DNA of 64,000 bases from an uncultured Microthrixaceae bacterium. GTDB lineage: Bacteria; Actinomycetota; Acidimicrobiia; Acidimicrobiales; Acidimicrobilacustridaceae. Position 1 is the stretch's first letter, and the number at the start of each line of letters is the position of its first letter. The notes below the pieces were generated by a model. It was not told the origin of the DNA. It ran no database searches and saw only the letters and a list, made by a program, of their open reading frames with translations. Position numbers and translations under genes: made by a program. Shown here piece after piece: positions 1 to 64,000 of the stretch. The DNA lies in NCBI GenBank assembly GCA_963773335.1, contig CAVZAT010000004.1, forward strand, positions 1,667,785 through 1,731,784, read 5' to 3'.

Positions 1-744
1 CGCGGTGATCGGCGATGAGTCGCCGGTGCCGGCGGATGTGGTCGACGTTGTCGCGGTCCAGTCGCCGAGGAGGTCGACGAGGTCGGGGTGCAGGGGGATG
101 TAGCGGTCGTTGCGGAGTTTGCCGACCGGGACGCGCAGCCAGTCGTGCGTCGCCGATGCGGGTGACGGCGTCGGCGGCGAGGTCGCACAGCTCGCTGGCG
201 CGTAGGCCGGTGCGGGCGAGGATCTCGACGACGAGCCGGTCGCGGGGGTCGGTGGCGGCGCGGGCGGCGGCCATGAGCTTGGCGGCAGCCGCGGTCGTCG
301 AGGAACTTCGGGAGCGGTTCGGGTCGGGGTGGGATGTCGCCGGCGAGGATCGGGTTGCGGATGGGGGCGTCGGGCCAGTCCCACTCGATGAGCCGCTCGA
401 AGAAGATGCGCATCATCCGCAGCCGTTGGCGTTGCGTGTTCTTAGCCAGGGTCGGCGGCTTTGGTGCCGGGCCGGCGGGCGAGCCACACCTTGAAGTCCT
501 CGATGTCGTCGCGGCTGATGTCGGCGACGCCCGCGACGTCGGTGTGGTCGACCAGCCAGCCCGCCAACTGGCGCAGCGTGCCGTCGGCGGACGTCGACGC
601 TGCGCGGCGCCAAGGACGTGGCCGCCTGGGAGAGGTAGCGGCCCATGGTGGCGGCCAGCTGCGGGGCCCGGGCGCCGATGGTCGGCCCATTCGAGCTCGG
701 CACGCGAGTTCGGCGGCTGGGCGGCGGGCAGCGGCGGCGCTCAT
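1..744 (-). pseudogene. Tyrosine recombinase/integrase, second gene of a tandem pair. Runs off the left window edge; frame broken several times.
   Basis: ORF 442..744(-) gives an N-terminal core-binding-like segment (ISRDDIEDFKVWLARRPG). Further left, recombinase-like sequence (LAKNTQRQRLRMMRIFFERLIEWDWPD, LVVEILARTGLRASELCDL, WLRVPVGKLRNDRYIPLHPDLVDLL) is only recovered by changing frame near 445 and near 300. ATG 744..742 overlaps the TGA 743..741 of the upstream recombinase. Confidence 0.6.
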
Positions 745-1861
745 CGGGTCATCTCCTGCGGTGCCCAGGAACTGGTCGAGCGTGGCGGTGTCGATGTCGA
801 TGAGATCGGCGGCTGGCGGTATTGGTCGGCCAGCCAGTCGTCGGTGAGGTGCAGGTAGATGCGGGTCGACTCGATCGAGCGGTGACCGGCCTGGGCTTGG
901 ACCGCCTCGAGGGCCATGCCCGCTTCGCGCAGCGGGTCAGACAGGTGTGGCGCAACTGATGGCAGGTGCCCCGGGTCAGCCCGGCCCGGCGGCGGGCGCC
1001 GGCCAGGATCTCGTCGAGACCTTCCGCCGACAGCGGCTGGCCCGCGCCGGGGCCCTTTCAACGCCACGAACACTCGGTCCGTCGAACACGGTCGGGGGCG
1101 TTCGTCGTGCAGGTAGTCGCCGACCGCGGCGAAGAACCGATTCGCGATCGGCACCACCCGTTGGTGGCCGCCTTTGCCGTCGGCGATGAACACTCGCCGT
1201 TCGCCGACCCGCACGTCGCTCAGGCGCAACCCCAGGACCTCGCAGCGGCGCAGGCCGCCTAGCACCATCGCCAGGACCATCGCCCGGTCCCGGCTGGTGC
1301 GCAGCGACCCCAGCAACGCGTCGACCTCGCCCGGCGCCAGGATCTTCGGCAGCGTCCGCGGCACCCGCACCAACGGCACCGTCCGGGAACGCTCGAGCCG
1401 CCCGCCCGGCGGCGTGGACAGACCCCGCGGCACCGGGTTTGCGGCCGCACCGCGTGTCGCCCCGTGCGACCAGATACGCGTACAAGCCCGACACCGACGA
1501 CAGCCGCCGGGCGATCGTGCGCGCCGACAAGCCCGACTCGCCGATCCGCCAGCCGGACCACCGTGCGATCGCCGCGCTGACGCGGCCAGGAAGCTCGAAC
1601 ACGTCGGCCGGCGTCACCTCCACCGGGTCCTTGTCGACCACCGAGAAGAACATCTTCAGATCGAACGCGACCGCCCGCAGTCGTGTTCGGTCGGGCCCGA
1701 CCCGCGACGAACTCCAGGTAACGATCGACCAGCGGGTCGCCCAACTCATAGCCGCACCTCCCCCGGCAGCCACCGATGAGCGGACAAGACACGGAGACCA
1801 GGTCATCCCGCGCACGCCTCCCAGCGCCCAGCGAGATGCACGCGGATGCACGAAGGATCAC
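741..1861 (-). pseudogene. Tyrosine recombinase/integrase (XerC/D-like phage-integrase family), multiply frameshifted.
   Basis: The C-terminal catalytic region ends AGHRSIESTRIYLHLTDDWLADQY in ORF 741..1433(-). The segment QPLSAEGLDEILAGARRRAGLTRGTCHQLRHTCLTR is readable only in another frame between about 905 and 1000. The N-terminal part (LGDPLVDRYLEFVAGRARPNT, AVAFDLKMFFSVVDKDPVEVTPADVFE, GLSARTIARRLSSVSGLYAYLVARG) is split between ORFs 976..1851(-) and 1259..1861(-). The true start is uncertain. Confidence 0.65.
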
Positions 1862-1946
1862 CCGTGTATTAGGCGTTAGGGCCTCCGCTGAGGCCGCGGG
1901 TTCGGTGTTCGGGCGGCCTGTGGAGGGATCTTACGAGTCTCCCTGG

Positions 1947-2594
1947 TCAGGGCTCCGGAGGGCTCCCCGGGGTGGCTCGGACGGCGGGTCGGTAGCCGGC
2001 GTCAGCCAGCCAAGCCCGGGCCCGGCCCCGTTGCCGATCTTCGGTGAACGCGTACCAGCGGTCGAGTTCGTCGGGCCAACGGCGGATGGTGTCGCGGAAG
2101 CGTCGGAAGGCTCCGGAGCCGGTGATGGCCTTTTCGAGCCGGGCCACCTGATCGGGGTCGGTGAGCGTGTCGATGAAGATCTCCATGTCCTGGTAGCCGT
2201 CCCGGGAGCCCTGCCCGAAGACCACCAGCCACCGGTCCGGATCCTCCGCGTCATCAGGGTCGAACAACCCCGAGTCGATGCTGTTCTCGAGGACCGCCTC
2301 GATCCAGACGACGCCGGTGGTGAGATCGATCCGCCCTTCGTTCTCACCGGGGTTGCCCTCGAGGATCAAGGCCAGTTCCTCCAGGTCGATCGTCAAAGGG
2401 GCAAGCGCCAAGGCCGGTCGGCGTCCAAGTGCCGCCTCGAGCTGGTCGGCAAGCTCGTCGTCTCCGTCCCAGAACCGGCCCCGCAGGTCCTCGACGAGCT
2501 TCGCCGCCAACTCGGCAGCCCCCTCCGCATGTTGGGCCAGCGCGTGCAACAGCCCGTCACCGAGCAGCTGGAGCACGTCGTCGGGCGTCAGCAT
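1947..2594 (-). CDS. UPF0158-family protein of unknown function.
   Basis: C-terminal part of ORF 1947..3056(-): IDLEELALILEG...IDLTTGVVW...GYQDMEIFIDTL...AITGSGAFRRFRDTIRRWPDELDRWYAFTEDRQRGRARAWL matches my recollection of the UPF0158 pattern. The start could be ATG 2594 or ATG 2675. Confidence 0.55.
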   Translation of the reverse strand: MLTPDDVLQLLGDGLLHALAQHAEGAAELAAKLVEDLRGRFWDGDDELADQLEAALGRRPALALAPLTIDLEELALILEGNPGENEGRIDLTTGVVWIEAVLENSIDSGLFDPDDAEDPDRWLVVFGQGSRDGYQDMEIFIDTLTDPDQVARLEKAITGSGAFRRFRDTIRRWPDELDRWYAFTEDRQRGRARAWLADAGYRPAVRATPGSPPEP

Positions 2595-2754
2595 TGGGGC
2601 GAGGTCGACCACCGCCTGGCCACCCCCCCGGTACACCGCGCCGCGGAGCTGCCTGCATCGATCTCGAGCGTCCATCCTTCTTAGCTCCCCTCGTCTCGCG
2701 CCGGTGCACAGCATCCCAAAGCCCGGGGCTCGGCGACGGGCCAGACTGGGGTCG

Positions 2755-3228
2755 GTGTTCACCATCCATGCCACCCGCAAGCTCCTCGACCGGGTCAAAC
2801 AACCCATCACAGACCCCGCGGCGGCGCCGACCACCGCCCTGGGGGACTGGTATGCCACCGCCCTGTTCTGGCAACCGCAGGTGGCACTGCTGGTCAACGA
2901 GACGACGCTGATCCCGGTGCTGATGCCCTTGGCACCGGCTTCGACCCTCATCCATCGGTTTCCTGAAGCGCTCGGAACCAACCTCCGGGCCCACGGCATC
3001 GACCAGGGCTTCATCGAGAGGGAACTCGCCGCCATGGGCGAAGGTCGGTACGCCAAGACCGCCAGCCGCAGCGTGGTGGGTGTGATGAATGAGTGGGCCT
3101 ATTTCTCCAACGCCTACCGCGGTGATCGGGGAGCCGACGATCTCGTCGCACTTGCCCTCCAGGTTTCGCAGGTTCCGTGTGGACCACTGTCGGCGGCCAT
3201 GAGATCGTGCCCGGAGGCGGCCAAGTAG
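2755..3228 (+). pseudogene. DUF6933-like protein, 5' part, interrupted by IS21 after nt 3187. The current ORF runs 41 nt into the IS and stops.
   Basis: VFTIHATRKLLDRVKQPI...LGDWYATALFWQPQVALLVNETTLIPVLMPLAPASTL...SRSVVGVMNEWAY, with a GTG start at 2755. The frame continues exactly into 5733..5821 once the IS and one copy of the duplicated GACCAC are removed. Confidence 0.6.
3182..3187. repeat. Target-site duplication GACCAC, left copy, flanking IS21.
   Basis: An identical hexamer lies immediately outside both IS ends (3182..3187 and 5727..5732). Confidence 0.8.
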
Positions 3229-3282
3229 CTGCCCGGGCGTGGCCAACAGAACTGCCCGCTGGTGGTCAGTGGTTCTGCCCTT
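3188..3282. repeat. IS21 left-end multiple terminal repeats (CTGCCCGG-like x4).
   Basis: Motif copies at 3208, 3229, 3252 and 3275, spaced 21/23/23 bp. They mirror the right-end array. Confidence 0.7.
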
Positions 3283-3375
3283 GTTGATGTCGGTTGCCTG
3301 CTGGGGTCCGCCCGGTGGGTGCCCCTCCTGGATCGACTGGTCGGTGCTGACCAGACCGTCGACCAGGAGAGGCAT

Positions 3376-4857
3376 GTGAAGTCTTACGAGGAAGTCATGG
3401 AGATTCTTGAAGCATTCGATCTGACGCGATCGTTCCGCGACGCGGCGGAGCTGGCGGGGTGCTCGCATCACACCGTCGCCGACTGGGTCGCCAAGCGCGA
3501 CCGGGGCGAGCTGCCCGTGCCGGGCGAGATCACCGAACGACCGAAGCTGATCGACCCGTTCTTGGCCAAGATCGAGGAGTGGGTCGACCGGTCCGACGGC
3601 AAGATCCGCGCTGATGTCGTGTTCGACCGCCTCGTCGCGGTCGGCTTCGCCGGGTCGGCGCGCACGGTGCGTCGGGCCGTCGCCCGGGTGAAGGGCAACT
3701 ACAAGCGGGGGAACCGGCGGGTGTATCGGCCGTGGATTGCTGAGCCGGGCATGTGGGCGCAGTGGGACTGGGGCAAGGGCCCGATCATCGGGGGGCGGGC
3801 CACGAATCTGTTCTGCGCCTGGTTCGGGTGGTCACGGTTCCGGGTCGTGATCCCAACCTGGGACCGCACGATGGCCACGGTGATCGGCTGTTTGGACCGG
3901 GCGATGCGCGCCGCGGGCGGGGCGCCGACGTACTGGCTGACCGACAACGAGAAGACGGTGACGGTTGATCACGTGGCCGGGGTCCCGGTCCGGAACCCGG
4001 CGGTCGTCGCGGCCGGTCACCACTACGGGGTCACGATCGCGACGTGCGTCCCGTTCGATCCCGAGTCCAAGGGCGGCGTGGAAGCGACCGTGCGGATCGC
4101 GAAGGCGGACCTGGTCCCGACCGACGCCAACCTCCGTCCCGGCTACCGGGACTGGGCTGAGCTGGTCGATGCGTGTGACGCGTTCATGGTCGAGGTCAAC
4201 GGCCGCCCGCACCGGGCCACCCGGCGGCCCCCGGTCGAGATGCTCGCTGAGGAGCAACGCCACCTGCACCGGTTGCCCGACGTCGGCTACACCGCCTGCT
4301 TCGGCCAGACCCGGCGGGTGTCGTGGTCGGCCACGATCAGCTTCGGCGGGGTCACCTACTCGGTCCCGCACACTCTCGCCGATGAGACGGTGTGGGTCCG
4401 GGTCGAGGGCGATGAGCTCGTCGCCACCCACCTGGCCGGGCGAGGCGCCACCGAAGTCGCCCGCCACCGGTTGTCGACACCGGGGCACCCGATGATCGAC
4501 GACGCTCACTACCCGCCCCGGCCCGCCGGACCCCTCGGGCGCGAGCCCAAGGCCGCCAACCCGGCCGAAGCCGCGTTCCTCGAGCTGGGCGACGGCGCCC
4601 GGACGTGGCTGATCGAGGCCGGCGCCGCGGGCGCCAGCCGGGTCAAAGCCAAGATGGCCGAGGCCGTTGAGCTCGCCGCCCTCCACGGCACCGACCGGGT
4701 CGACTGGGCGCTCGGTCACGCCGCCACCTTCGCTCGCTTCGACGACGGCGACATCGCCTCGATCCTCACCGCGCACCCCGCCGGCGAGCACCGACGCGCC
4801 GGCGAGGGCCACTCGCTCCAAGACGGCACCCGCGTCTGGGAAGACTTCGGCCGATGA
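3376..4857 (+). CDS. istA: IS21-family transposase IstA.
   Basis: ORF 3262..4857. N-terminal HTH (LTRSFRDAAELAGCSHHTVADWV) and a DDE integrase-like core. GTG 3376 or ATG 3397 is the likely start. Overlaps istB through ATGA at 4854. Confidence 0.9.
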   Translation: MKSYEEVMEILEAFDLTRSFRDAAELAGCSHHTVADWVAKRDRGELPVPGEITERPKLIDPFLAKIEEWVDRSDGKIRADVVFDRLVAVGFAGSARTVRRAVARVKGNYKRGNRRVYRPWIAEPGMWAQWDWGKGPIIGGRATNLFCAWFGWSRFRVVIPTWDRTMATVIGCLDRAMRAAGGAPTYWLTDNEKTVTVDHVAGVPVRNPAVVAAGHHYGVTIATCVPFDPESKGGVEATVRIAKADLVPTDANLRPGYRDWAELVDACDAFMVEVNGRPHRATRRPPVEMLAEEQRHLHRLPDVGYTACFGQTRRVSWSATISFGGVTYSVPHTLADETVWVRVEGDELVATHLAGRGATEVARHRLSTPGHPMIDDAHYPPRPAGPLGREPKAANPAEAAFLELGDGARTWLIEAGAAGASRVKAKMAEAVELAALHGTDRVDWALGHAATFARFDDGDIASILTAHPAGEHRRAGEGHSLQDGTRVWEDFGR

Positions 4858-5627
4858 CCGCCCCCGCCAGCGCCATCACCGATGAGGTCGTGGACCTGTT
4901 GCGCCAGCTCCGCCTGCCGCACATGCGCCGCCACGCCCCCGACCTCCTCGCCACCGCCAAAGCCCAGCGCTGGGAACCCGCCGAAGCGATCCGGGCCCTG
5001 CTCGCCGAAGAGCTCGCCGGCCGCCAAGCCTCATCGGTCGGCACGAGGCGCAAAGCGGCCGGGTTCCCCACCGGCAAGACCTTCGAGAGCTGGGACGAGA
5101 CCACCTCATCGATCCCGCCGCCCACCCAGCGGTCGCTGCGCACCCTCGAATGGGTCAGCGAACACGAGAACCTCGTCGTGTGCGGCCCTTCCGGGACCGG
5201 CAAGTCCCACCTCCTCGAAGCCCTCGGTCACGCCGCGGTCGACGCCGGCGCCCACGTATCGTGGTTCTCCCTCGAGAGCCTCGGCGCGCTGTTCCGCCGC
5301 CACCGAGCCGATGACACCACCGGCCGCGCCATCCGCAAGATCATGCGCGCCGACCTCATCTGCATCGACGACATCGGCCTGCTGCCGGTCAGCACCGAGA
5401 CCGCCGAAGCGCTCTACCGCGTCGTCGACGCCGCCTACGAACGCCGCGCCATCGCCCTCTCGTCGAATCTGCACCCCGCCGGCTTCGACGAGCTCATGCC
5501 CAAGACCATCGCCAACGCCACCGTCGACCGGCTCCTCCACCACGCCCACATCGTCATGACCACCGGCGACTCGATCCGCCTAACCCAGGCCACGACCGGC
5601 AAGGGGGTGAAGCCCCTCGACCGATGA
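4854..5627 (+). CDS. istB: IS21-family helper ATPase IstB.
   Basis: Walker A GPSGTGKSHLLEALG and Walker B DLICIDDIG. 257 aa, intact. Confidence 0.92.
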   Translation: MTAPASAITDEVVDLLRQLRLPHMRRHAPDLLATAKAQRWEPAEAIRALLAEELAGRQASSVGTRRKAAGFPTGKTFESWDETTSSIPPPTQRSLRTLEWVSEHENLVVCGPSGTGKSHLLEALGHAAVDAGAHVSWFSLESLGALFRRHRADDTTGRAIRKIMRADLICIDDIGLLPVSTETAEALYRVVDAAYERRAIALSSNLHPAGFDELMPKTIANATVDRLLHHAHIVMTTGDSIRLTQATTGKGVKPLDR

Positions 5628-5726
5628 CCCCCGGGCAGCTCTACCGGCCACCACCGGGCAGTTCTGATGGCCACCACCGGGCAGAACCACTGACCGCCCC
5701 CGGGCAGATCCCACTGGCCATTGACA
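5628..5726. repeat. IS21 right-end multiple terminal repeats (CCGGGCAG x4).
   Basis: Exact CCGGGCAG octamers start at 5631, 5654, 5677 and 5700, a constant 23-bp phasing. Confidence 0.8.
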
Positions 5727-5732
5727 GACCAC
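5727..5732. repeat. Target-site duplication GACCAC, right copy.
   Basis: See 3182..3187. Confidence 0.8.
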
Positions 5733-5821
5733 TCCGCAAGCGACACGGCAGTGCCGACCGCGAGCTGCAGGCCTTCGTCGCCGGGCTCGAAGGACGGCTG
5801 ACAGGTGACTCGTTCAGCTGA
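5733..5821 (+). pseudogene. Displaced 3' end of the IS21-interrupted DUF6933-like gene.
   Basis: Joining 3187 to 5733 gives ...VPCGP-LRKRHGSADRELQAFVAGLEGRLTGDSFS-stop. Total 522 nt = 174 codons, in frame. Confidence 0.65.
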
Positions 5822-5959
5822 GAGAGCCCGATTCCATCCCACGCCAAATCCCACGCTTTGGCCCGACATCACCGGATCGGCCCGACACCACCCGACCGCG
5901 ATCCCTGCAATTCCGGGCCAAAACGACCTCACCGGACTACTGCTACAAGCTTGACCCGC

Positions 5960-6004
5960 CTTTTAATCCCAAGGTGCCGGGTTCGAGCCCCGGGCGGCCT
6001 ACCA
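5960..6004 (+). other. Orphan tRNA 3' half (tRNA-Lys(UUU)-like: anticodon loop, variable loop, T-arm, acceptor 3' strand, ACCA). No 5' half. Putative att scar.
   Basis: CTTTTAA TCCCA AGGTG CCGGG TTCGAGC CCCGG GCGGCCT A CCA. No complementary acceptor, D-arm or 5' anticodon-stem strand lies upstream. Confidence 0.55.
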
Positions 6005-6298
6005 AGCAGGACAAGGGGCGATCAGCTTGGTCGCTTCCTCGAAGCCAGCGACGAAGTCGCCGCCGAGGTCTTAGGTGGGCTTGTCAACCCCGCTCCCGAT
6101 CATGGGGGCTCCTGATGGCCGGACTCCCTCACCCGTTCATCGACTGACCGCTGTCCAGCTACTCCTCCAGTAGCCATCACCAGTCTCGGGCCCGAGCAGG
6201 TCGCGCTCGAGTCGGTGTTTGGTGGCTCGGAGGCGGTAGCCGAGTGGGACGACGGGGACGGGGACGAGGAAATCTCCGCGTTTGGCGGCAGCCCGGGA

Positions 6299-7357
6299 TC
6301 AGGCGCTCGTCCCCAGCCGCTCGGCCAGCAGATCGAGGACGTCGAGGTCGATGATGGCCTGGGTGGCGCGCTCGGTGGCTCGGCGGCCGATCTCGATGGG
6401 TTGCCATTTCGAGCCCATGGCCGCGGTCGTGGTCGCCGCGATCCAGGCGTAGACGGAGAACAGGCGGTACTGCTCCTGGGCCACCGCGTCGTCGAGGGTG
6501 ACCCCAGCTTTCGCCAACCCGGCCCGATACCGGGCAATCAGCGCGTCCTGTTCGGCTCGGCGGACCTCGGTCGGCATCGAGCTGCACAGGAAGTACGCGA
6601 CATCGCGCATCCCTGGGAACCTGCTGGCGACGGCCCAGTCGTAGAACCCGGTCCGTCCTTCGTCGACGAACAGGTTGCCGATGTGGTCGTCGCCGTGGAT
6701 GAGCGTGCGCTCGCCCTCGTTCCACAGCGATCCGATGTCACGGTTGCGGGCGATGTACAGCTCCCCCAGCATGCGGAACTCCGGGGCCAGCTCGTCGGCG
6801 AACTGGTCGAGCGCCGAGGCCACGATGGTCGCCCCCATGGCCATCCGCTCCTGGGCCTCGGGGCCGTCGCCCGGACTCAGCGCATGCGTGCCCAGCCACG
6901 GCAGCTCCTGGCCCCAGTAGGCGGCGTGCAGCCTGGCCAACTCGTCCATCAGCGACCGGGCCACGTCGACCACATCGTCGTCGTCGGGCGTGGCGAACCG
7001 GCAGCCGGCCGCGTCGAGATCCTCGAGCACCATGATGAACGAGCTGTCGGCCTCGTCATAGGACGAGTGCCACACCCTCGGCACGCGGACCGGCAGCACG
7101 TGGCCCACCTCGGCGTACAGCCTGGCCTCCGACACGCCCAGCCCGACCATCTCCAGGAAGGCGCGCTGGTCGGCGTCGAACGGCTGGAGCTTGACGAAGA
7201 GGGTCTCGGGCAGATCGGCCTCGGTCTGGATGCGCACCTTGGCCCGACCGGTGGTACCCGAGTGCGCGTCCAGCGTCTCGACGGCAGACACATCCGCGTC
7301 GAGCACCTCGCTCAGCCACGCGGGCGTGACCTCATCGACGGTGAAAGGGATCGGCAC
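6299..7357 (-). CDS. Phosphotransferase-family (APH/choline-kinase-like) protein.
   Basis: 352 aa, intact. Kinase-like motifs LIHGDDHIGNLF and GFYDWAV. Confidence 0.75.
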   Translation of the reverse strand: MPIPFTVDEVTPAWLSEVLDADVSAVETLDAHSGTTGRAKVRIQTEADLPETLFVKLQPFDADQRAFLEMVGLGVSEARLYAEVGHVLPVRVPRVWHSSYDEADSSFIMVLEDLDAAGCRFATPDDDDVVDVARSLMDELARLHAAYWGQELPWLGTHALSPGDGPEAQERMAMGATIVASALDQFADELAPEFRMLGELYIARNRDIGSLWNEGERTLIHGDDHIGNLFVDEGRTGFYDWAVASRFPGMRDVAYFLCSSMPTEVRRAEQDALIARYRAGLAKAGVTLDDAVAQEQYRLFSVYAWIAATTTAAMGSKWQPIEIGRRATERATQAIIDLDVLDLLAERLGTSA

Positions 7358-7379
7358 CGGGTCTCCTCAGTGGTTTGTT

Positions 7380-7624
7380 GATGACGTTGGAGGTCGTGTC
7401 GTTCATCGATCGGATCATCTGGGCGGTCAGGCTCACTACCTGCTGGCGTTGGGACACCGGCAACTGGATCTGGACTCTGGCCAGGTCATCGGACATGCCG
7501 AGACCTCCCTGCATCCTGGCACCACCAACGGCAACGCACCCACGTCGCCCGGCGGCATGACCTGGTCGTAGTAGGCCTTGGCATCACCAAGGTCGGGAAC
7601 GTTGGCACCCAGGTGACCGAGCAC
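7380..7624 (-). pseudogene. Possible VOC/glyoxalase-family remnant.
   Basis: LGHLGANVPDLGDAKAYYDQVMP at the N-terminus of ORF 7436..7624(-). The rest is not recognisable in a single frame. Confidence 0.3.
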
Positions 7625-7689
7625 GCCCCCATCGTGGCCGGTGCCGAGGGTTTCACACGGGACCGCCGGGCTGGTCGACGAGCAGGACG

Positions 7690-8075
7690 GTGTCAGGCCA
7701 GGCCGGCAGCCGATGATCGACGCGGGGCCGGCCAGGGGTCGGCCTGGTCCGTGGCCACGCCGAACGCTCGCCCAGTCCTTCGGATCGAGGTAGCTGAGGT
7801 GACCTGATGATCGTCGCCCCAGACAGGATGGCAGCGGAGCTGAGGGCCAGCAGCGGATGGTCGACCATGAGCGGCGTCCCCGCCGCCGGACCGCCGAACA
7901 CCACCACGCGGGTAGGGCGCAGCGACAGCCCCACCTCGCTCGCCGCCGCCTGATGATCGATCACGTCGAACACCCGCAGGCCGCGACCTTCGATGGCCGC
8001 GGTCAGCTTGGCCACGGTGTCGTCGAAGGTCGCCGCACTGGTGCGGGTCGTGACGCCGGGAACCTCGTCGGCCAT
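7690..8075 (-). pseudogene. DUF302-domain protein, apparently frameshifted near 7850.
   Basis: MADEVPGVTTRTSAATFDDTVAKLTAAIEGRGLRVFDVIDHQAAASEVGLSLRPTRVVVFGGPAAGTPLM (ATG 8075). A continuation such as LRCHPVWGDDHQVT is only seen in another frame. The end is uncertain. Confidence 0.5.
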
Positions 8076-8110
8076 CCCCCAACGGTAGCCAGACCCTGAC
8101 GGTCGCCCAG

Positions 8111-10493
8111 CTAGTCGAGGGGTCGGACGGCGCCGGGACGGCCGCGCTCGGCCACGCGTGCCGGAGCGAGCGCGGCCAGGCCCGCGGCCAACACCGCCAA
8201 CGGACCGATGCTCAGCATCAACCCCCATGGCGTGGTCACGCCTCCCACCACGCCCAGTTCGTCGATCAGGTGCCCCCACACCCAACGACCGGAGATCAAC
8301 CCGAGCGGGAGTCCCACCACCAGCGCGGTCAGGGCGATGGCCAGGCTCTGGCAGACCACGATGCCGCGCACCTGCCGACGTCGACAACCCAGGGCCCGCA
8401 GCACGCCGAACTCCGGTTGGCGGCGTCGACACGAGACCGTCAGGGCGTGCGCCAGCCCCGCCAGACCCAACAGCCCGAAGAAGGCGGCGAGGGCGATGAC
8501 CACGCCGCCGCGTCTGGGTCACGTTCCGCAGTGCGCCGGGCATCTGAGCTCTGGCGAACACGGGGAACGACAGCCCCAGTGCGGTCAGGCGCCGCTCGAG
8601 GGCCGCCGTGTCCGTGCCGTTCCGGTAGGTGAGCACGAACGAGGGCTGGACGTCCTCGGTGGCCAGGGCCTCTAGGCCGTCCGGGCTCAGCACCGCCGCC
8701 ACCCCGGGGACCTCGCCCTGAACCGGAGGGGGAACCACCGTTCCCACCACCCGCAGGTCGACCGGGCTGTGCCCGTCGCCGCCGATGGCTCGCACGGTGC
8801 CACCCACCGACGTCCTCAGCTCAGCCATCGACTGCGAACCGAGCGCCACTTCGGACGGTCCCACTGGCAGGCGTCCGGCCAGCACGGTGAAGGAGACGCT
8901 CCCCTTCAACGGCTTCATGGCGTACCCGCTGATCAGGCGGTGCTGCACCGAGACGTTCACCTGATCCAGTCGTCCGACGGCGGCCAGGCCGCGATCGGCG
9001 ACCAACCTCGGTGTCGGATCGGACTGGCCGAGCGGATCCGGCATCGAAGACCAGTTCCACCCCCACCGACTGGGCTGGGTCACCAGCGAATCCATGCTGA
9101 CGACCACCACGCCGGCGCCCATCACGCCGGCAACCGCGATCGTCGCTCCGACCAGTGCCGACCGCACCGGGACCGACAGCCGCCCGCCGTTCTCGAAAGC
9201 GAGGCGGGTGCCGGTGACCACCTGCAGTCCCGCGCCCCACCGGGCCAGCAGGTTGCCGGTTGCCGAGGGACGAATGCCAAGGGGTTGCTGGAGCGGGCCC
9301 CGCTGGCTCCGCCACGCCGACCGCACCGTCCAGGCGGCCACGGCCAGCACGGCCATCGCCGCACCGAGCCCCAGGGCTGGCAGATCGAGCCACACACCGG
9401 GATGGATCTCGGTCCGCCGCGCCAGCCCGACCGGCAACAGCGGCGACGCGGCCACGGCCAGCCCCACACCGGCCGCGACCCCGACGATCGCCGCTCCCAC
9501 CGCGGGCAGCGCCAGAACCAGGGTGCGGGACCACCGCGTCAGCCCGAGGCTGCGCCACACCGGGCTCGATCCTGCCCCGGATCCGATCTGGCGACTCACG
9601 GCTTGTGCGACCAGCACGGTCCCCGCCGCACCGGCCACCATGGCGAACGCCACCAGCGCCATGCTCAGCGCATCGAGGGCCTGCTGGGTGCTGGACTGGT
9701 ACTCCACCGCCGCCGAGTCCACCGGGACACGCCCGGCGCCACCCGCGAACCGATCCACCGCCTGCTGGAGCCGGTTCAGGTCACCCGCGCCGTGACGCAA
9801 CCGCACCTCCACCTCGGGCGGCCACGCGGCCAGACCCGGATGTGCCTGTCCGAAGGTCGGGGCGGCGAAGCTGTACAGGCTGTCGCGCACGAGGGTGCCC
9901 TGGAGCTCGTCGGGCGTGCGCACGATCCCGACCACGGCCAGATCGAGGGCCGGCCCGTGGAAGCCCGGGAAGGCCTCTCCCGAAGCGAGGACGTCGAGGT
10001 CCTTGGCATCGAAGGTCGAAGCCCGCAAATGGTCGCCGACCTCGACGTGCATCTCCCGGGCCGACAGCTCGGTCAGTACGATCTCGTTGTCGGCCTGCGC
10101 ACCGGGCAGTCGGCCCGACAGCACGCGCACCCGGTCGGTCGTGGTGGCGAAGCCCCGATGGGGATCGAAGTACACGGCGAAGTCGGCGATGCCCGCGTCG
10201 GTGCGCGTGGGGAAGGCGTTGACCAGGTAGCGGGTCACCGCCCCTTCGACGAAGGGCAAGGTGCGGAGGTGGGCGGCCAACCCGTCGGCCTGGGACGGCG
10301 TGTCCATCTGGATGCCGGCATCGCTCGACGCCGACCACTGGCGGTATCGATCGAGGGTGGTGGCCGTGCGGCGGGCACCGACCACCGCGGTCAGCACCAC
10401 GGCCGACACCACGGCCACGATGAGGGCCAGGCCCGCCAGCGCGGCCCAACGGGTCCGCACCTCAGCCCGGACGAGCATCCACACCGCGGTCAC
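8111..10493 (-). pseudogene. ABC-transporter permease with two FtsX domains (MacB-like). One frame break near 8505.
   Basis: N-terminal 660 aa in ORF 7653..10493(-). The C-terminal FtsX domain (VVIALAAFFGLLGLAGLAHALTVS..EFGVLRALG) is in ORF 8111..8503(-), one nucleotide out of frame. No ABC ATPase gene is adjacent. Confidence 0.7.
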
Positions 10494-10700
10494 GCCGACA
10501 TCCCCAGCACCGCTCCATCACAATGGACCACGGGCGGACGTGCAATGGGGCAGTCTCCCCCGGGGTGAGGGTGCCAGCACCACCCGCCCGCATCGAAATC
10601 GGCCCAGCCGGGCCGGGCCGGCCCGCCGCCGCCGCCGCCGAACGAGGAGACCCGGCGGTAGCTTGACCGGGTCGGAGCCGCCACCGGCCAGGAGCCCCCC

Positions 10701-11342
10701 GTGTTGAAGCTGCAGGTGATCGTGGGCAGTACGCGACCCACCCGGGCCTCGGACAAGGTCGTGCCCTGGGTGCTCGAGCGAGCCACCCACCACGACGCCT
10801 TCGAGGTGGAGACCCTTGACCTGCGCGACTGGCCCATGCCCTTCTTCCAGGAGCACGTCGGCACCATCGGCGACCTGTCCGACCCGACGTTCTCCGATCC
10901 CGTGGTCAAGGCCTGGAACGCCAAGATCGCCGAGGGCGACGCCTATCTGGTTGTGACCCCCGAGTACAACCACTCGATCCCCGGCGTGCTCAAGAACGCC
11001 TTCGACAACATCTTCATCACCCACGCCCTGCGCAACAAGCCGATCAGTGCGGTGAGCTACAGCGGCGGCACGGCCGCGGGGGTGCGCGCCATCGAGCACC
11101 TGGCCCTCATCGCCATCGAGTGCGAGATGGCCCCTATCCGTTCGACCGTCATCATCCCCAACGTCATGGCCGCCTTCGACGAGAACGACGACCCGGTGGA
11201 CCCCAACACCGACATCGCCATGAAGGTCAGCCTCGACGACCTGGCCTGGTGGGGCGAGGCGCTGGCCGCGGCCCGCCAAGCGGGCGAGCTGGTACCGGGG
11301 AAGTTCCGGGCCCGGGCTGCCCGTGAGGCCGCAGCCCGCTGA
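10701..11342 (+). CDS. NAD(P)H-dependent FMN reductase-family protein.
   Basis: LQVIVGSTRPTR...YLVVTPEYNHSIPGVLKNAFD. GTG start; intact. Confidence 0.8.
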   Translation: MLKLQVIVGSTRPTRASDKVVPWVLERATHHDAFEVETLDLRDWPMPFFQEHVGTIGDLSDPTFSDPVVKAWNAKIAEGDAYLVVTPEYNHSIPGVLKNAFDNIFITHALRNKPISAVSYSGGTAAGVRAIEHLALIAIECEMAPIRSTVIIPNVMAAFDENDDPVDPNTDIAMKVSLDDLAWWGEALAAARQAGELVPGKFRARAAREAAAR

Positions 11343-11430
11343 ACCACGCCACCAGCCCGGTCACCGGCCCGGCCGACGCAGGTTCTAACGTGGCTGGGAT
11401 GTCGTCGACTCGTGCCGGGGAATCCACCTC

Positions 11431-13377
11431 ATGTCTGGCCTGATCGGCCCGACCGGACCGACGCGACCCCTGCGCATCGCTGCGTTGGTCAAGCAGATCC
11501 CGGCCTTCGAGAACATGAAGATCGGACCAGATGGTCGGCTCCAACGCGACGGCGTGCCCCTGGAGATGAGCGCCTACTGCCGCCGGGCCGTGGCCCAGGG
11601 GGTCTTGTTGGCCGCCCAGACCGGTGGCACCTGCACGGTGATCACCCTCGGGCCTCCGTCAGCCGAGGACGTGTTGCGCGAGGCGCTGGCCTACGGCGCC
11701 GACCACGCCGTGCTGATCAGCGATCCGGTCTTCGCCGGCAGCGACACGCTGGCCACGGCCCGGGCCCTGGCCGCGGCCCTGGTCCGCATGGGCGAGATCG
11801 ACCTGGTGTTGTGCGGCCGCAACTCGGTGGACGCCGAGACCGGCCAGGTCGGCCCCGAGCTGGCCCAGTTGCTCGACCTGCCCTTCGCCACCGGCGTGAA
11901 GCGCCTCGTGCTCGAACCGTCGGAGATCGTCCGGGTCGGGTGCGAACAGGACGACGCCTGGCTGGAGGCCAGCGTGGCCCTGCCGGCCGTGCTGTCGGTG
12001 GCCGAGCGACTCATCGACCCCTGCAAGATCAAGGACCCGGAGGTCCTGGCCGCGGTGGACGGGGCGCGCATCGAACGGTTGGGCGCGACCGACCTCGGCC
12101 CCGGACCGTGGGGCCAGGCGGCCAGCCCGACCCGAGTGGGCGAGATCAAAGCAGAGTCCGTGGTGCGCCGCGGGATCCGCCTGGACGGGCCGGTGGCCGC
12201 GCAGGTGGCCACCGTGGTCGACGTGCTGCGTGACCGCGGCCTGCTCGACCCGACACTCCCCGGCCAGCAGGTCGAAGGTGCCTGGCCCGAGGTGGCGCCG
12301 CACCACGCCATCCCCGCCGAGTCGAGTCCTCGTGGCCCGGTGGTGGCCGTGCTGGTCGAGCCCGGCCGCCAACGGGTGCTGCGCGAGCTGCTGGGCACGG
12401 CCGCGGCGCTGGCCGACGAGCTCGACGGGCGGGTGGCGGCCGTGGGCGAGTCGCTGCTCGCCCCCGAACCGTGGGGTTCCGATCTGGCCCGGGTGCTGAG
12501 CAGTTGGGGTGCCGACGAGATGGCGCTGTTGGCCGCCCGGTCGACCGACCACGTGCGCTCGACGGTCGAGGAGGACGTGGCCGCCGCGGTCACCCGGTGG
12601 TGCCGCCAGGTCGAGCCCGCCATCGTCCTGGCCCCGAGCACCGCCTGGGGTCGCGAGGTGGCGGCCCGGGTGGCCGCCGCCCTCGACGCGGGACTGACCG
12701 GCGACGCCATCGAGCTCGAGCTCGATCACCGGGGCCGCCTGCGGGCCTGGAAGCCCGCCTTCGGCGGCGCCATGGTGGCCGCCATCGAGTCCACGTCACC
12801 GGTGCAGATGGTCACCGTGCGTCCCGGCGTGTTGTCCGGGTACGCGCCCCGTCCTCCCGTCGAGCTGGCGGTCGCGGAGGTCGAGGTCGAGCCCCGGGGA
12901 CGCGTGGCCATCCACGCCCAGCGCCGCGACGACGACCTCGACGTGTTGGCCGGCGCCACCCGGGTGGTGTCGGTGGGCCAGGGGGTCGACCCGACCGAGC
13001 ATCCTCGCGTCGAGGCGCTGGCCGCCCGGCTGGGCGCCGAGCTGGCCGCCACCCGCAAGGTCACCGACGCCGGCTGGCTCCCCCATTCCCGCCAGGTCGG
13101 CATCACCGGCCAGAACCTGGCCCCAGAGCTCGCCCTGGTCATCGGGGCCAGCGGCAAGTTCAACCACATGGTCGGGCTTCGTCGGGCTGAGCTGATCGTG
13201 GCCATCAACCCCGATCCCGATGCACCGGTGTTCGACTTCGCCGACTACGGCATCGTGGCCGACTGGCGCAAGGCTGCCACCGAGCTTGAACGGCTCCTCG
13301 CCCCGGAGGACGCCTCAGCCCCGGGTCCCGGCGCGGCGGCGGTCCGCGACAGCTCCGAGACCTTGGCCGCCCCCTGA
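11431..13377 (+). CDS. Fused electron-transfer flavoprotein: EtfB-like N-terminal half plus EtfA-like C-terminal half, 648 aa.
   Basis: N-terminal half: IAALVKQIP...LEMSAYCRRAV...VITLGP...ETGQVGPELAQLLDLPF (beta-subunit-like). C-terminal half: ELAATRKVTDAGWLPHSRQVGITGQNLAPELALVIGASGKFNHMVGLRRAELIVAINPDPDAPVFDFADYGIVAD (alpha-subunit FAD-binding signature). Single uninterrupted ORF. Confidence 0.75.
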   Translation: MSGLIGPTGPTRPLRIAALVKQIPAFENMKIGPDGRLQRDGVPLEMSAYCRRAVAQGVLLAAQTGGTCTVITLGPPSAEDVLREALAYGADHAVLISDPVFAGSDTLATARALAAALVRMGEIDLVLCGRNSVDAETGQVGPELAQLLDLPFATGVKRLVLEPSEIVRVGCEQDDAWLEASVALPAVLSVAERLIDPCKIKDPEVLAAVDGARIERLGATDLGPGPWGQAASPTRVGEIKAESVVRRGIRLDGPVAAQVATVVDVLRDRGLLDPTLPGQQVEGAWPEVAPHHAIPAESSPRGPVVAVLVEPGRQRVLRELLGTAAALADELDGRVAAVGESLLAPEPWGSDLARVLSSWGADEMALLAARSTDHVRSTVEEDVAAAVTRWCRQVEPAIVLAPSTAWGREVAARVAAALDAGLTGDAIELELDHRGRLRAWKPAFGGAMVAAIESTSPVQMVTVRPGVLSGYAPRPPVELAVAEVEVEPRGRVAIHAQRRDDDLDVLAGATRVVSVGQGVDPTEHPRVEALAARLGAELAATRKVTDAGWLPHSRQVGITGQNLAPELALVIGASGKFNHMVGLRRAELIVAINPDPDAPVFDFADYGIVADWRKAATELERLLAPEDASAPGPGAAAVRDSSETLAAP

Positions 13378-13477
13378 TCGTCGCTTCACAATCCGCTCAC
13401 ATTCGTCGGTCATCTTGATCCTCATCACGAGCGGGCCCCCCGCCCGACTCGGATGTCGAGAACCTCAGGAGACCACC

Positions 13478-13942
13478 ATGAAGAACAAGATCATCGCCTC
13501 GAGCGTGGCCGGACTGGCCCTGCTGGGCGGCACCGTCGCCTTCGCTGTGACCGACGCTGGCGCCACCACCCCGACCACCTCCGCCCCGGCGGCCACGGCC
13601 AAGCCGGCCACCGCCCCCAAGGGTGCCGGATGGCTCAAGCACCACCGCACGCTGGTCCGTAGGGCCGGCCTGCGTGACAGCGCCAAGATCATCGGCATCA
13701 CGCCCCAGGAGCTGCGGACCGATCTCAAGGGCGGCCAGACGGTGGCCCAGGTGGCCAACGCCAAGGGCATCAGCACGACCACCCTGGTCGGTGACCTGAC
13801 CCACGACGTGGACGCCCGCATCCAGCAGGCCGTCACCAACCACAAGATCACCCAGGACCAGGCCACCAAGGTCGAGGCCAAGGTCCCCGCGGCGGTGACC
13901 AAGGCGGTCAACCACCAGTTCGGCCAGCACCAGGCCAACTGA
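13478..13942 (+). CDS. Secreted hypothetical protein.
   Basis: AGGAGA lies 6 nt upstream of ATG 13478. Signal peptide MKNKIIASSVAGLALLGGTVAFAV. No family recognised. Confidence 0.6.
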   Translation: MKNKIIASSVAGLALLGGTVAFAVTDAGATTPTTSAPAATAKPATAPKGAGWLKHHRTLVRRAGLRDSAKIIGITPQELRTDLKGGQTVAQVANAKGISTTTLVGDLTHDVDARIQQAVTNHKITQDQATKVEAKVPAAVTKAVNHQFGQHQAN

Positions 13943-14069
13943 GATCGCCTGAGCTCCGACCCTTCGGGGTCGGCACCCACCCCCCGGCAATTCGATGAGG
14001 CCCACCCCTGCGGGGGTGGGCCTCATCGCGTGACCCGGTCCGACGGGTCCCACCCGGCAGAATGGCACC

Positions 14070-16521
14070 ATGGAGCCCGACCCCCTCGTCTCGGGCCTGA
14101 GCCGTGCCGAGGTCGAGGCGCGCCGCGCCGATGGTCGATCCAACGAGGTCCGCGACCCCACCAGCCGATCGGTGGGCGACATCGTGCGAGCCAACGTGCT
14201 CACCCCGTTCAACCTGCTGCTCGGCATCCTGTTCGTGATCATCGTGGCCGTTGGCGAGATCAAGGATTCGCTGTTCGGGATCGTGCTGGTGCTCAACACG
14301 CTCATCGGCGTCGTCCAGGAGGTCCGCTCCAAGCGGGCGCTCGACAACCTGGCGCTGCTCGAGCGCGCCGCTCGCCTGCGTGCGCCGCAACGGGACCGAG
14401 CACGAGATTCCGGTGCACGAGTTGGTGCTCGACGACCTGATCGTGCTGAGACCCGGCGACCAGATCGCGGTCGACGCAACGGTGCTGATCGCCAGGGGCC
14501 TGGAGGTCGACGAGTCGCTGCTCACCGGCGAGGCCGACCCGGTGGACAAGGCCGCCGGGCAGGACGTGCTCTCGGGCAGCTTCGTGGCCGTCGGTGACGG
14601 TCTGGCCCGGTGCACTGCGGTGGGCGAGGACACCCACGCCTACCGCCTGGGTGCCGAGGCCAAGACCTTCTCGCTGGTGCGCTCCGAGCTGCGCGACGGC
14701 GTGAACCGCCTGATCACCTGGATCGGCTGGGTCATGATCCCCACCGCCGCGCTGCTCATCCGGTCCCAGGTCCGCGCCGACCTCGGCTTCCGCGCCGCGG
14801 TCCAGGCCTCGGTGGCCGGTCTGGTGGCCATGGTGCCCGAAGGTCTGGTCCTGCTGACCAGCGTGGCCTTCGCGGTGAGCGCCACCCGCCTGGCCCGACG
14901 CCGGGTGCTGACCCAGGAGCTCGCCGCCATCGAGGGTCTGGCCCGGGTCGACGTGGTCTGCCTGGACAAGACCGGCACGCTCACCCAGGGCGACCTGGAG
15001 CTGGGATCGGTCGAACCCATCCATGGGGCCATCGAGGCAGGAGCGGGCGGTGCGACGCCCGACCAGCTCCTGGCCGCCCTGGCCGGCGCCGATGACCACC
15101 CGAATCCGAGCCTGCGCGCCATCGGTGCCGGCGCGGGCCCGGACCCTGGCTGGTCGGTCACCGCCACGGTCCCGTTCTCGTCAGCCCGCAAGTGGAGCGC
15201 GACCAGCTTCGCCGACCACGGCGCCTGGCTGCTCGGCGCGCCCGACATCCTGCTGGCGGCCATGTCCGACGCGCCGTCGGTGCAGGATCGGGTGGCCACC
15301 CTGGCCGGCGCGGGTCGGCGCGTGCTGCTGGTGGCGGCCGCACCCGACGGCCTGGCCCCCGATAGCCAGCCCGAGCTGCCGAGCGCCCTGGAGCCTGCGG
15401 CGCTGGTGGTGCTCGACGAGCGGCTCCGGGTCTCGGCCCCCGACACCATCGCCTACTTCGGGCGCCAAGGCGTGGCCGTCAAGGTCATCTCCGGTGACAG
15501 CCCCGACACGGTGGGCGCCGTCGCCCGCCACTGCGGCGTACCCGGCGCCGAGCGCCCGTTCGACGCCCGCGACCTGCCCGACGATGCCACCGCGTTGGCC
15601 GCGGTGGTCGAACACCACAGCGTGTTCGGCCGGGTCACGCCGCACCAGAAGCGGGCCATGGTCCACGCCCTGCAGGACGGGGGCCACGTGGTGGCCATGA
15701 CCGGCGACGGCGTCAACGACACGATGGCCCTCAAGGACGCGGACGTGGGCGTGGCCATGGGGGCCGGCAGCGCCGCCGCTCGGGCCGTGGCTCGCTTCGT
15801 CCTGCTCGATGACGACTTCGCCGTCTTCCCCGATGTGGTGAACGAAGGTCGCCGGGTCATCGCCAACGTCGAACGAGTGGCCAACCTGTTCCTGACCAAG
15901 ACCTTCTACGCCCTGGTCCTGGCCCTGGCCATCGGCCTCAGCGGCTGGCCCTACCCCTTCATCCCCCGCCACTTCACGCTGCTCAGCTCGCTGACCATCG
16001 GGGTGCCCGCCTTCTTCCTGGCCTTGGCGCCCAACGCTCGGCGGGCGGCGTCGGGCTTCCTGCCCCGGGTCCTGCACTTCGCCGCGCCCTGCGGGGTGAT
16101 CGTGGCCGCCGCCGTGCTGATCACCTATGAGGTGGCCCGACACCACGCGGGCCTGGACCTGGTCGAGCAGCGCACCACCGCGTTGATCGTGGCCTTCCTG
16201 GTGGCGTGGTGGGTACTGGTCATCCTGGCCCGCCCGCTCAACGCCTGGCGCTGGGTGCTGGTGGTGCTGATGGGCGGATCGCTGGTGGTGGCCCTCGCGC
16301 TCGGCTCCGTGCGCGGCTACTTCGACCTGCGGGTGCCGGACCGGACGGTGGCGTTGATCGCCGTGGCCATCGCCGCGGTGGCCAGCGCCATCATCGAGAT
16401 GGCATGGCGGGCCGGGTGGCTGGGCCCTCGCCCGACCGATCCGTCCGATCCGACCGGCCCAGCCGCGACGAGCCCGTCGAAACGTTCGACCCCGACCCCC
16501 GCTGCCGCACCTCAGGCGTGA
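14070..16521 (+). pseudogene. Cation-transporting P-type (HAD-type) ATPase with one frame break near 14360.
   Basis: The N-terminus (ORF 14070..14597) reads to ...RSKRALDNLALL. The remainder (ORF 14251..16521) carries TGEADPV, DKTGTLT and MTGDGVNDTMALKDADVGVAMG. The two parts join if one extra nucleotide in CTGCTCGAGCGCG is removed. Confidence 0.8.
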
Positions 16522-16534
16522 GAAGCTGAGCGCG

Positions 16535-16921
16535 GTGGTCGAACCCCACGCTGTGCACGACCAGATCCGCCTCACCATTCCCGCGGAGCCCGAGTACGGC
16601 CGCCTGGCCCGCATCACCGTCTCCGGCCTGGCCCGTCGGCTGGGCTTCTCCCCGCGAGCGGTCCACGACCTGCGCCTGGCCGTGGACGAGACCATCATCT
16701 TGTTGCTGCGACCCGAGGGCCGTCCCGGCACCATCACCCTGCGCTTCGACGTCGACCACACCGGACTCGACATCGAGGCCACCTCCACCGCCGCGACCGA
16801 TCAGGCCTGGGTCGACCAGGGTGCGCTGGCCCGGTTCGAGGCCATCGTCGGCGCCACGGTCGACTCCTACGCAGTCGACGAGCAGGGGCATCATGTGCAC
16901 CTGCTCCGCCACTACGACTGA
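16535..16921 (+). CDS. RsbW-like anti-sigma/partner-switching protein, short, lacking recognisable ATP-binding boxes.
   Basis: IRLTIPAEPEYGRLARITVSGLARRLGFSPRAVHDLRLAVDETIILLL resembles the N-terminal half of RsbW/SpoIIAB-type proteins. No N-box Asn and no G-box are seen. Confidence 0.5.
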   Translation: MVEPHAVHDQIRLTIPAEPEYGRLARITVSGLARRLGFSPRAVHDLRLAVDETIILLLRPEGRPGTITLRFDVDHTGLDIEATSTAATDQAWVDQGALARFEAIVGATVDSYAVDEQGHHVHLLRHYD

Positions 16922-17037
16922 GCGGAACTCATCCACTGGGCATCGGTTCGGGCCCGGGATGACCAGGCGCGTCGCCGGCTGACCGTGAGCCGTCCGGCGG
17001 TCGCCCTAACCTGAGTCCGGCGGCGAGAGGAGACCGC

Positions 17038-17421
17038 ATGAACGCACCGATCCGGGTCATCGGGCTCGACCACATCGTGTTGGACGTGGCCGACGTGGAA
17101 CGGTCGCTGGCCTTCTACGTCGACCAACTCGGCCTGACCCCGATGCGCGTGGACGAGTGGCGCCGGGGCGAGGTCCTGTTCCCCAGCGTCCGGATCGACG
17201 CCACCACGATCATCGACCTACTGGCCGGCGCGCCCACCGGCGAGAACATGAACCACTTCTGCCTGGTCATCGAGCCGACCGACCTCGACGCGCTCAAGGC
17301 CCGTGGCCGCCTCGAGGTGGTCGACGGCCCCGACATCCGCTTCGGGGCGCAGGGCAACGCCACCTCGCTCTACGTCCGCGACCCCGACGCCAACACGGTC
17401 GAGCTGCGTCACTACCCCTGA
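17038..17421 (+). CDS. VOC (glyoxalase/bleomycin-resistance/dioxygenase) family protein.
   Basis: GLDHIVLDVADVERSLAFYVDQLGL...SLYVRDPDANTVEL. Intact. Confidence 0.8.
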   Translation: MNAPIRVIGLDHIVLDVADVERSLAFYVDQLGLTPMRVDEWRRGEVLFPSVRIDATTIIDLLAGAPTGENMNHFCLVIEPTDLDALKARGRLEVVDGPDIRFGAQGNATSLYVRDPDANTVELRHYP

Positions 17422-17458
17422 GGCCGGTCGGCGGTTTCCCCGGGGCCATGATGATGGG

Positions 17459-18112
17459 GTGTTCATCCACGGGTGGGACCGACCGGTCGATGACGACGAG
17501 TGGCGCGACTTCGTGGCCACCCAGGGTTTCGGCGAACTGGTGGCTACCGGGGTGGGCCGTGAGGTGGCCGTGGTCGTGCCCACCCAGTTCGTGATCGAGG
17601 ACGAGCAGGTCCTGGTGCACCTGCTGGCCCAGAACCCCATCTGGACCGCCCTGGAGCAGAACCCGAAGGTGGTGCTGGCCGTATCCGGCGACTGGGCGTT
17701 CATCCCCTCGGCCTGGAAGGCGATCGAGGACGAGGACCCGATGCTGGGCATCCCCACCACCTACTACGCGTCGGTGCAGCTGACCGGGACCGCCCGCATC
17801 CTGGCCGATCCCGAGGAGGTGGCCGCCGTGCTGCGCCGCCAACTGGCCCGACTCCAGCCCGAGGTGGAGGTGGTCGATCCGAGCGAGCACGCCCGGCGCC
17901 TGGGCGCCATCCGGGCCGCCCGCATCGACATCGAGGACGTGCGGGCCAAGTTCAAGTACGGAGGCAACGTGGACGCCCCCCACCGTCGGGCCGCGGCGGC
18001 GCGCCTCGAGGCCCGGGGTGGCCCGGGCGACCTGGCGGCCGCGGCCCACGTGCGTACCCGGCTCGATGCCGCTGAGCCCGACGCCGAAGCGGGCCCCGCC
18101 GCTAGCGTCTGA
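17459..18112 (+). CDS. PaiB-like FMN-binding negative transcriptional regulator-family protein.
   Basis: ...VPTQFVIEDEQVLVHLLAQNPIWTAL...KFKYGGN. The GTG start is assumed. Confidence 0.6.
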   Translation: MFIHGWDRPVDDDEWRDFVATQGFGELVATGVGREVAVVVPTQFVIEDEQVLVHLLAQNPIWTALEQNPKVVLAVSGDWAFIPSAWKAIEDEDPMLGIPTTYYASVQLTGTARILADPEEVAAVLRRQLARLQPEVEVVDPSEHARRLGAIRAARIDIEDVRAKFKYGGNVDAPHRRAAAARLEARGGPGDLAAAAHVRTRLDAAEPDAEAGPAASV

Positions 18113-18115
18113 GCC

Positions 18116-19564
18116 ATGAGCGACGAGCTGTCCCGCCGAACCTTCCTGGCCGGCCTGGGGGCGGCTTCGGGGTTGGCCGCGGCCGGTCTGTCCGCCACCG
18201 CAGCAGGAGCCACCAACATCCCCGGCCACACCGGCCAGCCCGGTGACCGCCCGTACCCACGCCATCCCGAGGGCACCGAGTTCCTGCCCCGCATCCAACA
18301 CATCATCATCTACATGCAGGAGAACCACTCCTACGACTCGTACTACGGGATGTTGCCCCGCGGCGACGGGTACACCCTGCACAAGGGCTTGCCCCAGAAC
18401 CACAACCCGCTATCGCCCACCCGGAACCTGAAACCGTTCCACGCCCCCGACACCTGCCAGCTGGGCCAGGGCGTGTCCCAGAACTGGGCCAACACCCACG
18501 CCCAGATCGACAACGGGCGCATGGACGGCTTCCTGCTCGGCGGCAACACCAACGCCATGCGCTACTGGGACCAGACCGACATCCCCTTCTACTACTCCCT
18601 GGCCCAGACCTTCCCGATCTGCGACCGCTGGTTCGCCTCGGCGCCGTGTCAGACCTATCCGAACCGCCTGTACCTCCAGGCCGCCACCTGCCAGAGCCTG
18701 ATCTCCACCTCGGCCGACGTGCTCAACCTGCCGCACCCGGCCGGCGGCACCATCTGGGACAAGCTCGACGAATTCGGCATCAGCTGGGCCGACTACGCCT
18801 GGGACCTGCCCGACATCGCCCTGTTCCCCCACACCTACCCAGCCAACGCGTCGCACGTGAAGTCGTTCGACCAGTTCCTCACCGACTGCCGAACGGGCTC
18901 GTTGCCCCACGTGTCGATCGTCAGCCCGGGGATCAACAGCTACACCGAGGAGAACGGGCACGACGTGCAGCTGGGCGAGGCCTACAGCGCGTCGATCATC
19001 AACGCGGTGATGGACAGCCCGGCATGGCCCAAGACCGTCCTGTTCTTCATGTACGACGAGCACGGCGGCTACTACGACCACGTCCCCCCGCCCCCGGCGG
19101 TGCCACCCGACGACATCCTGCCTGCGGTGGCCGCCGCCCCCGGAGCGCCCGACGCCTGGGACACCTACGGGCTGAGGGTGCCTGCCTTCGTCATCTCGCC
19201 CTATGCCAAGCCGAACTACGTGTCGAGCGTGGTGCACGACCACACGTCGGTGCTGCGCTTCATCGAGACCAAGTTCAACCTGGGCGCCCTGACCCGACGA
19301 GACGCCCACGCCGACAACCTGTTCGACTGCTTCGACTTCAGCCATCGCTCGTTCCACGAACCCCCGACGCTGGCCGCACCCGGCCTGCCGGCCTCCGGAA
19401 GCGCGTGCACGCCGAGCATCCCGCCCCCACCCACCCAGCCGGGCCCGGCGAGCGCGGCTGGGGCGGTGGTGAGCGACGTTGCGCGGCCTACGCCCGGTCA
19501 GTCCCACCTCGACCGCCAGGCCCTCCTGACCTACTGGCGCGACCGGGGGCTCCTCCCGGTCTGA
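18116..19564 (+). CDS. Phosphoesterase-family protein (phospholipase C / AcpA-like) with a Tat signal.
   Basis: SRRTFLAGLGAASGLAAAGL twin-arginine signal. IQHIIIYMQENHSYDSYYG motif. 482 aa, intact. Confidence 0.8.
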   Translation: MSDELSRRTFLAGLGAASGLAAAGLSATAAGATNIPGHTGQPGDRPYPRHPEGTEFLPRIQHIIIYMQENHSYDSYYGMLPRGDGYTLHKGLPQNHNPLSPTRNLKPFHAPDTCQLGQGVSQNWANTHAQIDNGRMDGFLLGGNTNAMRYWDQTDIPFYYSLAQTFPICDRWFASAPCQTYPNRLYLQAATCQSLISTSADVLNLPHPAGGTIWDKLDEFGISWADYAWDLPDIALFPHTYPANASHVKSFDQFLTDCRTGSLPHVSIVSPGINSYTEENGHDVQLGEAYSASIINAVMDSPAWPKTVLFFMYDEHGGYYDHVPPPPAVPPDDILPAVAAAPGAPDAWDTYGLRVPAFVISPYAKPNYVSSVVHDHTSVLRFIETKFNLGALTRRDAHADNLFDCFDFSHRSFHEPPTLAAPGLPASGSACTPSIPPPPTQPGPASAAGAVVSDVARPTPGQSHLDRQALLTYWRDRGLLPV

Positions 19565-20008
19565 TCAGCGACCGGTGTGGCCGAATCCGCCCTCACCGCG
19601 CTCGCTGTCGTCGACCAGCGCATCGACCACCTCGAAGATCACGTGCTCGACCTTCTGCACCACGAGCTGGGCGATGCGGTCGCCCCGCTCGACGAGGTGG
19701 TCGATGACCGGGTCGGTGTTGATCAGCAGCACCTTGAGCTCGCCCCGATACCCGCTGTCGATCAGCCCCGGCGTGTTCAGACACGTCACTCCGTGACGCA
19801 GGGCCAACCCGCTGCGGGGCTGCACGAACCCCGCGAAACCCATGGGGATGGCCACGGCCATGCCGGTGGGCATGAGCAGGCGGCCGCCACCACCGGCGAT
19901 GGTGGCCGACTCTCGGGCCACCAAGTCGACGCCGGCGTCCCCCGTCCGGGCGTAGGCGGGGATCGGCAGACCGGGATCCAGGCAAACCAGCGCGACCTCG
20001 AGCATCAC
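19565..20008 (-). CDS. dut: dUTP diphosphatase.
   Basis: PGLIDSGYRGELKVLLIN and GERIAQLVV-type motifs. 147 aa. Confidence 0.9.
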   Translation of the reverse strand: MMLEVALVCLDPGLPIPAYARTGDAGVDLVARESATIAGGGGRLLMPTGMAVAIPMGFAGFVQPRSGLALRHGVTCLNTPGLIDSGYRGELKVLLINTDPVIDHLVERGDRIAQLVVQKVEHVIFEVVDALVDDSERGEGGFGHTGR

Positions 20009-20095
20009 CCGAGCCTAAGGATCACCGAGTCCGGGAGCGAGTCCGGCGGCGACCAGACCTCCATGGGGGCGCGCCGCAACCGTTACCATCGCCGG

Positions 20096-20674
20096 ATGCT
20101 CGCCTGGATGGATCTCGAGATGACCGGTCTGGATCCCTCGCAGCACGTGATCGTGGAGATCGCCACCCTGTTGACCGACGACAACCTCCAGCTCATCGCC
20201 GAAGGGCCGGACCTGGTGGTGCACGCCACCGAGGAACAGCTGTCTCGCATGCCCGAGGTGGTGGTGGCCATGCACACCCGCAGCGGCCTCATCGACCAGA
20301 TCCGGGCCTCCACCGTGAGCGTGGAAGAAGCGGGCGCGCAGACCTTGGCCTTCCTGCGTCAGCACATCCCCGATCCCGGCTCGGTGCCGCTGTGCGGCAA
20401 TTCGATCGGCACCGACCGTCGGTTCCTGTCGATCCACCTGCCCGAGGTGGAGCGCTACCTGCACTACCGATCGGTCGACGTGTCCACCCTCAAGGAGCTG
20501 GCCAAGCGCTGGAACCCGGCCATCCTGGGCGGCGCGCCGCGCAAGGCCGAGGGGCACCGCGCCCTGGACGACATCCGCGAGAGCGTGGCCGAGCTGCGCT
20601 ACTACCGCGACACCTTCATGACCCTGGCTGGACCCAAGCCGACCCCATCCGCGCCGGCGCCTGACCCGACCTGA
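20096..20674 (+). CDS. orn: Oligoribonuclease.
   Basis: WMDLEMTGLDP...GNSIGTDRRFL...HYRSVDVSTLKELAKRW...HRALDDIRESVAELRYYR. The start is ATG 20096 or 20063. Confidence 0.85.
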   Translation: MLAWMDLEMTGLDPSQHVIVEIATLLTDDNLQLIAEGPDLVVHATEEQLSRMPEVVVAMHTRSGLIDQIRASTVSVEEAGAQTLAFLRQHIPDPGSVPLCGNSIGTDRRFLSIHLPEVERYLHYRSVDVSTLKELAKRWNPAILGGAPRKAEGHRALDDIRESVAELRYYRDTFMTLAGPKPTPSAPAPDPT

Positions 20675-20750
20675 CCCGGCGCTCGCCTCCCCCCCGAACT
20701 GGGAGCCTTGCCTTCACCCACCGCACATTCTCTGCCCAGCTCGTCGTAGG

Positions 20751-22241
20751 TCATTCGGTGAGACGGTCGAGCAGGTTGCGGGTGATCTGTTCGATGACGA
20801 CGTCGGGGGGATCGGCCAGGCCCCAGGCCCACTCGGTGGAACCGGCTGTGAAGACCGTGCCCCCCGGCTGGTGGACGCCCATCACGGCGTGGCCGTGCTC
20901 GAGCCGCGACACCCCCTCGGCGCCGTCGTCGCCCAGCACCCGCCAGGCGTGGAACTCGACCTCGGAGCGCTCACCGTCGGCCACCGGACGCACAGATGTG
21001 AGCCGATCGAAGGGGCGGGCCGGAGCCAGGCCGAGGATGGCGAAGTCGGCCGGGGTCCCGTCGGTACCTGTCGGGTACGGCAGCCCGTCGCGCACGGTGA
21101 AGTCGCAGCCGTCGCACTCGTAGCCCACCACCACCGAACCGGCGCCGATCAGGTCGCCGTAGCCGACGTCGGTTCCGGCGAACACCCAGTGTTCGGGTCG
21201 GTAGACCGTGTAGCCACCGGCGCCCGAGGCCACCACCCGGCCGATGCGGTGATACCCGCCCCGGGCGAAGCTGACCCCGGTCATGTGGTTCTCGGGCCGA
21301 CCCACCAGCCGGTCGGACCACAGGGAGGTGAGCCGCTCCGCCTGGTCGGTGCCGAACACGGGATCGGACTCGAACTGCTGCTTGTAGCCCACCATCGTTT
21401 GGCCGTCGTCTTCGAGCCGGACCTGCCAGAAGCTGGTGTTGCCCGACAGGAAGGCGGCATGGCCGCCCGCGGCCACGAACGACTCGACCGCGTCGCGCAT
21501 CGCCCAGGTCCAGTACTCGTCATGGCCCACCGACAGGTACAGGCGCCGACCGTCGAGCAGACCGGGCACCCGCTCCAGGTCGGCGTTGATCGCATAGTCC
21601 AGCTCGTAGCCGTTGGATTCCGCCCAGCGCACGAACTCGAGCTCGGCGTTGGGCCAACCGGCCGAACCGGCCCACTGCGAGTAGCCGTGACCCAACAGGT
21701 AGCGGATGTGGGCCTGCATGGTCGGGTCGGGCGCGTCGACCACGGCCACGCGATCGCCGGGCCCTCGTGGTTTGCGCAGGAGGCCGGGGGCCAGCGGTCG
21801 GGCGAAGGACACCCTGGTGCCGCCGGTGTAGAGGTTGTCGCCCCCGAAATCGTTGTAGGCGTTCCAGGTGTTGGTGGTCAGCACCAGCAGGGGGACCTCG
21901 GGGCGTGGGTGGACGGCGCGCACCACGAAGAAGCCGACGCGCTCCTGTCGGAACTCGGCACCGGCCCGTAGGACCACCTCGTAGTAGCCGGAGCGCCAGT
22001 GCTCGGGTATCTCGAGGGTCGCCGCGTCGGGCCAGCCGCACCCGCCCCCGGCGGCATCGTCGGGCAGCTCGTGAGGGACGAGGTCGATGGTCGTGCTCCA
22101 CACGATCTCGGGCCGAGCCCCGATGCGCACCACCCGCAGCTCGGCGGGCACCGGCGGGCCGGCGGCTCGCAGGCCCACGGTCTGGCCGGCGGTCACCGAC
22201 TGTGGCCACGCGTAGACCCATGGTCCGCTCAGCTCGCTCAT
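20751..22241 (-). CDS. N,N-dimethylformamidase beta-subunit-like family protein, function unknown.
   Basis: LVLTTNTWNAYNDFGGDNLY, YLSVGHDEYWTWAMRDAVESFVAAGGHAAFLSGNTSFWQVR, VGYECDG. 496 aa, intact. Confidence 0.6.
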   Translation of the reverse strand: MSELSGPWVYAWPQSVTAGQTVGLRAAGPPVPAELRVVRIGARPEIVWSTTIDLVPHELPDDAAGGGCGWPDAATLEIPEHWRSGYYEVVLRAGAEFRQERVGFFVVRAVHPRPEVPLLVLTTNTWNAYNDFGGDNLYTGGTRVSFARPLAPGLLRKPRGPGDRVAVVDAPDPTMQAHIRYLLGHGYSQWAGSAGWPNAELEFVRWAESNGYELDYAINADLERVPGLLDGRRLYLSVGHDEYWTWAMRDAVESFVAAGGHAAFLSGNTSFWQVRLEDDGQTMVGYKQQFESDPVFGTDQAERLTSLWSDRLVGRPENHMTGVSFARGGYHRIGRVVASGAGGYTVYRPEHWVFAGTDVGYGDLIGAGSVVVGYECDGCDFTVRDGLPYPTGTDGTPADFAILGLAPARPFDRLTSVRPVADGERSEVEFHAWRVLGDDGAEGVSRLEHGHAVMGVHQPGGTVFTAGSTEWAWGLADPPDVVIEQITRNLLDRLTE

Positions 22242-22316
22242 GGCCGGCGATGGTAGCCAGGCGATCCGGCCCGCCGAGGGTGCAAGTTGACCGGTCGGTC
22301 AAGTTATGGTGGACGA

Positions 22317-23375
22317 ATGCCTGAGCGCGTCCCCAAACAGGAGCAGGAGCAGGCCACCGAGGAGATCACCGAAGTGGCGCCCGGCATCCTGCGGTTGCAG
22401 CTGCCCATCCTGCTGCCCGGGCTGGGCCATGTGAACACCTACGCCATCGAGGATGGTGACGGCTTCGCTCTGGTCGATCCCGGGCTGCCGGGCGAGGCGT
22501 CCTGGAAGTCGCTGCTGGCCCGCATGGACTCGGCCGGCATCCCCATGAACCGGGTGCACCACGTGATCGTGACCCACTCGCACCCCGACCATTTCGGCGG
22601 AGCCGGGATGCTGGCCCACGAGAGCGGGGCCGAGGTGGTGGCCTCCAGCTCGTTCCGCACCTGGTACGACCCCACCGAGGAGGCGGGCGAGCCCCAGCTC
22701 GACTGGCGCCAGAACGACGAGGCGGATGAGGCCTTCATCGCTCGCTTCGAGCACCCCACGCCCTGGGGCGGCGACGCCGGCAAGCTCAAGGACGCCGAGC
22801 GCGCCAGCTTCCTGGCCCGCCGCAAGGAGGTGCGCACCTGGTTCCGACCGCCGCGACCGTCGGTGCACGTGGACGACGCCGACCACCTCAGGCTGGGCCG
22901 CCACGACTGGGTCGGGGTGTACACCCCGGGACACACCAACGACCACCTCTGCCTGTTCGACGCCGAATCCGGCATCCTCATCTCCGGCGACCACGTGCTG
23001 CCCACCATCACGCCCCACATCTCGGGGTTGATCGAGGGCGACCCGCTGCGGGCCTACCTCGACTCGCTCGACAAGGTCGCGGCCTTCCAGGGCGTCAACC
23101 AGGTGCTGCCGGCCCACGGCCATCCCTTCACCGATCTGGCCGGTCGGGTCGAGGCCATCAAAGAGCACCACGCCGAGCGTCTGGCTGCCCTGCGAGAGGC
23201 GTCCCGGGAGCGAGGCTGGTCCACCGTCACCGACCTGATGCGGGCCCTGTTCCGGGAGCGCTCGTGGGGCCACATGGCCGAGAGCGAGACCTTCGCTCAC
23301 CTCGAGCACCTGCGCCTGCTGGGCCAGGCCGAACGCCGCGAAGAGGGCGGCTACCTCTTGTACCTGGCCAACTAG
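22317..23375 (+). CDS. MBL-fold metallo-hydrolase.
   Basis: VIVTHSHPDHFGG motif. Intact. Confidence 0.85.
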   Translation: MPERVPKQEQEQATEEITEVAPGILRLQLPILLPGLGHVNTYAIEDGDGFALVDPGLPGEASWKSLLARMDSAGIPMNRVHHVIVTHSHPDHFGGAGMLAHESGAEVVASSSFRTWYDPTEEAGEPQLDWRQNDEADEAFIARFEHPTPWGGDAGKLKDAERASFLARRKEVRTWFRPPRPSVHVDDADHLRLGRHDWVGVYTPGHTNDHLCLFDAESGILISGDHVLPTITPHISGLIEGDPLRAYLDSLDKVAAFQGVNQVLPAHGHPFTDLAGRVEAIKEHHAERLAALREASRERGWSTVTDLMRALFRERSWGHMAESETFAHLEHLRLLGQAERREEGGYLLYLAN

Positions 23376-23443
23376 CCTGCTTCGCCGTCCGAGGGTAACG
23401 GCGTGACCGGCTGCACCCCGTTCCGCCGCGTCGACCGATCAAC

Positions 23444-24325
23444 TCAGGTCGCACTCCACTTGCCGTCGAGGGAACGGCCCTTGGCCTTGCCCTCCTTGGC
23501 CAGCTTCAGCAGGTGGGCGTGCACGGTGCGCTTGGCCACCGGGTGCAGCTCCGGGATGACGTCGACGTAGATCACCTCGACCAGGTCGTCGATCTTGGCC
23601 GTCCCCGAGGTGGTCAGCAGCTCGAGGATCTGGGCCTCACGCGCTCGACGGTGCTCGATGTAGTCGTCGATGGCGGCCCGAGGGTCTTCGATCAGGTGGC
23701 CATGACCCGGCGCGATCGATCGCAGACGCAGTCCCCGCACCGTGGCCAGCGAGTCGAGGTAGTGGGTCATGTTGCCGTCGGGCGGGCTGATGACCACGGT
23801 CGAGCCCTCCATGATGTGGTCACCCGAGAACAACATGCGCTCCTCCTCGAGCAGGAAGCACAGGTGGTTCGACGCGTGGCCCGGCGTGTGGATGGCCTGG
23901 AGGCGGAACTCGGTGGCCTCGATCACGATGCCCGAACGGATCTTGGCGTCGATCTCGAGACCGTCGCGGGCGTCGAAGGCCAGGACCTCGGCACCGGTGC
24001 GAGCCTTGAGGCCGGCGGCACCCGGCGAATGGTCGGGATGGGTGTGCGTGCACACGATCCAACGGATGCGATCCCCGCCGCAGCCGGCAATGGCATCGAG
24101 GTGGGTGTCGTCGTCGGGACCCGGATCGATGACCGCGATCTCGTCGATGCCGACCAGGTAGGTGTTGGTGCCCGGACCGGTCATGATGCCGGGGTTGGGG
24201 GCGACGATGCGGCGCACCAACGGGCTCAGGGCGCGGGCCACCCCTGGCACCAACGGCGGTGGCGCCGGGGCTTCGGCGTCGGGATCGACCGGCTCAGGCG
24301 CTTTCCGCCGGGGCATGGCGGGCAC
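23444..24325 (-). CDS. MBL-fold metallo-hydrolase.
   Basis: IVCTHTHPDHSPG motif and a C-terminal winged-helix-like tail. Intact. Confidence 0.85.
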   Translation of the reverse strand: MPAMPRRKAPEPVDPDAEAPAPPPLVPGVARALSPLVRRIVAPNPGIMTGPGTNTYLVGIDEIAVIDPGPDDDTHLDAIAGCGGDRIRWIVCTHTHPDHSPGAAGLKARTGAEVLAFDARDGLEIDAKIRSGIVIEATEFRLQAIHTPGHASNHLCFLLEEERMLFSGDHIMEGSTVVISPPDGNMTHYLDSLATVRGLRLRSIAPGHGHLIEDPRAAIDDYIEHRRAREAQILELLTTSGTAKIDDLVEVIYVDVIPELHPVAKRTVHAHLLKLAKEGKAKGRSLDGKWSAT

Positions 24326-25262
24326 CTCCGGAGCTCGTGTGGGAGCCGCGCTCGGCCTCCGGGGACCCCGGCAGGGTGACCACCGATCCGGACAGCGAGG
24401 TCAGGGGCAGGCCGTCGGGCAGCACCGCCGTCATCAGGTCGTCGTAGCCGGGGTCGCCCGGCAACACGATGCGAACCCCGCCGCCCTCGTCCTCCACGAT
24501 GCGGGGCAGGACCCCGGGGATCTGCCCGATGGCTGCGGCGTGGGCCATCAGCTCGTCAGCCGTGTCGAAGCGCTCGAGGGCGATCAAGGTGCGCACCGTC
24601 GGGAGGATCATCTCGAACTCGCCGGCCCGGTTGGCGGCCAGCGCGTCACCAGGACGGATCCACAGGTTGGCGATCACCTCGCGGTCGTCGTGGATCGGCA
24701 CCTGGGCGTCGGGCGCCCGGGCCACGAAGAACCGGGTGTCGTAACGACGGCTGGGACCCTCGGGGGTGATCCAGTGGGCGAAGTAGTACATCGAGTCGAC
24801 GGCCAGGCGCAGGCCCTCCAGTTGACAGACCTCGACCAGGCGCCGCTCGCCCCGGTCGACCGCTCGTCGGTGCTCGGCGAAACGCTCGACGGTGGCCGGG
24901 TCCTCCAGGCGGATCAGCCCGTCGTGGCCGTGGTCGTGGCCGTCGTAGGCCAGCAGCACGCCGGCCTCCTCGAACGATTCACGGATGGCCGCCACCCAGA
25001 AGGCGAGGCCGCCAGCCGGCACCCCGAGCTGGTCGGAGGCATCGGCATCGCGTCGTCCCTGGCACACCGACTCCAGGTCGGCGTAGCGATCGTGGTCGTC
25101 GACGCCACCACCGGGGAAGACGTAGGCGCCGCCCACGAAGTCGGACCGCAGGTTGCGGCGCAACATGAACACCTCGAGCCCGCCGGGATGGCCGCTGGCC
25201 CGATCCGGCGGGGCGTCGCGCACCAACATGACGGTGGCGGCGTCACGGACCGGGACCTCCAT
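24294..25262 (-). CDS. NUDIX-family hydrolase.
   Basis: VFPGGGVDDHD...AAIRESFEEAG Nudix-box-like segment. 322 aa. Confidence 0.7.
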   Translation of the reverse strand: MEVPVRDAATVMLVRDAPPDRASGHPGGLEVFMLRRNLRSDFVGGAYVFPGGGVDDHDRYADLESVCQGRRDADASDQLGVPAGGLAFWVAAIRESFEEAGVLLAYDGHDHGHDGLIRLEDPATVERFAEHRRAVDRGERRLVEVCQLEGLRLAVDSMYYFAHWITPEGPSRRYDTRFFVARAPDAQVPIHDDREVIANLWIRPGDALAANRAGEFEMILPTVRTLIALERFDTADELMAHAAAIGQIPGVLPRIVEDEGGGVRIVLPGDPGYDDLMTAVLPDGLPLTSLSGSVVTLPGSPEAERGSHTSSGGARHAPAESA

Positions 25263-25816
25263 CAGGACCCCAGCTCAGGCGGTCGGTCGCCCACCGCGCC
25301 GGGTGGGCGGGACGAGCCGGGCTCGGTCCAGGGTCGCCCCTCGACGTCGATCGGCGCGCCGTAGCCCGCGGACCCGAAACCCGCCGATCCGAACGGAGCA
25401 CCGAACGAATCGGTCTCGAAGCCGACCGAGTAGGCGACCATGCGGGCCTGGGCCCGCTCGGCCCTCCGACGGATTCGGGCCTGCACGAGCGGGCGCAGCA
25501 CCGAGCGCACGGGGGGCACCATCAGCAGGAGCCCCACGAAGGTGCTGATGAAGCCGGGCACGAACATGAGCAGACCGCCCACCGAGATGAGCAGCCCGTC
25601 GACGGCGTCGTCGGCCGGCAACTGGCCGTGGTCGACCGAGATCTGCATCCGGCGCAGCACGCCGAGGCCCTCGACCTTGGTCAGCCAGGCTCCAGCGATG
25701 CTGCTGAGCACCAAGAAGGCCAGCGTGGGCAGCCATCCGACGACGCCGGCCACGGTCACGATGACGTAGAGCTCCACCACGGGAGCCACCACGAACAACA
25801 GGATCAACCAGGCCAC
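25262..25816 (-). CDS. fxsA: FxsA-family membrane protein.
   Basis: LILLFVVAPVVELYVIVTVA...GAWLTKVEG...LLMFVPGFISTFVGLLLMVPPVR. GTG start at 25816. Confidence 0.8.
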   Translation of the reverse strand: MAWLILLFVVAPVVELYVIVTVAGVVGWLPTLAFLVLSSIAGAWLTKVEGLGVLRRMQISVDHGQLPADDAVDGLLISVGGLLMFVPGFISTFVGLLLMVPPVRSVLRPLVQARIRRRAERAQARMVAYSVGFETDSFGAPFGSAGFGSAGYGAPIDVEGRPWTEPGSSRPPGAVGDRPPELGS

Positions 25817-25977
25817 GAGGTCCAGCCTACCGGGACCGTCCTCGACTGGCCCGGGCGGGGCCCCAGCCCGAGCGTCGGCGGGCCGGGTCCGAACGCGACC
25901 ACGCGCGCCCGAAGGGCGCGCGTCGTGGCGCTCGCGCGAGCGCCCACCCCCCCGGTGTGGGCGCCGCTCGGCGAGAC

Positions 25978-26247
25978 CTATCCCGCTCGCTGCGTCATCA
26001 GATGCTTCCGCTCGACCTCGTTCAGGCCGCCCCAGATGCCGTGCGGTTCGCGGATGCTGAGGGCGTATTCGAGGCAGTCCTTCTTCACCCCACAGCTGGC
26101 GCAGATGTCCTTGGCGCGAGCCTCTCGTTCGAGCTTCTCGTCCTTGCGCTCGAACTGGGGCGGGGGAAAGAACACCGCAGCCTGGGGTCCGCGGCACGCC
26201 GCTTTGACCTGCCAGGAATCGTCAATTCGCTGAGCACTCAACGTCAC
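25978..26247 (-). CDS. WhiB-family transcriptional regulator.
   Basis: WQVKAACRG...FFPP...AKDICASCGVKKDCLEYAL...GIWGGLNEVER. Four Cys plus the GIWGG turn. GGGGGA lies just upstream of GTG 26247. Confidence 0.88.
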   Translation of the reverse strand: MTLSAQRIDDSWQVKAACRGPQAAVFFPPPQFERKDEKLEREARAKDICASCGVKKDCLEYALSIREPHGIWGGLNEVERKHLMTQRAG

Positions 26248-26379
26248 TCCCCCTTTCGTGTCCGACCCTACAACCGCCGATTTCGCTCCCACAAGGGGTG
26301 AACTTTTGTATGCGCTCTGCGAGATATCGCGACCAAGGCCTGCTCAGGCCAGGTGGGACAAGAAGCAGCGAGCAAGAGG

Positions 26380-27752
26380 TCAGCGGCGGCGATAGTCGCG
26401 GGCCGCACCCTCCTCGGGCTCGACCTCGAGCACCAGGCCCTCGATGCCCACCACCCGTACCCGATCCAGCTCCTCGATGGGTGTGGCCCGGTTGGTGTAC
26501 GCCCGCCACAGCGCGTCGCGCACCTGGACCGTGCCGTCAGGCGAGATGGGCGTCACCGCCCGGCCGAACTCGCCGATCATCCACTCGCGCCCGATGGTGG
26601 GGGTGGAGAACCGTGTGCGCACCATTGCGGGCATGGCGGTCAGGAAGGTGAGGGCCACGCCGATGAAGGCCACGCCCAGCGTGATCCACGACAATGAGAC
26701 GCCGTCGTAGAGCAGCAGCGAGCCGATCACGAACGCCACCCCACCCGCCGCCGTCCAGAACCGGGGCACGCCGGTCTGGACGTCGATGGCGAACGCGATC
26801 ATCGAGGCCACCAGCAACACGATGCCCACCGTGCGGGTGGGCAGCACGGCCAGCCCATAGCAGGCCAGGATGAACGATCCGGCACCCACCACGCCGGCCA
26901 CGCCGACGCCGGCGGTGAACAGGTCGAAGATCAGCAGGGCCAGGCCCACGGCCAGCAGCAGGTAGGCCACGGCCGGGCTGGCCACGGTGTGGAACAGCTG
27001 CTCGACCAGGGACAACTCGCTGAACTGCACCTGGGTGATGGGTTCGAGGCGACGTTCGTGGCCCACGCGTCACCGTCCTGGTGGCCACGCCCGGCAGGCG
27101 GACGATGAAGTCGCCCAGAGTGGGGGCGTAGGTGGTGGTGACGCCCAGCTTGGTGGCCGCGCTCTGACCCACGGTGCGGTCGCGCAGCACCACCGGCAGG
27201 CGGGCCGAGTTGAGGACCACGCCAGGTACCGGCGGTCCGCTGTTGCCCACACTGGTACCCGGTGCCATGCCCACCTTCGAGGAGACGCCCAGCATCTGCG
27301 CGGCCATGGCCCGTCAGACGCGACCCGCTCGGCCCGATCCAGATGTCCACGGGCACCGATGACCGTTGCATCAGGCGCAGCAAGTCGACGAACGTGTCCT
27401 GGCTGACCACCACCCCGTTGGCGTTGGTCTGCAACACGATGGCCTTGGCCTTGGCCGCCTCGGCGTCGCGCACCGCGCGGGACAGGGCGTTGACCATCAC
27501 CGGATCGAGCAGGCCGCTGACCTTGAACACGGCCACATATCCCGCGGCGGTGCCCGAGCCGGTGGCCGGGATGGCCGCCCCGGCCCCGACCGCCGAGGCC
27601 CCCAGCGTGGCCGCGAACACGGCCGCGCCGAGCGGCAGCAGGGCCAACCAGGCGCGCCGGAGAGACCGGGACCTCAGGGCTGGGGTGGGTAGTGTGCGAC
27701 GCACGGGCCTCCGAAGGGAAAAGCTTGGATCCTGCGCAGTTCTTCGCAGCAT
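26380..27752 (-). pseudogene. NfeD-family membrane-bound ClpP-class protease, with two frame breaks near 27065 and 27308.
   Basis: Three consecutive ORFs in three frames: 26931..27752 (signal plus ClpP-like N-terminus), 26537..27307 (MAPGTSVGNSGP...) and 26380..27066 (multi-TM region plus C-terminal OB/NfeD domain). Confidence 0.7.
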
Positions 27753-28708
27753 CTCGCGTCGTCATCGTGGCCGGGAAGGGCGGTGTGGGCAAGACGACGG
27801 TCAGCGCCGCGCTGGCCCGGGCCGCGGCGCGGGTCGGCTTGTCCGCCCTGATCATCGAGGTCGAGGGCAAGAGCGGCCTGGCCTCGCTGTTCGGGCAGCC
27901 CCCGTTCGACTACAGCGAGGTGGTGCTCTCCCCCGGGGGGGGCCGTGACGGCTCGGCCGACGTCTCGGCCCGCACCCTCACCCCTGACGACGCGCTCATC
28001 GAGTACCTCCAGGACCACGGGATGAGCCGCATTTCGCGCCGGTTGGCCAGCACGGGTGCGGTGGACATGGTGGCCACCGCCGCGCCGGGCATCAAGGACA
28101 TCCTCATCCTGGGCAAGGTCAAACAGCTCGAACAGCGGCGCCGCGCCGACCTCATCGTGCTCGACGCCCCCGCCGCCGGACATGCCATCAGCTTCCTGCG
28201 CTCCGCGCGGGGTCTGCTCGACGCGGTCAAGGTCGGCCCCATCAACACCCAGGCCCGCGACGTGCTCGACCTGCTCACCGACCCGGCCCGGTGCCAGGTG
28301 ATGCTGGTGACCCTGCCCGAGGAGACACCGGTCAACGAGCTGATCGAGACGGCCTACAGCCTGGAGGACGAGGTCGGCGTCAGCCTGGGGCCGGTGGTGG
28401 TCAACGGCCGCTACCCGGATCTGGACGGACTCGACCGATCGCCCGAGGAGGCGGCGGCGCAGGCCGAGGTGGCGCTCAAGCCCGGGGAGGCGCAGGCCCT
28501 GACCGCGGCCGCCGCCTTCCGCCGCCACCGGATGGAGCTCCAGGCCTCGCAGGTGGCCCGGCTGGCCGAGGTGCTGCCCCTCCCCCAGCTGTCGTTGCCC
28601 TACCTGTTCGAGGCTGACCTGGGTCCGACGCATGTCGAGCTGTTGGCCGAGACCCTCCTCGAGGGCGTCGCGGGCCTCGACACCCTGGTGGCGGGGGCCG
28701 AACCGTGA
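27692..28708 (+). CDS. ArsA/Get3-family ATPase, first of a pair.
   Basis: VVIVAGKGGVGKTTVSAALA P-loop. Overlaps the next gene (GTGA). The start may lie downstream of 27692. Confidence 0.8.
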   Translation: MCDARASEGKSLDPAQFFAASRVVIVAGKGGVGKTTVSAALARAAARVGLSALIIEVEGKSGLASLFGQPPFDYSEVVLSPGGGRDGSADVSARTLTPDDALIEYLQDHGMSRISRRLASTGAVDMVATAAPGIKDILILGKVKQLEQRRRADLIVLDAPAAGHAISFLRSARGLLDAVKVGPINTQARDVLDLLTDPARCQVMLVTLPEETPVNELIETAYSLEDEVGVSLGPVVVNGRYPDLDGLDRSPEEAAAQAEVALKPGEAQALTAAAAFRRHRMELQASQVARLAEVLPLPQLSLPYLFEADLGPTHVELLAETLLEGVAGLDTLVAGAEP

Positions 28709-29916
28709 CCGGCGGGAGACGCTCGGCGGGATCGCATCCCGATCGTCGGGCCGAGCTCGAGCAACTGGTGCTCGACCAGCAGGTGATCGTGTGCACCGGG
28801 TCGGGCGGAGTGGGCAAGACCACCACGGCCGCGGTGATGGCGCTGCACGCGGCTGAGCTGGGGCGCAAGGCTTGTGTGGTCACGATCGATCCGGCCAAGC
28901 GGCTGGCCGACGCGCTGGGGCTGGAGGCCCTGTCCAACTCCCCCGCCCGCATCGACGGCTCCTGGGCCGGAGAGCTCTGGGCCCTCATGCTCGACACCAA
29001 GTCCACCTTCGACGACCTGGTGGTCGACAACGCCGAGACCCCCGAGCAGGCCGAGGGGATCCTCCAGAACCGCTTCTACCGCAACATCTCGGGGGCGCTG
29101 TCGGGCACCCAGGAGTACATGGCCATGGAGAAGCTGTACGCCCTCCATGAGAGCACCGACTTCGATCTGGTGGTGGTGGATACCCCTCCGACCCGCAACG
29201 CCCTCGACTTCCTGGAGGCACCCAAGCGCCTGACCCGCTTCCTCGACCATCGGCTCTACCGGGTGCTCATGGCGCCGACCCGGGGCGTGGCCCGGGCCGT
29301 GAACATGGCCGCCCAGGCCTTCCTGCGCACGGTGTCGAAGGTGGTGGGTGGGGACGTGGTGCGCGACGCCATCGCCTTCTTCTCGGCCTTCGACGGCATG
29401 GAGATGGGCTTTCGGGATCGGGCCGCGGCCACGCTCGACCTGTTGTCGGACGAGGTGACCGCCTTCGTGCTGGTGGCCGCACCCCGCGGCGACGTGGTGG
29501 AGGAGGCGACCTACTTCGCGGCGCGACTGGCCGAAGCCGACATCCCGGTGCGCGCCCTGGTGGTCAACCGGATGCACCCCCGCTTCACCGAGTCCTCGCC
29601 GGGATCGTTGCGCGGTCGGGCCGAGACGTTGGAAGGGACCGACCTCGGGGGGCTGTACGAGAACCTGGCGGAGTTCGCCCAGGTGGCGGCCGAGGAGGAG
29701 CGACACCTGAGTGGCCTGGCGGACCGGGTGTCGCCGGCACCGGTGGTGCGGGTGCCGTTCCTGCGTAGCGACGTGCACGACCTCGACGGCCTGAGCGAGA
29801 TCGGCCGGTACCTGTTCCCGGGCTGCCACGCCGCCGGGCGCCCGCGTCGGCTCAGTCGATCTGGAGGTCGGGAGGATCGAGGAGCACCTGGACCGCGGCT
29901 TCGACCGTCTCGGTGA
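28705..29916 (+). CDS. ArsA/Get3-family ATPase, second of a pair.
   Basis: IVCTGSGGVGKTTTAAVMALHAA...VVTIDPAKRLADALGL. 403 aa. Confidence 0.8.
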   Translation: MTGGRRSAGSHPDRRAELEQLVLDQQVIVCTGSGGVGKTTTAAVMALHAAELGRKACVVTIDPAKRLADALGLEALSNSPARIDGSWAGELWALMLDTKSTFDDLVVDNAETPEQAEGILQNRFYRNISGALSGTQEYMAMEKLYALHESTDFDLVVVDTPPTRNALDFLEAPKRLTRFLDHRLYRVLMAPTRGVARAVNMAAQAFLRTVSKVVGGDVVRDAIAFFSAFDGMEMGFRDRAAATLDLLSDEVTAFVLVAAPRGDVVEEATYFAARLAEADIPVRALVVNRMHPRFTESSPGSLRGRAETLEGTDLGGLYENLAEFAQVAAEEERHLSGLADRVSPAPVVRVPFLRSDVHDLDGLSEIGRYLFPGCHAAGRPRRLSRSGGREDRGAPGPRLRPSR

Positions 29917-30232
29917 CCGGCACGATCCGATCGAACCCCGTCGTATGGAGGAGTCTGGTCAGCGTGGGCCGCCCGCAGGCCACCGACACGTCGCCCTGTG
30001 CCTCCCGGGCACGTCGGATGCCGCCTATGAGCGCGCCCAGGCCGGCGGAGTCCATGAACGGCACGTCGGACAGGTCGATGAGCAGCCGCGGCTTGCTGGA
30101 GAGCTCGACCAGCGACTCGCGGAACTGGCCGACCGTGTACGCGTCGAGCTCACCGATCGGTCGACACAACGTGTAGTCGCCGGTGTCCTCGACGTGGATC
30201 TCCAGCACGAATCCTCCAGGTGGTTTTGCCAT
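29852..30232 (-). CDS. STAS-domain anti-sigma-factor antagonist.
   Basis: LIDLSDVPFMDSAGLGALIGGIRRA. 126 aa. Confidence 0.85.
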   Translation of the reverse strand: MAKPPGGFVLEIHVEDTGDYTLCRPIGELDAYTVGQFRESLVELSSKPRLLIDLSDVPFMDSAGLGALIGGIRRAREAQGDVSVACGRPTLTRLLHTTGFDRIVPVTETVEAAVQVLLDPPDLQID

Positions 30233-30370
30233 GGCCGCGCCGCATCGTAGTCACGACGCGGGGTCGATGGGACAGGAGTACGAACATCTGTTCATGAACA
30301 CGGGGCGGAGCTCGGCCCGAGGACCTCTCTGGTCTTGGTGGTGCTCGCGTCGCGAACTACCGTGTCGCAG

Positions 30371-30832
30371 ATGTCCGCCGTGCTGCTCGCCACCGACGCA
30401 GATTGGCTCTTCGACGAGGTCGACGCCGCCCTCGGCAGCGACGAGGTCACCGTGTATCGGGTGCGCCGAGGCGTAGACGTGCTGCCGGCGCTGCTCGAGG
30501 TCGACGCCGAGCTGGCCATCCTCGACCTGCAGATCGGCAACATGGGGGGCATGGCCGCCTGCATGGCGATCCGCAACGAAGAGGGGATGGGTCGCCTGCC
30601 CATCACTGCGGTGCTCATGTTGTTGGATCGGGCCGCGGACGAGTTCCTGGCCCATCGCTCCGACGCCGACGGCTGGCTGATCAAGCCGCTCGACGCCTTC
30701 CGCCTGCGCTGCGCCGCCGACGCCCTGCTGGCCGGCGACACGTGGTTCGAAGGCGTCGACGAGCACGCCCTGGCCACAGGCGTGGCCGCCGACGAATCCG
30801 ACACCGATACCGCCGAGGCAACCCCCGCCTGA
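30371..30832 (+). CDS. Stand-alone response-regulator receiver-domain protein.
   Basis: VLLATDADW...LAILDLQIGNMGGM...GWLIKPLD. The start is ATG 30371 or 30335. Confidence 0.7.
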   Translation: MSAVLLATDADWLFDEVDAALGSDEVTVYRVRRGVDVLPALLEVDAELAILDLQIGNMGGMAACMAIRNEEGMGRLPITAVLMLLDRAADEFLAHRSDADGWLIKPLDAFRLRCAADALLAGDTWFEGVDEHALATGVAADESDTDTAEATPA

Positions 30833-30904
30833 GTCGAGTGGTGCCCGTCGGCGCGGTACGCATTGGGTGCAGTTGAGTCGGTCCGCTAGCATCGCCAGTC
30901 CCAA

Positions 30905-30978
30905 CGGGCTGTAGCGCAGTTTGGCAGCGCGCTTCGTTCGGGACGAAGAGGCCGTGGGTTCAAATCCCGCCAGCCCGA
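30905..30978 (+). tRNA. tRNA-Pro (anticodon CGG), 74 nt, CCA not encoded.
   Basis: Manual cloverleaf: CGGGCTG TA GCGC AGTTTGGCA GCGC G CTTCG TTCGGGA CGAAG AGGCC GTGGG TTCAAAT CCCGC CAGCCCG A. Confidence 0.9.
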
Positions 30979-31173
30979 CTACAAACCGCAGGTCAGAGGT
31001 GTTGCTTGGCCACATATGGTGTGGCCAAGCAACGGCAGGGGGGCCCAATTGGGGGCCCAACTCGCCTCGTTTGGGCCCCCCGGCTTCGACAACTGCAGCC
31101 CGGTGACCAGCACATTCGCGACTGGCGGAGCGCTCAGAAGGTCGTGGTTCTTCGCCTGGTGCGAAGAGGTCAC
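30934..31173 (+). repeat. Left copy of a 240-nt imperfect direct repeat: last 45 nt of tRNA-Pro plus about 195 nt downstream. Putative attL.
   Basis: Collinear with 57547..57786. The tRNA part is 44/45 identical. The next roughly 115 nt are clearly similar. A second conserved block, CCTGGTGCGAAGAGGTCAC, lies at the same offset in both copies. Confidence 0.8.
31004..31030 (+). other. Perfect hairpin GCTTGGCCACA-TATGG-TGTGGCCAAGC, 26 nt downstream of tRNA-Pro.
   Basis: 11-bp stem. The same element, with a 9-bp stem, is conserved in the right repeat copy at 57621..57643. Confidence 0.6.
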
Positions 31174-31551
31174 GGACTCGTCGGAGGCGAAGTCTGACGA
31201 GCCAAGAGCCCGACTCGCGAGCGCTCCTTGACGTGTCGCTCGAGCAGACGCGGGGTCTGCTCCTCGAAACGCCCCGCTCTTCCCCCATCCTGACGAGCTG
31301 CTGGTCGACGGCCTCAGCGACGCTGAGGAAGCCACCTTCCTCGCTGCCATCGCCGACACCTGACCGTTAGCGATGGTGGCTCACCCGGGGTCGTCGAGCT
31401 GCGCGGGCCGAGCCGATGTCGACGCATACCTCGGCGGGTGGACGGCTCCGCTAATCCAGGCCGACTTGACCCCACAGGCAACCTGACCTGCCCTACAGGT
31501 TGGTTTCCATGGTGGGTGATGAGTCCGAGGCCTGACTGAAAGGCTTCGGCT

Positions 31552-31848
31552 GTGCCTCGTCCTTACCCTCCCGAGTTCCGTGCCCGTGCGATCGCGCTGG
31601 TCCGGTCGGGCAAGCAGGTGAAGCAGACCGCGTACGAACTCGGGATCAGCGCCGGGTGCTTACACAACTGGGTCAAGCAGGATCGGATCGACCGCGGTGA
31701 GCTGCCTGGGAAGACAACGGCTGAGTCAGCCGAACTTCGAGCGGCCCGTAAGCGGATCCGCGAGCTCGAGACTGAGCTGGCGATCGTGCGGCAGGCCGCG
31801 AAGTTCCTCGGCCCTGAGCCGCCACACCCAAAAGGATCCACCCGGTGA
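31552..31848 (+). CDS. IS3-family transposase OrfA (HTH).
   Basis: PRPYPPEFRARAIALVRSGKQVKQTAYELGISAGCLHNWVKQ, followed by a leucine-zipper-like region. Confidence 0.9.
   Translation: MPRPYPPEFRARAIALVRSGKQVKQTAYELGISAGCLHNWVKQDRIDRGELPGKTTAESAELRAARKRIRELETELAIVRQAAKFLGPEPPHPKGSTR
31827..31833 (+). promoter_or_regulatory. Programmed -1 ribosomal frameshift heptamer C CCA AAA (X XXY YYZ) joining OrfA to OrfB.
   Basis: In the orfA zero frame the codons are CAC CCA AAA. The orfB frame is open from 31818, that is, upstream of the heptamer. Confidence 0.65.
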
Positions 31849-32699
31849 TCGACCGTCTGGCTGACACCGGGATTCCCGTCGATCGTTGCTGCCAGGTGCT
31901 GGGGGTGTCCCGTCAGGGCTACTACCGCTACCGGCGCCGAGCGACCTCGGCCACCCAGCTGCGCCGCCAGTGGCTGACCGGCCTGATCCGCGAGATCCAC
32001 GTCGCGTCACGAGGGACCTACGGCTACCGACGGATCCACGCCGAACTGACGATGGCCATGAAGGTCCAGGTCAGCTCCCGGCTGGTGTCGGTGTTGATGA
32101 CCCAGGCTGGGATCTACGGCCTCCCCGGCCCGGCTCGGGTCAAGCGCCTCCGCGGGATCGTGACCGCCGATGATCTCGTGAACCGCAAGTTCCACCGCCT
32201 GCGACCCAACGAGCTCTGGATGACCGACATCACCGAGCACCCCACCCGAGAAGGCAAGCTCTACTGCGCGGCGGTGATGGACGCGTTCAGCCGTCGGATC
32301 GTCGGCTGGTCCATCGACTCGCGCCAAGACAGCTCCCTGGTCGTCAACGCACTCGACATGGCGATCCGCAACCGCCGCCGCGAACCCGGCGGAATCGTCC
32401 ACGCCGACCACGGCGTCCAATTCACATCGTGGGCCTTCAGCGACAAGATCCGCTCCGCCGGGCTCATGCCGTCCTTCGGCAGCGTCGGCGACGGGCTCGA
32501 CAACGCCATGATGGAAAGCTTCTGGTCCTCGATGCAGATCGAACTGCTCAACCGGCGCCGCTGGAAGACCCGGGTCGAGCTCGCCAACGCGATCTTCGAC
32601 TACATCGAGATCTTCCACAACCGCCAGCAGCGACACTCCTCCCTCGGCTACCGCACCCCCAACGAGTTCGAGCTTCTCAACGACACCATCCCCGCCTGA
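31845..32699 (+). CDS. IS3-family transposase OrfB (DDE integrase core), normally expressed as an OrfAB fusion.
   Basis: WMTDITEHPT..GKLYCAAVMDAFSRRIVGW, HADHGVQFTS, NAMMESFWSSMQIE. Intact. Confidence 0.9.
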   Translation: MIDRLADTGIPVDRCCQVLGVSRQGYYRYRRRATSATQLRRQWLTGLIREIHVASRGTYGYRRIHAELTMAMKVQVSSRLVSVLMTQAGIYGLPGPARVKRLRGIVTADDLVNRKFHRLRPNELWMTDITEHPTREGKLYCAAVMDAFSRRIVGWSIDSRQDSSLVVNALDMAIRNRRREPGGIVHADHGVQFTSWAFSDKIRSAGLMPSFGSVGDGLDNAMMESFWSSMQIELLNRRRWKTRVELANAIFDYIEIFHNRQQRHSSLGYRTPNEFELLNDTIPA

Positions 32700-32925
32700 T
32701 GACTCACCACCCAACCCGGAAACCAGGCCATAGGGCAGGTCAACCTGTGACCGAATCGTGCAGCAGACCCTTCCGATGAAGTGCTGAAAAGCGGTTCCCT
32801 CCACATCCACTCCGTTTTCTGCCAACCCCACCACTCCGCCGGGATCTGTCGGGCTCCGGCGCCGAGGGGGAACTAATCGTCGCGTGCGCCGATCGCGGTC
32901 GATCTGCCGACGTTGTCGATCCTCC

Positions 32926-34629
32926 TCAGGGCTGCTCGATCCACACCGACGTCATGAACGGGCTGATCATCGTCGGGGCGAACGCTCGATTCTCGGTCCC
33001 GGGGAACGTGGTCTTGGTGTAGCCGTGGACCTTGGGGATCGATGCGATCGCCCAGCGGGTGTGCACGAGGAAGATGCGGTCGAGGTTCGCCGCCATGCGC
33101 TTCTGGGCCTCGGCCCACGCCGCGATCTGCGTCGCCTGATCATCGGTGGCGCGGGCCTCGTCCATCGCAGCGACGAGCTTTGGGTCGTAGAGCTGGGTGT
33201 AGTTGAGCGAGATGCCATCCTCAACCGGTTTGCTCGCGACGAACGGGTAGCCCTTGTCGAGCGTGGGCGCCGACCACATCGCGAACGTCGACGCCTGGTA
33301 GTCGCCACCGATGACGCTGGTGATGTTGGCCGTCTGCGTGCCCGTCTCGATCTTCATGTCGATGCCGACCTCCTTCAGCGTCTGCTGGAGGTACTCGGCG
33401 ATGGTCACGAAGGTCGGATCAGAGTTCACCTTGAAACTGAATGCGAGGGGCTGGCCGTGCTCGCGCTGGTACTGCTCGGCGAGCTTTCGCGCTTTGGCCG
33501 GATCGGGGGACGGGTAGCCGGCCGTCTTCCGATCGATGTAGTAGGGCGAGCCCTTCTCGAAGTTGCCCCACGCCGCCGGGTACAGCCCGTTGTACGCGAT
33601 CTGCGAGATCGACTCCTGGTTGATGGCGTACGCCAGCGCCTGGCGGGCGACGAGGTCGTCGAAGGGCGCCTTGGCGGTGTTCAGGGCGATGACCGTCTCG
33701 TCGGCCTCCTGTCCGGCGTTCGTCAGCAGGTGGATCTCACCGGACTGCGCGCCAGGGAGGACCTTCTTGAGCAGCGCGCTGTCGAACACCTCGATCATGT
33801 CGACGTCGCCGGCGGATAGCGCCTCGCCCCGCAAGGTCGAGTCGGAGATGAACCGGAAGTCGATCCCGGCGAGGTGCGGCAACGCGGCCTGCCAGTAGTC
33901 CTTGTTCTTGACGACGCGGAGGCTCTGGCCCTGCTTGTGCGACTCGAACGTGAAGGGACCGGTGCCGACCGGGTCGGCGGTCGCCGGGTTGGGCGCGAGG
34001 AGCATCGCCGGCGCCGCCATGTACCCGGGTTGCAGGATCAAGGTCGACGGGAAGGTCGACCACGGCTTGCTGAAGAACAACTGGACGGTTCGATCGTCGG
34101 GTGTCTGGACGTCGGTCAAGTTGACGAACACCGCGCCGGCGAGGGCTGACTTGGCCATCAGGTCAAAGTTCAGCTTGACCGCGGCGGCGTCGAGCTTCTG
34201 GCCGTTCTGGAACCTGATGCCATCGCGCAGCCCGATGGTCCACTCGGTGAAGTCGGCGTTCGGCGTGAAGGACTTGGCGAGGTAGGGCTTCACCTTGCCG
34301 TCCGTGCCCAGCGCGGCGAGCGGATCGAAGATGGCGTTGGCCACGGTGTAGGTCGACGCGGTCCATTCCCCGATGGTCGGGTTGAGGCTGTTCGCCTCGA
34401 CCGAGAGCGCGTAGGTGAGCACCCCGCCCTCCTGCACCGGACCGGCATCGGCCTCCACCGTCGGCGTGTTGACCAACGAGTCGGCCGATGCCTGGGTGCT
34501 GGCGGGTTTGCTCGACCCGCTGCACGACGCAGCCAGCAGACCGGCCGCCACGACGACCGCGGCCGCCGACAACCCCCCGCACCTCCCGCCTCGACGACGG
34601 CGCCGGGCCTCACGACGTTGTTCCTGCAT
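32926..34629 (-). CDS. ABC-transporter substrate-binding lipoprotein, family 5 (peptide/nickel/opine type), orphan.
   Basis: RRRRRGG...LLAASC lipobox. AAGGGGGA lies upstream of ATG 34629. Intact, 567 aa. No permease or ATPase genes are nearby. Confidence 0.8.
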   Translation of the reverse strand: MQEQRREARRRRRGGRCGGLSAAAVVVAAGLLAASCSGSSKPASTQASADSLVNTPTVEADAGPVQEGGVLTYALSVEANSLNPTIGEWTASTYTVANAIFDPLAALGTDGKVKPYLAKSFTPNADFTEWTIGLRDGIRFQNGQKLDAAAVKLNFDLMAKSALAGAVFVNLTDVQTPDDRTVQLFFSKPWSTFPSTLILQPGYMAAPAMLLAPNPATADPVGTGPFTFESHKQGQSLRVVKNKDYWQAALPHLAGIDFRFISDSTLRGEALSAGDVDMIEVFDSALLKKVLPGAQSGEIHLLTNAGQEADETVIALNTAKAPFDDLVARQALAYAINQESISQIAYNGLYPAAWGNFEKGSPYYIDRKTAGYPSPDPAKARKLAEQYQREHGQPLAFSFKVNSDPTFVTIAEYLQQTLKEVGIDMKIETGTQTANITSVIGGDYQASTFAMWSAPTLDKGYPFVASKPVEDGISLNYTQLYDPKLVAAMDEARATDDQATQIAAWAEAQKRMAANLDRIFLVHTRWAIASIPKVHGYTKTTFPGTENRAFAPTMISPFMTSVWIEQP

Positions 34630-34753
34630 GTCCGTTTCCCCCTTCGGCCGTGCCCGCTCGACGCGGATCCCACCGGCCACCCATGGATCGATTGTTCGGT
34701 CAGCGCTCACGGTGGACTCGACACCTCCGGAGAGGTGCCGGTCAGAGCACGAG

Positions 34754-35882
34754 CTACTCGAGGTCGGCGACGAGTTTGGTGGCGGTGTCCACGTACTCCC
34801 CCACCATCTCCTGCACCACGGCCCTGGTGGTGTGGATCTGGTTCATGCGGCTCACGATCTGACCGACCGGCATGCCCACCAGCTCGCGGGGCGGGTTAGA
34901 GCCCATCTTCCGGTTGGCGTAGGCGTTGAGCATGAACTGCAGCGGCATGGGCAAGGTGCCCGGCGACTCCGGCGCCTCCCAGGCGTCGGTCCAGGCCGTT
35001 GCGCAGCTGGCGGGCGGGCTTGCCGGTGAAGGCGCGAGACCGGACGGTGTCGGTCGACGTGGCGGCGAGGAGCTTGTCGGTCACGACGCCGCCCTGCGTG
35101 TTCTCGGAGACGGTCAGCCAGATGGAACCGGTCCAGACGCCGTCGGCGCCGAGGGCCATGGCGGCGGCCATCTGGCGGCCAGTGCCGATGCCGCCGGCGG
35201 CCAGCACGGGCACCGGAGCCACCGCGTCGACCACGTCGGGGATGAGCACCATGCTGGCCACCTCGCCCGTGTGGCCACCGGCCTCGTAGCCCTGGGCGAT
35301 GATGATGTCCACGCCCTGCTGCACGTCTCGGACGGCCTGCTCGGCCCGGCCGATGAGCGCCGCCACCATGACGCCCTGCTCGTGAGCCTGGTCGATGGCC
35401 GCCTTGGGCGGGGGGCCGAGAGCGGAGGCGAGCAGCGCAATGTCGTGGGAGAGCGCGATCTCGATCTGCGGGCTGCCGGTGGCCTCGGTCCAGCCGAGCA
35501 CGCCGGCACCCATGCCGGATCCCGACTCCAGTTCGGCCTTGGGAACGGGCGTGACGCCGTGGTCGGCCAGGATCTTGTCGACGTAGTCCCAGTGCTCCTG
35601 GCTGATGTAATCCCGGAGCCGGGCACCCATGTCGTCGGTGTCGGCGATGCCCGCATCCCGGTCGACGGTCCGCACCGGCATGACGACGTCGACGCCGTAT
35701 GGCTTGCCGCCGACGTGCTCGTCGATCCACTTCAGCTCCAGCTCGAGCTGCTCGGGGGAGAAGGCCAGGGCCCCGAGCACGCCCATGCCGCCGGCGTTGG
35801 TCACCGCGGCGACGACGTCTCGGCAGTGGCTGAACGCGAACAGCGGGTACTCGATCCCGAACATCTCGGTCAGACGGTTCAT
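34754..35882 (-). pseudogene. Nitronate monooxygenase (NMO / 2-nitropropane dioxygenase family) with one frame break near 34992.
   Basis: MNRLTEMFGIEYPLFAFSH...IIAQGYEAGGHTG... reads to FTGKPARQLRN. The C-terminus (AWTDAWEAPESPGTLPMPLQFMLNAYANRKMG..., ORF 34754..34954) is one nucleotide out of frame. Confidence 0.75.
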
Positions 35883-37519
35883 GCCTGGCCCGCCTTCTCC
35901 GCGGCCGCGGGTCGGTCGGTGGCCGGGTCGCCCTCGGCGACCCGCTTGGCCCGGCGGTAGTCGGGCTTGCCGCTGGGGTGGCGGGGCATGGTGTCCACCA
36001 AGTGGAGCTCGCGGGGCACCTTGTAGCCGGCCACCCTCGTGCGGCAGTGCTCGGCCAGCTCGTCGAGCGTGGGTGCCTCGCCCGGCCGCGGTTCGACGAC
36101 GGCGGCCACCCGCTGGCCCCAGCGCTCGTCGGCCACGCCGACCACGAGGGCGTCGAACACCGCCGGGTGGGCCTTCAGGGCCGACTCGACCTCCTCGGGG
36201 TAGATCTTCTCGCCGCCCGAGTTGATGCACTGGCTGCCCCGACCGAGCAGCGTCATCGTGCCGTCGAGCTCGAGGCGGGCGAAGTCGCCGGGCACCGAGT
36301 AGCGGTTCCTGTCGACGGTGATGAAGGTCGCCGCGCTCTTCTCCGGGTCCTTGTAGTACTCGAGGGGCACGTTGCCGCCCCGGGCCATCCGCCCGACCTC
36401 GCCCGGCTGCACGGGCCGGTTCTGCTCGTCGATGACGATCGTGTCGGGCCCGCGGTTGACGTTGATGAGCCCCCCGGTGGCCGTGGTCGTGTTGTCCTTG
36501 TCGACGAGGCGCATCCCGTTGAAGCCGCTCTCGGAGGACCCGACCGCCTCGCTGACGAACAGGTTGGGGAGCAGCTCGAAGAGCTGGTCCTTCACCGCCG
36601 GCGAGAACACGGCCGCCGTGGAGCTGACGGCCACCAGCGACGACGTGTCGTAGGGGTGGGCCCGGAGGGCGTCGATCAGGGGGCGGGCCATGGCGTCGCC
36701 GGTGATGGCGAGGACCGCGATCCGGTAGTTCTCGATGGCCCGCCAGACGGCGTCGGCGTCGAAGTGCGGGAGCAGGACGCAGGTGGTGCCCTTGATGAGA
36801 CCCCCGAGCGTGCCCCACTGCGCGGCGCCGTGCATGAGCGGCGCCAGGATCAGGCCACACGAGGGTGCGGTGTCGGCGGCCAGGCGCGACATCTGGTGCT
36901 CGTCCTCGATGCGCACGCCGGTCATGAAGTCGATGCCGCCCCCGAGGACGCGCCACACGTCCTCGTGCCGCCACACCACACCCTTGGGGAAGCCCGTCGT
37001 GCCACCGGTGTAGAGGATGTAGATGTCGTCGTCAGAGCGGGGCGCGAAGTCCCGCTCGGGGGCCGAGCCCGCCAGGGCCTGCTCGTAGGACCGGGACCCG
37101 GCGCCGGGCTCGGTGCCGCTGCCGTCGTCCACCACCAGCACGTGGCGCAGCAGACCCAGCCGGGGCGCCACGGCGTCGACGAGCGGCGAGAACTGGGCCT
37201 GGTGGACGAGGGCGACCGAGTCGCTGTTGTCGAGCAGGTAGGCCAGCTCGTCCTTAACGTAGCGGTAGTTGACGTTGATCGGGACGGCCCGCAGCTTGTA
37301 GGCGGCGACCATGGTCTCGACGTACTCGATGCTGTTGTACGAGTAGATGGCAACGTGGTCGTTGCGGCCGATCCCCTGCTCGGACAGGTGGTGCGCGAGC
37401 CGGTTCGCCCGCTCCTCGAGCTGCCGGTAGGTCCGCTGCTCGTCCCCGCAGATGAGCGCGGCCCGGTCGGGCACGACGTCGATGGTGTGCTCGACGAAGT
37501 CGGCCAGGTTGAATGCCAT
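35879..37519 (-). CDS. Acyl-CoA synthetase, FadD19-like (steroid side-chain CoA ligase family).
   Basis: 546 aa, intact. MAFNLADFVEHTIDVVPDRAALICGDEQRTYRQLEERANRLAHHL..., YILYTGGTTGFPKGVVWRHEDVWRVL and SGKPDYRRAK match my recollection of mycobacterial FadD19 closely. The stop overlaps the NMO ATG. Confidence 0.7.
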   Translation of the reverse strand: MAFNLADFVEHTIDVVPDRAALICGDEQRTYRQLEERANRLAHHLSEQGIGRNDHVAIYSYNSIEYVETMVAAYKLRAVPINVNYRYVKDELAYLLDNSDSVALVHQAQFSPLVDAVAPRLGLLRHVLVVDDGSGTEPGAGSRSYEQALAGSAPERDFAPRSDDDIYILYTGGTTGFPKGVVWRHEDVWRVLGGGIDFMTGVRIEDEHQMSRLAADTAPSCGLILAPLMHGAAQWGTLGGLIKGTTCVLLPHFDADAVWRAIENYRIAVLAITGDAMARPLIDALRAHPYDTSSLVAVSSTAAVFSPAVKDQLFELLPNLFVSEAVGSSESGFNGMRLVDKDNTTTATGGLINVNRGPDTIVIDEQNRPVQPGEVGRMARGGNVPLEYYKDPEKSAATFITVDRNRYSVPGDFARLELDGTMTLLGRGSQCINSGGEKIYPEEVESALKAHPAVFDALVVGVADERWGQRVAAVVEPRPGEAPTLDELAEHCRTRVAGYKVPRELHLVDTMPRHPSGKPDYRRAKRVAEGDPATDRPAAAEKAGQA

Positions 37520-37527
37520 GCGGCCAG

Positions 37528-37541
37528 TAGAACACGTTATC
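37528..37541. promoter_or_regulatory. KstR-type operator-like box TAGAACACGTTATC.
   Basis: Fits TnnAACnnGTTnnA except at the last base. Lies 9 nt upstream of the fadD19-like start, in a 105-bp divergent intergenic region. Confidence 0.6.
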
Positions 37542-37620
37542 GCTCACCCGGCAACCGGCGTCTCCGTTCCGGTAAACACCCGACAGAATCAGGGGAAATC
37601 CGGACAGTGGCATCCGCAGG

Positions 37621-37634
37621 TAGAATGTGTTCTA
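37621..37634. promoter_or_regulatory. KstR-type operator-like box TAGAATGTGTTCTA (reverse complement TAGAACACATTCTA).
   Basis: Near-palindrome. Overlaps the first candidate ATG (37625) of the rightward DUF35-ltp-echA-cyp operon. Confidence 0.6.
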
Positions 37635-38080
37635 CTGCATCGGTGACGTCGGAGAAGTCCATCAACACCCTCGAGCTGCCGTACCGGCGCAGCACCGGAC
37701 CGGTAGTCGGTGCCTTCCTCGGCGGCCTGCGCGACCGTCAGGTCCTCGGCAGCCGGACCGCCGGCGGGCGGGTGATCGTCCCACCGCTCGAGTACGACCC
37801 GGAGACCGGCGATGTCGTCGACGAGCTGGTCGAGGTCGGCTCGGCCGGGGTCGTCACCTCCTGGGCCTGGGTCGCCGAGCCGCTGCGCAACCACCCCCTC
37901 GACCGGCCGTTCGCCTGGGTGATGGTGCAGCTGGACGGGGCCGACACCTCGCTCGTGCACGCCCTCGACACCGGCCGCGCCGACGCGGTTTCGACCGGGA
38001 TGCGGGTGCGGATCCGATGGGCCGAGGCCAGCGAGGGCCACATCCTCGACATCGCCTGCTTCGAACCGGAGGACGGCTGA
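37625..38080 (+). CDS. DUF35 OB-fold protein.
   Basis: ...PPLEYDPETGDVVDELVEVGSAGVVTSWAWV...MRVRIRW. Stop/start overlap (TGATG) with the next gene. Confidence 0.65.
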   Translation: MCSTASVTSEKSINTLELPYRRSTGPVVGAFLGGLRDRQVLGSRTAGGRVIVPPLEYDPETGDVVDELVEVGSAGVVTSWAWVAEPLRNHPLDRPFAWVMVQLDGADTSLVHALDTGRADAVSTGMRVRIRWAEASEGHILDIACFEPEDG

Positions 38081-38628
38081 TGGCGACGGAGTCGCAGGAC
38101 GAGGGCGGACCGGTCCGCTTCATGCACCAGCACATCGCCCTCGACTACGAGATGCACGTCAGCCCCCTCGCCCAGCGGTTCGCCGAGCTGCTGCAGGCCG
38201 GACAGATCGTTGGGAGCCGCTGCCCCCAGTGCGCGCTGGTGTACGTGCCCATCCGGTCCTTCTGCCCGATGTGCACCGTTGCCATGGACCAGGGCGACGA
38301 CGCGCCGCTGCCCGACCACGGCACGGTGACCTCGTTCACGATCCTCACGCCGATCCAGTACCACGGCCAGAAGGAGCGGGAGGACTACGCGCTCGCCAGC
38401 ATCCTGATCGACGGAGCTGACGGCACGATCGGCCAACAGCGACTCAGCGACGGACCTCTCGACACGTTTCGCATGGGGATGCGAGTCGAGGCGGTGTGGG
38501 CACCCGAGGACGAGCGGGCCATCGATCCCGCCGACCGCGGCCGCGGCTTCGGCAACGCCATTCGGTGCTGGCGCCCCACCGGCGAGCCCGACGTGCCCGC
38601 CGACGAGTTCGCGAAGCACGTGCTCTGA
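38080..38628 (+). CDS. DUF35 protein with a rubredoxin-like zinc ribbon plus an OB fold.
   Basis: GSRCPQCALVYVPIRSFCPMC...GTVTSFTIL...MRVEAVW. Confidence 0.7.
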   Translation: MATESQDEGGPVRFMHQHIALDYEMHVSPLAQRFAELLQAGQIVGSRCPQCALVYVPIRSFCPMCTVAMDQGDDAPLPDHGTVTSFTILTPIQYHGQKEREDYALASILIDGADGTIGQQRLSDGPLDTFRMGMRVEAVWAPEDERAIDPADRGRGFGNAIRCWRPTGEPDVPADEFAKHVL

Positions 38629-39686
38629 TGGCCCGCGACGTCGCCATCGTCTCGTTCGCCCAGGCACCCTCGACCTACGGCGTCACCCAGACCGAACCCC
38701 AGATGCTCTTCCCTGTGATCGCGGAGGCCATCGAGCGCTCCGGCATACCCCGCAAGGAGATCGGATTCACCTGCTCGGGCAGCGCCGACTACCTGGCCGG
38801 AGCCACCTTCGCCTTCGTCGGCAACCTCGAGGCCACCGGCGCCTGGCCACCCATCTCCGAGAGCCACGTCGAGATGGACGGCGCGTGGGCGCTCTACGAG
38901 GCCTGGGTGCGGCTGCAGCACGGCGACGTCAACACGGCGCTGGTGTTCTCGTCGGGCATCTCCTCGCGTGGCGACCTGCGCGAGGTGCTCTGCCTGCAGA
39001 ACGACCCCTACTACCTGATGCCGCTGTGGGCCGATCACGTGTCGCTGGCCGCCCTGCAGGCCCGGGCGCTGCTCGACACGGGTCGGGTGACCGAGACCGA
39101 CCTGGCCGAGGTGGCCGCCCGCAGCCGGCGCGCCGCGACGACGAATCCCCTGGCCCAGGTGGCCGGCGACGTCGACGCCGAGGCGATGGCGGCTGCGCCC
39201 TACGTCGTGGCCCCCCTCCGATCGGGCGATTGCCCGCCCGTGTCGGATTGCGCCGCCGCCGTGGTGCTGGTGGCCGGCGATCGAGCCCGCGAGGTGTGCG
39301 AGCGCCCGGCATGGATCCGGGGCATCGACCACCGCATCGAGCCCCACTACCCGGGTGTGCGCGACCTGACCACGAGCCGGTCCACCCGGCTGGCGGCGCA
39401 GCACGCCGGCGTGGCCGATGCTCCGGTCGAGGTGGCCGAGCTGAGCGCGGCCTTCAGCCACGAGGAGCTCATCCTGCGCGCCGCCCTCGACCTGGGCGAT
39501 GACGTCGAGGTCAACCCCTCCGGTGGTGCCCTGGCCGCCAACCCACTCATGGTCACCGGCCTGATCCGCATCGGCGAGGCCTTCCGCCACATCCACGAGA
39601 ACGGCCGCCGCCGCACCCTCGGCCACGCCGCGTCGGGGCCGTGCCTGCAGCAGAACCTCGTCTGCGTCCTGGAAGGAGACCGCTGA
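38628..39686 (+). CDS. Thiolase-fold lipid-transfer protein (Ltp/SCP-x-type).
   Basis: 352 aa, intact. VNPSGGALAANPLMVTGLIRIGEA. ATGA-type overlaps on both sides. Confidence 0.7.
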   Translation: MARDVAIVSFAQAPSTYGVTQTEPQMLFPVIAEAIERSGIPRKEIGFTCSGSADYLAGATFAFVGNLEATGAWPPISESHVEMDGAWALYEAWVRLQHGDVNTALVFSSGISSRGDLREVLCLQNDPYYLMPLWADHVSLAALQARALLDTGRVTETDLAEVAARSRRAATTNPLAQVAGDVDAEAMAAAPYVVAPLRSGDCPPVSDCAAAVVLVAGDRAREVCERPAWIRGIDHRIEPHYPGVRDLTTSRSTRLAAQHAGVADAPVEVAELSAAFSHEELILRAALDLGDDVEVNPSGGALAANPLMVTGLIRIGEAFRHIHENGRRRTLGHAASGPCLQQNLVCVLEGDR

Positions 39687-40831
39687 TGGCCGAGCGCTGC
39701 GCCGTCGTCGGCGTCGGGCAGACGCACCACACCAAGGTGCCGCGACGACGTGTCCCTCGCCGGGCTCCTCCGCGAGGCGGGGCAGCGGGCGCTCGACGAT
39801 GCCGAGATGACCTGGTCCGATGTCGACGCCGTCGTGATCGGCACCGCTCCCGACTCCTTCGAGGGCGTCATGATGCCGGAGCTGTACCTGGCCGACGCCC
39901 TCGGGGCGGCCGGCAAACCGATCATGCGGGTCCACACCGCCGGCAGCGTCGGCGGCTCCACCGCCATCGTCGCCTCCCACCTGGTCGAGTCCGGCATCCG
40001 CCGGCGGGTCCTCACCCTCGCCTTCGAGAAGCAGTCCGAGGGCGACACCACCTGGGCACTCGGTGGCGGCCGCAGCGGTGGCGTCGGGGCCGGCGGCTAC
40101 TTCGCGCCCGACATCCGCGCCTACATCGCCCGCTCGAACGCCCCCGAACACGTCGGGTGGATGGTGGCGGTCAAGGACCGGAAGAACGCCATGAAGAACA
40201 CCTACGCCCACCTCAAGGTCCCCGACATCAGCCTGGAGATGGTGCGCGACTCCCCCATGGTGTGGGACCCGGTCCGCCGGCTGGAGAGCTGCCCGGCCTC
40301 CGACGGCGCCTGCGCGATGGTGCTCACCGACGAGGCCGGCGGCGACGCCGCTTCGAAGCCACCGGCCTGGGTGCACGGCACCGCGGTGCGCAGCGAGCTC
40401 GGCCAGTTCCCCGGTCGAGACCCGGTGAACCCCCGCGGTGGCCAGGACTGCGCCGCCGACGTGTATCGCCAGGCCGGGATCACCAACCCCCTCGAGGAGG
40501 TCGACGTGGTCGAGTGCTACGTGCCGTTCAGCTGGTACGAACCGATGTGGATGGAGAACCTCGGCTTCGCGCCGCTCGGCGACGGTTGGCGGCTCACCGA
40601 GGACGGCGAGACCAGCTCGGCGGCACGCTGCCCGTCAATCCGTCGGGCGGGGTCCTCTCGTCCAACCCGATCGGCGCCAGCGGCATGCTGCGCTTCGCCG
40701 AGGCGGCCCAACAGGTGCGGGGCTGCGCCGGCGAGCACCAGGTCGCCGACGTCCGCACGGCCGTCGGCCACGCCTACGGTGGCGCCGCCCAGTACTTCGC
40801 CATGTGGGTGCTCCGGGACGAGAAGCCGTGA
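39686..40831 (+). pseudogene. Thiolase-fold lipid-transfer protein (Ltp-type) with two frame breaks near 39745 and 40610.
   Basis: The start (MAERCAVVGVGQTHHTK) and end (LGGTLPVNPSGGVLSSNPIGASGMLRFAEAAQQVRG...) lie in the frame of ORF 39641..40831. The middle 290 aa lie in the frame of ORF 39750..40898. Confidence 0.7.
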
Positions 40832-41650
40832 CCGCCACCGAGACTCCGGCCGACCAGCACCTGCTCGTGGAGCGGGACGGCGCACGTGCTGGTGCTGACG
40901 ATGAACCGGCCCGAACGGCGCAACGCACTGTCGGGTTCGATGCTGGCGAAGCTGTGCGAGGCGTGGGACGAGGTCGAACGCCAACCCCGACATCCGCGTC
41001 GTGATCCTCACCGGTGCGGGCGGCTGGTTCTGCGCCGGCGCCGACCTGCAGGCGATGACCGAGACCCACCCCGGCGACGCGTTCGAGCGCAGCGACGGGA
41101 GCCCGACATCGCGAGCGGCGTGATCAAACCACTGCTCGAAGGGCTTCCTGCTGACAAGCCGCTCATCGCGGCCGTCGAGGGCGCCGCGGTCGCCGGCGGC
41201 ACCGAGATTCTGCAGGGCACCGACATCCGCATCGCCGGCGAGTGCGCCCGCTTCGGCGTGTCCGAGGTGCGCTGGAGCCTCTACCCGCTCGGCGGATCGG
41301 TGGTGCGCCTGCGCCGACAGATCCCCTACGCGATGGCCGCCGACATCCTCTTGACGGGCCGGCACCTGTTCGCGCCGCCGAAGCGAAGGACATCGGGCTG
41401 ATCACCGAGGTGGTGCCCGACGGCACCGCGCTCGACCGGGCCCGCGAGGTGGCGGCCAAGGTCGCCGCCAACGGGCCGATCGCGGTGCAGGCGGTGCTGC
41501 GGGCGCTCCGAGCCACCGAGGGCGTGCCCGAGTCGGAGGCGATGCGCATCGACTCGGAGATCGGCATGGCGGTGTTCATGAGCGAAGATGCCAAGGAAGG
41601 ACCGCTCGCCTTCATGGAGAAGCGCGAGCCGCAGTTCAAGGGGACGCTGA
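40828..41650 (+). pseudogene. Enoyl-CoA hydratase/isomerase-family protein with at least four frame breaks.
   Basis: Pieces: VTATETPADQHLLVERDG / HVLVLTMNRPERRNAL...WDEVER / NPDIRVVILTGAGGWFCAGADL / ...PLIAAVEGAAVAGGTEIL...LLTGRHL / AAEAKDIGLITEVVPDG...FMEKREPQFKG. Breaks lie near 40878, 40975, 41100 and 41385. Confidence 0.7.
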
Positions 41651-41655
41651 GATGG

Positions 41656-42893
41656 ATGTACAGAGATCAACCTGCTCGACCGGGACCGCTTCACCGAGGG
41701 CATCCCTCACGAGTGGTTCACCTAGCTGCGGGCCAACGACGCCGGTGCACTACCACCCCGAGCCCGACGGCCCGGGCTTCTGGGTGGTCACGAAGCACGC
41801 GGACGTGATCATCTGCAACCGCGACGCCGGCACCTTCTCGTCGGCCGCGTCGAGGGTGGCGTCGTCGGCCTCGAGGCTCGTGAGATCGACGAGCAGGAAG
41901 CGGCGATGACCGGGAACCTCATGCTCTACATGGACCCGCCCGACCACACCCGCTACCGCAAGCTGGTCAACCGCGGCTTCACGCCCCGCATGATCGGCAT
42001 GCTCGAGCCCCGCATCCGCGGAGCTCACCGCCCACATCCTCGACCGGGCGCTGCGCCAAGGACGCACCTGCGACTTCGTCGTCGACATCGCCGCCGAGCT
42101 GCCGCTCGAAGTCATCGCCGAGCTGATCGGCGTGCCCCACGAGGACCGCCACAAGATCTTCGACTGGATCGAACCGGATGGTCGGCTCCGAGGACCCCGA
42201 GTACCGAGTCACCGACGAGGAGGTCATCGACGGCCCAGGTCGAGATGTTCACGCTACGCCCAGCAGCTCGCGCGAGAAGCGCCGGGCCAAGCCGGAAGAC
42301 GACATCATCACCGCGCTGCTGAGCGCCGAGGTCGACGGCGAGTCGCTGTCCGACATGGACTTCAACCTGTTCTTCCTGCTGCTTGTCGGTTGCCGGCAAC
42401 GAGACGACCCGCAACGCCATCGCCCACGGCATGAACGCCTTCCTCGAGAACCCCGACGAGTACGAGCTGCTGGTCGACGAACCCGAGCCGCTAGCCACCG
42501 GGCGCGCGTCGGAGGAGATCCTGCGCTGGGCGACGCCGGTCATGTACTTCCGCCGCAACGCCACGCAGCGACGCCGAGTTGCGGCGGCCAGCAGATCCGG
42601 GCGGGCGACAAGATCAGCCTCTGGTACGTCTCGGCCAACCGCGACGAGGACGTGTTCGACGACCCGTTCCGCTTCGACATCAGCCGCTGACCCGAACAAC
42701 CACATCGCCTTCGGCGGGGGCGGGCCGCACTTCTGCCTCGGCGCCCAGCTGGCCCGGCATGGAGATCCAGGTGCTCTTCGAGGAGCTGGCCGAGCCGCTT
42801 CCCCAGGGTCGAGGCGCTCGGGCCCGCCCGACCGGCTCGCGGTCGAACTTCATCGGCGGCATCAAGCACCTGCCGGTGCGGCCGTCGGCCTAG
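41656..42893 (+). pseudogene. Cytochrome P450, CYP125/CYP124-like (steroid side-chain hydroxylase family). Many frame breaks plus an in-frame TAG.
   Basis: Recognisable blocks are scattered over three frames: INLLDRDRFTEGIPHEWFT-TAG-LRAND, PVHYHPEPDGPGFWVVTKHADV, LYMDPPDHTRYRKLVNRGFTPR, ELPLEVIAELIGVPHEDRHKIFDW, MVGSEDPEY, AGNETTRNAIAHGMNAF, EILRWATPVMYFRRNAT, FGGGGPHFCLGAQLAR (haem Cys), RSNFIGGIKHLPV. Confidence 0.75.
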
Positions 42894-42964
42894 GTTGGAC
42901 TACAGGATCCGGCCTTTCCATGACCTCCCGTAGACCCACCGGGACCATCGCGTAAGATCGAGGC

Positions 42965-43612
42965 GTGACGTTGGCCGATACCACCATCTCCGAGCTGACC
43001 CCGGAGCGCAGGAGCGTCGGCGGCGGCTCATCGAGGCGGCCTTCGAGCTGAGCGCCGAGGGCGGCTACGACGCCGTGCAGATGCGCGACGTGTCCATCAC
43101 GGCCAACGTGGCCCTGGCGACGATCTACCGGTACTTCTCGTCGAAGGACGATCTGCTCGGCCGCGGCCATGACCGAGTGGACCGCCCGGCTCCGCGACCG
43201 GGTGGCGCAGTCGCCGCCGCGCGGCGACACCCGGGTCGGACCAGCTCGCCGACATGCTGAGCCGGGCGTGCCACGCGATGCAACGCCAACCCAAGTTGAG
43301 CAAGGCGCTGGTGCGCGCGCTGGCTCGTCGGCCGACACCGGCGTGGCCGCCAGCGGGGCCGACGTGCAGGAGCAGATCGCTGCGATGGGCAATGAGATCC
43401 TGGCCGACCTCGACCCACACCCGGGCCGACATCCTCGGCGGCCATCGGCCACGTCTGGTACTCGACGCTGGTGGCGTGGGCCAACGGCCGGAGAGACTTC
43501 TCGTCGGTCGAACACCGAGCTCGAACGAGCCGCCCGCGTGCTGATCACCCCCTACGAGCAGCAGGTCGACGCGAACCGATCGCGGGACGATGGCGAGCGG
43601 TTGCCGCGCTAG
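42965..43612 (+). pseudogene. kstR: TetR-family repressor, KstR-like, multiply frameshifted.
   Basis: RRRLIEAAFELSAEGGYDAVQMRDVSITANVALATIYRYFSSKDDLL, AMQRQPKLSKALVRAL and GHVWYSTLVAWANGRRDFSSV...LERAARVLI parallel my recollection of M. tuberculosis KstR block by block. The blocks lie in different frames. Confidence 0.6.
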
Positions 43613-45157
43613 ATGGCCCGGTCGCGGCCTTCCCAGTAGGGATCGCGCAGCTTTCGTTTGAAGAGCTTGCCGGAGGGGTCCCGCGGCATGGTCCTCGATG
43701 AAGTCGATGGACTTCGGCTGTTTGAACTTGCCGAGACGATCGGCCAGGTAGGCGTAGATCGACTCGCGTAGTGCGTCGTCGGGCTCGACGCCGGGGGCGG
43801 GCTCGCACGACGGCTTTGATCTCCTCGCCCCAGTCCTCGTGGGGGATTCCGAACACGGCGACGTCGTCCACCCGGGGGCGCCGATCATCACACCCTCGAT
43901 CTCGGCAGGGTAGATGTTCACGCCGCCCGAGATGATCATGTCGGACTTGCGATCGCTAGGAACAGGTAGCCGTCCGTCGTCACAGGTACCCAAGTCGCCG
44001 ACTGTGAAGAAGCCGGCCCTGCGGTTCCCTTGGTCTTGGCGGGGTCCTTGTAGTACTCGAAGTCGGCCTGGGCGAGCACATGTAGACCGTGCCATCGGTG
44101 CCGGCGGGCAACTCTTGTGGTCGTCGTCGAGGATCCTGATCTCGCGACCCGTCCAGGCCATCCCCACCGAGCCGGGCTTCTCCAGCCACTCGTCGGCGGT
44201 GATGACGGTGCCGCCGCCTTCGGTCGCCGCGTAGTACTCGTAGATGACGCGCCCCACCAGTCGATCATCTCCCGCTTGATTCGGGCGGGCAGGGCGCTGC
44301 GGCATGGACCATCGAGCGCAGGCAGCACATGTCGTATCGGCCCCGCACGTCCTCGGGCAGGGCGAGCAGCCGGTGGAACTGCGTCGGCACCATGTGGCTG
44401 TTGGTGACTTTGTGGCGTCGATCAGCTCGATCATGCTCTCGGGGGTCCACCGATCCATCAGCACGAGCTGATGGCCCAGGTGCAACGAGCCCGACGCGAA
44501 GGCCAGCACGGCGGTGTGGTAGAGCGGCGAGCCGCACAGGTGGACGCTGCCGTCGTGGGCCTGGGTGCCGAAGAGCCGGAGCAGGAAGCTCGCTGCGACC
44601 GCGGCGGTCGTCGGGTTCGGCGCCCTACAGCTTGCGGCAAACGCCCTTGGGCTTCCCCGTCGTCCCTGACGTGTAGTGCATGGCCGCGCCCGTGGAACGG
44701 TCGTCGGGCGCGGTGCGGGCTGACCGTCGGTGAGCTCGGCCTAGGGGCGGAACCCCGGCACCTCACCGACGCTGAAGCGCCGATCCGCGGGCGAGGCCGA
44801 GTCGGTCGCCGCCACCTGGCAGGCCTCGCCGAAGCGCTCGTGGACGACGAGGGCGTCGGCCTCGCAGTCGTCGACGATGTAGGCGATCTCCGGGCCCACG
44901 AGGTGGTGGTTGATCGGGGTGATGTACCAGCCGGCCTGGGTGGCCGCGAAGTACAGCGCCAGCATCTCGATGCTGTTCGGCAGCACCGCGGCGATCCCGT
45001 CGCCCTCCCGCAGGCCGAGGGCCCGCAGGCCGTGCACCAGCCGGTTCGCCTGGGCGTGCAGGTCCCCGTGGGTGATCTCGCGCCCGTCGGGGTCGATTGC
45101 GGCCAGCCGCCCCGGGTCTTCCTGGGCCAGCGGCCAGAACCCCGTCGTCTCGCTCAT
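43609..45157 (-). pseudogene. AMP-dependent acyl-CoA synthetase (FadD-type), heavily degraded.
   Basis: The N-terminal 138 aa are intact (MSETTGFWPLAQ...LPNSIEMLALYFAATQAGWYITPINHHL). After that, AMHYTSGTTGKPKGV, YEYYAATEGGG, DMIISGGVNIYPAEIEG and FIEDLPRDPSGKLFKRKLRD are recoverable only through many frame changes, and in-frame stops are present. Confidence 0.75.
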
Positions 45158-46326
45158 CGCGAACCCTCCTGACGGCTGCGCTCGCGGCCCTCGGCCCACG
45201 TGAGCCCTTGATCCACGTCGATGTCGTGCGGGAGCCCCAGGATGCGCTCGGCGATGATGTTGCGCAACACCTCGGAGGTACCCCCGCCCACCGTCAGGGC
45301 CGGGCTGAAGAGGAACCCGTGGCTCCATGGCTCCCACACCGGGTCCTGAGCATCGCCCAACATCCCCGAGGCCCCCATCAGGTCCTTGGCGAGGGTGAAC
45401 ACGCTCTTGCCGTGCGGATCCTTCATCGCCTTGCGCAGCGAGGCGTCGGGACCGGGCTTCTTGTTCACCTGGGCCGAGATCTGGCGCAGCTGGTGATAGC
45501 GCATGATCTCTCCTTCGATGTAGCCGGCGACCAGTCGCTGCCGCTGCGGCGCCGGTAGTGCGTCGTCGCGGGAGCCGACCAGCTCGACCAGGTCGCGGAC
45601 GGTTGGGCCGTGCCCCCACTGGAGGCCGTCCCTGGAGAGCGACACCCGCTCGTTGGCCAGCGTCTCCTTGGCCATCGCCCACCCGCCGTGGAGCGGCCCG
45701 ATCAGGTTCTCGGCCGGCACCGCCACGTCGGTGAAGAACACCTCGCAGAACCCGGCGTCGCCGAAGGTGCCGACCATGTTGCGCAGCGGCCGGATCTCGA
45801 TGCCCGGCAGGTCCATCGGGACGATGAAGTAGGAGATCCCCGTGAACTTCGACGTGTCGACGTCGGTGCGGGCGATCAGGATCCCGAACTTCGCCACCTG
45901 GGCCAGCGACGTCCAGATCTTCTGGCCGTTCACCACGAAGACGTCGCCGTCGCGCACCGCCCGGGTCGAGAGAATCGCCAGGTCGGAGCCCGCCTCGGGC
46001 TCGCTGAAGAGCTGGCACCACAGCTCCTCGCCGCGCAGCATGGGCGGGAGATAGGTGGCCTTCTGCTCCTCCGTGCCGTGCACCACGATGACCGGGCCGC
46101 AGTGGCCGATGCCGACGGGGTTGAGCGGCTTGGCGACGCCGGCCCGCTTCAGCTCGTCGTCGATGATGAGCTGCAGCTCGGGCTCGGCGTCGAGGCCCCA
46201 CGGTTCGGGCCAGTGGGCCGTGACGTAGCCCGCCTCGACCAGCTGGGTGGGGGTGGGATCGGGGTGCTCGGCCAGCCAGGCCCGCACCTGCTGCCGTCGG
46301 GGGTCGTCCTCACTCGGAAGATCCAT
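45154..46326 (-). CDS. Acyl-CoA dehydrogenase (FadE-type).
   Basis: 390 aa, intact. ...WCQLFSEPEAGSDLA...GQKIWTS...GGGTSEVLRNIIAERILGLP. The stop overlaps the ATG of the degraded fadD (ATGA). Confidence 0.8.
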   Translation of the reverse strand: MDLPSEDDPRRQQVRAWLAEHPDPTPTQLVEAGYVTAHWPEPWGLDAEPELQLIIDDELKRAGVAKPLNPVGIGHCGPVIVVHGTEEQKATYLPPMLRGEELWCQLFSEPEAGSDLAILSTRAVRDGDVFVVNGQKIWTSLAQVAKFGILIARTDVDTSKFTGISYFIVPMDLPGIEIRPLRNMVGTFGDAGFCEVFFTDVAVPAENLIGPLHGGWAMAKETLANERVSLSRDGLQWGHGPTVRDLVELVGSRDDALPAPQRQRLVAGYIEGEIMRYHQLRQISAQVNKKPGPDASLRKAMKDPHGKSVFTLAKDLMGASGMLGDAQDPVWEPWSHGFLFSPALTVGGGTSEVLRNIIAERILGLPHDIDVDQGLTWAEGRERSRQEGSR

Positions 46327-46340
46327 GTCCACGTCCCAAG

Positions 46341-46354
46341 TAGAACACATTCTC
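46341..46354. promoter_or_regulatory. KstR-type operator-like box TAGAACACATTCTC.
   Basis: Lies 15 nt upstream of the fadE ATG. 13/14 identical to the reverse complement of the box at 37621..37634. Confidence 0.6.
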
Positions 46355-46427
46355 GTCCACGACGTCTGTTGAAATGGCCCATCTGGAGAAGAACGCGTTC
46401 TTGTGAGATCCGAGATCGTCGACCCCA

Positions 46428-47297
46428 CTACCGCTTGATGATCGGACGATGACCCCAGAAGCTGGGCTTGGTGATCTGGTAGGTCGCCGTCGCCGTCACG
46501 TCGTCGATGTGGAGGCCTCCCCAGCCCGCCTCGACCATGAAGCCGTCCGGCGTCTGGCAGTAGAACGAGATCATCTGATCGTTCGTGTGGCGCCCCAGCC
46601 CCATGACGACGGGCACGTCGTGATCGAGGCAGCGGTCCTGGGCCCGGCCGACGTCGTCGATCGTGGCCATCTCGACCATGAAGTGCCGCAGCAGCCCGGG
46701 CGCCGGCAATCCGCAACCGAACGCAAGGGTGTGGTGACGGGGGTTGCACCCGAGAAAGGCCATCGACATGTCGCCCAGGTACCAGGTGTTCCGCAGGTGG
46801 AACCCGAGATGGTCTCGATAGAAGTCGATCGACTCGTCGAGGTCGGGGACGGTGATGACGACGTGGCCGAACCCCATCTCGCCGGTGACGAAGCCCGACA
46901 CGAGCGGCGTCTGCGGCGCTTCGTGGTTCAAGATCGGACCGTGGAAGAGCTCGATCGGCCCTCCCGCGGGATCCTCGAACGACGCGAATCCGCTCACCAG
47001 CCGGTGGGCGGCCTCGTCGGCCGAGCCGAGCTCCACCGCGATGCCGGCCGCCTCGAGCGTCTCCACCAGCGCACGGAGATCACGGTCGTCGCCGACCTCG
47101 AAGCCGATCGCCGCCACCGACGCCTCGTCCCCCGGAGCGAGCATCAGCCGATAGGGATAGTCGTCCCAGCGGTAGTACTGCGCGTCCTCGTCGGGGCCCG
47201 ACGACGGCATGAGGCCGAGCACGTCGGTGGCGAACGTACGCCACGCGTCGAGGTTGGGAGTTCGCAGGTGCAGATATCCGAGCGACAGCACTGGCAT
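46428..47297 (-). CDS. Type I extradiol ring-cleavage dioxygenase (HsaC/BphC-like).
   Basis: MPVLSLGYLHL...FGHVVITVPDLDESIDFYRDHLGF...FLGCNPRHHTLAF...LGRHTNDQMISFY. Intact. Confidence 0.75.
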   Translation of the reverse strand: MPVLSLGYLHLRTPNLDAWRTFATDVLGLMPSSGPDEDAQYYRWDDYPYRLMLAPGDEASVAAIGFEVGDDRDLRALVETLEAAGIAVELGSADEAAHRLVSGFASFEDPAGGPIELFHGPILNHEAPQTPLVSGFVTGEMGFGHVVITVPDLDESIDFYRDHLGFHLRNTWYLGDMSMAFLGCNPRHHTLAFGCGLPAPGLLRHFMVEMATIDDVGRAQDRCLDHDVPVVMGLGRHTNDQMISFYCQTPDGFMVEAGWGGLHIDDVTATATYQITKPSFWGHRPIIKR

Positions 47298-47436
47298 GGA
47301 GAACCTCCGATCGGTACCGCCGCACGCTACGGGGCGGCGCACCCGCTCGCGTCGGCGGGATGCCGCTGGATGGAACTCGGGAAGGGCCGGCGTTGCATCG
47401 ATGCCGGAATCCGGTGGGCCGGCGCACGATCGTCGG

Positions 47437-48221
47437 TCATCGCTTGCGGAACCGGTCGTCCCAGATCGCCTGCGCCGCGTCCTGCACCAGGGGGGCGACG
47501 CCGTGCAGATCGATGCGGGCGACGGGGCCGGTCACCGAGATCGCCGCGATGGCGCGCCCCGCACCCCGGATCGGGGCGGCGACGCACGCCAAGCCCTCAT
47601 AGGACTCCTGGTGGTCGAACGACAGGCCCTCCGTCGCGCCGCGGCGAGGTCGGCGAGGAGCGCGTCCGGCGACGTGATGGTGCGGCTCGTCCGCCTCGGG
47701 AGGTCCTCCGCGAGTGCCTCGGCCGTTGCGACCGGATCGAAGGCCAGCATCGTCTTGCCCAACGCGGTGCAGTAGGCGGGTTGGCGCCCGCCCTGGCGGG
47801 TGGGCAACCTGAAGTCGCCCGGAGCGACCCGCTCGAGGTAGACCACGTCGGCCCCGTCGAGGATGGCCAGCTGCGCCGCCAGGCCGGTCGTCGCCGACAG
47901 TGCGTGCAGGTGAGGGGCCGCCGATTCTGCGAGCCGGCGCCGCCGGGTGGCCAGTCCGCCGATCTCGAACAGACGCATGCCGACCCGGTACCCGTCGACG
48001 TCACGCTCGAGCCAGCCGATCTGCACCAGCTGATCGGCCATTCGGTGGACGGTCGACTTCGGTAGTTCGGTTCTCTGGGTGAGCTCGTGGAGTGTCAGCA
48101 CCCCGTCGACGTCGTCGAACGCGCCGACGACGCGGTCGAGCCGGCCCAGCACCGACCGGCTCGCGCCGTCGGGGGCCGGCCCGGTAGCGGTCCCGTCTGC
48201 CCCGTCGGAACGAGCCGTCAC
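47437..48221 (-). pseudogene. IclR-family transcriptional regulator with one frame break near 47640.
   Basis: The HTH (LTLHELTQRTELPKSTVHRMADQLVQIGWL) and most of the effector domain are in ORF 47532..48584(-). The C-terminus (EGLSFDHQESYEGLACVAAPIRGAGRAIAAISVTGP...) is in another frame and ends at TGA 47439..47437. Confidence 0.65.
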
Positions 48222-49262
48222 CCCGAGGCCTCGGCGGCGCGGGCGGCGCTCAGCTCGGCGGCGATGTCGATGATCTGGTCCTCCTGACCGCCGACGAGCT
48301 TGCGCTCGCCACAGCGCATCAGGATCTCGGCCCCGGAGACGCCGTAGCGGTCGGCCGCCCGGTAGGCATGGCGCAGAAAGCTCGAGTAGACGCCCGCGTA
48401 GCCCATGATCAGGCTCATCCGATCGAGCACGCACTCCCCGTCCATCACCGGCCTGACCACGTCCTCGGCCACGTCGAACATGTCGAGCGGATCGATGCCG
48501 GTGCGCACCGCGAGCCGGTCGAGCACCGCGACCAACGCCTCGGTGGGCGTGTTGCCGGATCCGGCGCCGAAGGAGCGGGTGCACGCGTCGACCTGGGCCG
48601 CGCCGGACCTGATGGCCAGCACCGTGTTGGCGACACCGAGCGAGAGGTTCTGGTGCCCGTGGAACCCGACCTGGGCATCGATGCCCAGCTCGGCGACGAG
48701 CCCGGCCACCCGGTCACTCACCTGATCGAGGATCAGGGCGCCGGCCGAGTCCACGACGTAGACGCACTGGCACCCGGCGTCGGCCATGATGCGTGCCTGG
48801 GCCGCGAGCACGTCCGGCGCCTGGCTGTGCGACATCATCAGGAAGCCGACGGTCTCGAGACCGAGCTCGCGGGCGATGCCGAAGTGCTGCACCGAGATGT
48901 CCGCCTCGGTGCAATGGGTGGCGATGCGGATCGACGCGCACACCGAGGTCGTGGCACGCCCTGATGTCGTCCACTGTTCCGAGGCCGGGCAGCATGAGCG
49001 CGGCGATCTTCGATCGCCCTGCTGCGGTCGACACCGCCGTCTCCAGCAGGCGCCGCTCGTCGACGGCCGAGAAGCCGTAGTTGTACGACGAACCGGCCAG
49101 GCCGTCGCCGTGGCTCACCTCGATGACGGGCACACCCGCGAAGGCCAACCCGTCGACCACGCCCTGGATGTGGCGCTCGCTGAACTGGTGCGCTTTCGCG
49201 TGCGACCCGTCCCGCAGGGACGAGTCGGTGATCCGGACGTCGAGTCTGTCGGAGTACACCAT
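48218..49262 (-). pseudogene. 4-hydroxy-2-oxovalerate aldolase (HsaF/BphI/MhpE-type) with one frame break near 48945.
   Basis: RITDSSLRDGSHAKAHQF...[14 protein letters not shown] in ORF 48714..49262(-), and [13 protein letters not shown]...[16 protein letters not shown]... in ORF 48218..48943(-). Confidence 0.75.
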
Positions 49263-49263
49263 C

Positions 49264-50169
49264 TCAGTGAGCCTCTCGGGTCGCGGACCGGGCGATCTCG
49301 TCGCCGACCTTCGCGGCCGCCGCCGTCATGATGTCCAGGTTCCCGGCGTAGGGCGGCAGGAAGTCACCCGCGCCCTCGACCTCGATGAAGATCGCGACCC
49401 TGCCCCGCCCGTCGGGTGTGAACGCCCGGTCGAACTGCGGCGGCCGCAGGAGTCGATAGCCGGGCACGTAGGTCTGGACGTCGGCGACGACCTGTTCGAT
49501 CGATGCAGCGACGGCGTCCTCGTCGGCGTCGGCTCCGAAGGAGCAGTAGATCGTGTCGCGCATGATCAGCGGCGGGTCGGCCGGGTTCAGGATGATGATC
49601 GCCTTGCCCCGTCTCGCGCCGCCGATCGCCTCCACCGCCGCCGCCGTCGTGCGGGTGAACTCGTCGATGTTGGCGCGCGTTCCGGGACCGGCCGATCGCG
49701 ACGCGACGGTGGCGACGATCTCCGCGTAGGCGACGGGCGTGACCCGGGAGACGGCATGCGACCATGGGGATGGTCGCCTGCCCGCCGCAGGTCACCATGT
49801 TCAGGTTCGGTTCATCGAGGTGGTCGGCGAGGTTCACCGTCGGGACCACGAACGGTCCGCAGGCCGCCGGGGTGAGGTCGATGGCGCGGATGCCGGCCGC
49901 CCGGTACACGCGGCGCGTTCTCGAGGTGGATGGGAGCCGAGGTCGCCTCGAACACGAGGTCGGGCAGCTCGGGCCGATCGAGGAGCCAATCAACGCCTCC
50001 CGCCGACCCTTCGATGCCGAGCTTCCGGGCCCGCTGGAGACCGCTCGCTGTTGGGGTCGATCCCGACCATGTACCGGGGCTCGACGTTCTCGGTGCGCAG
50101 GAGCTTGTCGAGGAGGTCGGTACCGATGTTTCCCGATCCGACGATGGCGGCGACCAGCGACGAGCTCAT
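49264..50169 (-). pseudogene. Acetaldehyde dehydrogenase, acylating (HsaG/BphJ/MhpF-type), with at least three frame breaks.
   Basis: [25 protein letters not shown] (ATG 50169), [16 protein letters not shown] and [18 protein letters not shown]...[12 protein letters not shown] are found in three different frames. Confidence 0.7.
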
Positions 50170-50259
50170 GAGTCGATCCTCGTCCTCGCACGAGCCGCGG
50201 GCACACGCTGGTACCACCCAGCGGGATTGCACCGCACGGGCGCGTTCACCTCCCCTTGC

Positions 50260-51090
50260 TCAACCATGCTCGGAGAAGACCGCCCGCACCGAGCCAAGCC
50301 CCTCGATCACGGCTTCGTAGGTGGCGCCGGGCTCGGCCGGGACCAGCGCCCCGAGGCTCCCGGACAGGACGAGCTCGCCGGCCATGAGCGGCTCGCCGCG
50401 CTCGGCGACCTGGTTCGCGAGCCAGACGACGGCGGTGACCGGATGTCCGAGACACGCGGACCCGCGTCCCGAGCTGATCGTCTCGCCGCTCGTCGTCAGC
50501 GCCATCGTCATGTCCCGGAGGTCATCGATCTGGCGCATCGACCGGGGGGCGGACCCGGTGACGAACACCCCCGCGGACGCGTTGTCGGCGACGGTGTCGA
50601 AGATCGAGATGTTCCAGTCCGCGATACGGCTGTCGCAGACCTCGATGGCCGGCACCACGAAGTCGACCGCCCGCAGCACGTCGATCGTCGTGACCGGGCG
50701 TTCCGGGAGGTCAGAGCCGAGGACGAACGCCACCTCCGCCTCGATACGAGGCTGGAGCAGGCGGTCGAAGGGGATGGGCTGGGAGTCCCCGAAAGCCATG
50801 TCGGCGAAGAGGACGCCGAAGTCCGGCGTCGTCACGCCCATCTGCTGCTGGACCACGACCGAGGTCAGCCCGATCTTGCGACCGACGCGTCGGCGGGTGG
50901 CCGCGGTGCGCTCGCGGACCAGCTGTTGCACCTCGTAGCCGTCCTGGAGACCACCGTCGGGAAGGATCTCCCTGATGGGGAGGCACGGGCTCTGCCGTCG
51001 CGCCGCCTCGATCAGCGCCTCGGCGGCGCGACCCAGCGCCTCGGCGCGATCGTGGGGTGCCGGGCCGCCACCGGCCGACGTCGAGCTCAC
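50260..51090 (-). CDS. 2-keto-4-pentenoate / 2-hydroxyhexadienoate hydratase (HsaE/MhpD-type).
   Basis: ...GRKIGLTS...PRIEAEVAFVLG...GELVLSGSLG. GTG 51090 overlaps the stop of the upstream hydrolase. Confidence 0.75.
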   Translation of the reverse strand: MSSTSAGGGPAPHDRAEALGRAAEALIEAARRQSPCLPIREILPDGGLQDGYEVQQLVRERTAATRRRVGRKIGLTSVVVQQQMGVTTPDFGVLFADMAFGDSQPIPFDRLLQPRIEAEVAFVLGSDLPERPVTTIDVLRAVDFVVPAIEVCDSRIADWNISIFDTVADNASAGVFVTGSAPRSMRQIDDLRDMTMALTTSGETISSGRGSACLGHPVTAVVWLANQVAERGEPLMAGELVLSGSLGALVPAEPGATYEAVIEGLGSVRAVFSEHG

Positions 51091-51947
51091 CCCGGCTCCC
51101 GCGACAGGAACGAGAGCACCACGCTCTCGAACTCGTCCTTGCGTTCCAGCATCGACCAGTGGCCGCAGTCGTAGAAGACGTGCAGCTCGCATCGACGGAT
51201 CAGGCGCATCGGCGCGATGGCACCGTCGAGAGGGGTGACACGGTCGTCGCGACCCCAGGTGACCAGCGTCGGCGCCTCGATCTTGCGAAGCATCTCGAAC
51301 TCGGCGGTGTTGCCGAGCATCATCTCGCGCAGCACCGACAGCATCTCGCGGCTGTAGATCTGCCGGATCCCCGAAAGGGCGGCGGGATCACTGGCCGTCT
51401 GCCATCGCATCTCGACGAACTCGTCGGTGAGCACGGCCGGATCGAAGACCATTGACTGCATCCACTGCACGAGGCGTTCTCGGGTCGGCTCCTCGACGAA
51501 CTCGACCAGGCGGATGATGCCCTCCGACGGCATCGCGCTGAAGAAGGGCATGCCGACGCCACCGACGGTGACCAGACGGGTCACCCGCTCCGGATGCGTC
51601 CCCGCCACGCGCGCCGCGATCTTGCCCCCGAGCGAGTTGCCGAGGACCGTGGCGCGGTCGATCCCCAGGCCGTCGAGGAACGCCACCACAGCATCGGGTG
51701 CGTGCAGGACCGGGTTCTGCTCGGGCTGGTAGCTGCGTCCGAATCCCGGCAGGTCGAGCACGAGCGACCGGAAGCCGGCCGCGAAGGCCGGCAGGTTGTC
51801 ACCGAAGTTGGCCCAGCCGCTGACCCCGGGACCGGACCCGTGGACGAGGACGAGCGGAGGTCCCTCGCCGGCCTCGTGGTAGTGGAGCTCGCCGTCCGGG
51901 GTCGCGAGCGTTCGGCTGGTGGCGTCGGCGCTGAGCTTGGTCGGCAT
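51087..51947 (-). CDS. hsaD: Meta-cleavage-product C-C hydrolase, alpha/beta fold (HsaD/BphD-like).
   Basis: LHYHEAGEGPPLVLVHGSGPG, GNSLGG nucleophile elbow, WGRDDRVTPLDGA, CGHWSMLERKDEF. Collinear with my recollection of HsaD. Confidence 0.65.
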   Translation of the reverse strand: MPTKLSADATSRTLATPDGELHYHEAGEGPPLVLVHGSGPGVSGWANFGDNLPAFAAGFRSLVLDLPGFGRSYQPEQNPVLHAPDAVVAFLDGLGIDRATVLGNSLGGKIAARVAGTHPERVTRLVTVGGVGMPFFSAMPSEGIIRLVEFVEEPTRERLVQWMQSMVFDPAVLTDEFVEMRWQTASDPAALSGIRQIYSREMLSVLREMMLGNTAEFEMLRKIEAPTLVTWGRDDRVTPLDGAIAPMRLIRRCELHVFYDCGHWSMLERKDEFESVVLSFLSREPG

Positions 51948-53119
51948 CAGAGCGTCATCGCCGCCGGGCCCTGCGGGGGCAGACCCATCATCACGCCGGC
52001 GGCACCGTCGTAGACCCCACCGGCCACGAATATCCCGTGGTGCAGACCGGCGTGCACGCCGCGCCAGAACCGCTGGACCGACGTGTCGCGGCGAATCGAG
52101 TTGCCGCCGCAGACGGCGTAGACATCGTCGGCCGCCTTGGCCGCCCGCCAGGCGGCGCGTACCTGATCGCGGCGACAGGCGACCCGCTGCTGCAGGGGGA
52201 CGTCGTGCCCGGCGTCGAGCGCGTCGTACATCTCGCCGATGTTGAACAACAGCTGGGTGCGTGAACCGCGGATGTCGGCCGCGGCCTCACCGATGATGGC
52301 GCGGGAGTAGGAGTCCGACACCTGGGCCACACCCAGCGTGCTCACGCGGCTCTTCTGGTACTCGATGCCCTGCTTGAGCACCCCTTCGGCGATCCCCACC
52401 AGCGCCGCCGACACGGCGCACGGGAACATCACGGTCCAGGGCAGGCGGTACAGGGGCTGGGTGCGACCGGAGTCGATGGCGGCCCGACCGGTGACGACGG
52501 TGGCGAGGTCAAGGGTGCGGTAGGTGGGGATGAAGGCGTCTCGGACCACGATGTCCTTGCTCCCGGTCCCCTCGAGACCGATCACGTCCCACGAGTCGTG
52601 GACGATCTCGTAGTCGCCGCGAGGGAGCATCACGTGCAACATGGCGATCGGCCCGGCGTCCTCGCCGGTGACCTTGGCGCCGAGCACGATCCAGTCGCAC
52701 AGGTCGGTGCCCGACGAGAACTTCCACCGGCCGTTGAGCACGTACCCGCCGTCGGTCCGCGTCGCGGTCCCGCTGGGCGCGTACGGCGAGGCGACCCAGG
52801 TGTCGGGGTCCTCACCCCACACCTCCTCCTGCAGACGGCGGTCGTTGAACGCCAGCTCCCACGGGTGCACGCCGACCACGCCGGAGACCCATCCGGCCGA
52901 CGGGCACCAGTTCCCGACATCCATCACCGCGGCGAGGAAGTCGCGGGGATCGGCCTCGTAGCCACCGAAGTCGGCCGGCTGGAGAAGGCGCACCACGCCG
53001 CACTCCTTCAGCGCCTTGCCTGTCTCGTCGGGCAGCCGGCCGAGCTCATCGGCGGCCTCGGAGCTCTCGGCGAGGAAGCTCCCCGCCTCCTCGATCTTGG
53101 TCCGGACGTCGTGCGTCAC
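51947..53119 (-). CDS. hsaA: Flavin-dependent monooxygenase oxygenase component, acyl-CoA-dehydrogenase fold (HsaA-like).
   Basis: LGRLPDETGKALKECGVVRLLQPADFGG...AGWVSGVVGVHPWELAFNDRRLQEEVWGEDPDTWVASPYAP...GGYVLNGRWKFSSG...RRDQVRA...QRFWRGVHAG parallels my recollection of HsaA. GAGGAG lies upstream of GTG 53119. Confidence 0.65.
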   Translation of the reverse strand: MTHDVRTKIEEAGSFLAESSEAADELGRLPDETGKALKECGVVRLLQPADFGGYEADPRDFLAAVMDVGNWCPSAGWVSGVVGVHPWELAFNDRRLQEEVWGEDPDTWVASPYAPSGTATRTDGGYVLNGRWKFSSGTDLCDWIVLGAKVTGEDAGPIAMLHVMLPRGDYEIVHDSWDVIGLEGTGSKDIVVRDAFIPTYRTLDLATVVTGRAAIDSGRTQPLYRLPWTVMFPCAVSAALVGIAEGVLKQGIEYQKSRVSTLGVAQVSDSYSRAIIGEAAADIRGSRTQLLFNIGEMYDALDAGHDVPLQQRVACRRDQVRAAWRAAKAADDVYAVCGGNSIRRDTSVQRFWRGVHAGLHHGIFVAGGVYDGAAGVMMGLPPQGPAAMTL

Positions 53120-53279
53120 CTTGGTGCTCCTCGTGATCGGCCGGCCACTGCGGACCGACTGGCGCGGTCCGGGGGTGCGTCGGCTCCCCCGGAGTGGTTG
53201 TAACCGACGCGGACGCCGGCCAGATCCGGACCCTCCCGCCCACCGGGATCCCGTGGCGCAGCCGCACGGTCGGTCCGGA

Positions 53280-53879
53280 TCACGGGCCCTCCAGCATCTG
53301 CACGCAGGCGGCGACGATGCCGTCGACCAGGTCGTCCCACTGCTCGTAGGGCTGCTCGGCGGGCGCGGCGACGAACTCGGCGATCGCGTGCACGACGAGG
53401 CTGCCGCACAGCCACCGACGCTGGCTGCGCAGGGCGCGGGACAGCACCGGCAGACGGGCATCGATCTGGTCACGCACGTGCAGGAAGCTGTTCGTTCGCG
53501 GCAGCGCGTGGGAGACCAGATGGCTGTAGCGGTGACTGACCCGCAGCTGAGCGAAGAAGCCGATGTAGTGCTCGTGGCACCGACTCGCCTCGGCCAGCGG
53601 CACGACCACCGCCCGCATCAGCTCCTCGATCGTCGGGTCGGGGCCGAGGGCGGCGACCATCTCGGCACGACGGCGGTCGATGGGACCCATGCGCCGATCG
53701 AGGACCGCCTCGATGATCCCCTCTCGCGTCTTGAAGTGGTACTGGGCCGCGTTGTTGTTCCCCTGCCCGGCGCCGACGCTGATCTCGCGCATCGAGACCC
53801 CATCCGCGCCGTGCTCGGCCATCAGCTGCTCGGCCGCGTCGAGCAGGAGCTCGCGGGTGTCGGCCGCGTCCCGAGGCAC
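53280..53879 (-). CDS. TetR/AcrR-family transcriptional regulator.
   Basis: TRELLLDAAEQLMAEHGADGVSMREISVGAGQGNNNAAQYHFKTREGIIEAVL. Intact. Divergent from the tauD-like gene. Confidence 0.8.
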   Translation of the reverse strand: MPRDAADTRELLLDAAEQLMAEHGADGVSMREISVGAGQGNNNAAQYHFKTREGIIEAVLDRRMGPIDRRRAEMVAALGPDPTIEELMRAVVVPLAEASRCHEHYIGFFAQLRVSHRYSHLVSHALPRTNSFLHVRDQIDARLPVLSRALRSQRRWLCGSLVVHAIAEFVAAPAEQPYEQWDDLVDGIVAACVQMLEGP

Positions 53880-53940
53880 TACCGGTGCTCCGACAGGGCG
53901 CTGACGACCACTTGCGTGCGGAGTCGACCGACGGCATGAT

Positions 53941-53958
53941 GCGAAGTAAGCATTTCGC
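53941..53958. promoter_or_regulatory. Imperfect palindrome GCGAAGTAAGCATTTCGC in the TetR / tauD-like divergent intergenic region. Candidate operator.
   Basis: GCGAA...TTCGC arms. Located in the most AT-rich stretch of the 113-bp spacer. Confidence 0.35.
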
Positions 53959-53992
53959 TTATCTCTATCGCAGAACCAGCAGGAGGTCAACC

Positions 53993-54935
53993 ATGGGCGA
54001 CAGCGCGGTCGGTGCGCCGGAGTTCCACATCGAGGTCGTCCCTCTCTCCAAGCACACCGGAGCAGAGATCCGGGGGGTGGACCTCTCGTCCGAGCTCGAC
54101 GACGAGACCATCCGCCGCATCCGAGACGCGCTGCTGCGCTGGAAGGTCGTCTTCTTCCGCCACCAGCACCTCTCGCGAGACGCGCACGTCGCGCTGGGCT
54201 CGCGCTTCGGTGAGGTCGTCGGTGGCCACCCGACGTTGCCGCCCCGCTTCCCCGAGCGGCCCGAGATCCTCGTCGTCGAGAAGGACCCGCAGAGCGACGC
54301 ACCCGACGGTGCCGCCATCGACCATCGCTGGCACACCGACATCACCTACCTCGACGCGCCGCCCATGGGCTCGATCCTTCGCGCCGTGGAAGTTCCTCCC
54401 TACGGCGCCGACACCGAGTGGACCAACCTCGCCGCCGCCTACGCCGCCCTCTCCGAACCGGTGCGATCGATGATCGACGGGTTCACCGCCGTGCACGAGA
54501 ACGTGCTGCACCTCGTCCGGGGCGAGCCGACCCCGACGATGCGCGCCTTCATGGCCAAGCGGCTCCGCGCCCTCCACCCGGTCGTCACCATCCACCCCGA
54601 GACCGGTGAGCGGATCCTGTACGTCAATCCCGACTACACGGCCTACATCGTGGAGCTGTCGCGACGCGAGAGCAACCACCTCCTCGCCTGCCTCAACGAA
54701 CACCTGAGCGGGCGTGAGTTCACGGTCCGGTACCGGTGGGAGGCCGGCGACGTGGCGTTCTGGGACAACCGGTCGACGGCGCACGTCGCACCGAACGACG
54801 TGCCCGAGGGCTACCACCGGGAGATGGAGCGGATCACGCTGACCGGCACGAGGCCCGTCGGCGTGAACGGGGAGGTGTCGCGGTCCGCTCGAGGAGGATG
54901 CCGTCACGGCGACGGGCGACGGCGGGCCCCGATGA
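53993..54935 (+). pseudogene. TauD/TfdA-family Fe(II)/2-oxoglutarate dioxygenase (taurine dioxygenase / AtsK-like), with a probable single frame break near its 3' end.
   Basis: AGGAGG lies 7 nt upstream of ATG 53993. HRWHTDITYLDAPPMGSILRAVEVPPYGADTEW and WDNRSTAHVA motifs. The +1 frame ends in a TGA (54933..54935) that forms ATGA with the sulfatase ATG. Confidence 0.7.
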
Positions 54936-57212
54936 GCGACGGACGGGCGGCCTTCGGTGGTCACGTCGGCCGAACCGCGGGCGAGTCGACGCCCTGGTGG
55001 CCCGAGCCCGTCCGACCGGGACCGGAAAGCCCGAACGTCGTGTTGATCCTGCTCGACGACATGGGCTTCAGCGACGTCGCTCCCTTCGGCTCCGAGATCC
55101 CCACGCCCACGATCGACCGGCTGGCGGCCCGCGGGATCCGTTTCACCAACTACCACACGACCCCGCTCTGCTCCCCGTCCCGCGCCGCGATCCAGACCGG
55201 GCTGAACCCCCACCGTGCCGGGTTCGCCGGCGTCGCCAACTTCGACCCGGGCTTCCCGGGCTGGACGATGGAGATCAGTCCCGACATCGCCACCCTGCCC
55301 GAGGTCCTGCGGTCCGCGGGGTACGCGACCTACGCGGTGGGCAAGTGGCACCTCACCCGGGACGCCGCGATGAACGACGGCGCCGATCACGGCTCCTGGC
55401 CGGTCCAGCGGGGCTTCGACCGGTTCTACGGCATCTTGGAGGGCTGGACGAACCTGCACCAGCCGCACCGGCTCGTCCGGGACAACTCGCCGGTCGATGT
55501 CGACACCTACCCGGACGGCTACTACTTCACCGACGACATCACCGACGAGGCGATCGGCTACCTGAAGGGCCTGCGATCTCACGACGCCGAGCGCCCCTTC
55601 TTCCTGTACCTGGCGCACGGCGCCGTGCACGGACCCCTGCAGGCGAAGGCCGACGACATCGCCCGCCACCGCGGTCGGTACGACCGGGGCTGGGACACCA
55701 TCCGGCGCGAGCGGTTCGAGCGCCAGAAGCAGCTCGGACTCTTTCCCGCCGACACGACGATGGCCGCACGCAACAGCGAGGCCGGCCATGAGGTGCTGCC
55801 GTGGGACGACTACGCCGAGGAGGAGCAGGCGCGGTTCGCCCGCTACATGGAGGTGTACGCGGCGATGGTCGACAACGTCGACCAGAACCTGGCCCGGCTG
55901 CTGGAGGTGATCGAGGCCCTGGGGGATCTCGACAACACGGTGGTCGTCTTCACCTCCGACAACGGCGCCACCGAAGAAGGCGGTCCCACCGGGTCTCGGA
56001 GCTACTTCAAGCAGTTCGGCGGCTTCCGCGGGCTGACGGGCTGGGACGGCGACGTCACCCGCGACCCCGACCTGATCGGCGGGCCTCGCACCCTCGTGCA
56101 CTACCCGCGGGGCTGGGGGATGGCGTCGAACACACCGTTCCGGCTCTACAAGTCCTCGACCCACGCCGGCGGCGTGCGGGTCCCCATGATCGTGTCGTGG
56201 CCCGGCGGCATCCCGGCCCAGCACCACGGCGGGACCCGAACCCAGTACCAGTACGTGACCGACCTGTTCCCGACGATCCTGGAGTTGGCCGGTGTCGGTA
56301 CGCCCCAGGACCGCGACGGTTTCAGCTTCGCCGAGGCAGTGCGACGCGGCGCCGAGACCAGCACCCATCTCGAGCAGTACTCGGAGTGCTTCGGAAACCG
56401 GAGCTTCTACCGCGACGGTTGGAAGCTCGTGGCGCTCCACCCCCGCGGTGCACCCTACGACGGCAGCGACTGGGAGCTCTACGACCTCGGCACCGATCCG
56501 ACCGAGACGACCGACCTCGCGTCGACCCGACCGGAGATGGTCGACCAGCTCACCGAGGCGTGGGAGCGCGCCGCCGCACGAGAACCTCGTGTTCCCCCTC
56601 GACGACGGCACCGGGCTGCTCCAGCTGCTGCGTCGCCCCGACGAGGAGGCGTTCTACCGCGAGCTGCGGATCCTGCCCGGAACACCGACCCTGGAGCGCT
56701 ACCGATCGCAGAAGCTCATCGCCCTGCGGGACTTCGCGATCGAAGTCGAGCTCGTCCATCGCCCCGAGGATCAAGGCGTGCTGGTGGCCCACGGCGACCA
56801 GGGCGGCGGCTACACCCTCTACGTCGAGGACGGCGTGCTGACGTTCGGATACAACGAGTACGGCGTGATGCGCTACATCGAGGGCGGCGGTCTCGCCGCC
56901 GGCGCTCGCCGCGTCGCGCTCCGCGCCAGGACCGGTGCTCGATTCACGTGGGACTTCGAGCTCGCGGTCGACGGTTCCGCCGCGGGTGCGCTCGAGGGTG
57001 CCGAGATGTTGATCGGCTTCGCGCCGTTCCAAGGCATCGACGTCGGCATCGACCGCAGGTCGCCCGTGGTCTGGTCAGTGTTCGAGGAGCACGGTACGTT
57101 CCCCTATACGGGGGACCTGCTCGCCGTCACCTACCGACCGGGAGCGCCCGCGCCCTACGACCCTCAACATCTGGTCGAAGGGATGCGGTCGGCCGGACGG
57201 CAGCGGCAATAG
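54932..57212 (+). pseudogene. Arylsulfatase-family (formylglycine-dependent) sulfatase with one frame break near 56578.
   Basis: PNVVLILLDDMGFSD and TPLCSPSRAAIQTG (C-x-P-x-R). ...WERAA then shifts frame to HENLVFPLDDG... (ORF 56292..57212). Confidence 0.75.
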
Positions 57213-57221
57213 CCACCAGCC

Positions 57222-57463
57222 CTGATGTCGTCGCCTACTACGCCTGGCGCATGGCCCAGCTCGATCTCGAGTCCGGTCCTCCGCGCCTCCGCAAAGGCGC
57301 CGGTCGCTACCCCCAGCCCGTCGCGCTCCTCGCCCGACTCGGCGTGCACGTCGACCACGAAGGTCGGGGTATCGGCGCCGGCCTCCTCGTAGATGTCGTC
57401 ACCCGCCTCGTCGACCTCAGCGACGACATAGGGGCTGAGACGGGTCGAGGGGGCCGAGCCTGA
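57222..57463 (+). pseudogene. Remnant of a GNAT-family acetyltransferase (TA-toxin-like), truncated at both ends.
   Basis: VVAYYAWRMAQLDLES...RYPQPVALLARLGVHVDHEGRGIGAGLLVDVVTRL. Confidence 0.4.
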
Positions 57464-57546
57464 CCCGTCACGGACCGCAATGGACGCCTGACCTCTTCTA
57501 CCAGGACCTCTACGACCTGGAGCGGACGACAGTGGATGGCTTGGTC

Positions 57547-57786
57547 TCGTTCGGGACGAAGAGGTCGTGGGTTCAAATCCCGCCAGCCCGACTCACAAAC
57601 ATGCAGGTCAGCAGTGCCAGTTGGCCACACATGGTGTGGCCAAGCAACCGCAGGAGGGTCCAGATGGTGGCCCAACTGCCGACTCTGGGCCCCCACACAC
57701 GATGGAGCGCAGCGCTGTGACCAGCGGGTTTGTGCTTCTGCCAGCGCCCTTCCGACATTGGTCTTCACCTGGTGCGAAGAGGTCAC
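57547..57786 (+). repeat. Right copy of the 240-nt imperfect direct repeat. Begins with a 45-nt tRNA-Pro 3' fragment at 57547..57591. Putative attR.
   Basis: TCGTTCGGGACGAAGAGGTCGTGGGTTCAAATCCCGCCAGCCCGA has one mismatch against 30934..30978. No tRNA 5' half lies upstream. The downstream similarity includes the hairpin at 57621..57643. Confidence 0.8.
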
Positions 57787-58276
57787 ACAGCTCCTAGCGA
57801 TCAGCGACGCGTGTTGCGACGAATCCGAATCGCGAGTTGGAGGCCCTTGGGTCTGATGCAGGTTGGGTTGACGCTCGTTGAGTCGGGTCATGCCGCCGTG
57901 ACCGGTAGCGGCCGGGGTCAACAAGAGTCCGACCAGGCCATGGGTGCTTCCGCGTGGGATGGCCCTGACCTCAGCGCCGCGGAAGACCCGGACGGCATCT
58001 CCGCGCACCTGGCCGAGGTGGGTGGCCCGGTCGTGAGCCCTTTCGCGAACCGTGACAACACCAGGGCGTCGACGCCCTCGCGAAGGTGGGCCCCCAGACT
58101 CCGGTGCGACCAGGTCGCTGACCAGCACATTCGCCAGGCGCCCTCGGTCACGTGGTTGGCGACCACGAGGCGCGGCGCGTAGCGGTCCGCTGCGATCCGG
58201 GTGTCCACATGGGGTGATCAGGGGCGTTCTCTGTCTCGCCTCCTGTGACGTAGGCGACGACGGAGGCAGCGTAAGC

Positions 58277-59140
58277 TCACCCAGGCTGGCGGTGGCCCCA
58301 GAAGCTCGGCTTGGTGATCTGGGAGACGGTCCACGTGGTGTCGTCGATGAGCAGCCCGCCGTAGCCGAACTCGACGTCGAATCCCGATGGAGACCGGCTG
58401 TAGAACGACACCATCTGGTCGTTGGTGTGCTTTCCGAGGCTCATCGAGATCGGCGCGTTGGCCTCATGGTGACGGTCGAGCGTGTAGCCGACGTCGTCGA
58501 GGGTGCGTGCCTCGAGCATGAAGTGGTAGAGCGCGGGTTCGTCCGCAGGGACGAGGGCGAGGCTGTGGTGGCGCTGGTTGCAGTGCAGAAAGACGACGTC
58601 GTCGTCGCCGGGTCGCCAGTAGTCGCTGACGCGGAAACCGAGAACTTCGGTGTAGAAGGCTACCGACTGCGCCAGCTTCGAGCTGGCGAGCACGATGTGT
58701 CCCATTCCGTGGGCCCCGGTTACGAAGCCGCTGACACCCGTCGGTGAGACGAATAGCTCGTGGTCGTGGATCGGACCGTGGAACAGCTCCAGCGCGAAGC
58801 CGTCTGGGTCTGTCGCTCGTATGAGTCCACGGACGCGCCGTTGATCGCATTCGTCGGTCGTGGCCGTCTCGGTGGTGATTCCGGCCGCCTCAAGCTCAGT
58901 TGCCGCGCGCTTCAGGGACAGGGCGTTCGGTAGTTCCCATCCGGCGAAGGCGAGTCCGTCGTGCCCCTCGCTGGCGGCGACGAGCACGCGGAACGGTCGT
59001 TCGTCGATGCGCAGCCGGAGGCTGGTGTCGTCGCCTGCCACCATCAGCCCCAACAGTTCTGCGTACGTGCGCCACTTTTCGACGTCGGTCACGTCGATAC
59101 CGATGTAGCCCAGTCCTCGAATGTCCATGTGCTTCCCCAT
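58277..59140 (-). CDS. Type I extradiol ring-cleavage dioxygenase, paralogue of 46428..47297.
   Basis: IRGLGYIGIDV...MGHIVLASSKLAQSVAFYTEVLGF...FLHCNQRHHSLAL...LGKHTNDQMVSFY...ITKPSFWGHR. Intact. Confidence 0.8.
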   Translation of the reverse strand: MGKHMDIRGLGYIGIDVTDVEKWRTYAELLGLMVAGDDTSLRLRIDERPFRVLVAASEGHDGLAFAGWELPNALSLKRAATELEAAGITTETATTDECDQRRVRGLIRATDPDGFALELFHGPIHDHELFVSPTGVSGFVTGAHGMGHIVLASSKLAQSVAFYTEVLGFRVSDYWRPGDDDVVFLHCNQRHHSLALVPADEPALYHFMLEARTLDDVGYTLDRHHEANAPISMSLGKHTNDQMVSFYSRSPSGFDVEFGYGGLLIDDTTWTVSQITKPSFWGHRQPG

Positions 59141-59223
59141 TGTTCGGATGCTGGTTCGAGTGTGCGTGCATACCGGCCCGACGACAAGGTGAGAACAGTC
59201 GTCCGCGATGGTAGAAAACGGAC

Positions 59224-60072
59224 ATGCTCGCCGAGGTCACGGAGGTCGGCTATCGGCCCCACGACGCCACCTACCGTCTCGACGTCGAGGTGCTCACCTC
59301 AGGGGAGCTGCGGACCCGGGTCGCGTCGGACCCCCATCGCGGATTCGAGCGGATCGACTTCCAGTGCTTCGTGTTCGTGCGGTCTGGGTCCTACTCACAC
59401 GTCGTCGACTTCGAGACCTACGAACTGCGCGCAGGAGCGTGTCTGCTGATCGGCCCCGGCCAGGTCCACCGATTCGGATCGACGAGTGACTGGGACGGCT
59501 GGATCGTGATCGTCGGAACGCACCTGGTCCCTGACCTTGTCCATGACTTGCCTACGCACGTTCGGATGCCCCCGGAGCACACCGACGCAGTCGCCGAGTT
59601 GTGCGCCCGGATGATGTCGGACGCCGCCTTGTCGGCCGAACGTCTGCGTTTGGGGCAGCTCCTGGCGCTCCAGGCTTCGGTGCTGGTGGGCCGGCTTGCA
59701 CTCGGTGCGGCCGGTTCGGAAACGCAACGACTGATCGATCCGGTCCTGTTGTCCCGCTACAAGGAGTATCGGCAGGCCGTCGAGCGCGAGTTTCGCCGGT
59801 GGCATCTCGTGGCGCCGTACGCCCGCAGTCTCGCGTGTTCGCCCAAGTCTCTGACTCGGGCGTGTCGGGCCGCGGCGGATGTGCCCGCGAAGCGAGTCAT
59901 CGTCGATCGGATCGTGCTCGAAGCGAAGCGGATTCTGGCCCGCTCTGCCGATCCGGTGGAGGCCGTCGGTGGCGATCTGGGTTTCGATGAGGCCACCAAC
60001 TTCGCCAAGTTCTTCCGTCGCGAGACGGGCATGACACCCACGGCATTCCGGACTGCGATCCGCGATCCGTGA
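59224..60072 (+). CDS. AraC-family transcriptional regulator.
   Basis: C-terminal double HTH (...YARSLACSPKSLTRACR...VGGDLGFDEATNFAKFFRRETGMTPTAFR). Divergent from the dioxygenase. Confidence 0.85.
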   Translation: MLAEVTEVGYRPHDATYRLDVEVLTSGELRTRVASDPHRGFERIDFQCFVFVRSGSYSHVVDFETYELRAGACLLIGPGQVHRFGSTSDWDGWIVIVGTHLVPDLVHDLPTHVRMPPEHTDAVAELCARMMSDAALSAERLRLGQLLALQASVLVGRLALGAAGSETQRLIDPVLLSRYKEYRQAVEREFRRWHLVAPYARSLACSPKSLTRACRAAADVPAKRVIVDRIVLEAKRILARSADPVEAVGGDLGFDEATNFAKFFRRETGMTPTAFRTAIRDP

Positions 60073-60462
60073 CTCGCCAGCTCCCCGCACCGAATCCGGA
60101 TGACGTGGAACCGCTTCGACAGTACCGGTCCCGACCATCCGGGCGCCGCCACGCACGTAGCCGTCGTATGTGCTGGGGGGCCGGTGCGGGGCTGGGGGCA
60201 GGCCCGGCGCTGGCAGCTCCGCGCCGGTAGCGTCCGGGTTGGCAGGTGATTCGACGCGACCCAGCAGGACGAGCCACGTAGAGAACCTCCCCTACCGTGA
60301 CGGATCCGCCCACGAGCGTCACGAGCACGACGAGCAGCGATGCGACCACCCCGGTGCCGCTTCTCACGGCACAGGAGTGCCGCCCGCGGATTAGTTCGCG
60401 CAACCGCAGCCCTCGGACCTGGTGCCAACCACGCCCTACGCCATCATCCACTGCGGCTCGGA

Positions 60463-60792
60463 CACCTCGTCATCTACAACCTGGACACCGACACGCCCGT
60501 CGGCGGCCTCCACCCCTACATCCGCGGCAGTCAACACTTCTCCCAGCCCGACGCCCACGCGTTCTGGGCCACGGCCAGCCCCGGCCTCCAACACCTGAGC
60601 GGCGCCGACCTGCGCACGGGCGCCACCGTCGCCGAGCCGCCCAGCAACGGCCCGTTTGCTTCCTTCCGCACGATCACGCCCGGGTTGGTGAGCGCCACTG
60701 ACCTCTGGCAGATCGGGTGCACGTCGCGGCCGAGCCCCAACGACCCGTGTCCGACCAGCCCCCTCGGTGCCCTGTACCGCCTGAACCGCTGA
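60463..60792 (+). CDS. Hypothetical protein fragment. Strong third-position GC bias, no recognisable family, no usable start codon.
   Basis: HLVIYNLDTDTPVGGLHPYIRG...DLWQIGCTSRPSPNDPCPTSPLGALYRLNR. Almost every codon ends in G or C. Upstream, the coding-like signal moves to another frame (PTTPYAIIHCGSDTS). Confidence 0.35.
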   Translation, partial: HLVIYNLDTDTPVGGLHPYIRGSQHFSQPDAHAFWATASPGLQHLSGADLRTGATVAEPPSNGPFASFRTITPGLVSATDLWQIGCTSRPSPNDPCPTSPLGALYRLNR

Positions 60793-61040
60793 CCCCCGAC
60801 AGCTGGCCGGGCCGCGCGCCCGGACGGAACGCAGGCGCAGGCCGACGCGTTGGAAGCCGGCAGGGCGACGACCATCGCCGCGAGCACGGGGTAGCGGCTC
60901 TCCCCACAGCCCTTGGCATGCTCGATGTCGTCGTGCATCGCGACTGAACACCGGCTGCCTGGATCTGCGATGCTCTGGGCGGCTCCGCCGTTTCGTGGGC
61001 GCCACCCCGGGCCTCGAACGAAACCCTGAGGGGAGTCACA

Positions 61041-61961
61041 ATGGCCGACTCTCTGAGCCCCTCCGGGCGCCAATTCACGATCAGCTACGCCGAGGCGTGG
61101 GCCACCATCGTCGAGGTTGGTGGTGGGCTGCGCGCCCTTCGTGTCGGGGACCGGGAGATCCTCGACGGCTTCGCCGAGACGGTCATGTGTCCGGATGCCC
61201 GTGGCCAAATTCTGGTTCCCTGGCCGAACCGGGTCGACAACGGGCGGTACGAGTGGGATGGGCGACGGCAACAGCTTGCGCTGAGCGAGCCCGAACTCGA
61301 AAATGCCATTCATGGCCTGGTTCGCTTTGCCGGCTGGGACTGCATCGCCTCTGCTCCAGATCGTGTCGAGATGGGATACGCGCTGTGGCCGAGCCCGGGC
61401 TATCCGTTCCACCTCGAGTTGCGGGCCACCTATGTGCTCGATGACCAAGGACTCACGGTCTCCACGACAGCCCGCAATGTGGGCGCCGATCCCGCGCCCT
61501 ACGGTGTCGGGCAGCACCCTTACCTTCGACCCGCGTCGGGTGGCCGTGTCGATGAGTGCGTACTGTCGATCCCTGCCAACCGCTACCTGCCGACCGACAA
61601 CCGCGGGCTGCCGACCGGCGCCGAGGCGGTAGATCGGACCGTCTACGACTTCCGCAGCGGCCGTCATATTGGCGACGCCGTCCTCGACGTCGGGTTCACC
61701 GATCTGATTCGCACCAGCGACGGCCGAGCCCGAGTCGAGCTCGAAGCGCCGGGTGCCAAGCCGCTGGTGTTGTGGGTCGACCAGAGCTACCGATACGTCC
61801 AGATCTACACCGGCGACACCCTGCCAGAGCGCGCCCGCCGTCGCCAAGGCTTGGCGGTGGAACCGATGACCTGTCCGGCAAACGCCTTCGCGACCGGAAC
61901 CGGAGTGCATCGCCTCGAGCCCGGCGAGGCCGTGACGGCGAACTGGGGCCTTGTGTTCTGA
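61041..61961 (+). CDS. Aldose 1-epimerase (galactose mutarotase-like) family protein.
   Basis: ILVPWPNRVDNGRY...NAIHGLVR...GQHPYL...LAVEPMTCPANAF. 306 aa, intact. Confidence 0.8.
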   Translation: MADSLSPSGRQFTISYAEAWATIVEVGGGLRALRVGDREILDGFAETVMCPDARGQILVPWPNRVDNGRYEWDGRRQQLALSEPELENAIHGLVRFAGWDCIASAPDRVEMGYALWPSPGYPFHLELRATYVLDDQGLTVSTTARNVGADPAPYGVGQHPYLRPASGGRVDECVLSIPANRYLPTDNRGLPTGAEAVDRTVYDFRSGRHIGDAVLDVGFTDLIRTSDGRARVELEAPGAKPLVLWVDQSYRYVQIYTGDTLPERARRRQGLAVEPMTCPANAFATGTGVHRLEPGEAVTANWGLVF

Positions 61962-61997
61962 CCCGGTCACGACGAGACCCGGTCGTGACAGCTCCGT

Positions 61998-63822
61998 TCA
62001 GTCGATGACGGCCACCCGACCTGCGCCGTGGTCGAGCTGGTAGTCCAGGTTCAGGGCGGCGTTGATGAGGGAGAGGTGGGTGAACGCTTGGGGGAAATTG
62101 CCGAGCTGGACACCAGTGATGCCGATCTCCTCGGAGAAAAGGCCGACGTGGTTGGCGTGGGTGAGCATCTTCTCGAAGGCGAGGCGCGAGTCGTCCAGTC
62201 GACCCGATCGGGCGAGTGCGTCGACGTACCAGAACGAGCAGAGCGAGAAGGTGCCTTCGGAGCCGCGCAGGCCGTCGGGTGAGGCGGCGGGGTCGTAGCG
62301 GTACACCAGGCTGTCCATGACCAGGGTGTGGTCCATGGCGGCCAGGGTCGACTGCCACTTGGGGTCGTGGGGGTCGATGAAACCCATGAGCGGCATGAGC
62401 AGGATCGAGGCGTCGAGGACCGCGCTGCCTTCGAACTGGGTGAAGGCCTGTACGATCCGCGTTCCAGCCTTTGTCCATGATGGCCGCATATATGGCATCG
62501 CGGGCCTCACGCCACTGCGCCAACGCTCCGGGCCGGCCCAGCCGCTCGGCCAGGCGGACGCCGCGATCGAGCGCCACCCAGCACATGAGCCGGCCGTACA
62601 CGAAGGGTTGTCGACCACCTCGGGTCTCCCAGACGCCTTCGTCGGGTTGGTCCCAGTTGTCGACCACCCAGTCGAGCAGCCCGGTCAGGGCGGTCCATCC
62701 TTCGTCGGCCACCCCGAGACCGTTGCGGGCGCCGTGGTGGATGGCGTCCAGGGCTTCGCCGTAGATGTCGAGTTGCAGCTGCTCGGCCGCGCCGTTGCCG
62801 ATCCGGACCGGGAACGAGCCGCGATACCCCTCCCAGTGGTCGAGCGTCTCCTCGACCAGATCGGAGCTGCCGTCGACTCGGTACATGATGGCCAGCGGCG
62901 TGGCGCTGCCGGCCGGACGGTTCTCCACCCGGTCGCGGATCCACCGTCCGAAGGCGGCGGCCTCTTCGATGTAGCCGAGGCCCAGCAGGGCGTAGATCGA
63001 GAAGGAGGCGTCGCGGATCCAGGTGTAGCGGTAGTCCCAGTTGCGTTCGCCGCCGACCTGCTCGGGCAGCCCGGCGGTCGGTGCCGCCACCAGCGCCCCG
63101 GTCGGGGCATAGGTCATGAGCTTGAGGGTGATCGCCGAACGCTGGACCATCTCCCGCCACCGGCCCCGGTAGCGGCTCCGGCTTGTCCACTCCCGCCAGA
63201 AGTCCGACGTCTCCTCGATCAGGTCGAGGATCTCACCGTGGCCGATGCCGGTGGCCGGGCCGCCACCGGATTCGATCAGGAACCCGCCGAAGTCGCCGGC
63301 TTTGATGGTGAACCGGGAGCGCACCGTGGCCTCGTCGCGGGTCAACGAGTGCATCGACGTCACTCTCAGCACGAGGTCGCTGGTGGCGAACCGGGCCGTC
63401 CGCCCGTTCACCCGGGTGCGGTGAGGTTGGCGTCCGTAGTCGAAGCGGGGCTCGATGCGGGCGTCGAACTGGACCTTGCCCCGGATGCCTTGGATGACGC
63501 GGACGAGTCGGTGCCGATCGGTGACTTCGTGGGGACGGTCGATGGGCATGAAGTCCATCACCTCGGCGACGCCCGTCTCCGAGGAGTAGCGGGTGACGAG
63601 GATGGCGGTGTCGGGTAAGTACATCTGCTTGGTCACCGTGTCCGCCCCGGTGGCGGTCAGCGAGAAATGTCCGCCGTTCTCGTCGTCGAGCAGTGACCCG
63701 AACACGCTGGGAGAATCGAAGCGCGGACAGCAGAACCAGTCGATGGTGCCGTCGGTGCTCACCAGTGCCGCGGTCTGCAGGTCACCGATCAGGCCGTGAT
63801 CGGCGATGGCGGGATAGCTCAT
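61998..63822 (-). pseudogene. Glycoside hydrolase family 15 (glucoamylase/trehalase-like) with one frame break near 62465.
   Basis: [39 protein letters not shown]...ERNWDYRYTWIRDASF... in ORF 61696..63822(-). The C-terminus (IVQAFTQFEGS...TFSLCSFWYVDALARSG...NFPQAFTHLSLINAA) is in ORF 61998..62618(-). Confidence 0.75.
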
Positions 63823-63847
63823 CGTGGTGGCCTCTTCTGTTGGTGGG

Positions 63848-64000
63848 TCATGGCGTTCCGAGGTCGGCTCCTGCGTCTATGGCGTCCTCGATGCCCTCAC
63901 CGGGCAGAAGTCCGCGCTGGTCGAGCACGAAGAGCAGACCGATGGACGGGAAGATGATCAGCACGGCGGCGACGGTCACGCCGAGGATCGTCTCGAGGGT
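63848..64000 (-). CDS. C-terminal end of a membrane protein. The gene continues beyond the window.
   Basis: ...[50 protein letters not shown]-stop. Family not recognised. Confidence 0.4.

Follow-up and report, generated by a model that had tools for sequence, protein, structure and literature searches.

A putative catabolic genomic island between long repeats at a proline tRNA gene in an Acidimicrobiales genome

The proline tRNA gene and its two repeat units

The stretch of DNA that was analysed, 64,000 nucleotides from an uncultured Microthrixaceae bacterium and referred to here as the window, contains exactly one tRNA gene by both ARAGORN and Rfam, i.e., an intact tRNA-Pro(CGG) (Table 1). 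The 3' stretch of this gene (30934-30980) was matched in direct orientation at 57547-57593, 26,613 nt further along, with 46 of 47 positions identical. No tRNA 5' half precedes the displaced fragment, and the likeness of 57508-57546 to such a half is weak and non-significant. Identity between the two copies sets in at 30934, inside the anticodon stem, on the third base of its 5' strand. The sole mismatch in the tRNA part lies in the variable loop, at 30952, where the left copy has a C; the right copy has a T, as do three related contigs (L002, L008 and L013).

Similarity continues past the tRNA end into an arm of about 195 nt. The two arms align over 191 nt each (30981-31171 and 57594-57784) with 72% identity (145/202), and fainter similarity extends to about 31221 and 57836. 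The global alignment score of the arms was 82.5, as compared with -4.0 +/- 5.6 for shuffled sequences (z about 15). Conservation is significantly higher in the tRNA part (46/47) than in the arm (145/202), with Fisher p = 3e-5. At equal offsets, both units carry a hairpin (31001-31033 and 57621-57648) and an end block, TCTTCrCCTGGTGCGAAGAGGTCAC (31149-31173 and 57762-57786). An earlier note, made by reading the letters of the window, had described a one-mismatch recurrence of the last 45 nt of the tRNA without a 5' half, followed by about 195 nt of homology with the hairpin and end block in register. The alignments bear out this description, including its repeat coordinates (those of Table 1), and lengthen the tRNA match to 47 nt; the possibility it raised, that the resemblance might be no better than chance, was dispelled by the shuffles.

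The stem of hairpin 1 is retained in four sequences and is almost invariant (RNAalifold), and therefore offers no evidence of covariation. The GGGGGCCCAA motif that follows is not in itself enriched in the window; what stands out is its clustering inside the arm, where its copies could be protein-binding sites. The idea that the arm holds an RNA gene was rejected, there being no Rfam match, no consensus promoters and no convincing terminators, and the stems being too invariant for covariation to be judged. Scans of genome and metagenome contigs with the hairpin core returned only unrelated terminator-like palindromes with an equal central 23 nt (L001 and L009), and viral contigs scanned with the hairpin, the P arm (see below) and site 2 gave no matches.

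Both ends of every repeat unit are marked by a sequence resembling the anticodon stem-loop, CTTCG-N7-CGAAGAGGTC. When this pattern was searched for with up to two mismatches, six matches were found against 0.27 expected, four of them being the ends of the two repeat units. The distance from site 1 to site 2 is 218 nt in the left unit, 218 nt in the right unit and 217 nt in L002, and site 2 is nested within an inverted repeat (GTGACC...GGTCAC). CTTCG-N7-CGAAGAGGTC has the layout of a core recombination site, an inverted repeat around a 7-nt spacer.

Table 1. Features of the tRNA-Pro locus in window coordinates
Feature	Position	Strand	Details
tRNA-Pro(CGG), intact	30905-30979	+	ARAGORN; Rfam RF00005, 65.7 bits
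Core-like site 1	30932-30953	+	Anticodon stem-loop, CTTCG-TTCGGGA-CGAAGAGGcC
Left repeat unit, attL side	30934-31173	+	47 nt of tRNA 3' part and ~195-nt arm
Conserved hairpin 1	31001-31033	+	GTTGCTTGGCCACA-TATGG-TGTGGCCAAGCAAC, 22 nt past tRNA end
GGGGGCCCAA motif	31039-31080	+	Two direct copies and one inverted copy (hairpin 2)
Core-like site 2	31150-31171	+	CTTCG-CCTGGTG-CGAAGAGGTC
Small conserved ORF remnant (...DELLVDGLSDAEEATFLAAIADT*)	31232-31363	+	1-nt frameshift relative to a 56-aa ORF of L013
IS3-family insertion sequence	31484-32742	+	orfA 31552-31848, HTH_Tnp_1; orfB 31845-32699, rve (Pfam)
End of post-tRNA module shared with L013	32743-32770	+	28 nt, 89% identity
Cargo, ~24 kb	32771-57232		Pfam and NCBIfam
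TacT-type GNAT toxin fragment	57233-57463	+	Residues ~61-127 of a ~170-aa protein
P arm	57454-57546	+	93 nt directly upstream of tRNA fragment; conserved with L002 13370-13463
Core-like site 1'	57545-57566	+	Right copy
Right repeat unit	57547-57786	+	Displaced tRNA 3' fragment (57547-57593) and 195-nt arm
Core-like site 2'	57763-57784	+	Right copy
Right-flank module	58277-60072	- / +	Extradiol dioxygenase (-), AraC regulator (+); Pfam and NCBIfam

Contents of the island and its right flank

The small ORF beyond the left repeat unit has no homologue among 5.8 billion proteins other than the L013 copy, and no match in Pfam or PDB. Its candidature as the remnant of a TacA/DUF1778 antitoxin partnering the TacT fragment at the right end was dropped for want of Pfam or PDB support. 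The IS3-family element begins 311 nt past the left repeat and possesses overlapping orfA and orfB genes, 42-nt inverted repeats and a 3-bp target duplication (ACC; 31481-31483 and 32743-32745). It is a simple insertion across which L013 is collinear, and thus did not create the boundary. Collinearity with relatives stops at 32770, where the cargo begins.

The cargo genes encode an SBP_bac_5 binding protein, an NMO/IpdC-like reductase, an acyl-CoA synthetase, an enoyl-CoA hydratase, a P450, two DUF35/ChsH2-OB proteins, two Ltp2-type thiolase-like proteins, two TetR regulators, a second AMP-ligase, an ACAD, an HsaC-like dioxygenase, an IclR regulator, a lower pathway of the DmpG/DmpF/MhpD type, HsaD-like and HsaA-like proteins, a TauD-family dioxygenase and an arylsulfatase. 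HsaA, HsaC and HsaD were the top NCBIfam matches of three of the proteins, with scores under the equivalog cut-offs (378 < 450, 274 < 450 and 279 < 400, respectively), and BphC scores as high as HsaC does. The scores of the Ltp2-type lipid-transfer protein (PRK07937) and the acyl-CoA synthetase (PRK07798) exceed their cut-offs. KshA/B and KstD were not seen in the cargo. On these matches, the cargo is predicted to be of the Hsa/Ltp2/ChsH type and to serve steroid-type breakdown.

Pfam analysis of essentially all ORFs of at least 90 aa identified no recombinase besides the rve domain of IS3, and no int, xis, relaxase, tra, replication-initiator or FtsK-like domains in the island. The stretch at 41.4-45.15 kb, made up of gene fragments only, was also scanned with Pfam in six-frame translation, and no recombinase was found there either. 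An ORF at 56292-57212, considered as an unrecognised mobility gene, had no match in Pfam or NCBIfam and was set aside; by eye, its sequence looks like a C-terminal portion of the arylsulfatase read in a different frame.

At the right end, the TacT-type sequence was recognised by phmmer against PDB (6g96_B, E = 1.5e-5; 5fvj_A, E = 3.4e-5), its Pfam matches reaching only E = 0.06-0.12, and it is a fragment rather than a full-length toxin. Its stop codon falls at the onset of the P arm, and no match to a DUF1778 antitoxin was found near it. These searches agree with what the earlier note had read in the island, namely a steroid-type cluster with sulfatase genes, GNAT toxin debris at the right end, no integrase, and an IS3 near the left repeat as the only mobility gene.

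The P arm and the tRNA core form one contiguous 207-nt alignment with L002 (83.6% identity, E = 2e-49). In three copies the arm leads into the small-ORF region, which is missing after the right repeat unit of the window, and neither a third repeat copy nor a terminal attR was found within the window, which stops 6 kb past the right copy. The right flank is mosaic DNA outside the conserved core. Its extradiol dioxygenase is a paralogue of the HsaC-like gene of the island; a relative, L015, matches the window only in this 1.8-kb dioxygenase-AraC module (58288-60099), with 88.8% identity and in a different neighbourhood; and the GGDEF-asd-ask-PPIase genes found downstream in distant relatives are absent. 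The interval from 56 to 62 kb has the most deviant composition (GC 0.667; tetranucleotide r 0.82-0.84, versus 0.89-0.96 within the left flank). The earlier note had proposed comparing GC and k-mer content inside and outside the island: the island is close to the host (GC 0.696 versus 0.704, r 0.935), the deviant stretch being the right flank, and composition therefore lends no independent support to a foreign origin.

The core flank gene nfeD has two 1-nt insertions, and the 1.2-kb P450 gene has at least seven frame switches with its motifs intact. The many frameshifts look like consensus errors of long-read sequencing, and cargo decay therefore cannot be claimed; the notion of a decaying island, raised by an apparent enrichment in pseudogenes, was withdrawn on the same two observations. 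Many cargo genes are broken by frame changes of uncertain reality.

The locus in related genomes and the origin of the repeats

The relatives compared were metagenomic contigs from other species. Two of these from Acidimicrobiales, L002 and L013 (85% and 81% flank identity to the window, respectively), possess tRNA-Pro and the post-tRNA module, and lack the 24-kb cargo. In L013, a post-tRNA module of ~535 nt is followed by genes unlike those of the window. In L002, the tRNA and the arm are followed by 2.3 kb of unrelated DNA, a P arm (84% identity to window 57454-57546), a tRNA fragment matching at 49 of 49 positions, a further arm and the small-ORF region (86% identity to window 31247-31348). 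With its arms, this second tRNA fragment of L002 forms an attP-like junction of the arm-core-arm type. The earlier note's call for relatives with an empty site was partly answered: L013 and L002 are free of the cargo, and no cargo-free site of the same species was found. The comparison supports the block between the repeats as a variable insertion next to tRNA-Pro.

The more distant L008, L010, L011/L012 and L014 have tRNA-Pro without the 195-nt arm, which was seen in three genomes of one lineage. Pairwise arm identities (65-74%) are star-like, so that arm phylogeny cannot single out a native copy, and they roughly parallel genome divergence. Restriction to one lineage with such divergence fits a native, vertically inherited sequence equally well, and in this respect speaks against the model set out below.

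[quoted passage not shown] The element would have entered tRNA-Pro(CGG) by recombination of the tyrosine-integrase type, with the anticodon loop at its centre. In that case attL would consist of the intact tRNA and the sequence after it, with the 3' part of the tRNA from 30934 onward supplied by the inserted DNA, and the other junction would be the displaced 47-nt fragment preceded by the conserved 93-nt arm. Now devoid of a recombinase, the element could at best be moved by an integrase acting in trans, as a CIME is. Within one Acidimicrobiales lineage, a small family of related elements would have this tRNA as its target; the ~195-nt similarity would be the P' arm of their attachment site, and the right-hand copy would be an internal attP-like junction between two accreted segments rather than original host sequence.

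Several observations argue for this model. The sharp fall in identity at the tRNA end (98% before it, 72% in the arm) is expected of copies from different lineages, not of a local duplication, and the mismatch unique to the left copy fits an attL core received from incoming DNA. Given the absence of the arm in distant relatives, the arm-core-arm arrangement of L002 and the non-core right flank, the two copies may each be the arm of an element within a tandem array, as opposed to an element copy paired with a host copy. Since no integrase of a matching family was found in the window, L002 or L013, it is from the scars alone that we infer site-specific entry.

A possible, less likely account is that the right arm (57594-57786) is native host sequence and that the attP of a single incoming island carried a diverged homologue of it, acquired for example by imprecise excision. 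The narrow distribution of the arm and its genome-like divergence favour this account, as do the T that the right copy shares with its lineage at the tRNA mismatch and the small ORF, whose lack of homologues elsewhere would be expected of lineage-specific chromosomal DNA rather than of a widespread element. However, it requires an element family whose members, in the window as well as in L002, carry host-like DNA of up to ~535 nt with the small ORF inside it, and in L002 the core of the second copy has element-type sequence on either side. The mosaic, compositionally deviant right flank is also awkward for a host junction, and the likeness of site 2 to a core recombination site would be more natural in an att arm. 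The interpretation in the earlier note, that the element brought in a diverged copy of the host downstream region, corresponds to this less likely alternative; its island, long repeats and missing integrase all stand.

More speculatively, the P arm, the 3' half of the tRNA and the arm of 195 nt, ~340 nt in all and with two core-like sites 218 nt apart, might form a reusable double-site boundary in a cassette-like, integrase-less cargo array at this tRNA in one Acidimicrobiales lineage, with the recombinase located elsewhere and either core usable. We regard this as rather improbable; if true, the long repeat would be a functional attachment module and not a scar.

It is very unlikely that no site-specific integration took place, i.e., that an old local duplication or a decayed second tRNA-Pro left the repeats and the intervening DNA accrued through insertion sequences or illegitimate recombination. 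The lack of an integrase, the proximity of IS3 to the left repeat and the faint tRNA-like stretch ahead of the displaced fragment would suit such a history, but an unselected pseudo-copy should decay evenly along its length, contrary to the significant difference between tRNA part and arm; moreover, the repeat begins precisely in the anticodon stem, and a P arm precedes the tRNA fragment in L002 as well. Least credible of all is a chimeric long-read metagenome join that placed a foreign block between similar sequences: the frameshifts in nfeD and the P450 gene do point to error-prone sequence, and the contigs of the closest relatives are Flye-style assemblies of long reads, but repeats only 72% identical outside 47 nt are too diverged to mislead an assembler, the arm-core-arm architecture recurs in the independent L002 assembly, and neither the target duplication of IS3 nor the collinearity with L013 is disrupted.

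Relation to known systems

Genomic islands at tRNA genes (tDNA islands) are well known, as are CIMEs and tandem arrays; to our knowledge, the mobile elements of Acidimicrobiales, a poorly cultured order, have barely been described. If the integrative-element model is correct, the locus would document for this order both the accretion of islands at a tRNA gene and a catabolic island without an integrase, and would offer a concrete recombination module consisting of a P arm, a core and an arm with a second core-like site. General concepts are left unchanged by it.

The cargo resembles actinobacterial steroid clusters (hsaACD, hsaEFG, ltp2/chsH, fadD and a kstR-like TetR) in its HsaA, HsaC and HsaD top matches and in its Ltp2, DUF35/ChsH2-OB, NMO, ECH, ACAD and P450 genes, and differs from them in the sub-threshold Hsa scores and in showing no KshA/B or KstD. 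The insertion sequence has all of the IS3 family traits that were tested, namely an HTH_Tnp_1 orfA overlapping an rve orfB, inverted repeats and a 3-bp duplication. Integrative conjugative elements of the pSAM2 type in actinomycetes target tRNA-Pro, with an att identity segment over the 3' part of the tRNA. The island shares with them an actinobacterial host, the tRNA-Pro and the position of att, whereas it lacks int, xis, rep and FtsK-like tra genes and carries catabolic cargo.

CIMEs and tandem accretion have been documented in the ICESt1/ICESt3 family of Streptococcus thermophilus and in pathogenicity-island accretion in Streptomyces (PMC5704250). As in a CIME, both repeat units and the core-like sites are kept, with integration and transfer genes absent. 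As in accretion arrays, L002 has an internal att junction with element-type arms on both sides, and ends that are otherwise homologous enclose different cargo (PMC5704250). In contrast to those arrays, no partner ICE/IME or integrase was seen, and an array in the window itself is conjectural: its right copy comprises a P arm and the 195-nt arm without the small-ORF region, and no third copy lies in the window.

A further parallel in layout is with the islands of Islander, placed by tyrosine integrases in tRNA or tmRNA genes, and among them with the anticodon-centred class A, in which an intact tRNA is accompanied by a direct 3' fragment from the anticodon stem and an attP of ~250 bp is normal (PMC4383910). 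Islander looks for a displaced 3' fragment in the same orientation 2-200 kb downstream; the 26,613 nt observed here lie in that range, although the integrase filter of Islander would reject the island because there is no integrase gene within or adjoining it. Islander recognises break points at the anticodon loop, the T loop or the acceptor junction, and the one seen here, within the anticodon stem, agrees with the first of these. The intact tRNA at one end, the direct 3' fragment at the other, this break point, the length of 26.6 kb and the variable occupancy are all shared with Islander islands; the similarity of the two ends for ~195 nt past the tRNA is not. The island is thus of an ordinary kind, with a mildly unusual boundary.

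Repeat units at tRNA-Pro

The single tRNA in the window, tRNA-Pro(CGG), shares its last 47 nt with a second copy that lies 26,613 nt away in direct orientation, with one mismatch, private to the left copy, and without a tRNA 5' half ahead of it. The repeat starts within the anticodon stem, at base three of its 5' strand. Past the tRNA end, each copy continues for 191 nt (the arm), with 145/202 aligned identity (72%) and an alignment score of 82.5 as compared with -4.0 +/- 5.6 in shuffles. A hairpin and an end block are common to both copies at identical offsets, and conservation is significantly higher in the tRNA part than in the arm (Fisher p = 3e-5). The direct repeats described in the earlier note are therefore real and were correctly placed. 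The palindrome core TTGGCCACAcATGGTGTGGCCAA, present in both copies, was also found in two unrelated actinobacterial contigs (L001 and L009), where it sits in the middle of longer hairpins whose outer stems differ; it may be a palindrome of wide occurrence, either terminator-like or protein-binding.

A motif consisting of the anticodon stem-loop and the bases after it, CTTCG-N7-CGAAGAGGTC, opens each repeat unit (site 1) and recurs 217-218 nt further on, where the unit ends (site 2), both in the two window copies and in L002, a related metagenomic contig. Searching for this motif yielded six matches at <=2 mismatches, against 0.27 expected by chance. Site 2 is nested within the inverted repeat GTGACC...GGTCAC. 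With its inverted pentamers and 7-nt spacer, the motif has the layout of a core recombination site, and we consider it a putative site.

Flanks and related loci

The window has a GC content of ~0.70, and the response-regulator gene directly left of the tRNA has its top homologues in Acidimicrobiales (Rhabdothermincola and many MAGs; <=88% identity). The left flank, with the gene order WhiB, NfeD, ArsA, ArsA, STAS, response regulator and tRNA-Pro, shows synteny with several metagenomic contigs, which match it at 75-85% nucleotide identity. In the related contig L013 (flank identity 81%), collinearity with the window runs through the flank, tRNA, arm and a 56-aa ORF, spans the point of IS3 insertion and ends 28 nt further on, which defines a post-tRNA module of ~535 nt. 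By this comparison, collinearity across the insertion point shows the IS3 element to be a later simple insertion. Besides the IS3 rve domain, no recombinase domain was detected in ORFs of >=90 aa or in a six-frame scan of 41.4-45.15 kb, a stretch that holds gene fragments only; none was found among ten left-flank ORFs scanned, where an IS21-like transposase is present.

In L002 (flank identity 85%), the tRNA and full arm are followed by 2.3 kb of unrelated DNA. Next come the P arm, a 93-nt stretch with 84% identity to window 57454-57546, and a tRNA fragment of 49 nt without mismatch. After 62 nt of arm sequence there is a deletion, and then a small-ORF region that matches window 31247-31348 at 86% identity. 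L002 thus carries an island that shares both its ends with that of the window but differs in content, and its second junction, with element-type sequence on either side, is attP-like. The more distant relatives L008, L010, L011/12 and L014 possess tRNA-Pro at this locus without the arm. Since the DNA after tRNA-Pro differs in each genome compared, the locus is an integration hot spot.

The 6 kb past the right copy do not belong to the conserved core. The asd-ask-PPIase genes, next at this locus in distant relatives, were absent from this 6-kb flank, which shares with the related contig L015 only a 1.8-kb dioxygenase-AraC module (88.8%) set in a different neighbourhood. Composition was most deviant at 56-62 kb (GC 0.667; tetranucleotide r 0.82-0.84 vs 0.89-0.96 in left-flank chunks), and that of the island was near the host's (GC 0.696, r 0.935).

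Coordinates of features in the window and, where named, in related contigs
Feature	Position	Description
IS21-like element	3262-5627	Left flank; 531-aa ORF with Mu-transposase C-terminal domain, then overlapping 257-aa ORF (4854-5627)
Flavoprotein ORF	11431-13377	One 648-aa ORF with both beta-type and alpha-type electron-transfer flavoprotein domains; a fusion or the loss of a stop codon may account for it
nfeD	26383-27704 (-)	Core gene
tRNA-Pro(CGG)	30905-30979	
Repeated tRNA part	30934-30980; 57547-57593	
Palindrome core	31005-31029; 57620-57644; L001 4520-4542; L009 11137-11158	
IS3-family element	31484-32742	311 nt past left repeat; two ORFs, 42-nt inverted repeats, 3-bp ACC duplication
Fragmented stretch	41800-45150	P450, TetR and AMP-ligase with conserved motifs intact yet spread across many frames; looks like a poor-consensus patch, possibly from low coverage or strain heterogeneity
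HsaC/BphC-type extradiol dioxygenase paralogues	46428-47342 (island); 58277-59140 (right flank)	Local segments at 75-81% nucleotide identity
1192-aa ORF	53885-57463	Complete TauD-family domain, then sulfatase domain, GNAT fragment last; sulfatase C-terminal region goes on in another frame (56580-57212); either lost stop codons or indel errors
GNAT toxin fragment	57233-57433	TacT-type (6g96_B, E = 1.5e-5)
Arm-like segment	58087-58134	48 nt, 73% identical to left-arm middle (31072-31119), including an exact GACCAGCACATTCGC; 300 nt past right repeat; may be a relic of another arm copy
GH15 gene	61696-63822 (-)	Glucoamylase/trehalase-like; frame change near 62450-62620
tRNA-Pro(CGG) in L011, L012	L011 11041-11117; L012 2199-2275	Opposite orientation relative to response-regulator gene; extra 173-aa ORF between
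MazE-like antitoxin and 142-aa partner	L013 5636-6294	Downstream of tRNA-Pro module; another toxin-antitoxin pair of the variable region

Cargo and sequence quality

The cargo comprises, in order, an SBP_bac_5 binding protein, an NMO-type reductase, an acyl-CoA synthetase (PRK07798, above cut-off), two DUF35/ChsH2-OB proteins, two Ltp2-type thiolase-like proteins (PRK07937, above cut-off), an enoyl-CoA hydratase, P450, TetR, a second AMP-ligase and ACAD, an HsaC/BphC-like dioxygenase and IclR, a DmpG/DmpF/MhpD-type lower pathway, HsaD-like and HsaA-like proteins, and finally a second TetR, a TauD-family dioxygenase and an arylsulfatase. The HsaD-like and HsaA-like proteins have HsaD and HsaA as their top NCBIfam matches, at scores under the equivalog cut-offs. 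The earlier description of this cargo as steroid-type plus sulfatase is thus a fair label, but an unproven one. The ORF of the GNAT fragment ends exactly at the start of the conserved P arm.

The core gene nfeD is split over three frames, with two 1-nt insertions relative to contig L003 (~27306 and ~27068), neither of them in a homopolymer. The P450 retains its canonical motifs across at least seven frame switches in 1.2 kb, and frame changes also affect the genes for the aldolase, acetaldehyde dehydrogenase, hydratase, thiolase-like protein, AMP-ligase, sulfatase and GH15. Such a pattern is suggestive of consensus indel errors of long-read assembly rather than old pseudogenes, and we therefore claim neither decay nor function for the cargo.

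Origin of the island and its arms

Integration of the anticodon-loop type into tDNA is a known pattern (PMC4383910), which the scars of the island fit; the tRNA mismatch private to the left copy is as expected if the incoming DNA supplied the attL core. We lean towards a reading in which both arms would be P' arms of related elements, the right copy would be the internal junction of an accretion array, and the island a CIME-like remnant (compare PMC5704250). We prefer it for four reasons: L002 has an attP-like junction, site 2 is core-like, the more distant relatives have no arm, and the right flank is non-core. The proposal of the earlier note is that the right arm is native and that the element brought a homologue of it. 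We regard this as the less likely reading; it stays alive because several points count against the array: the arm has a narrow distribution, its divergence follows that of the genomes, and neither an integrase nor a third repeat copy was found. Plain duplication is an unlikely source of the repeats given the step in identity between tRNA part and arm and the P arm shared with L002, and misassembly is likewise improbable, since the repeats have diverged and L002 displays the architecture independently.

The structure is a real and clearly bounded remnant of a tDNA island; it has no integrase and belongs to an order that has been little studied. Islands of this kind are already known; the attachment module here is longer than usual and also more structured.
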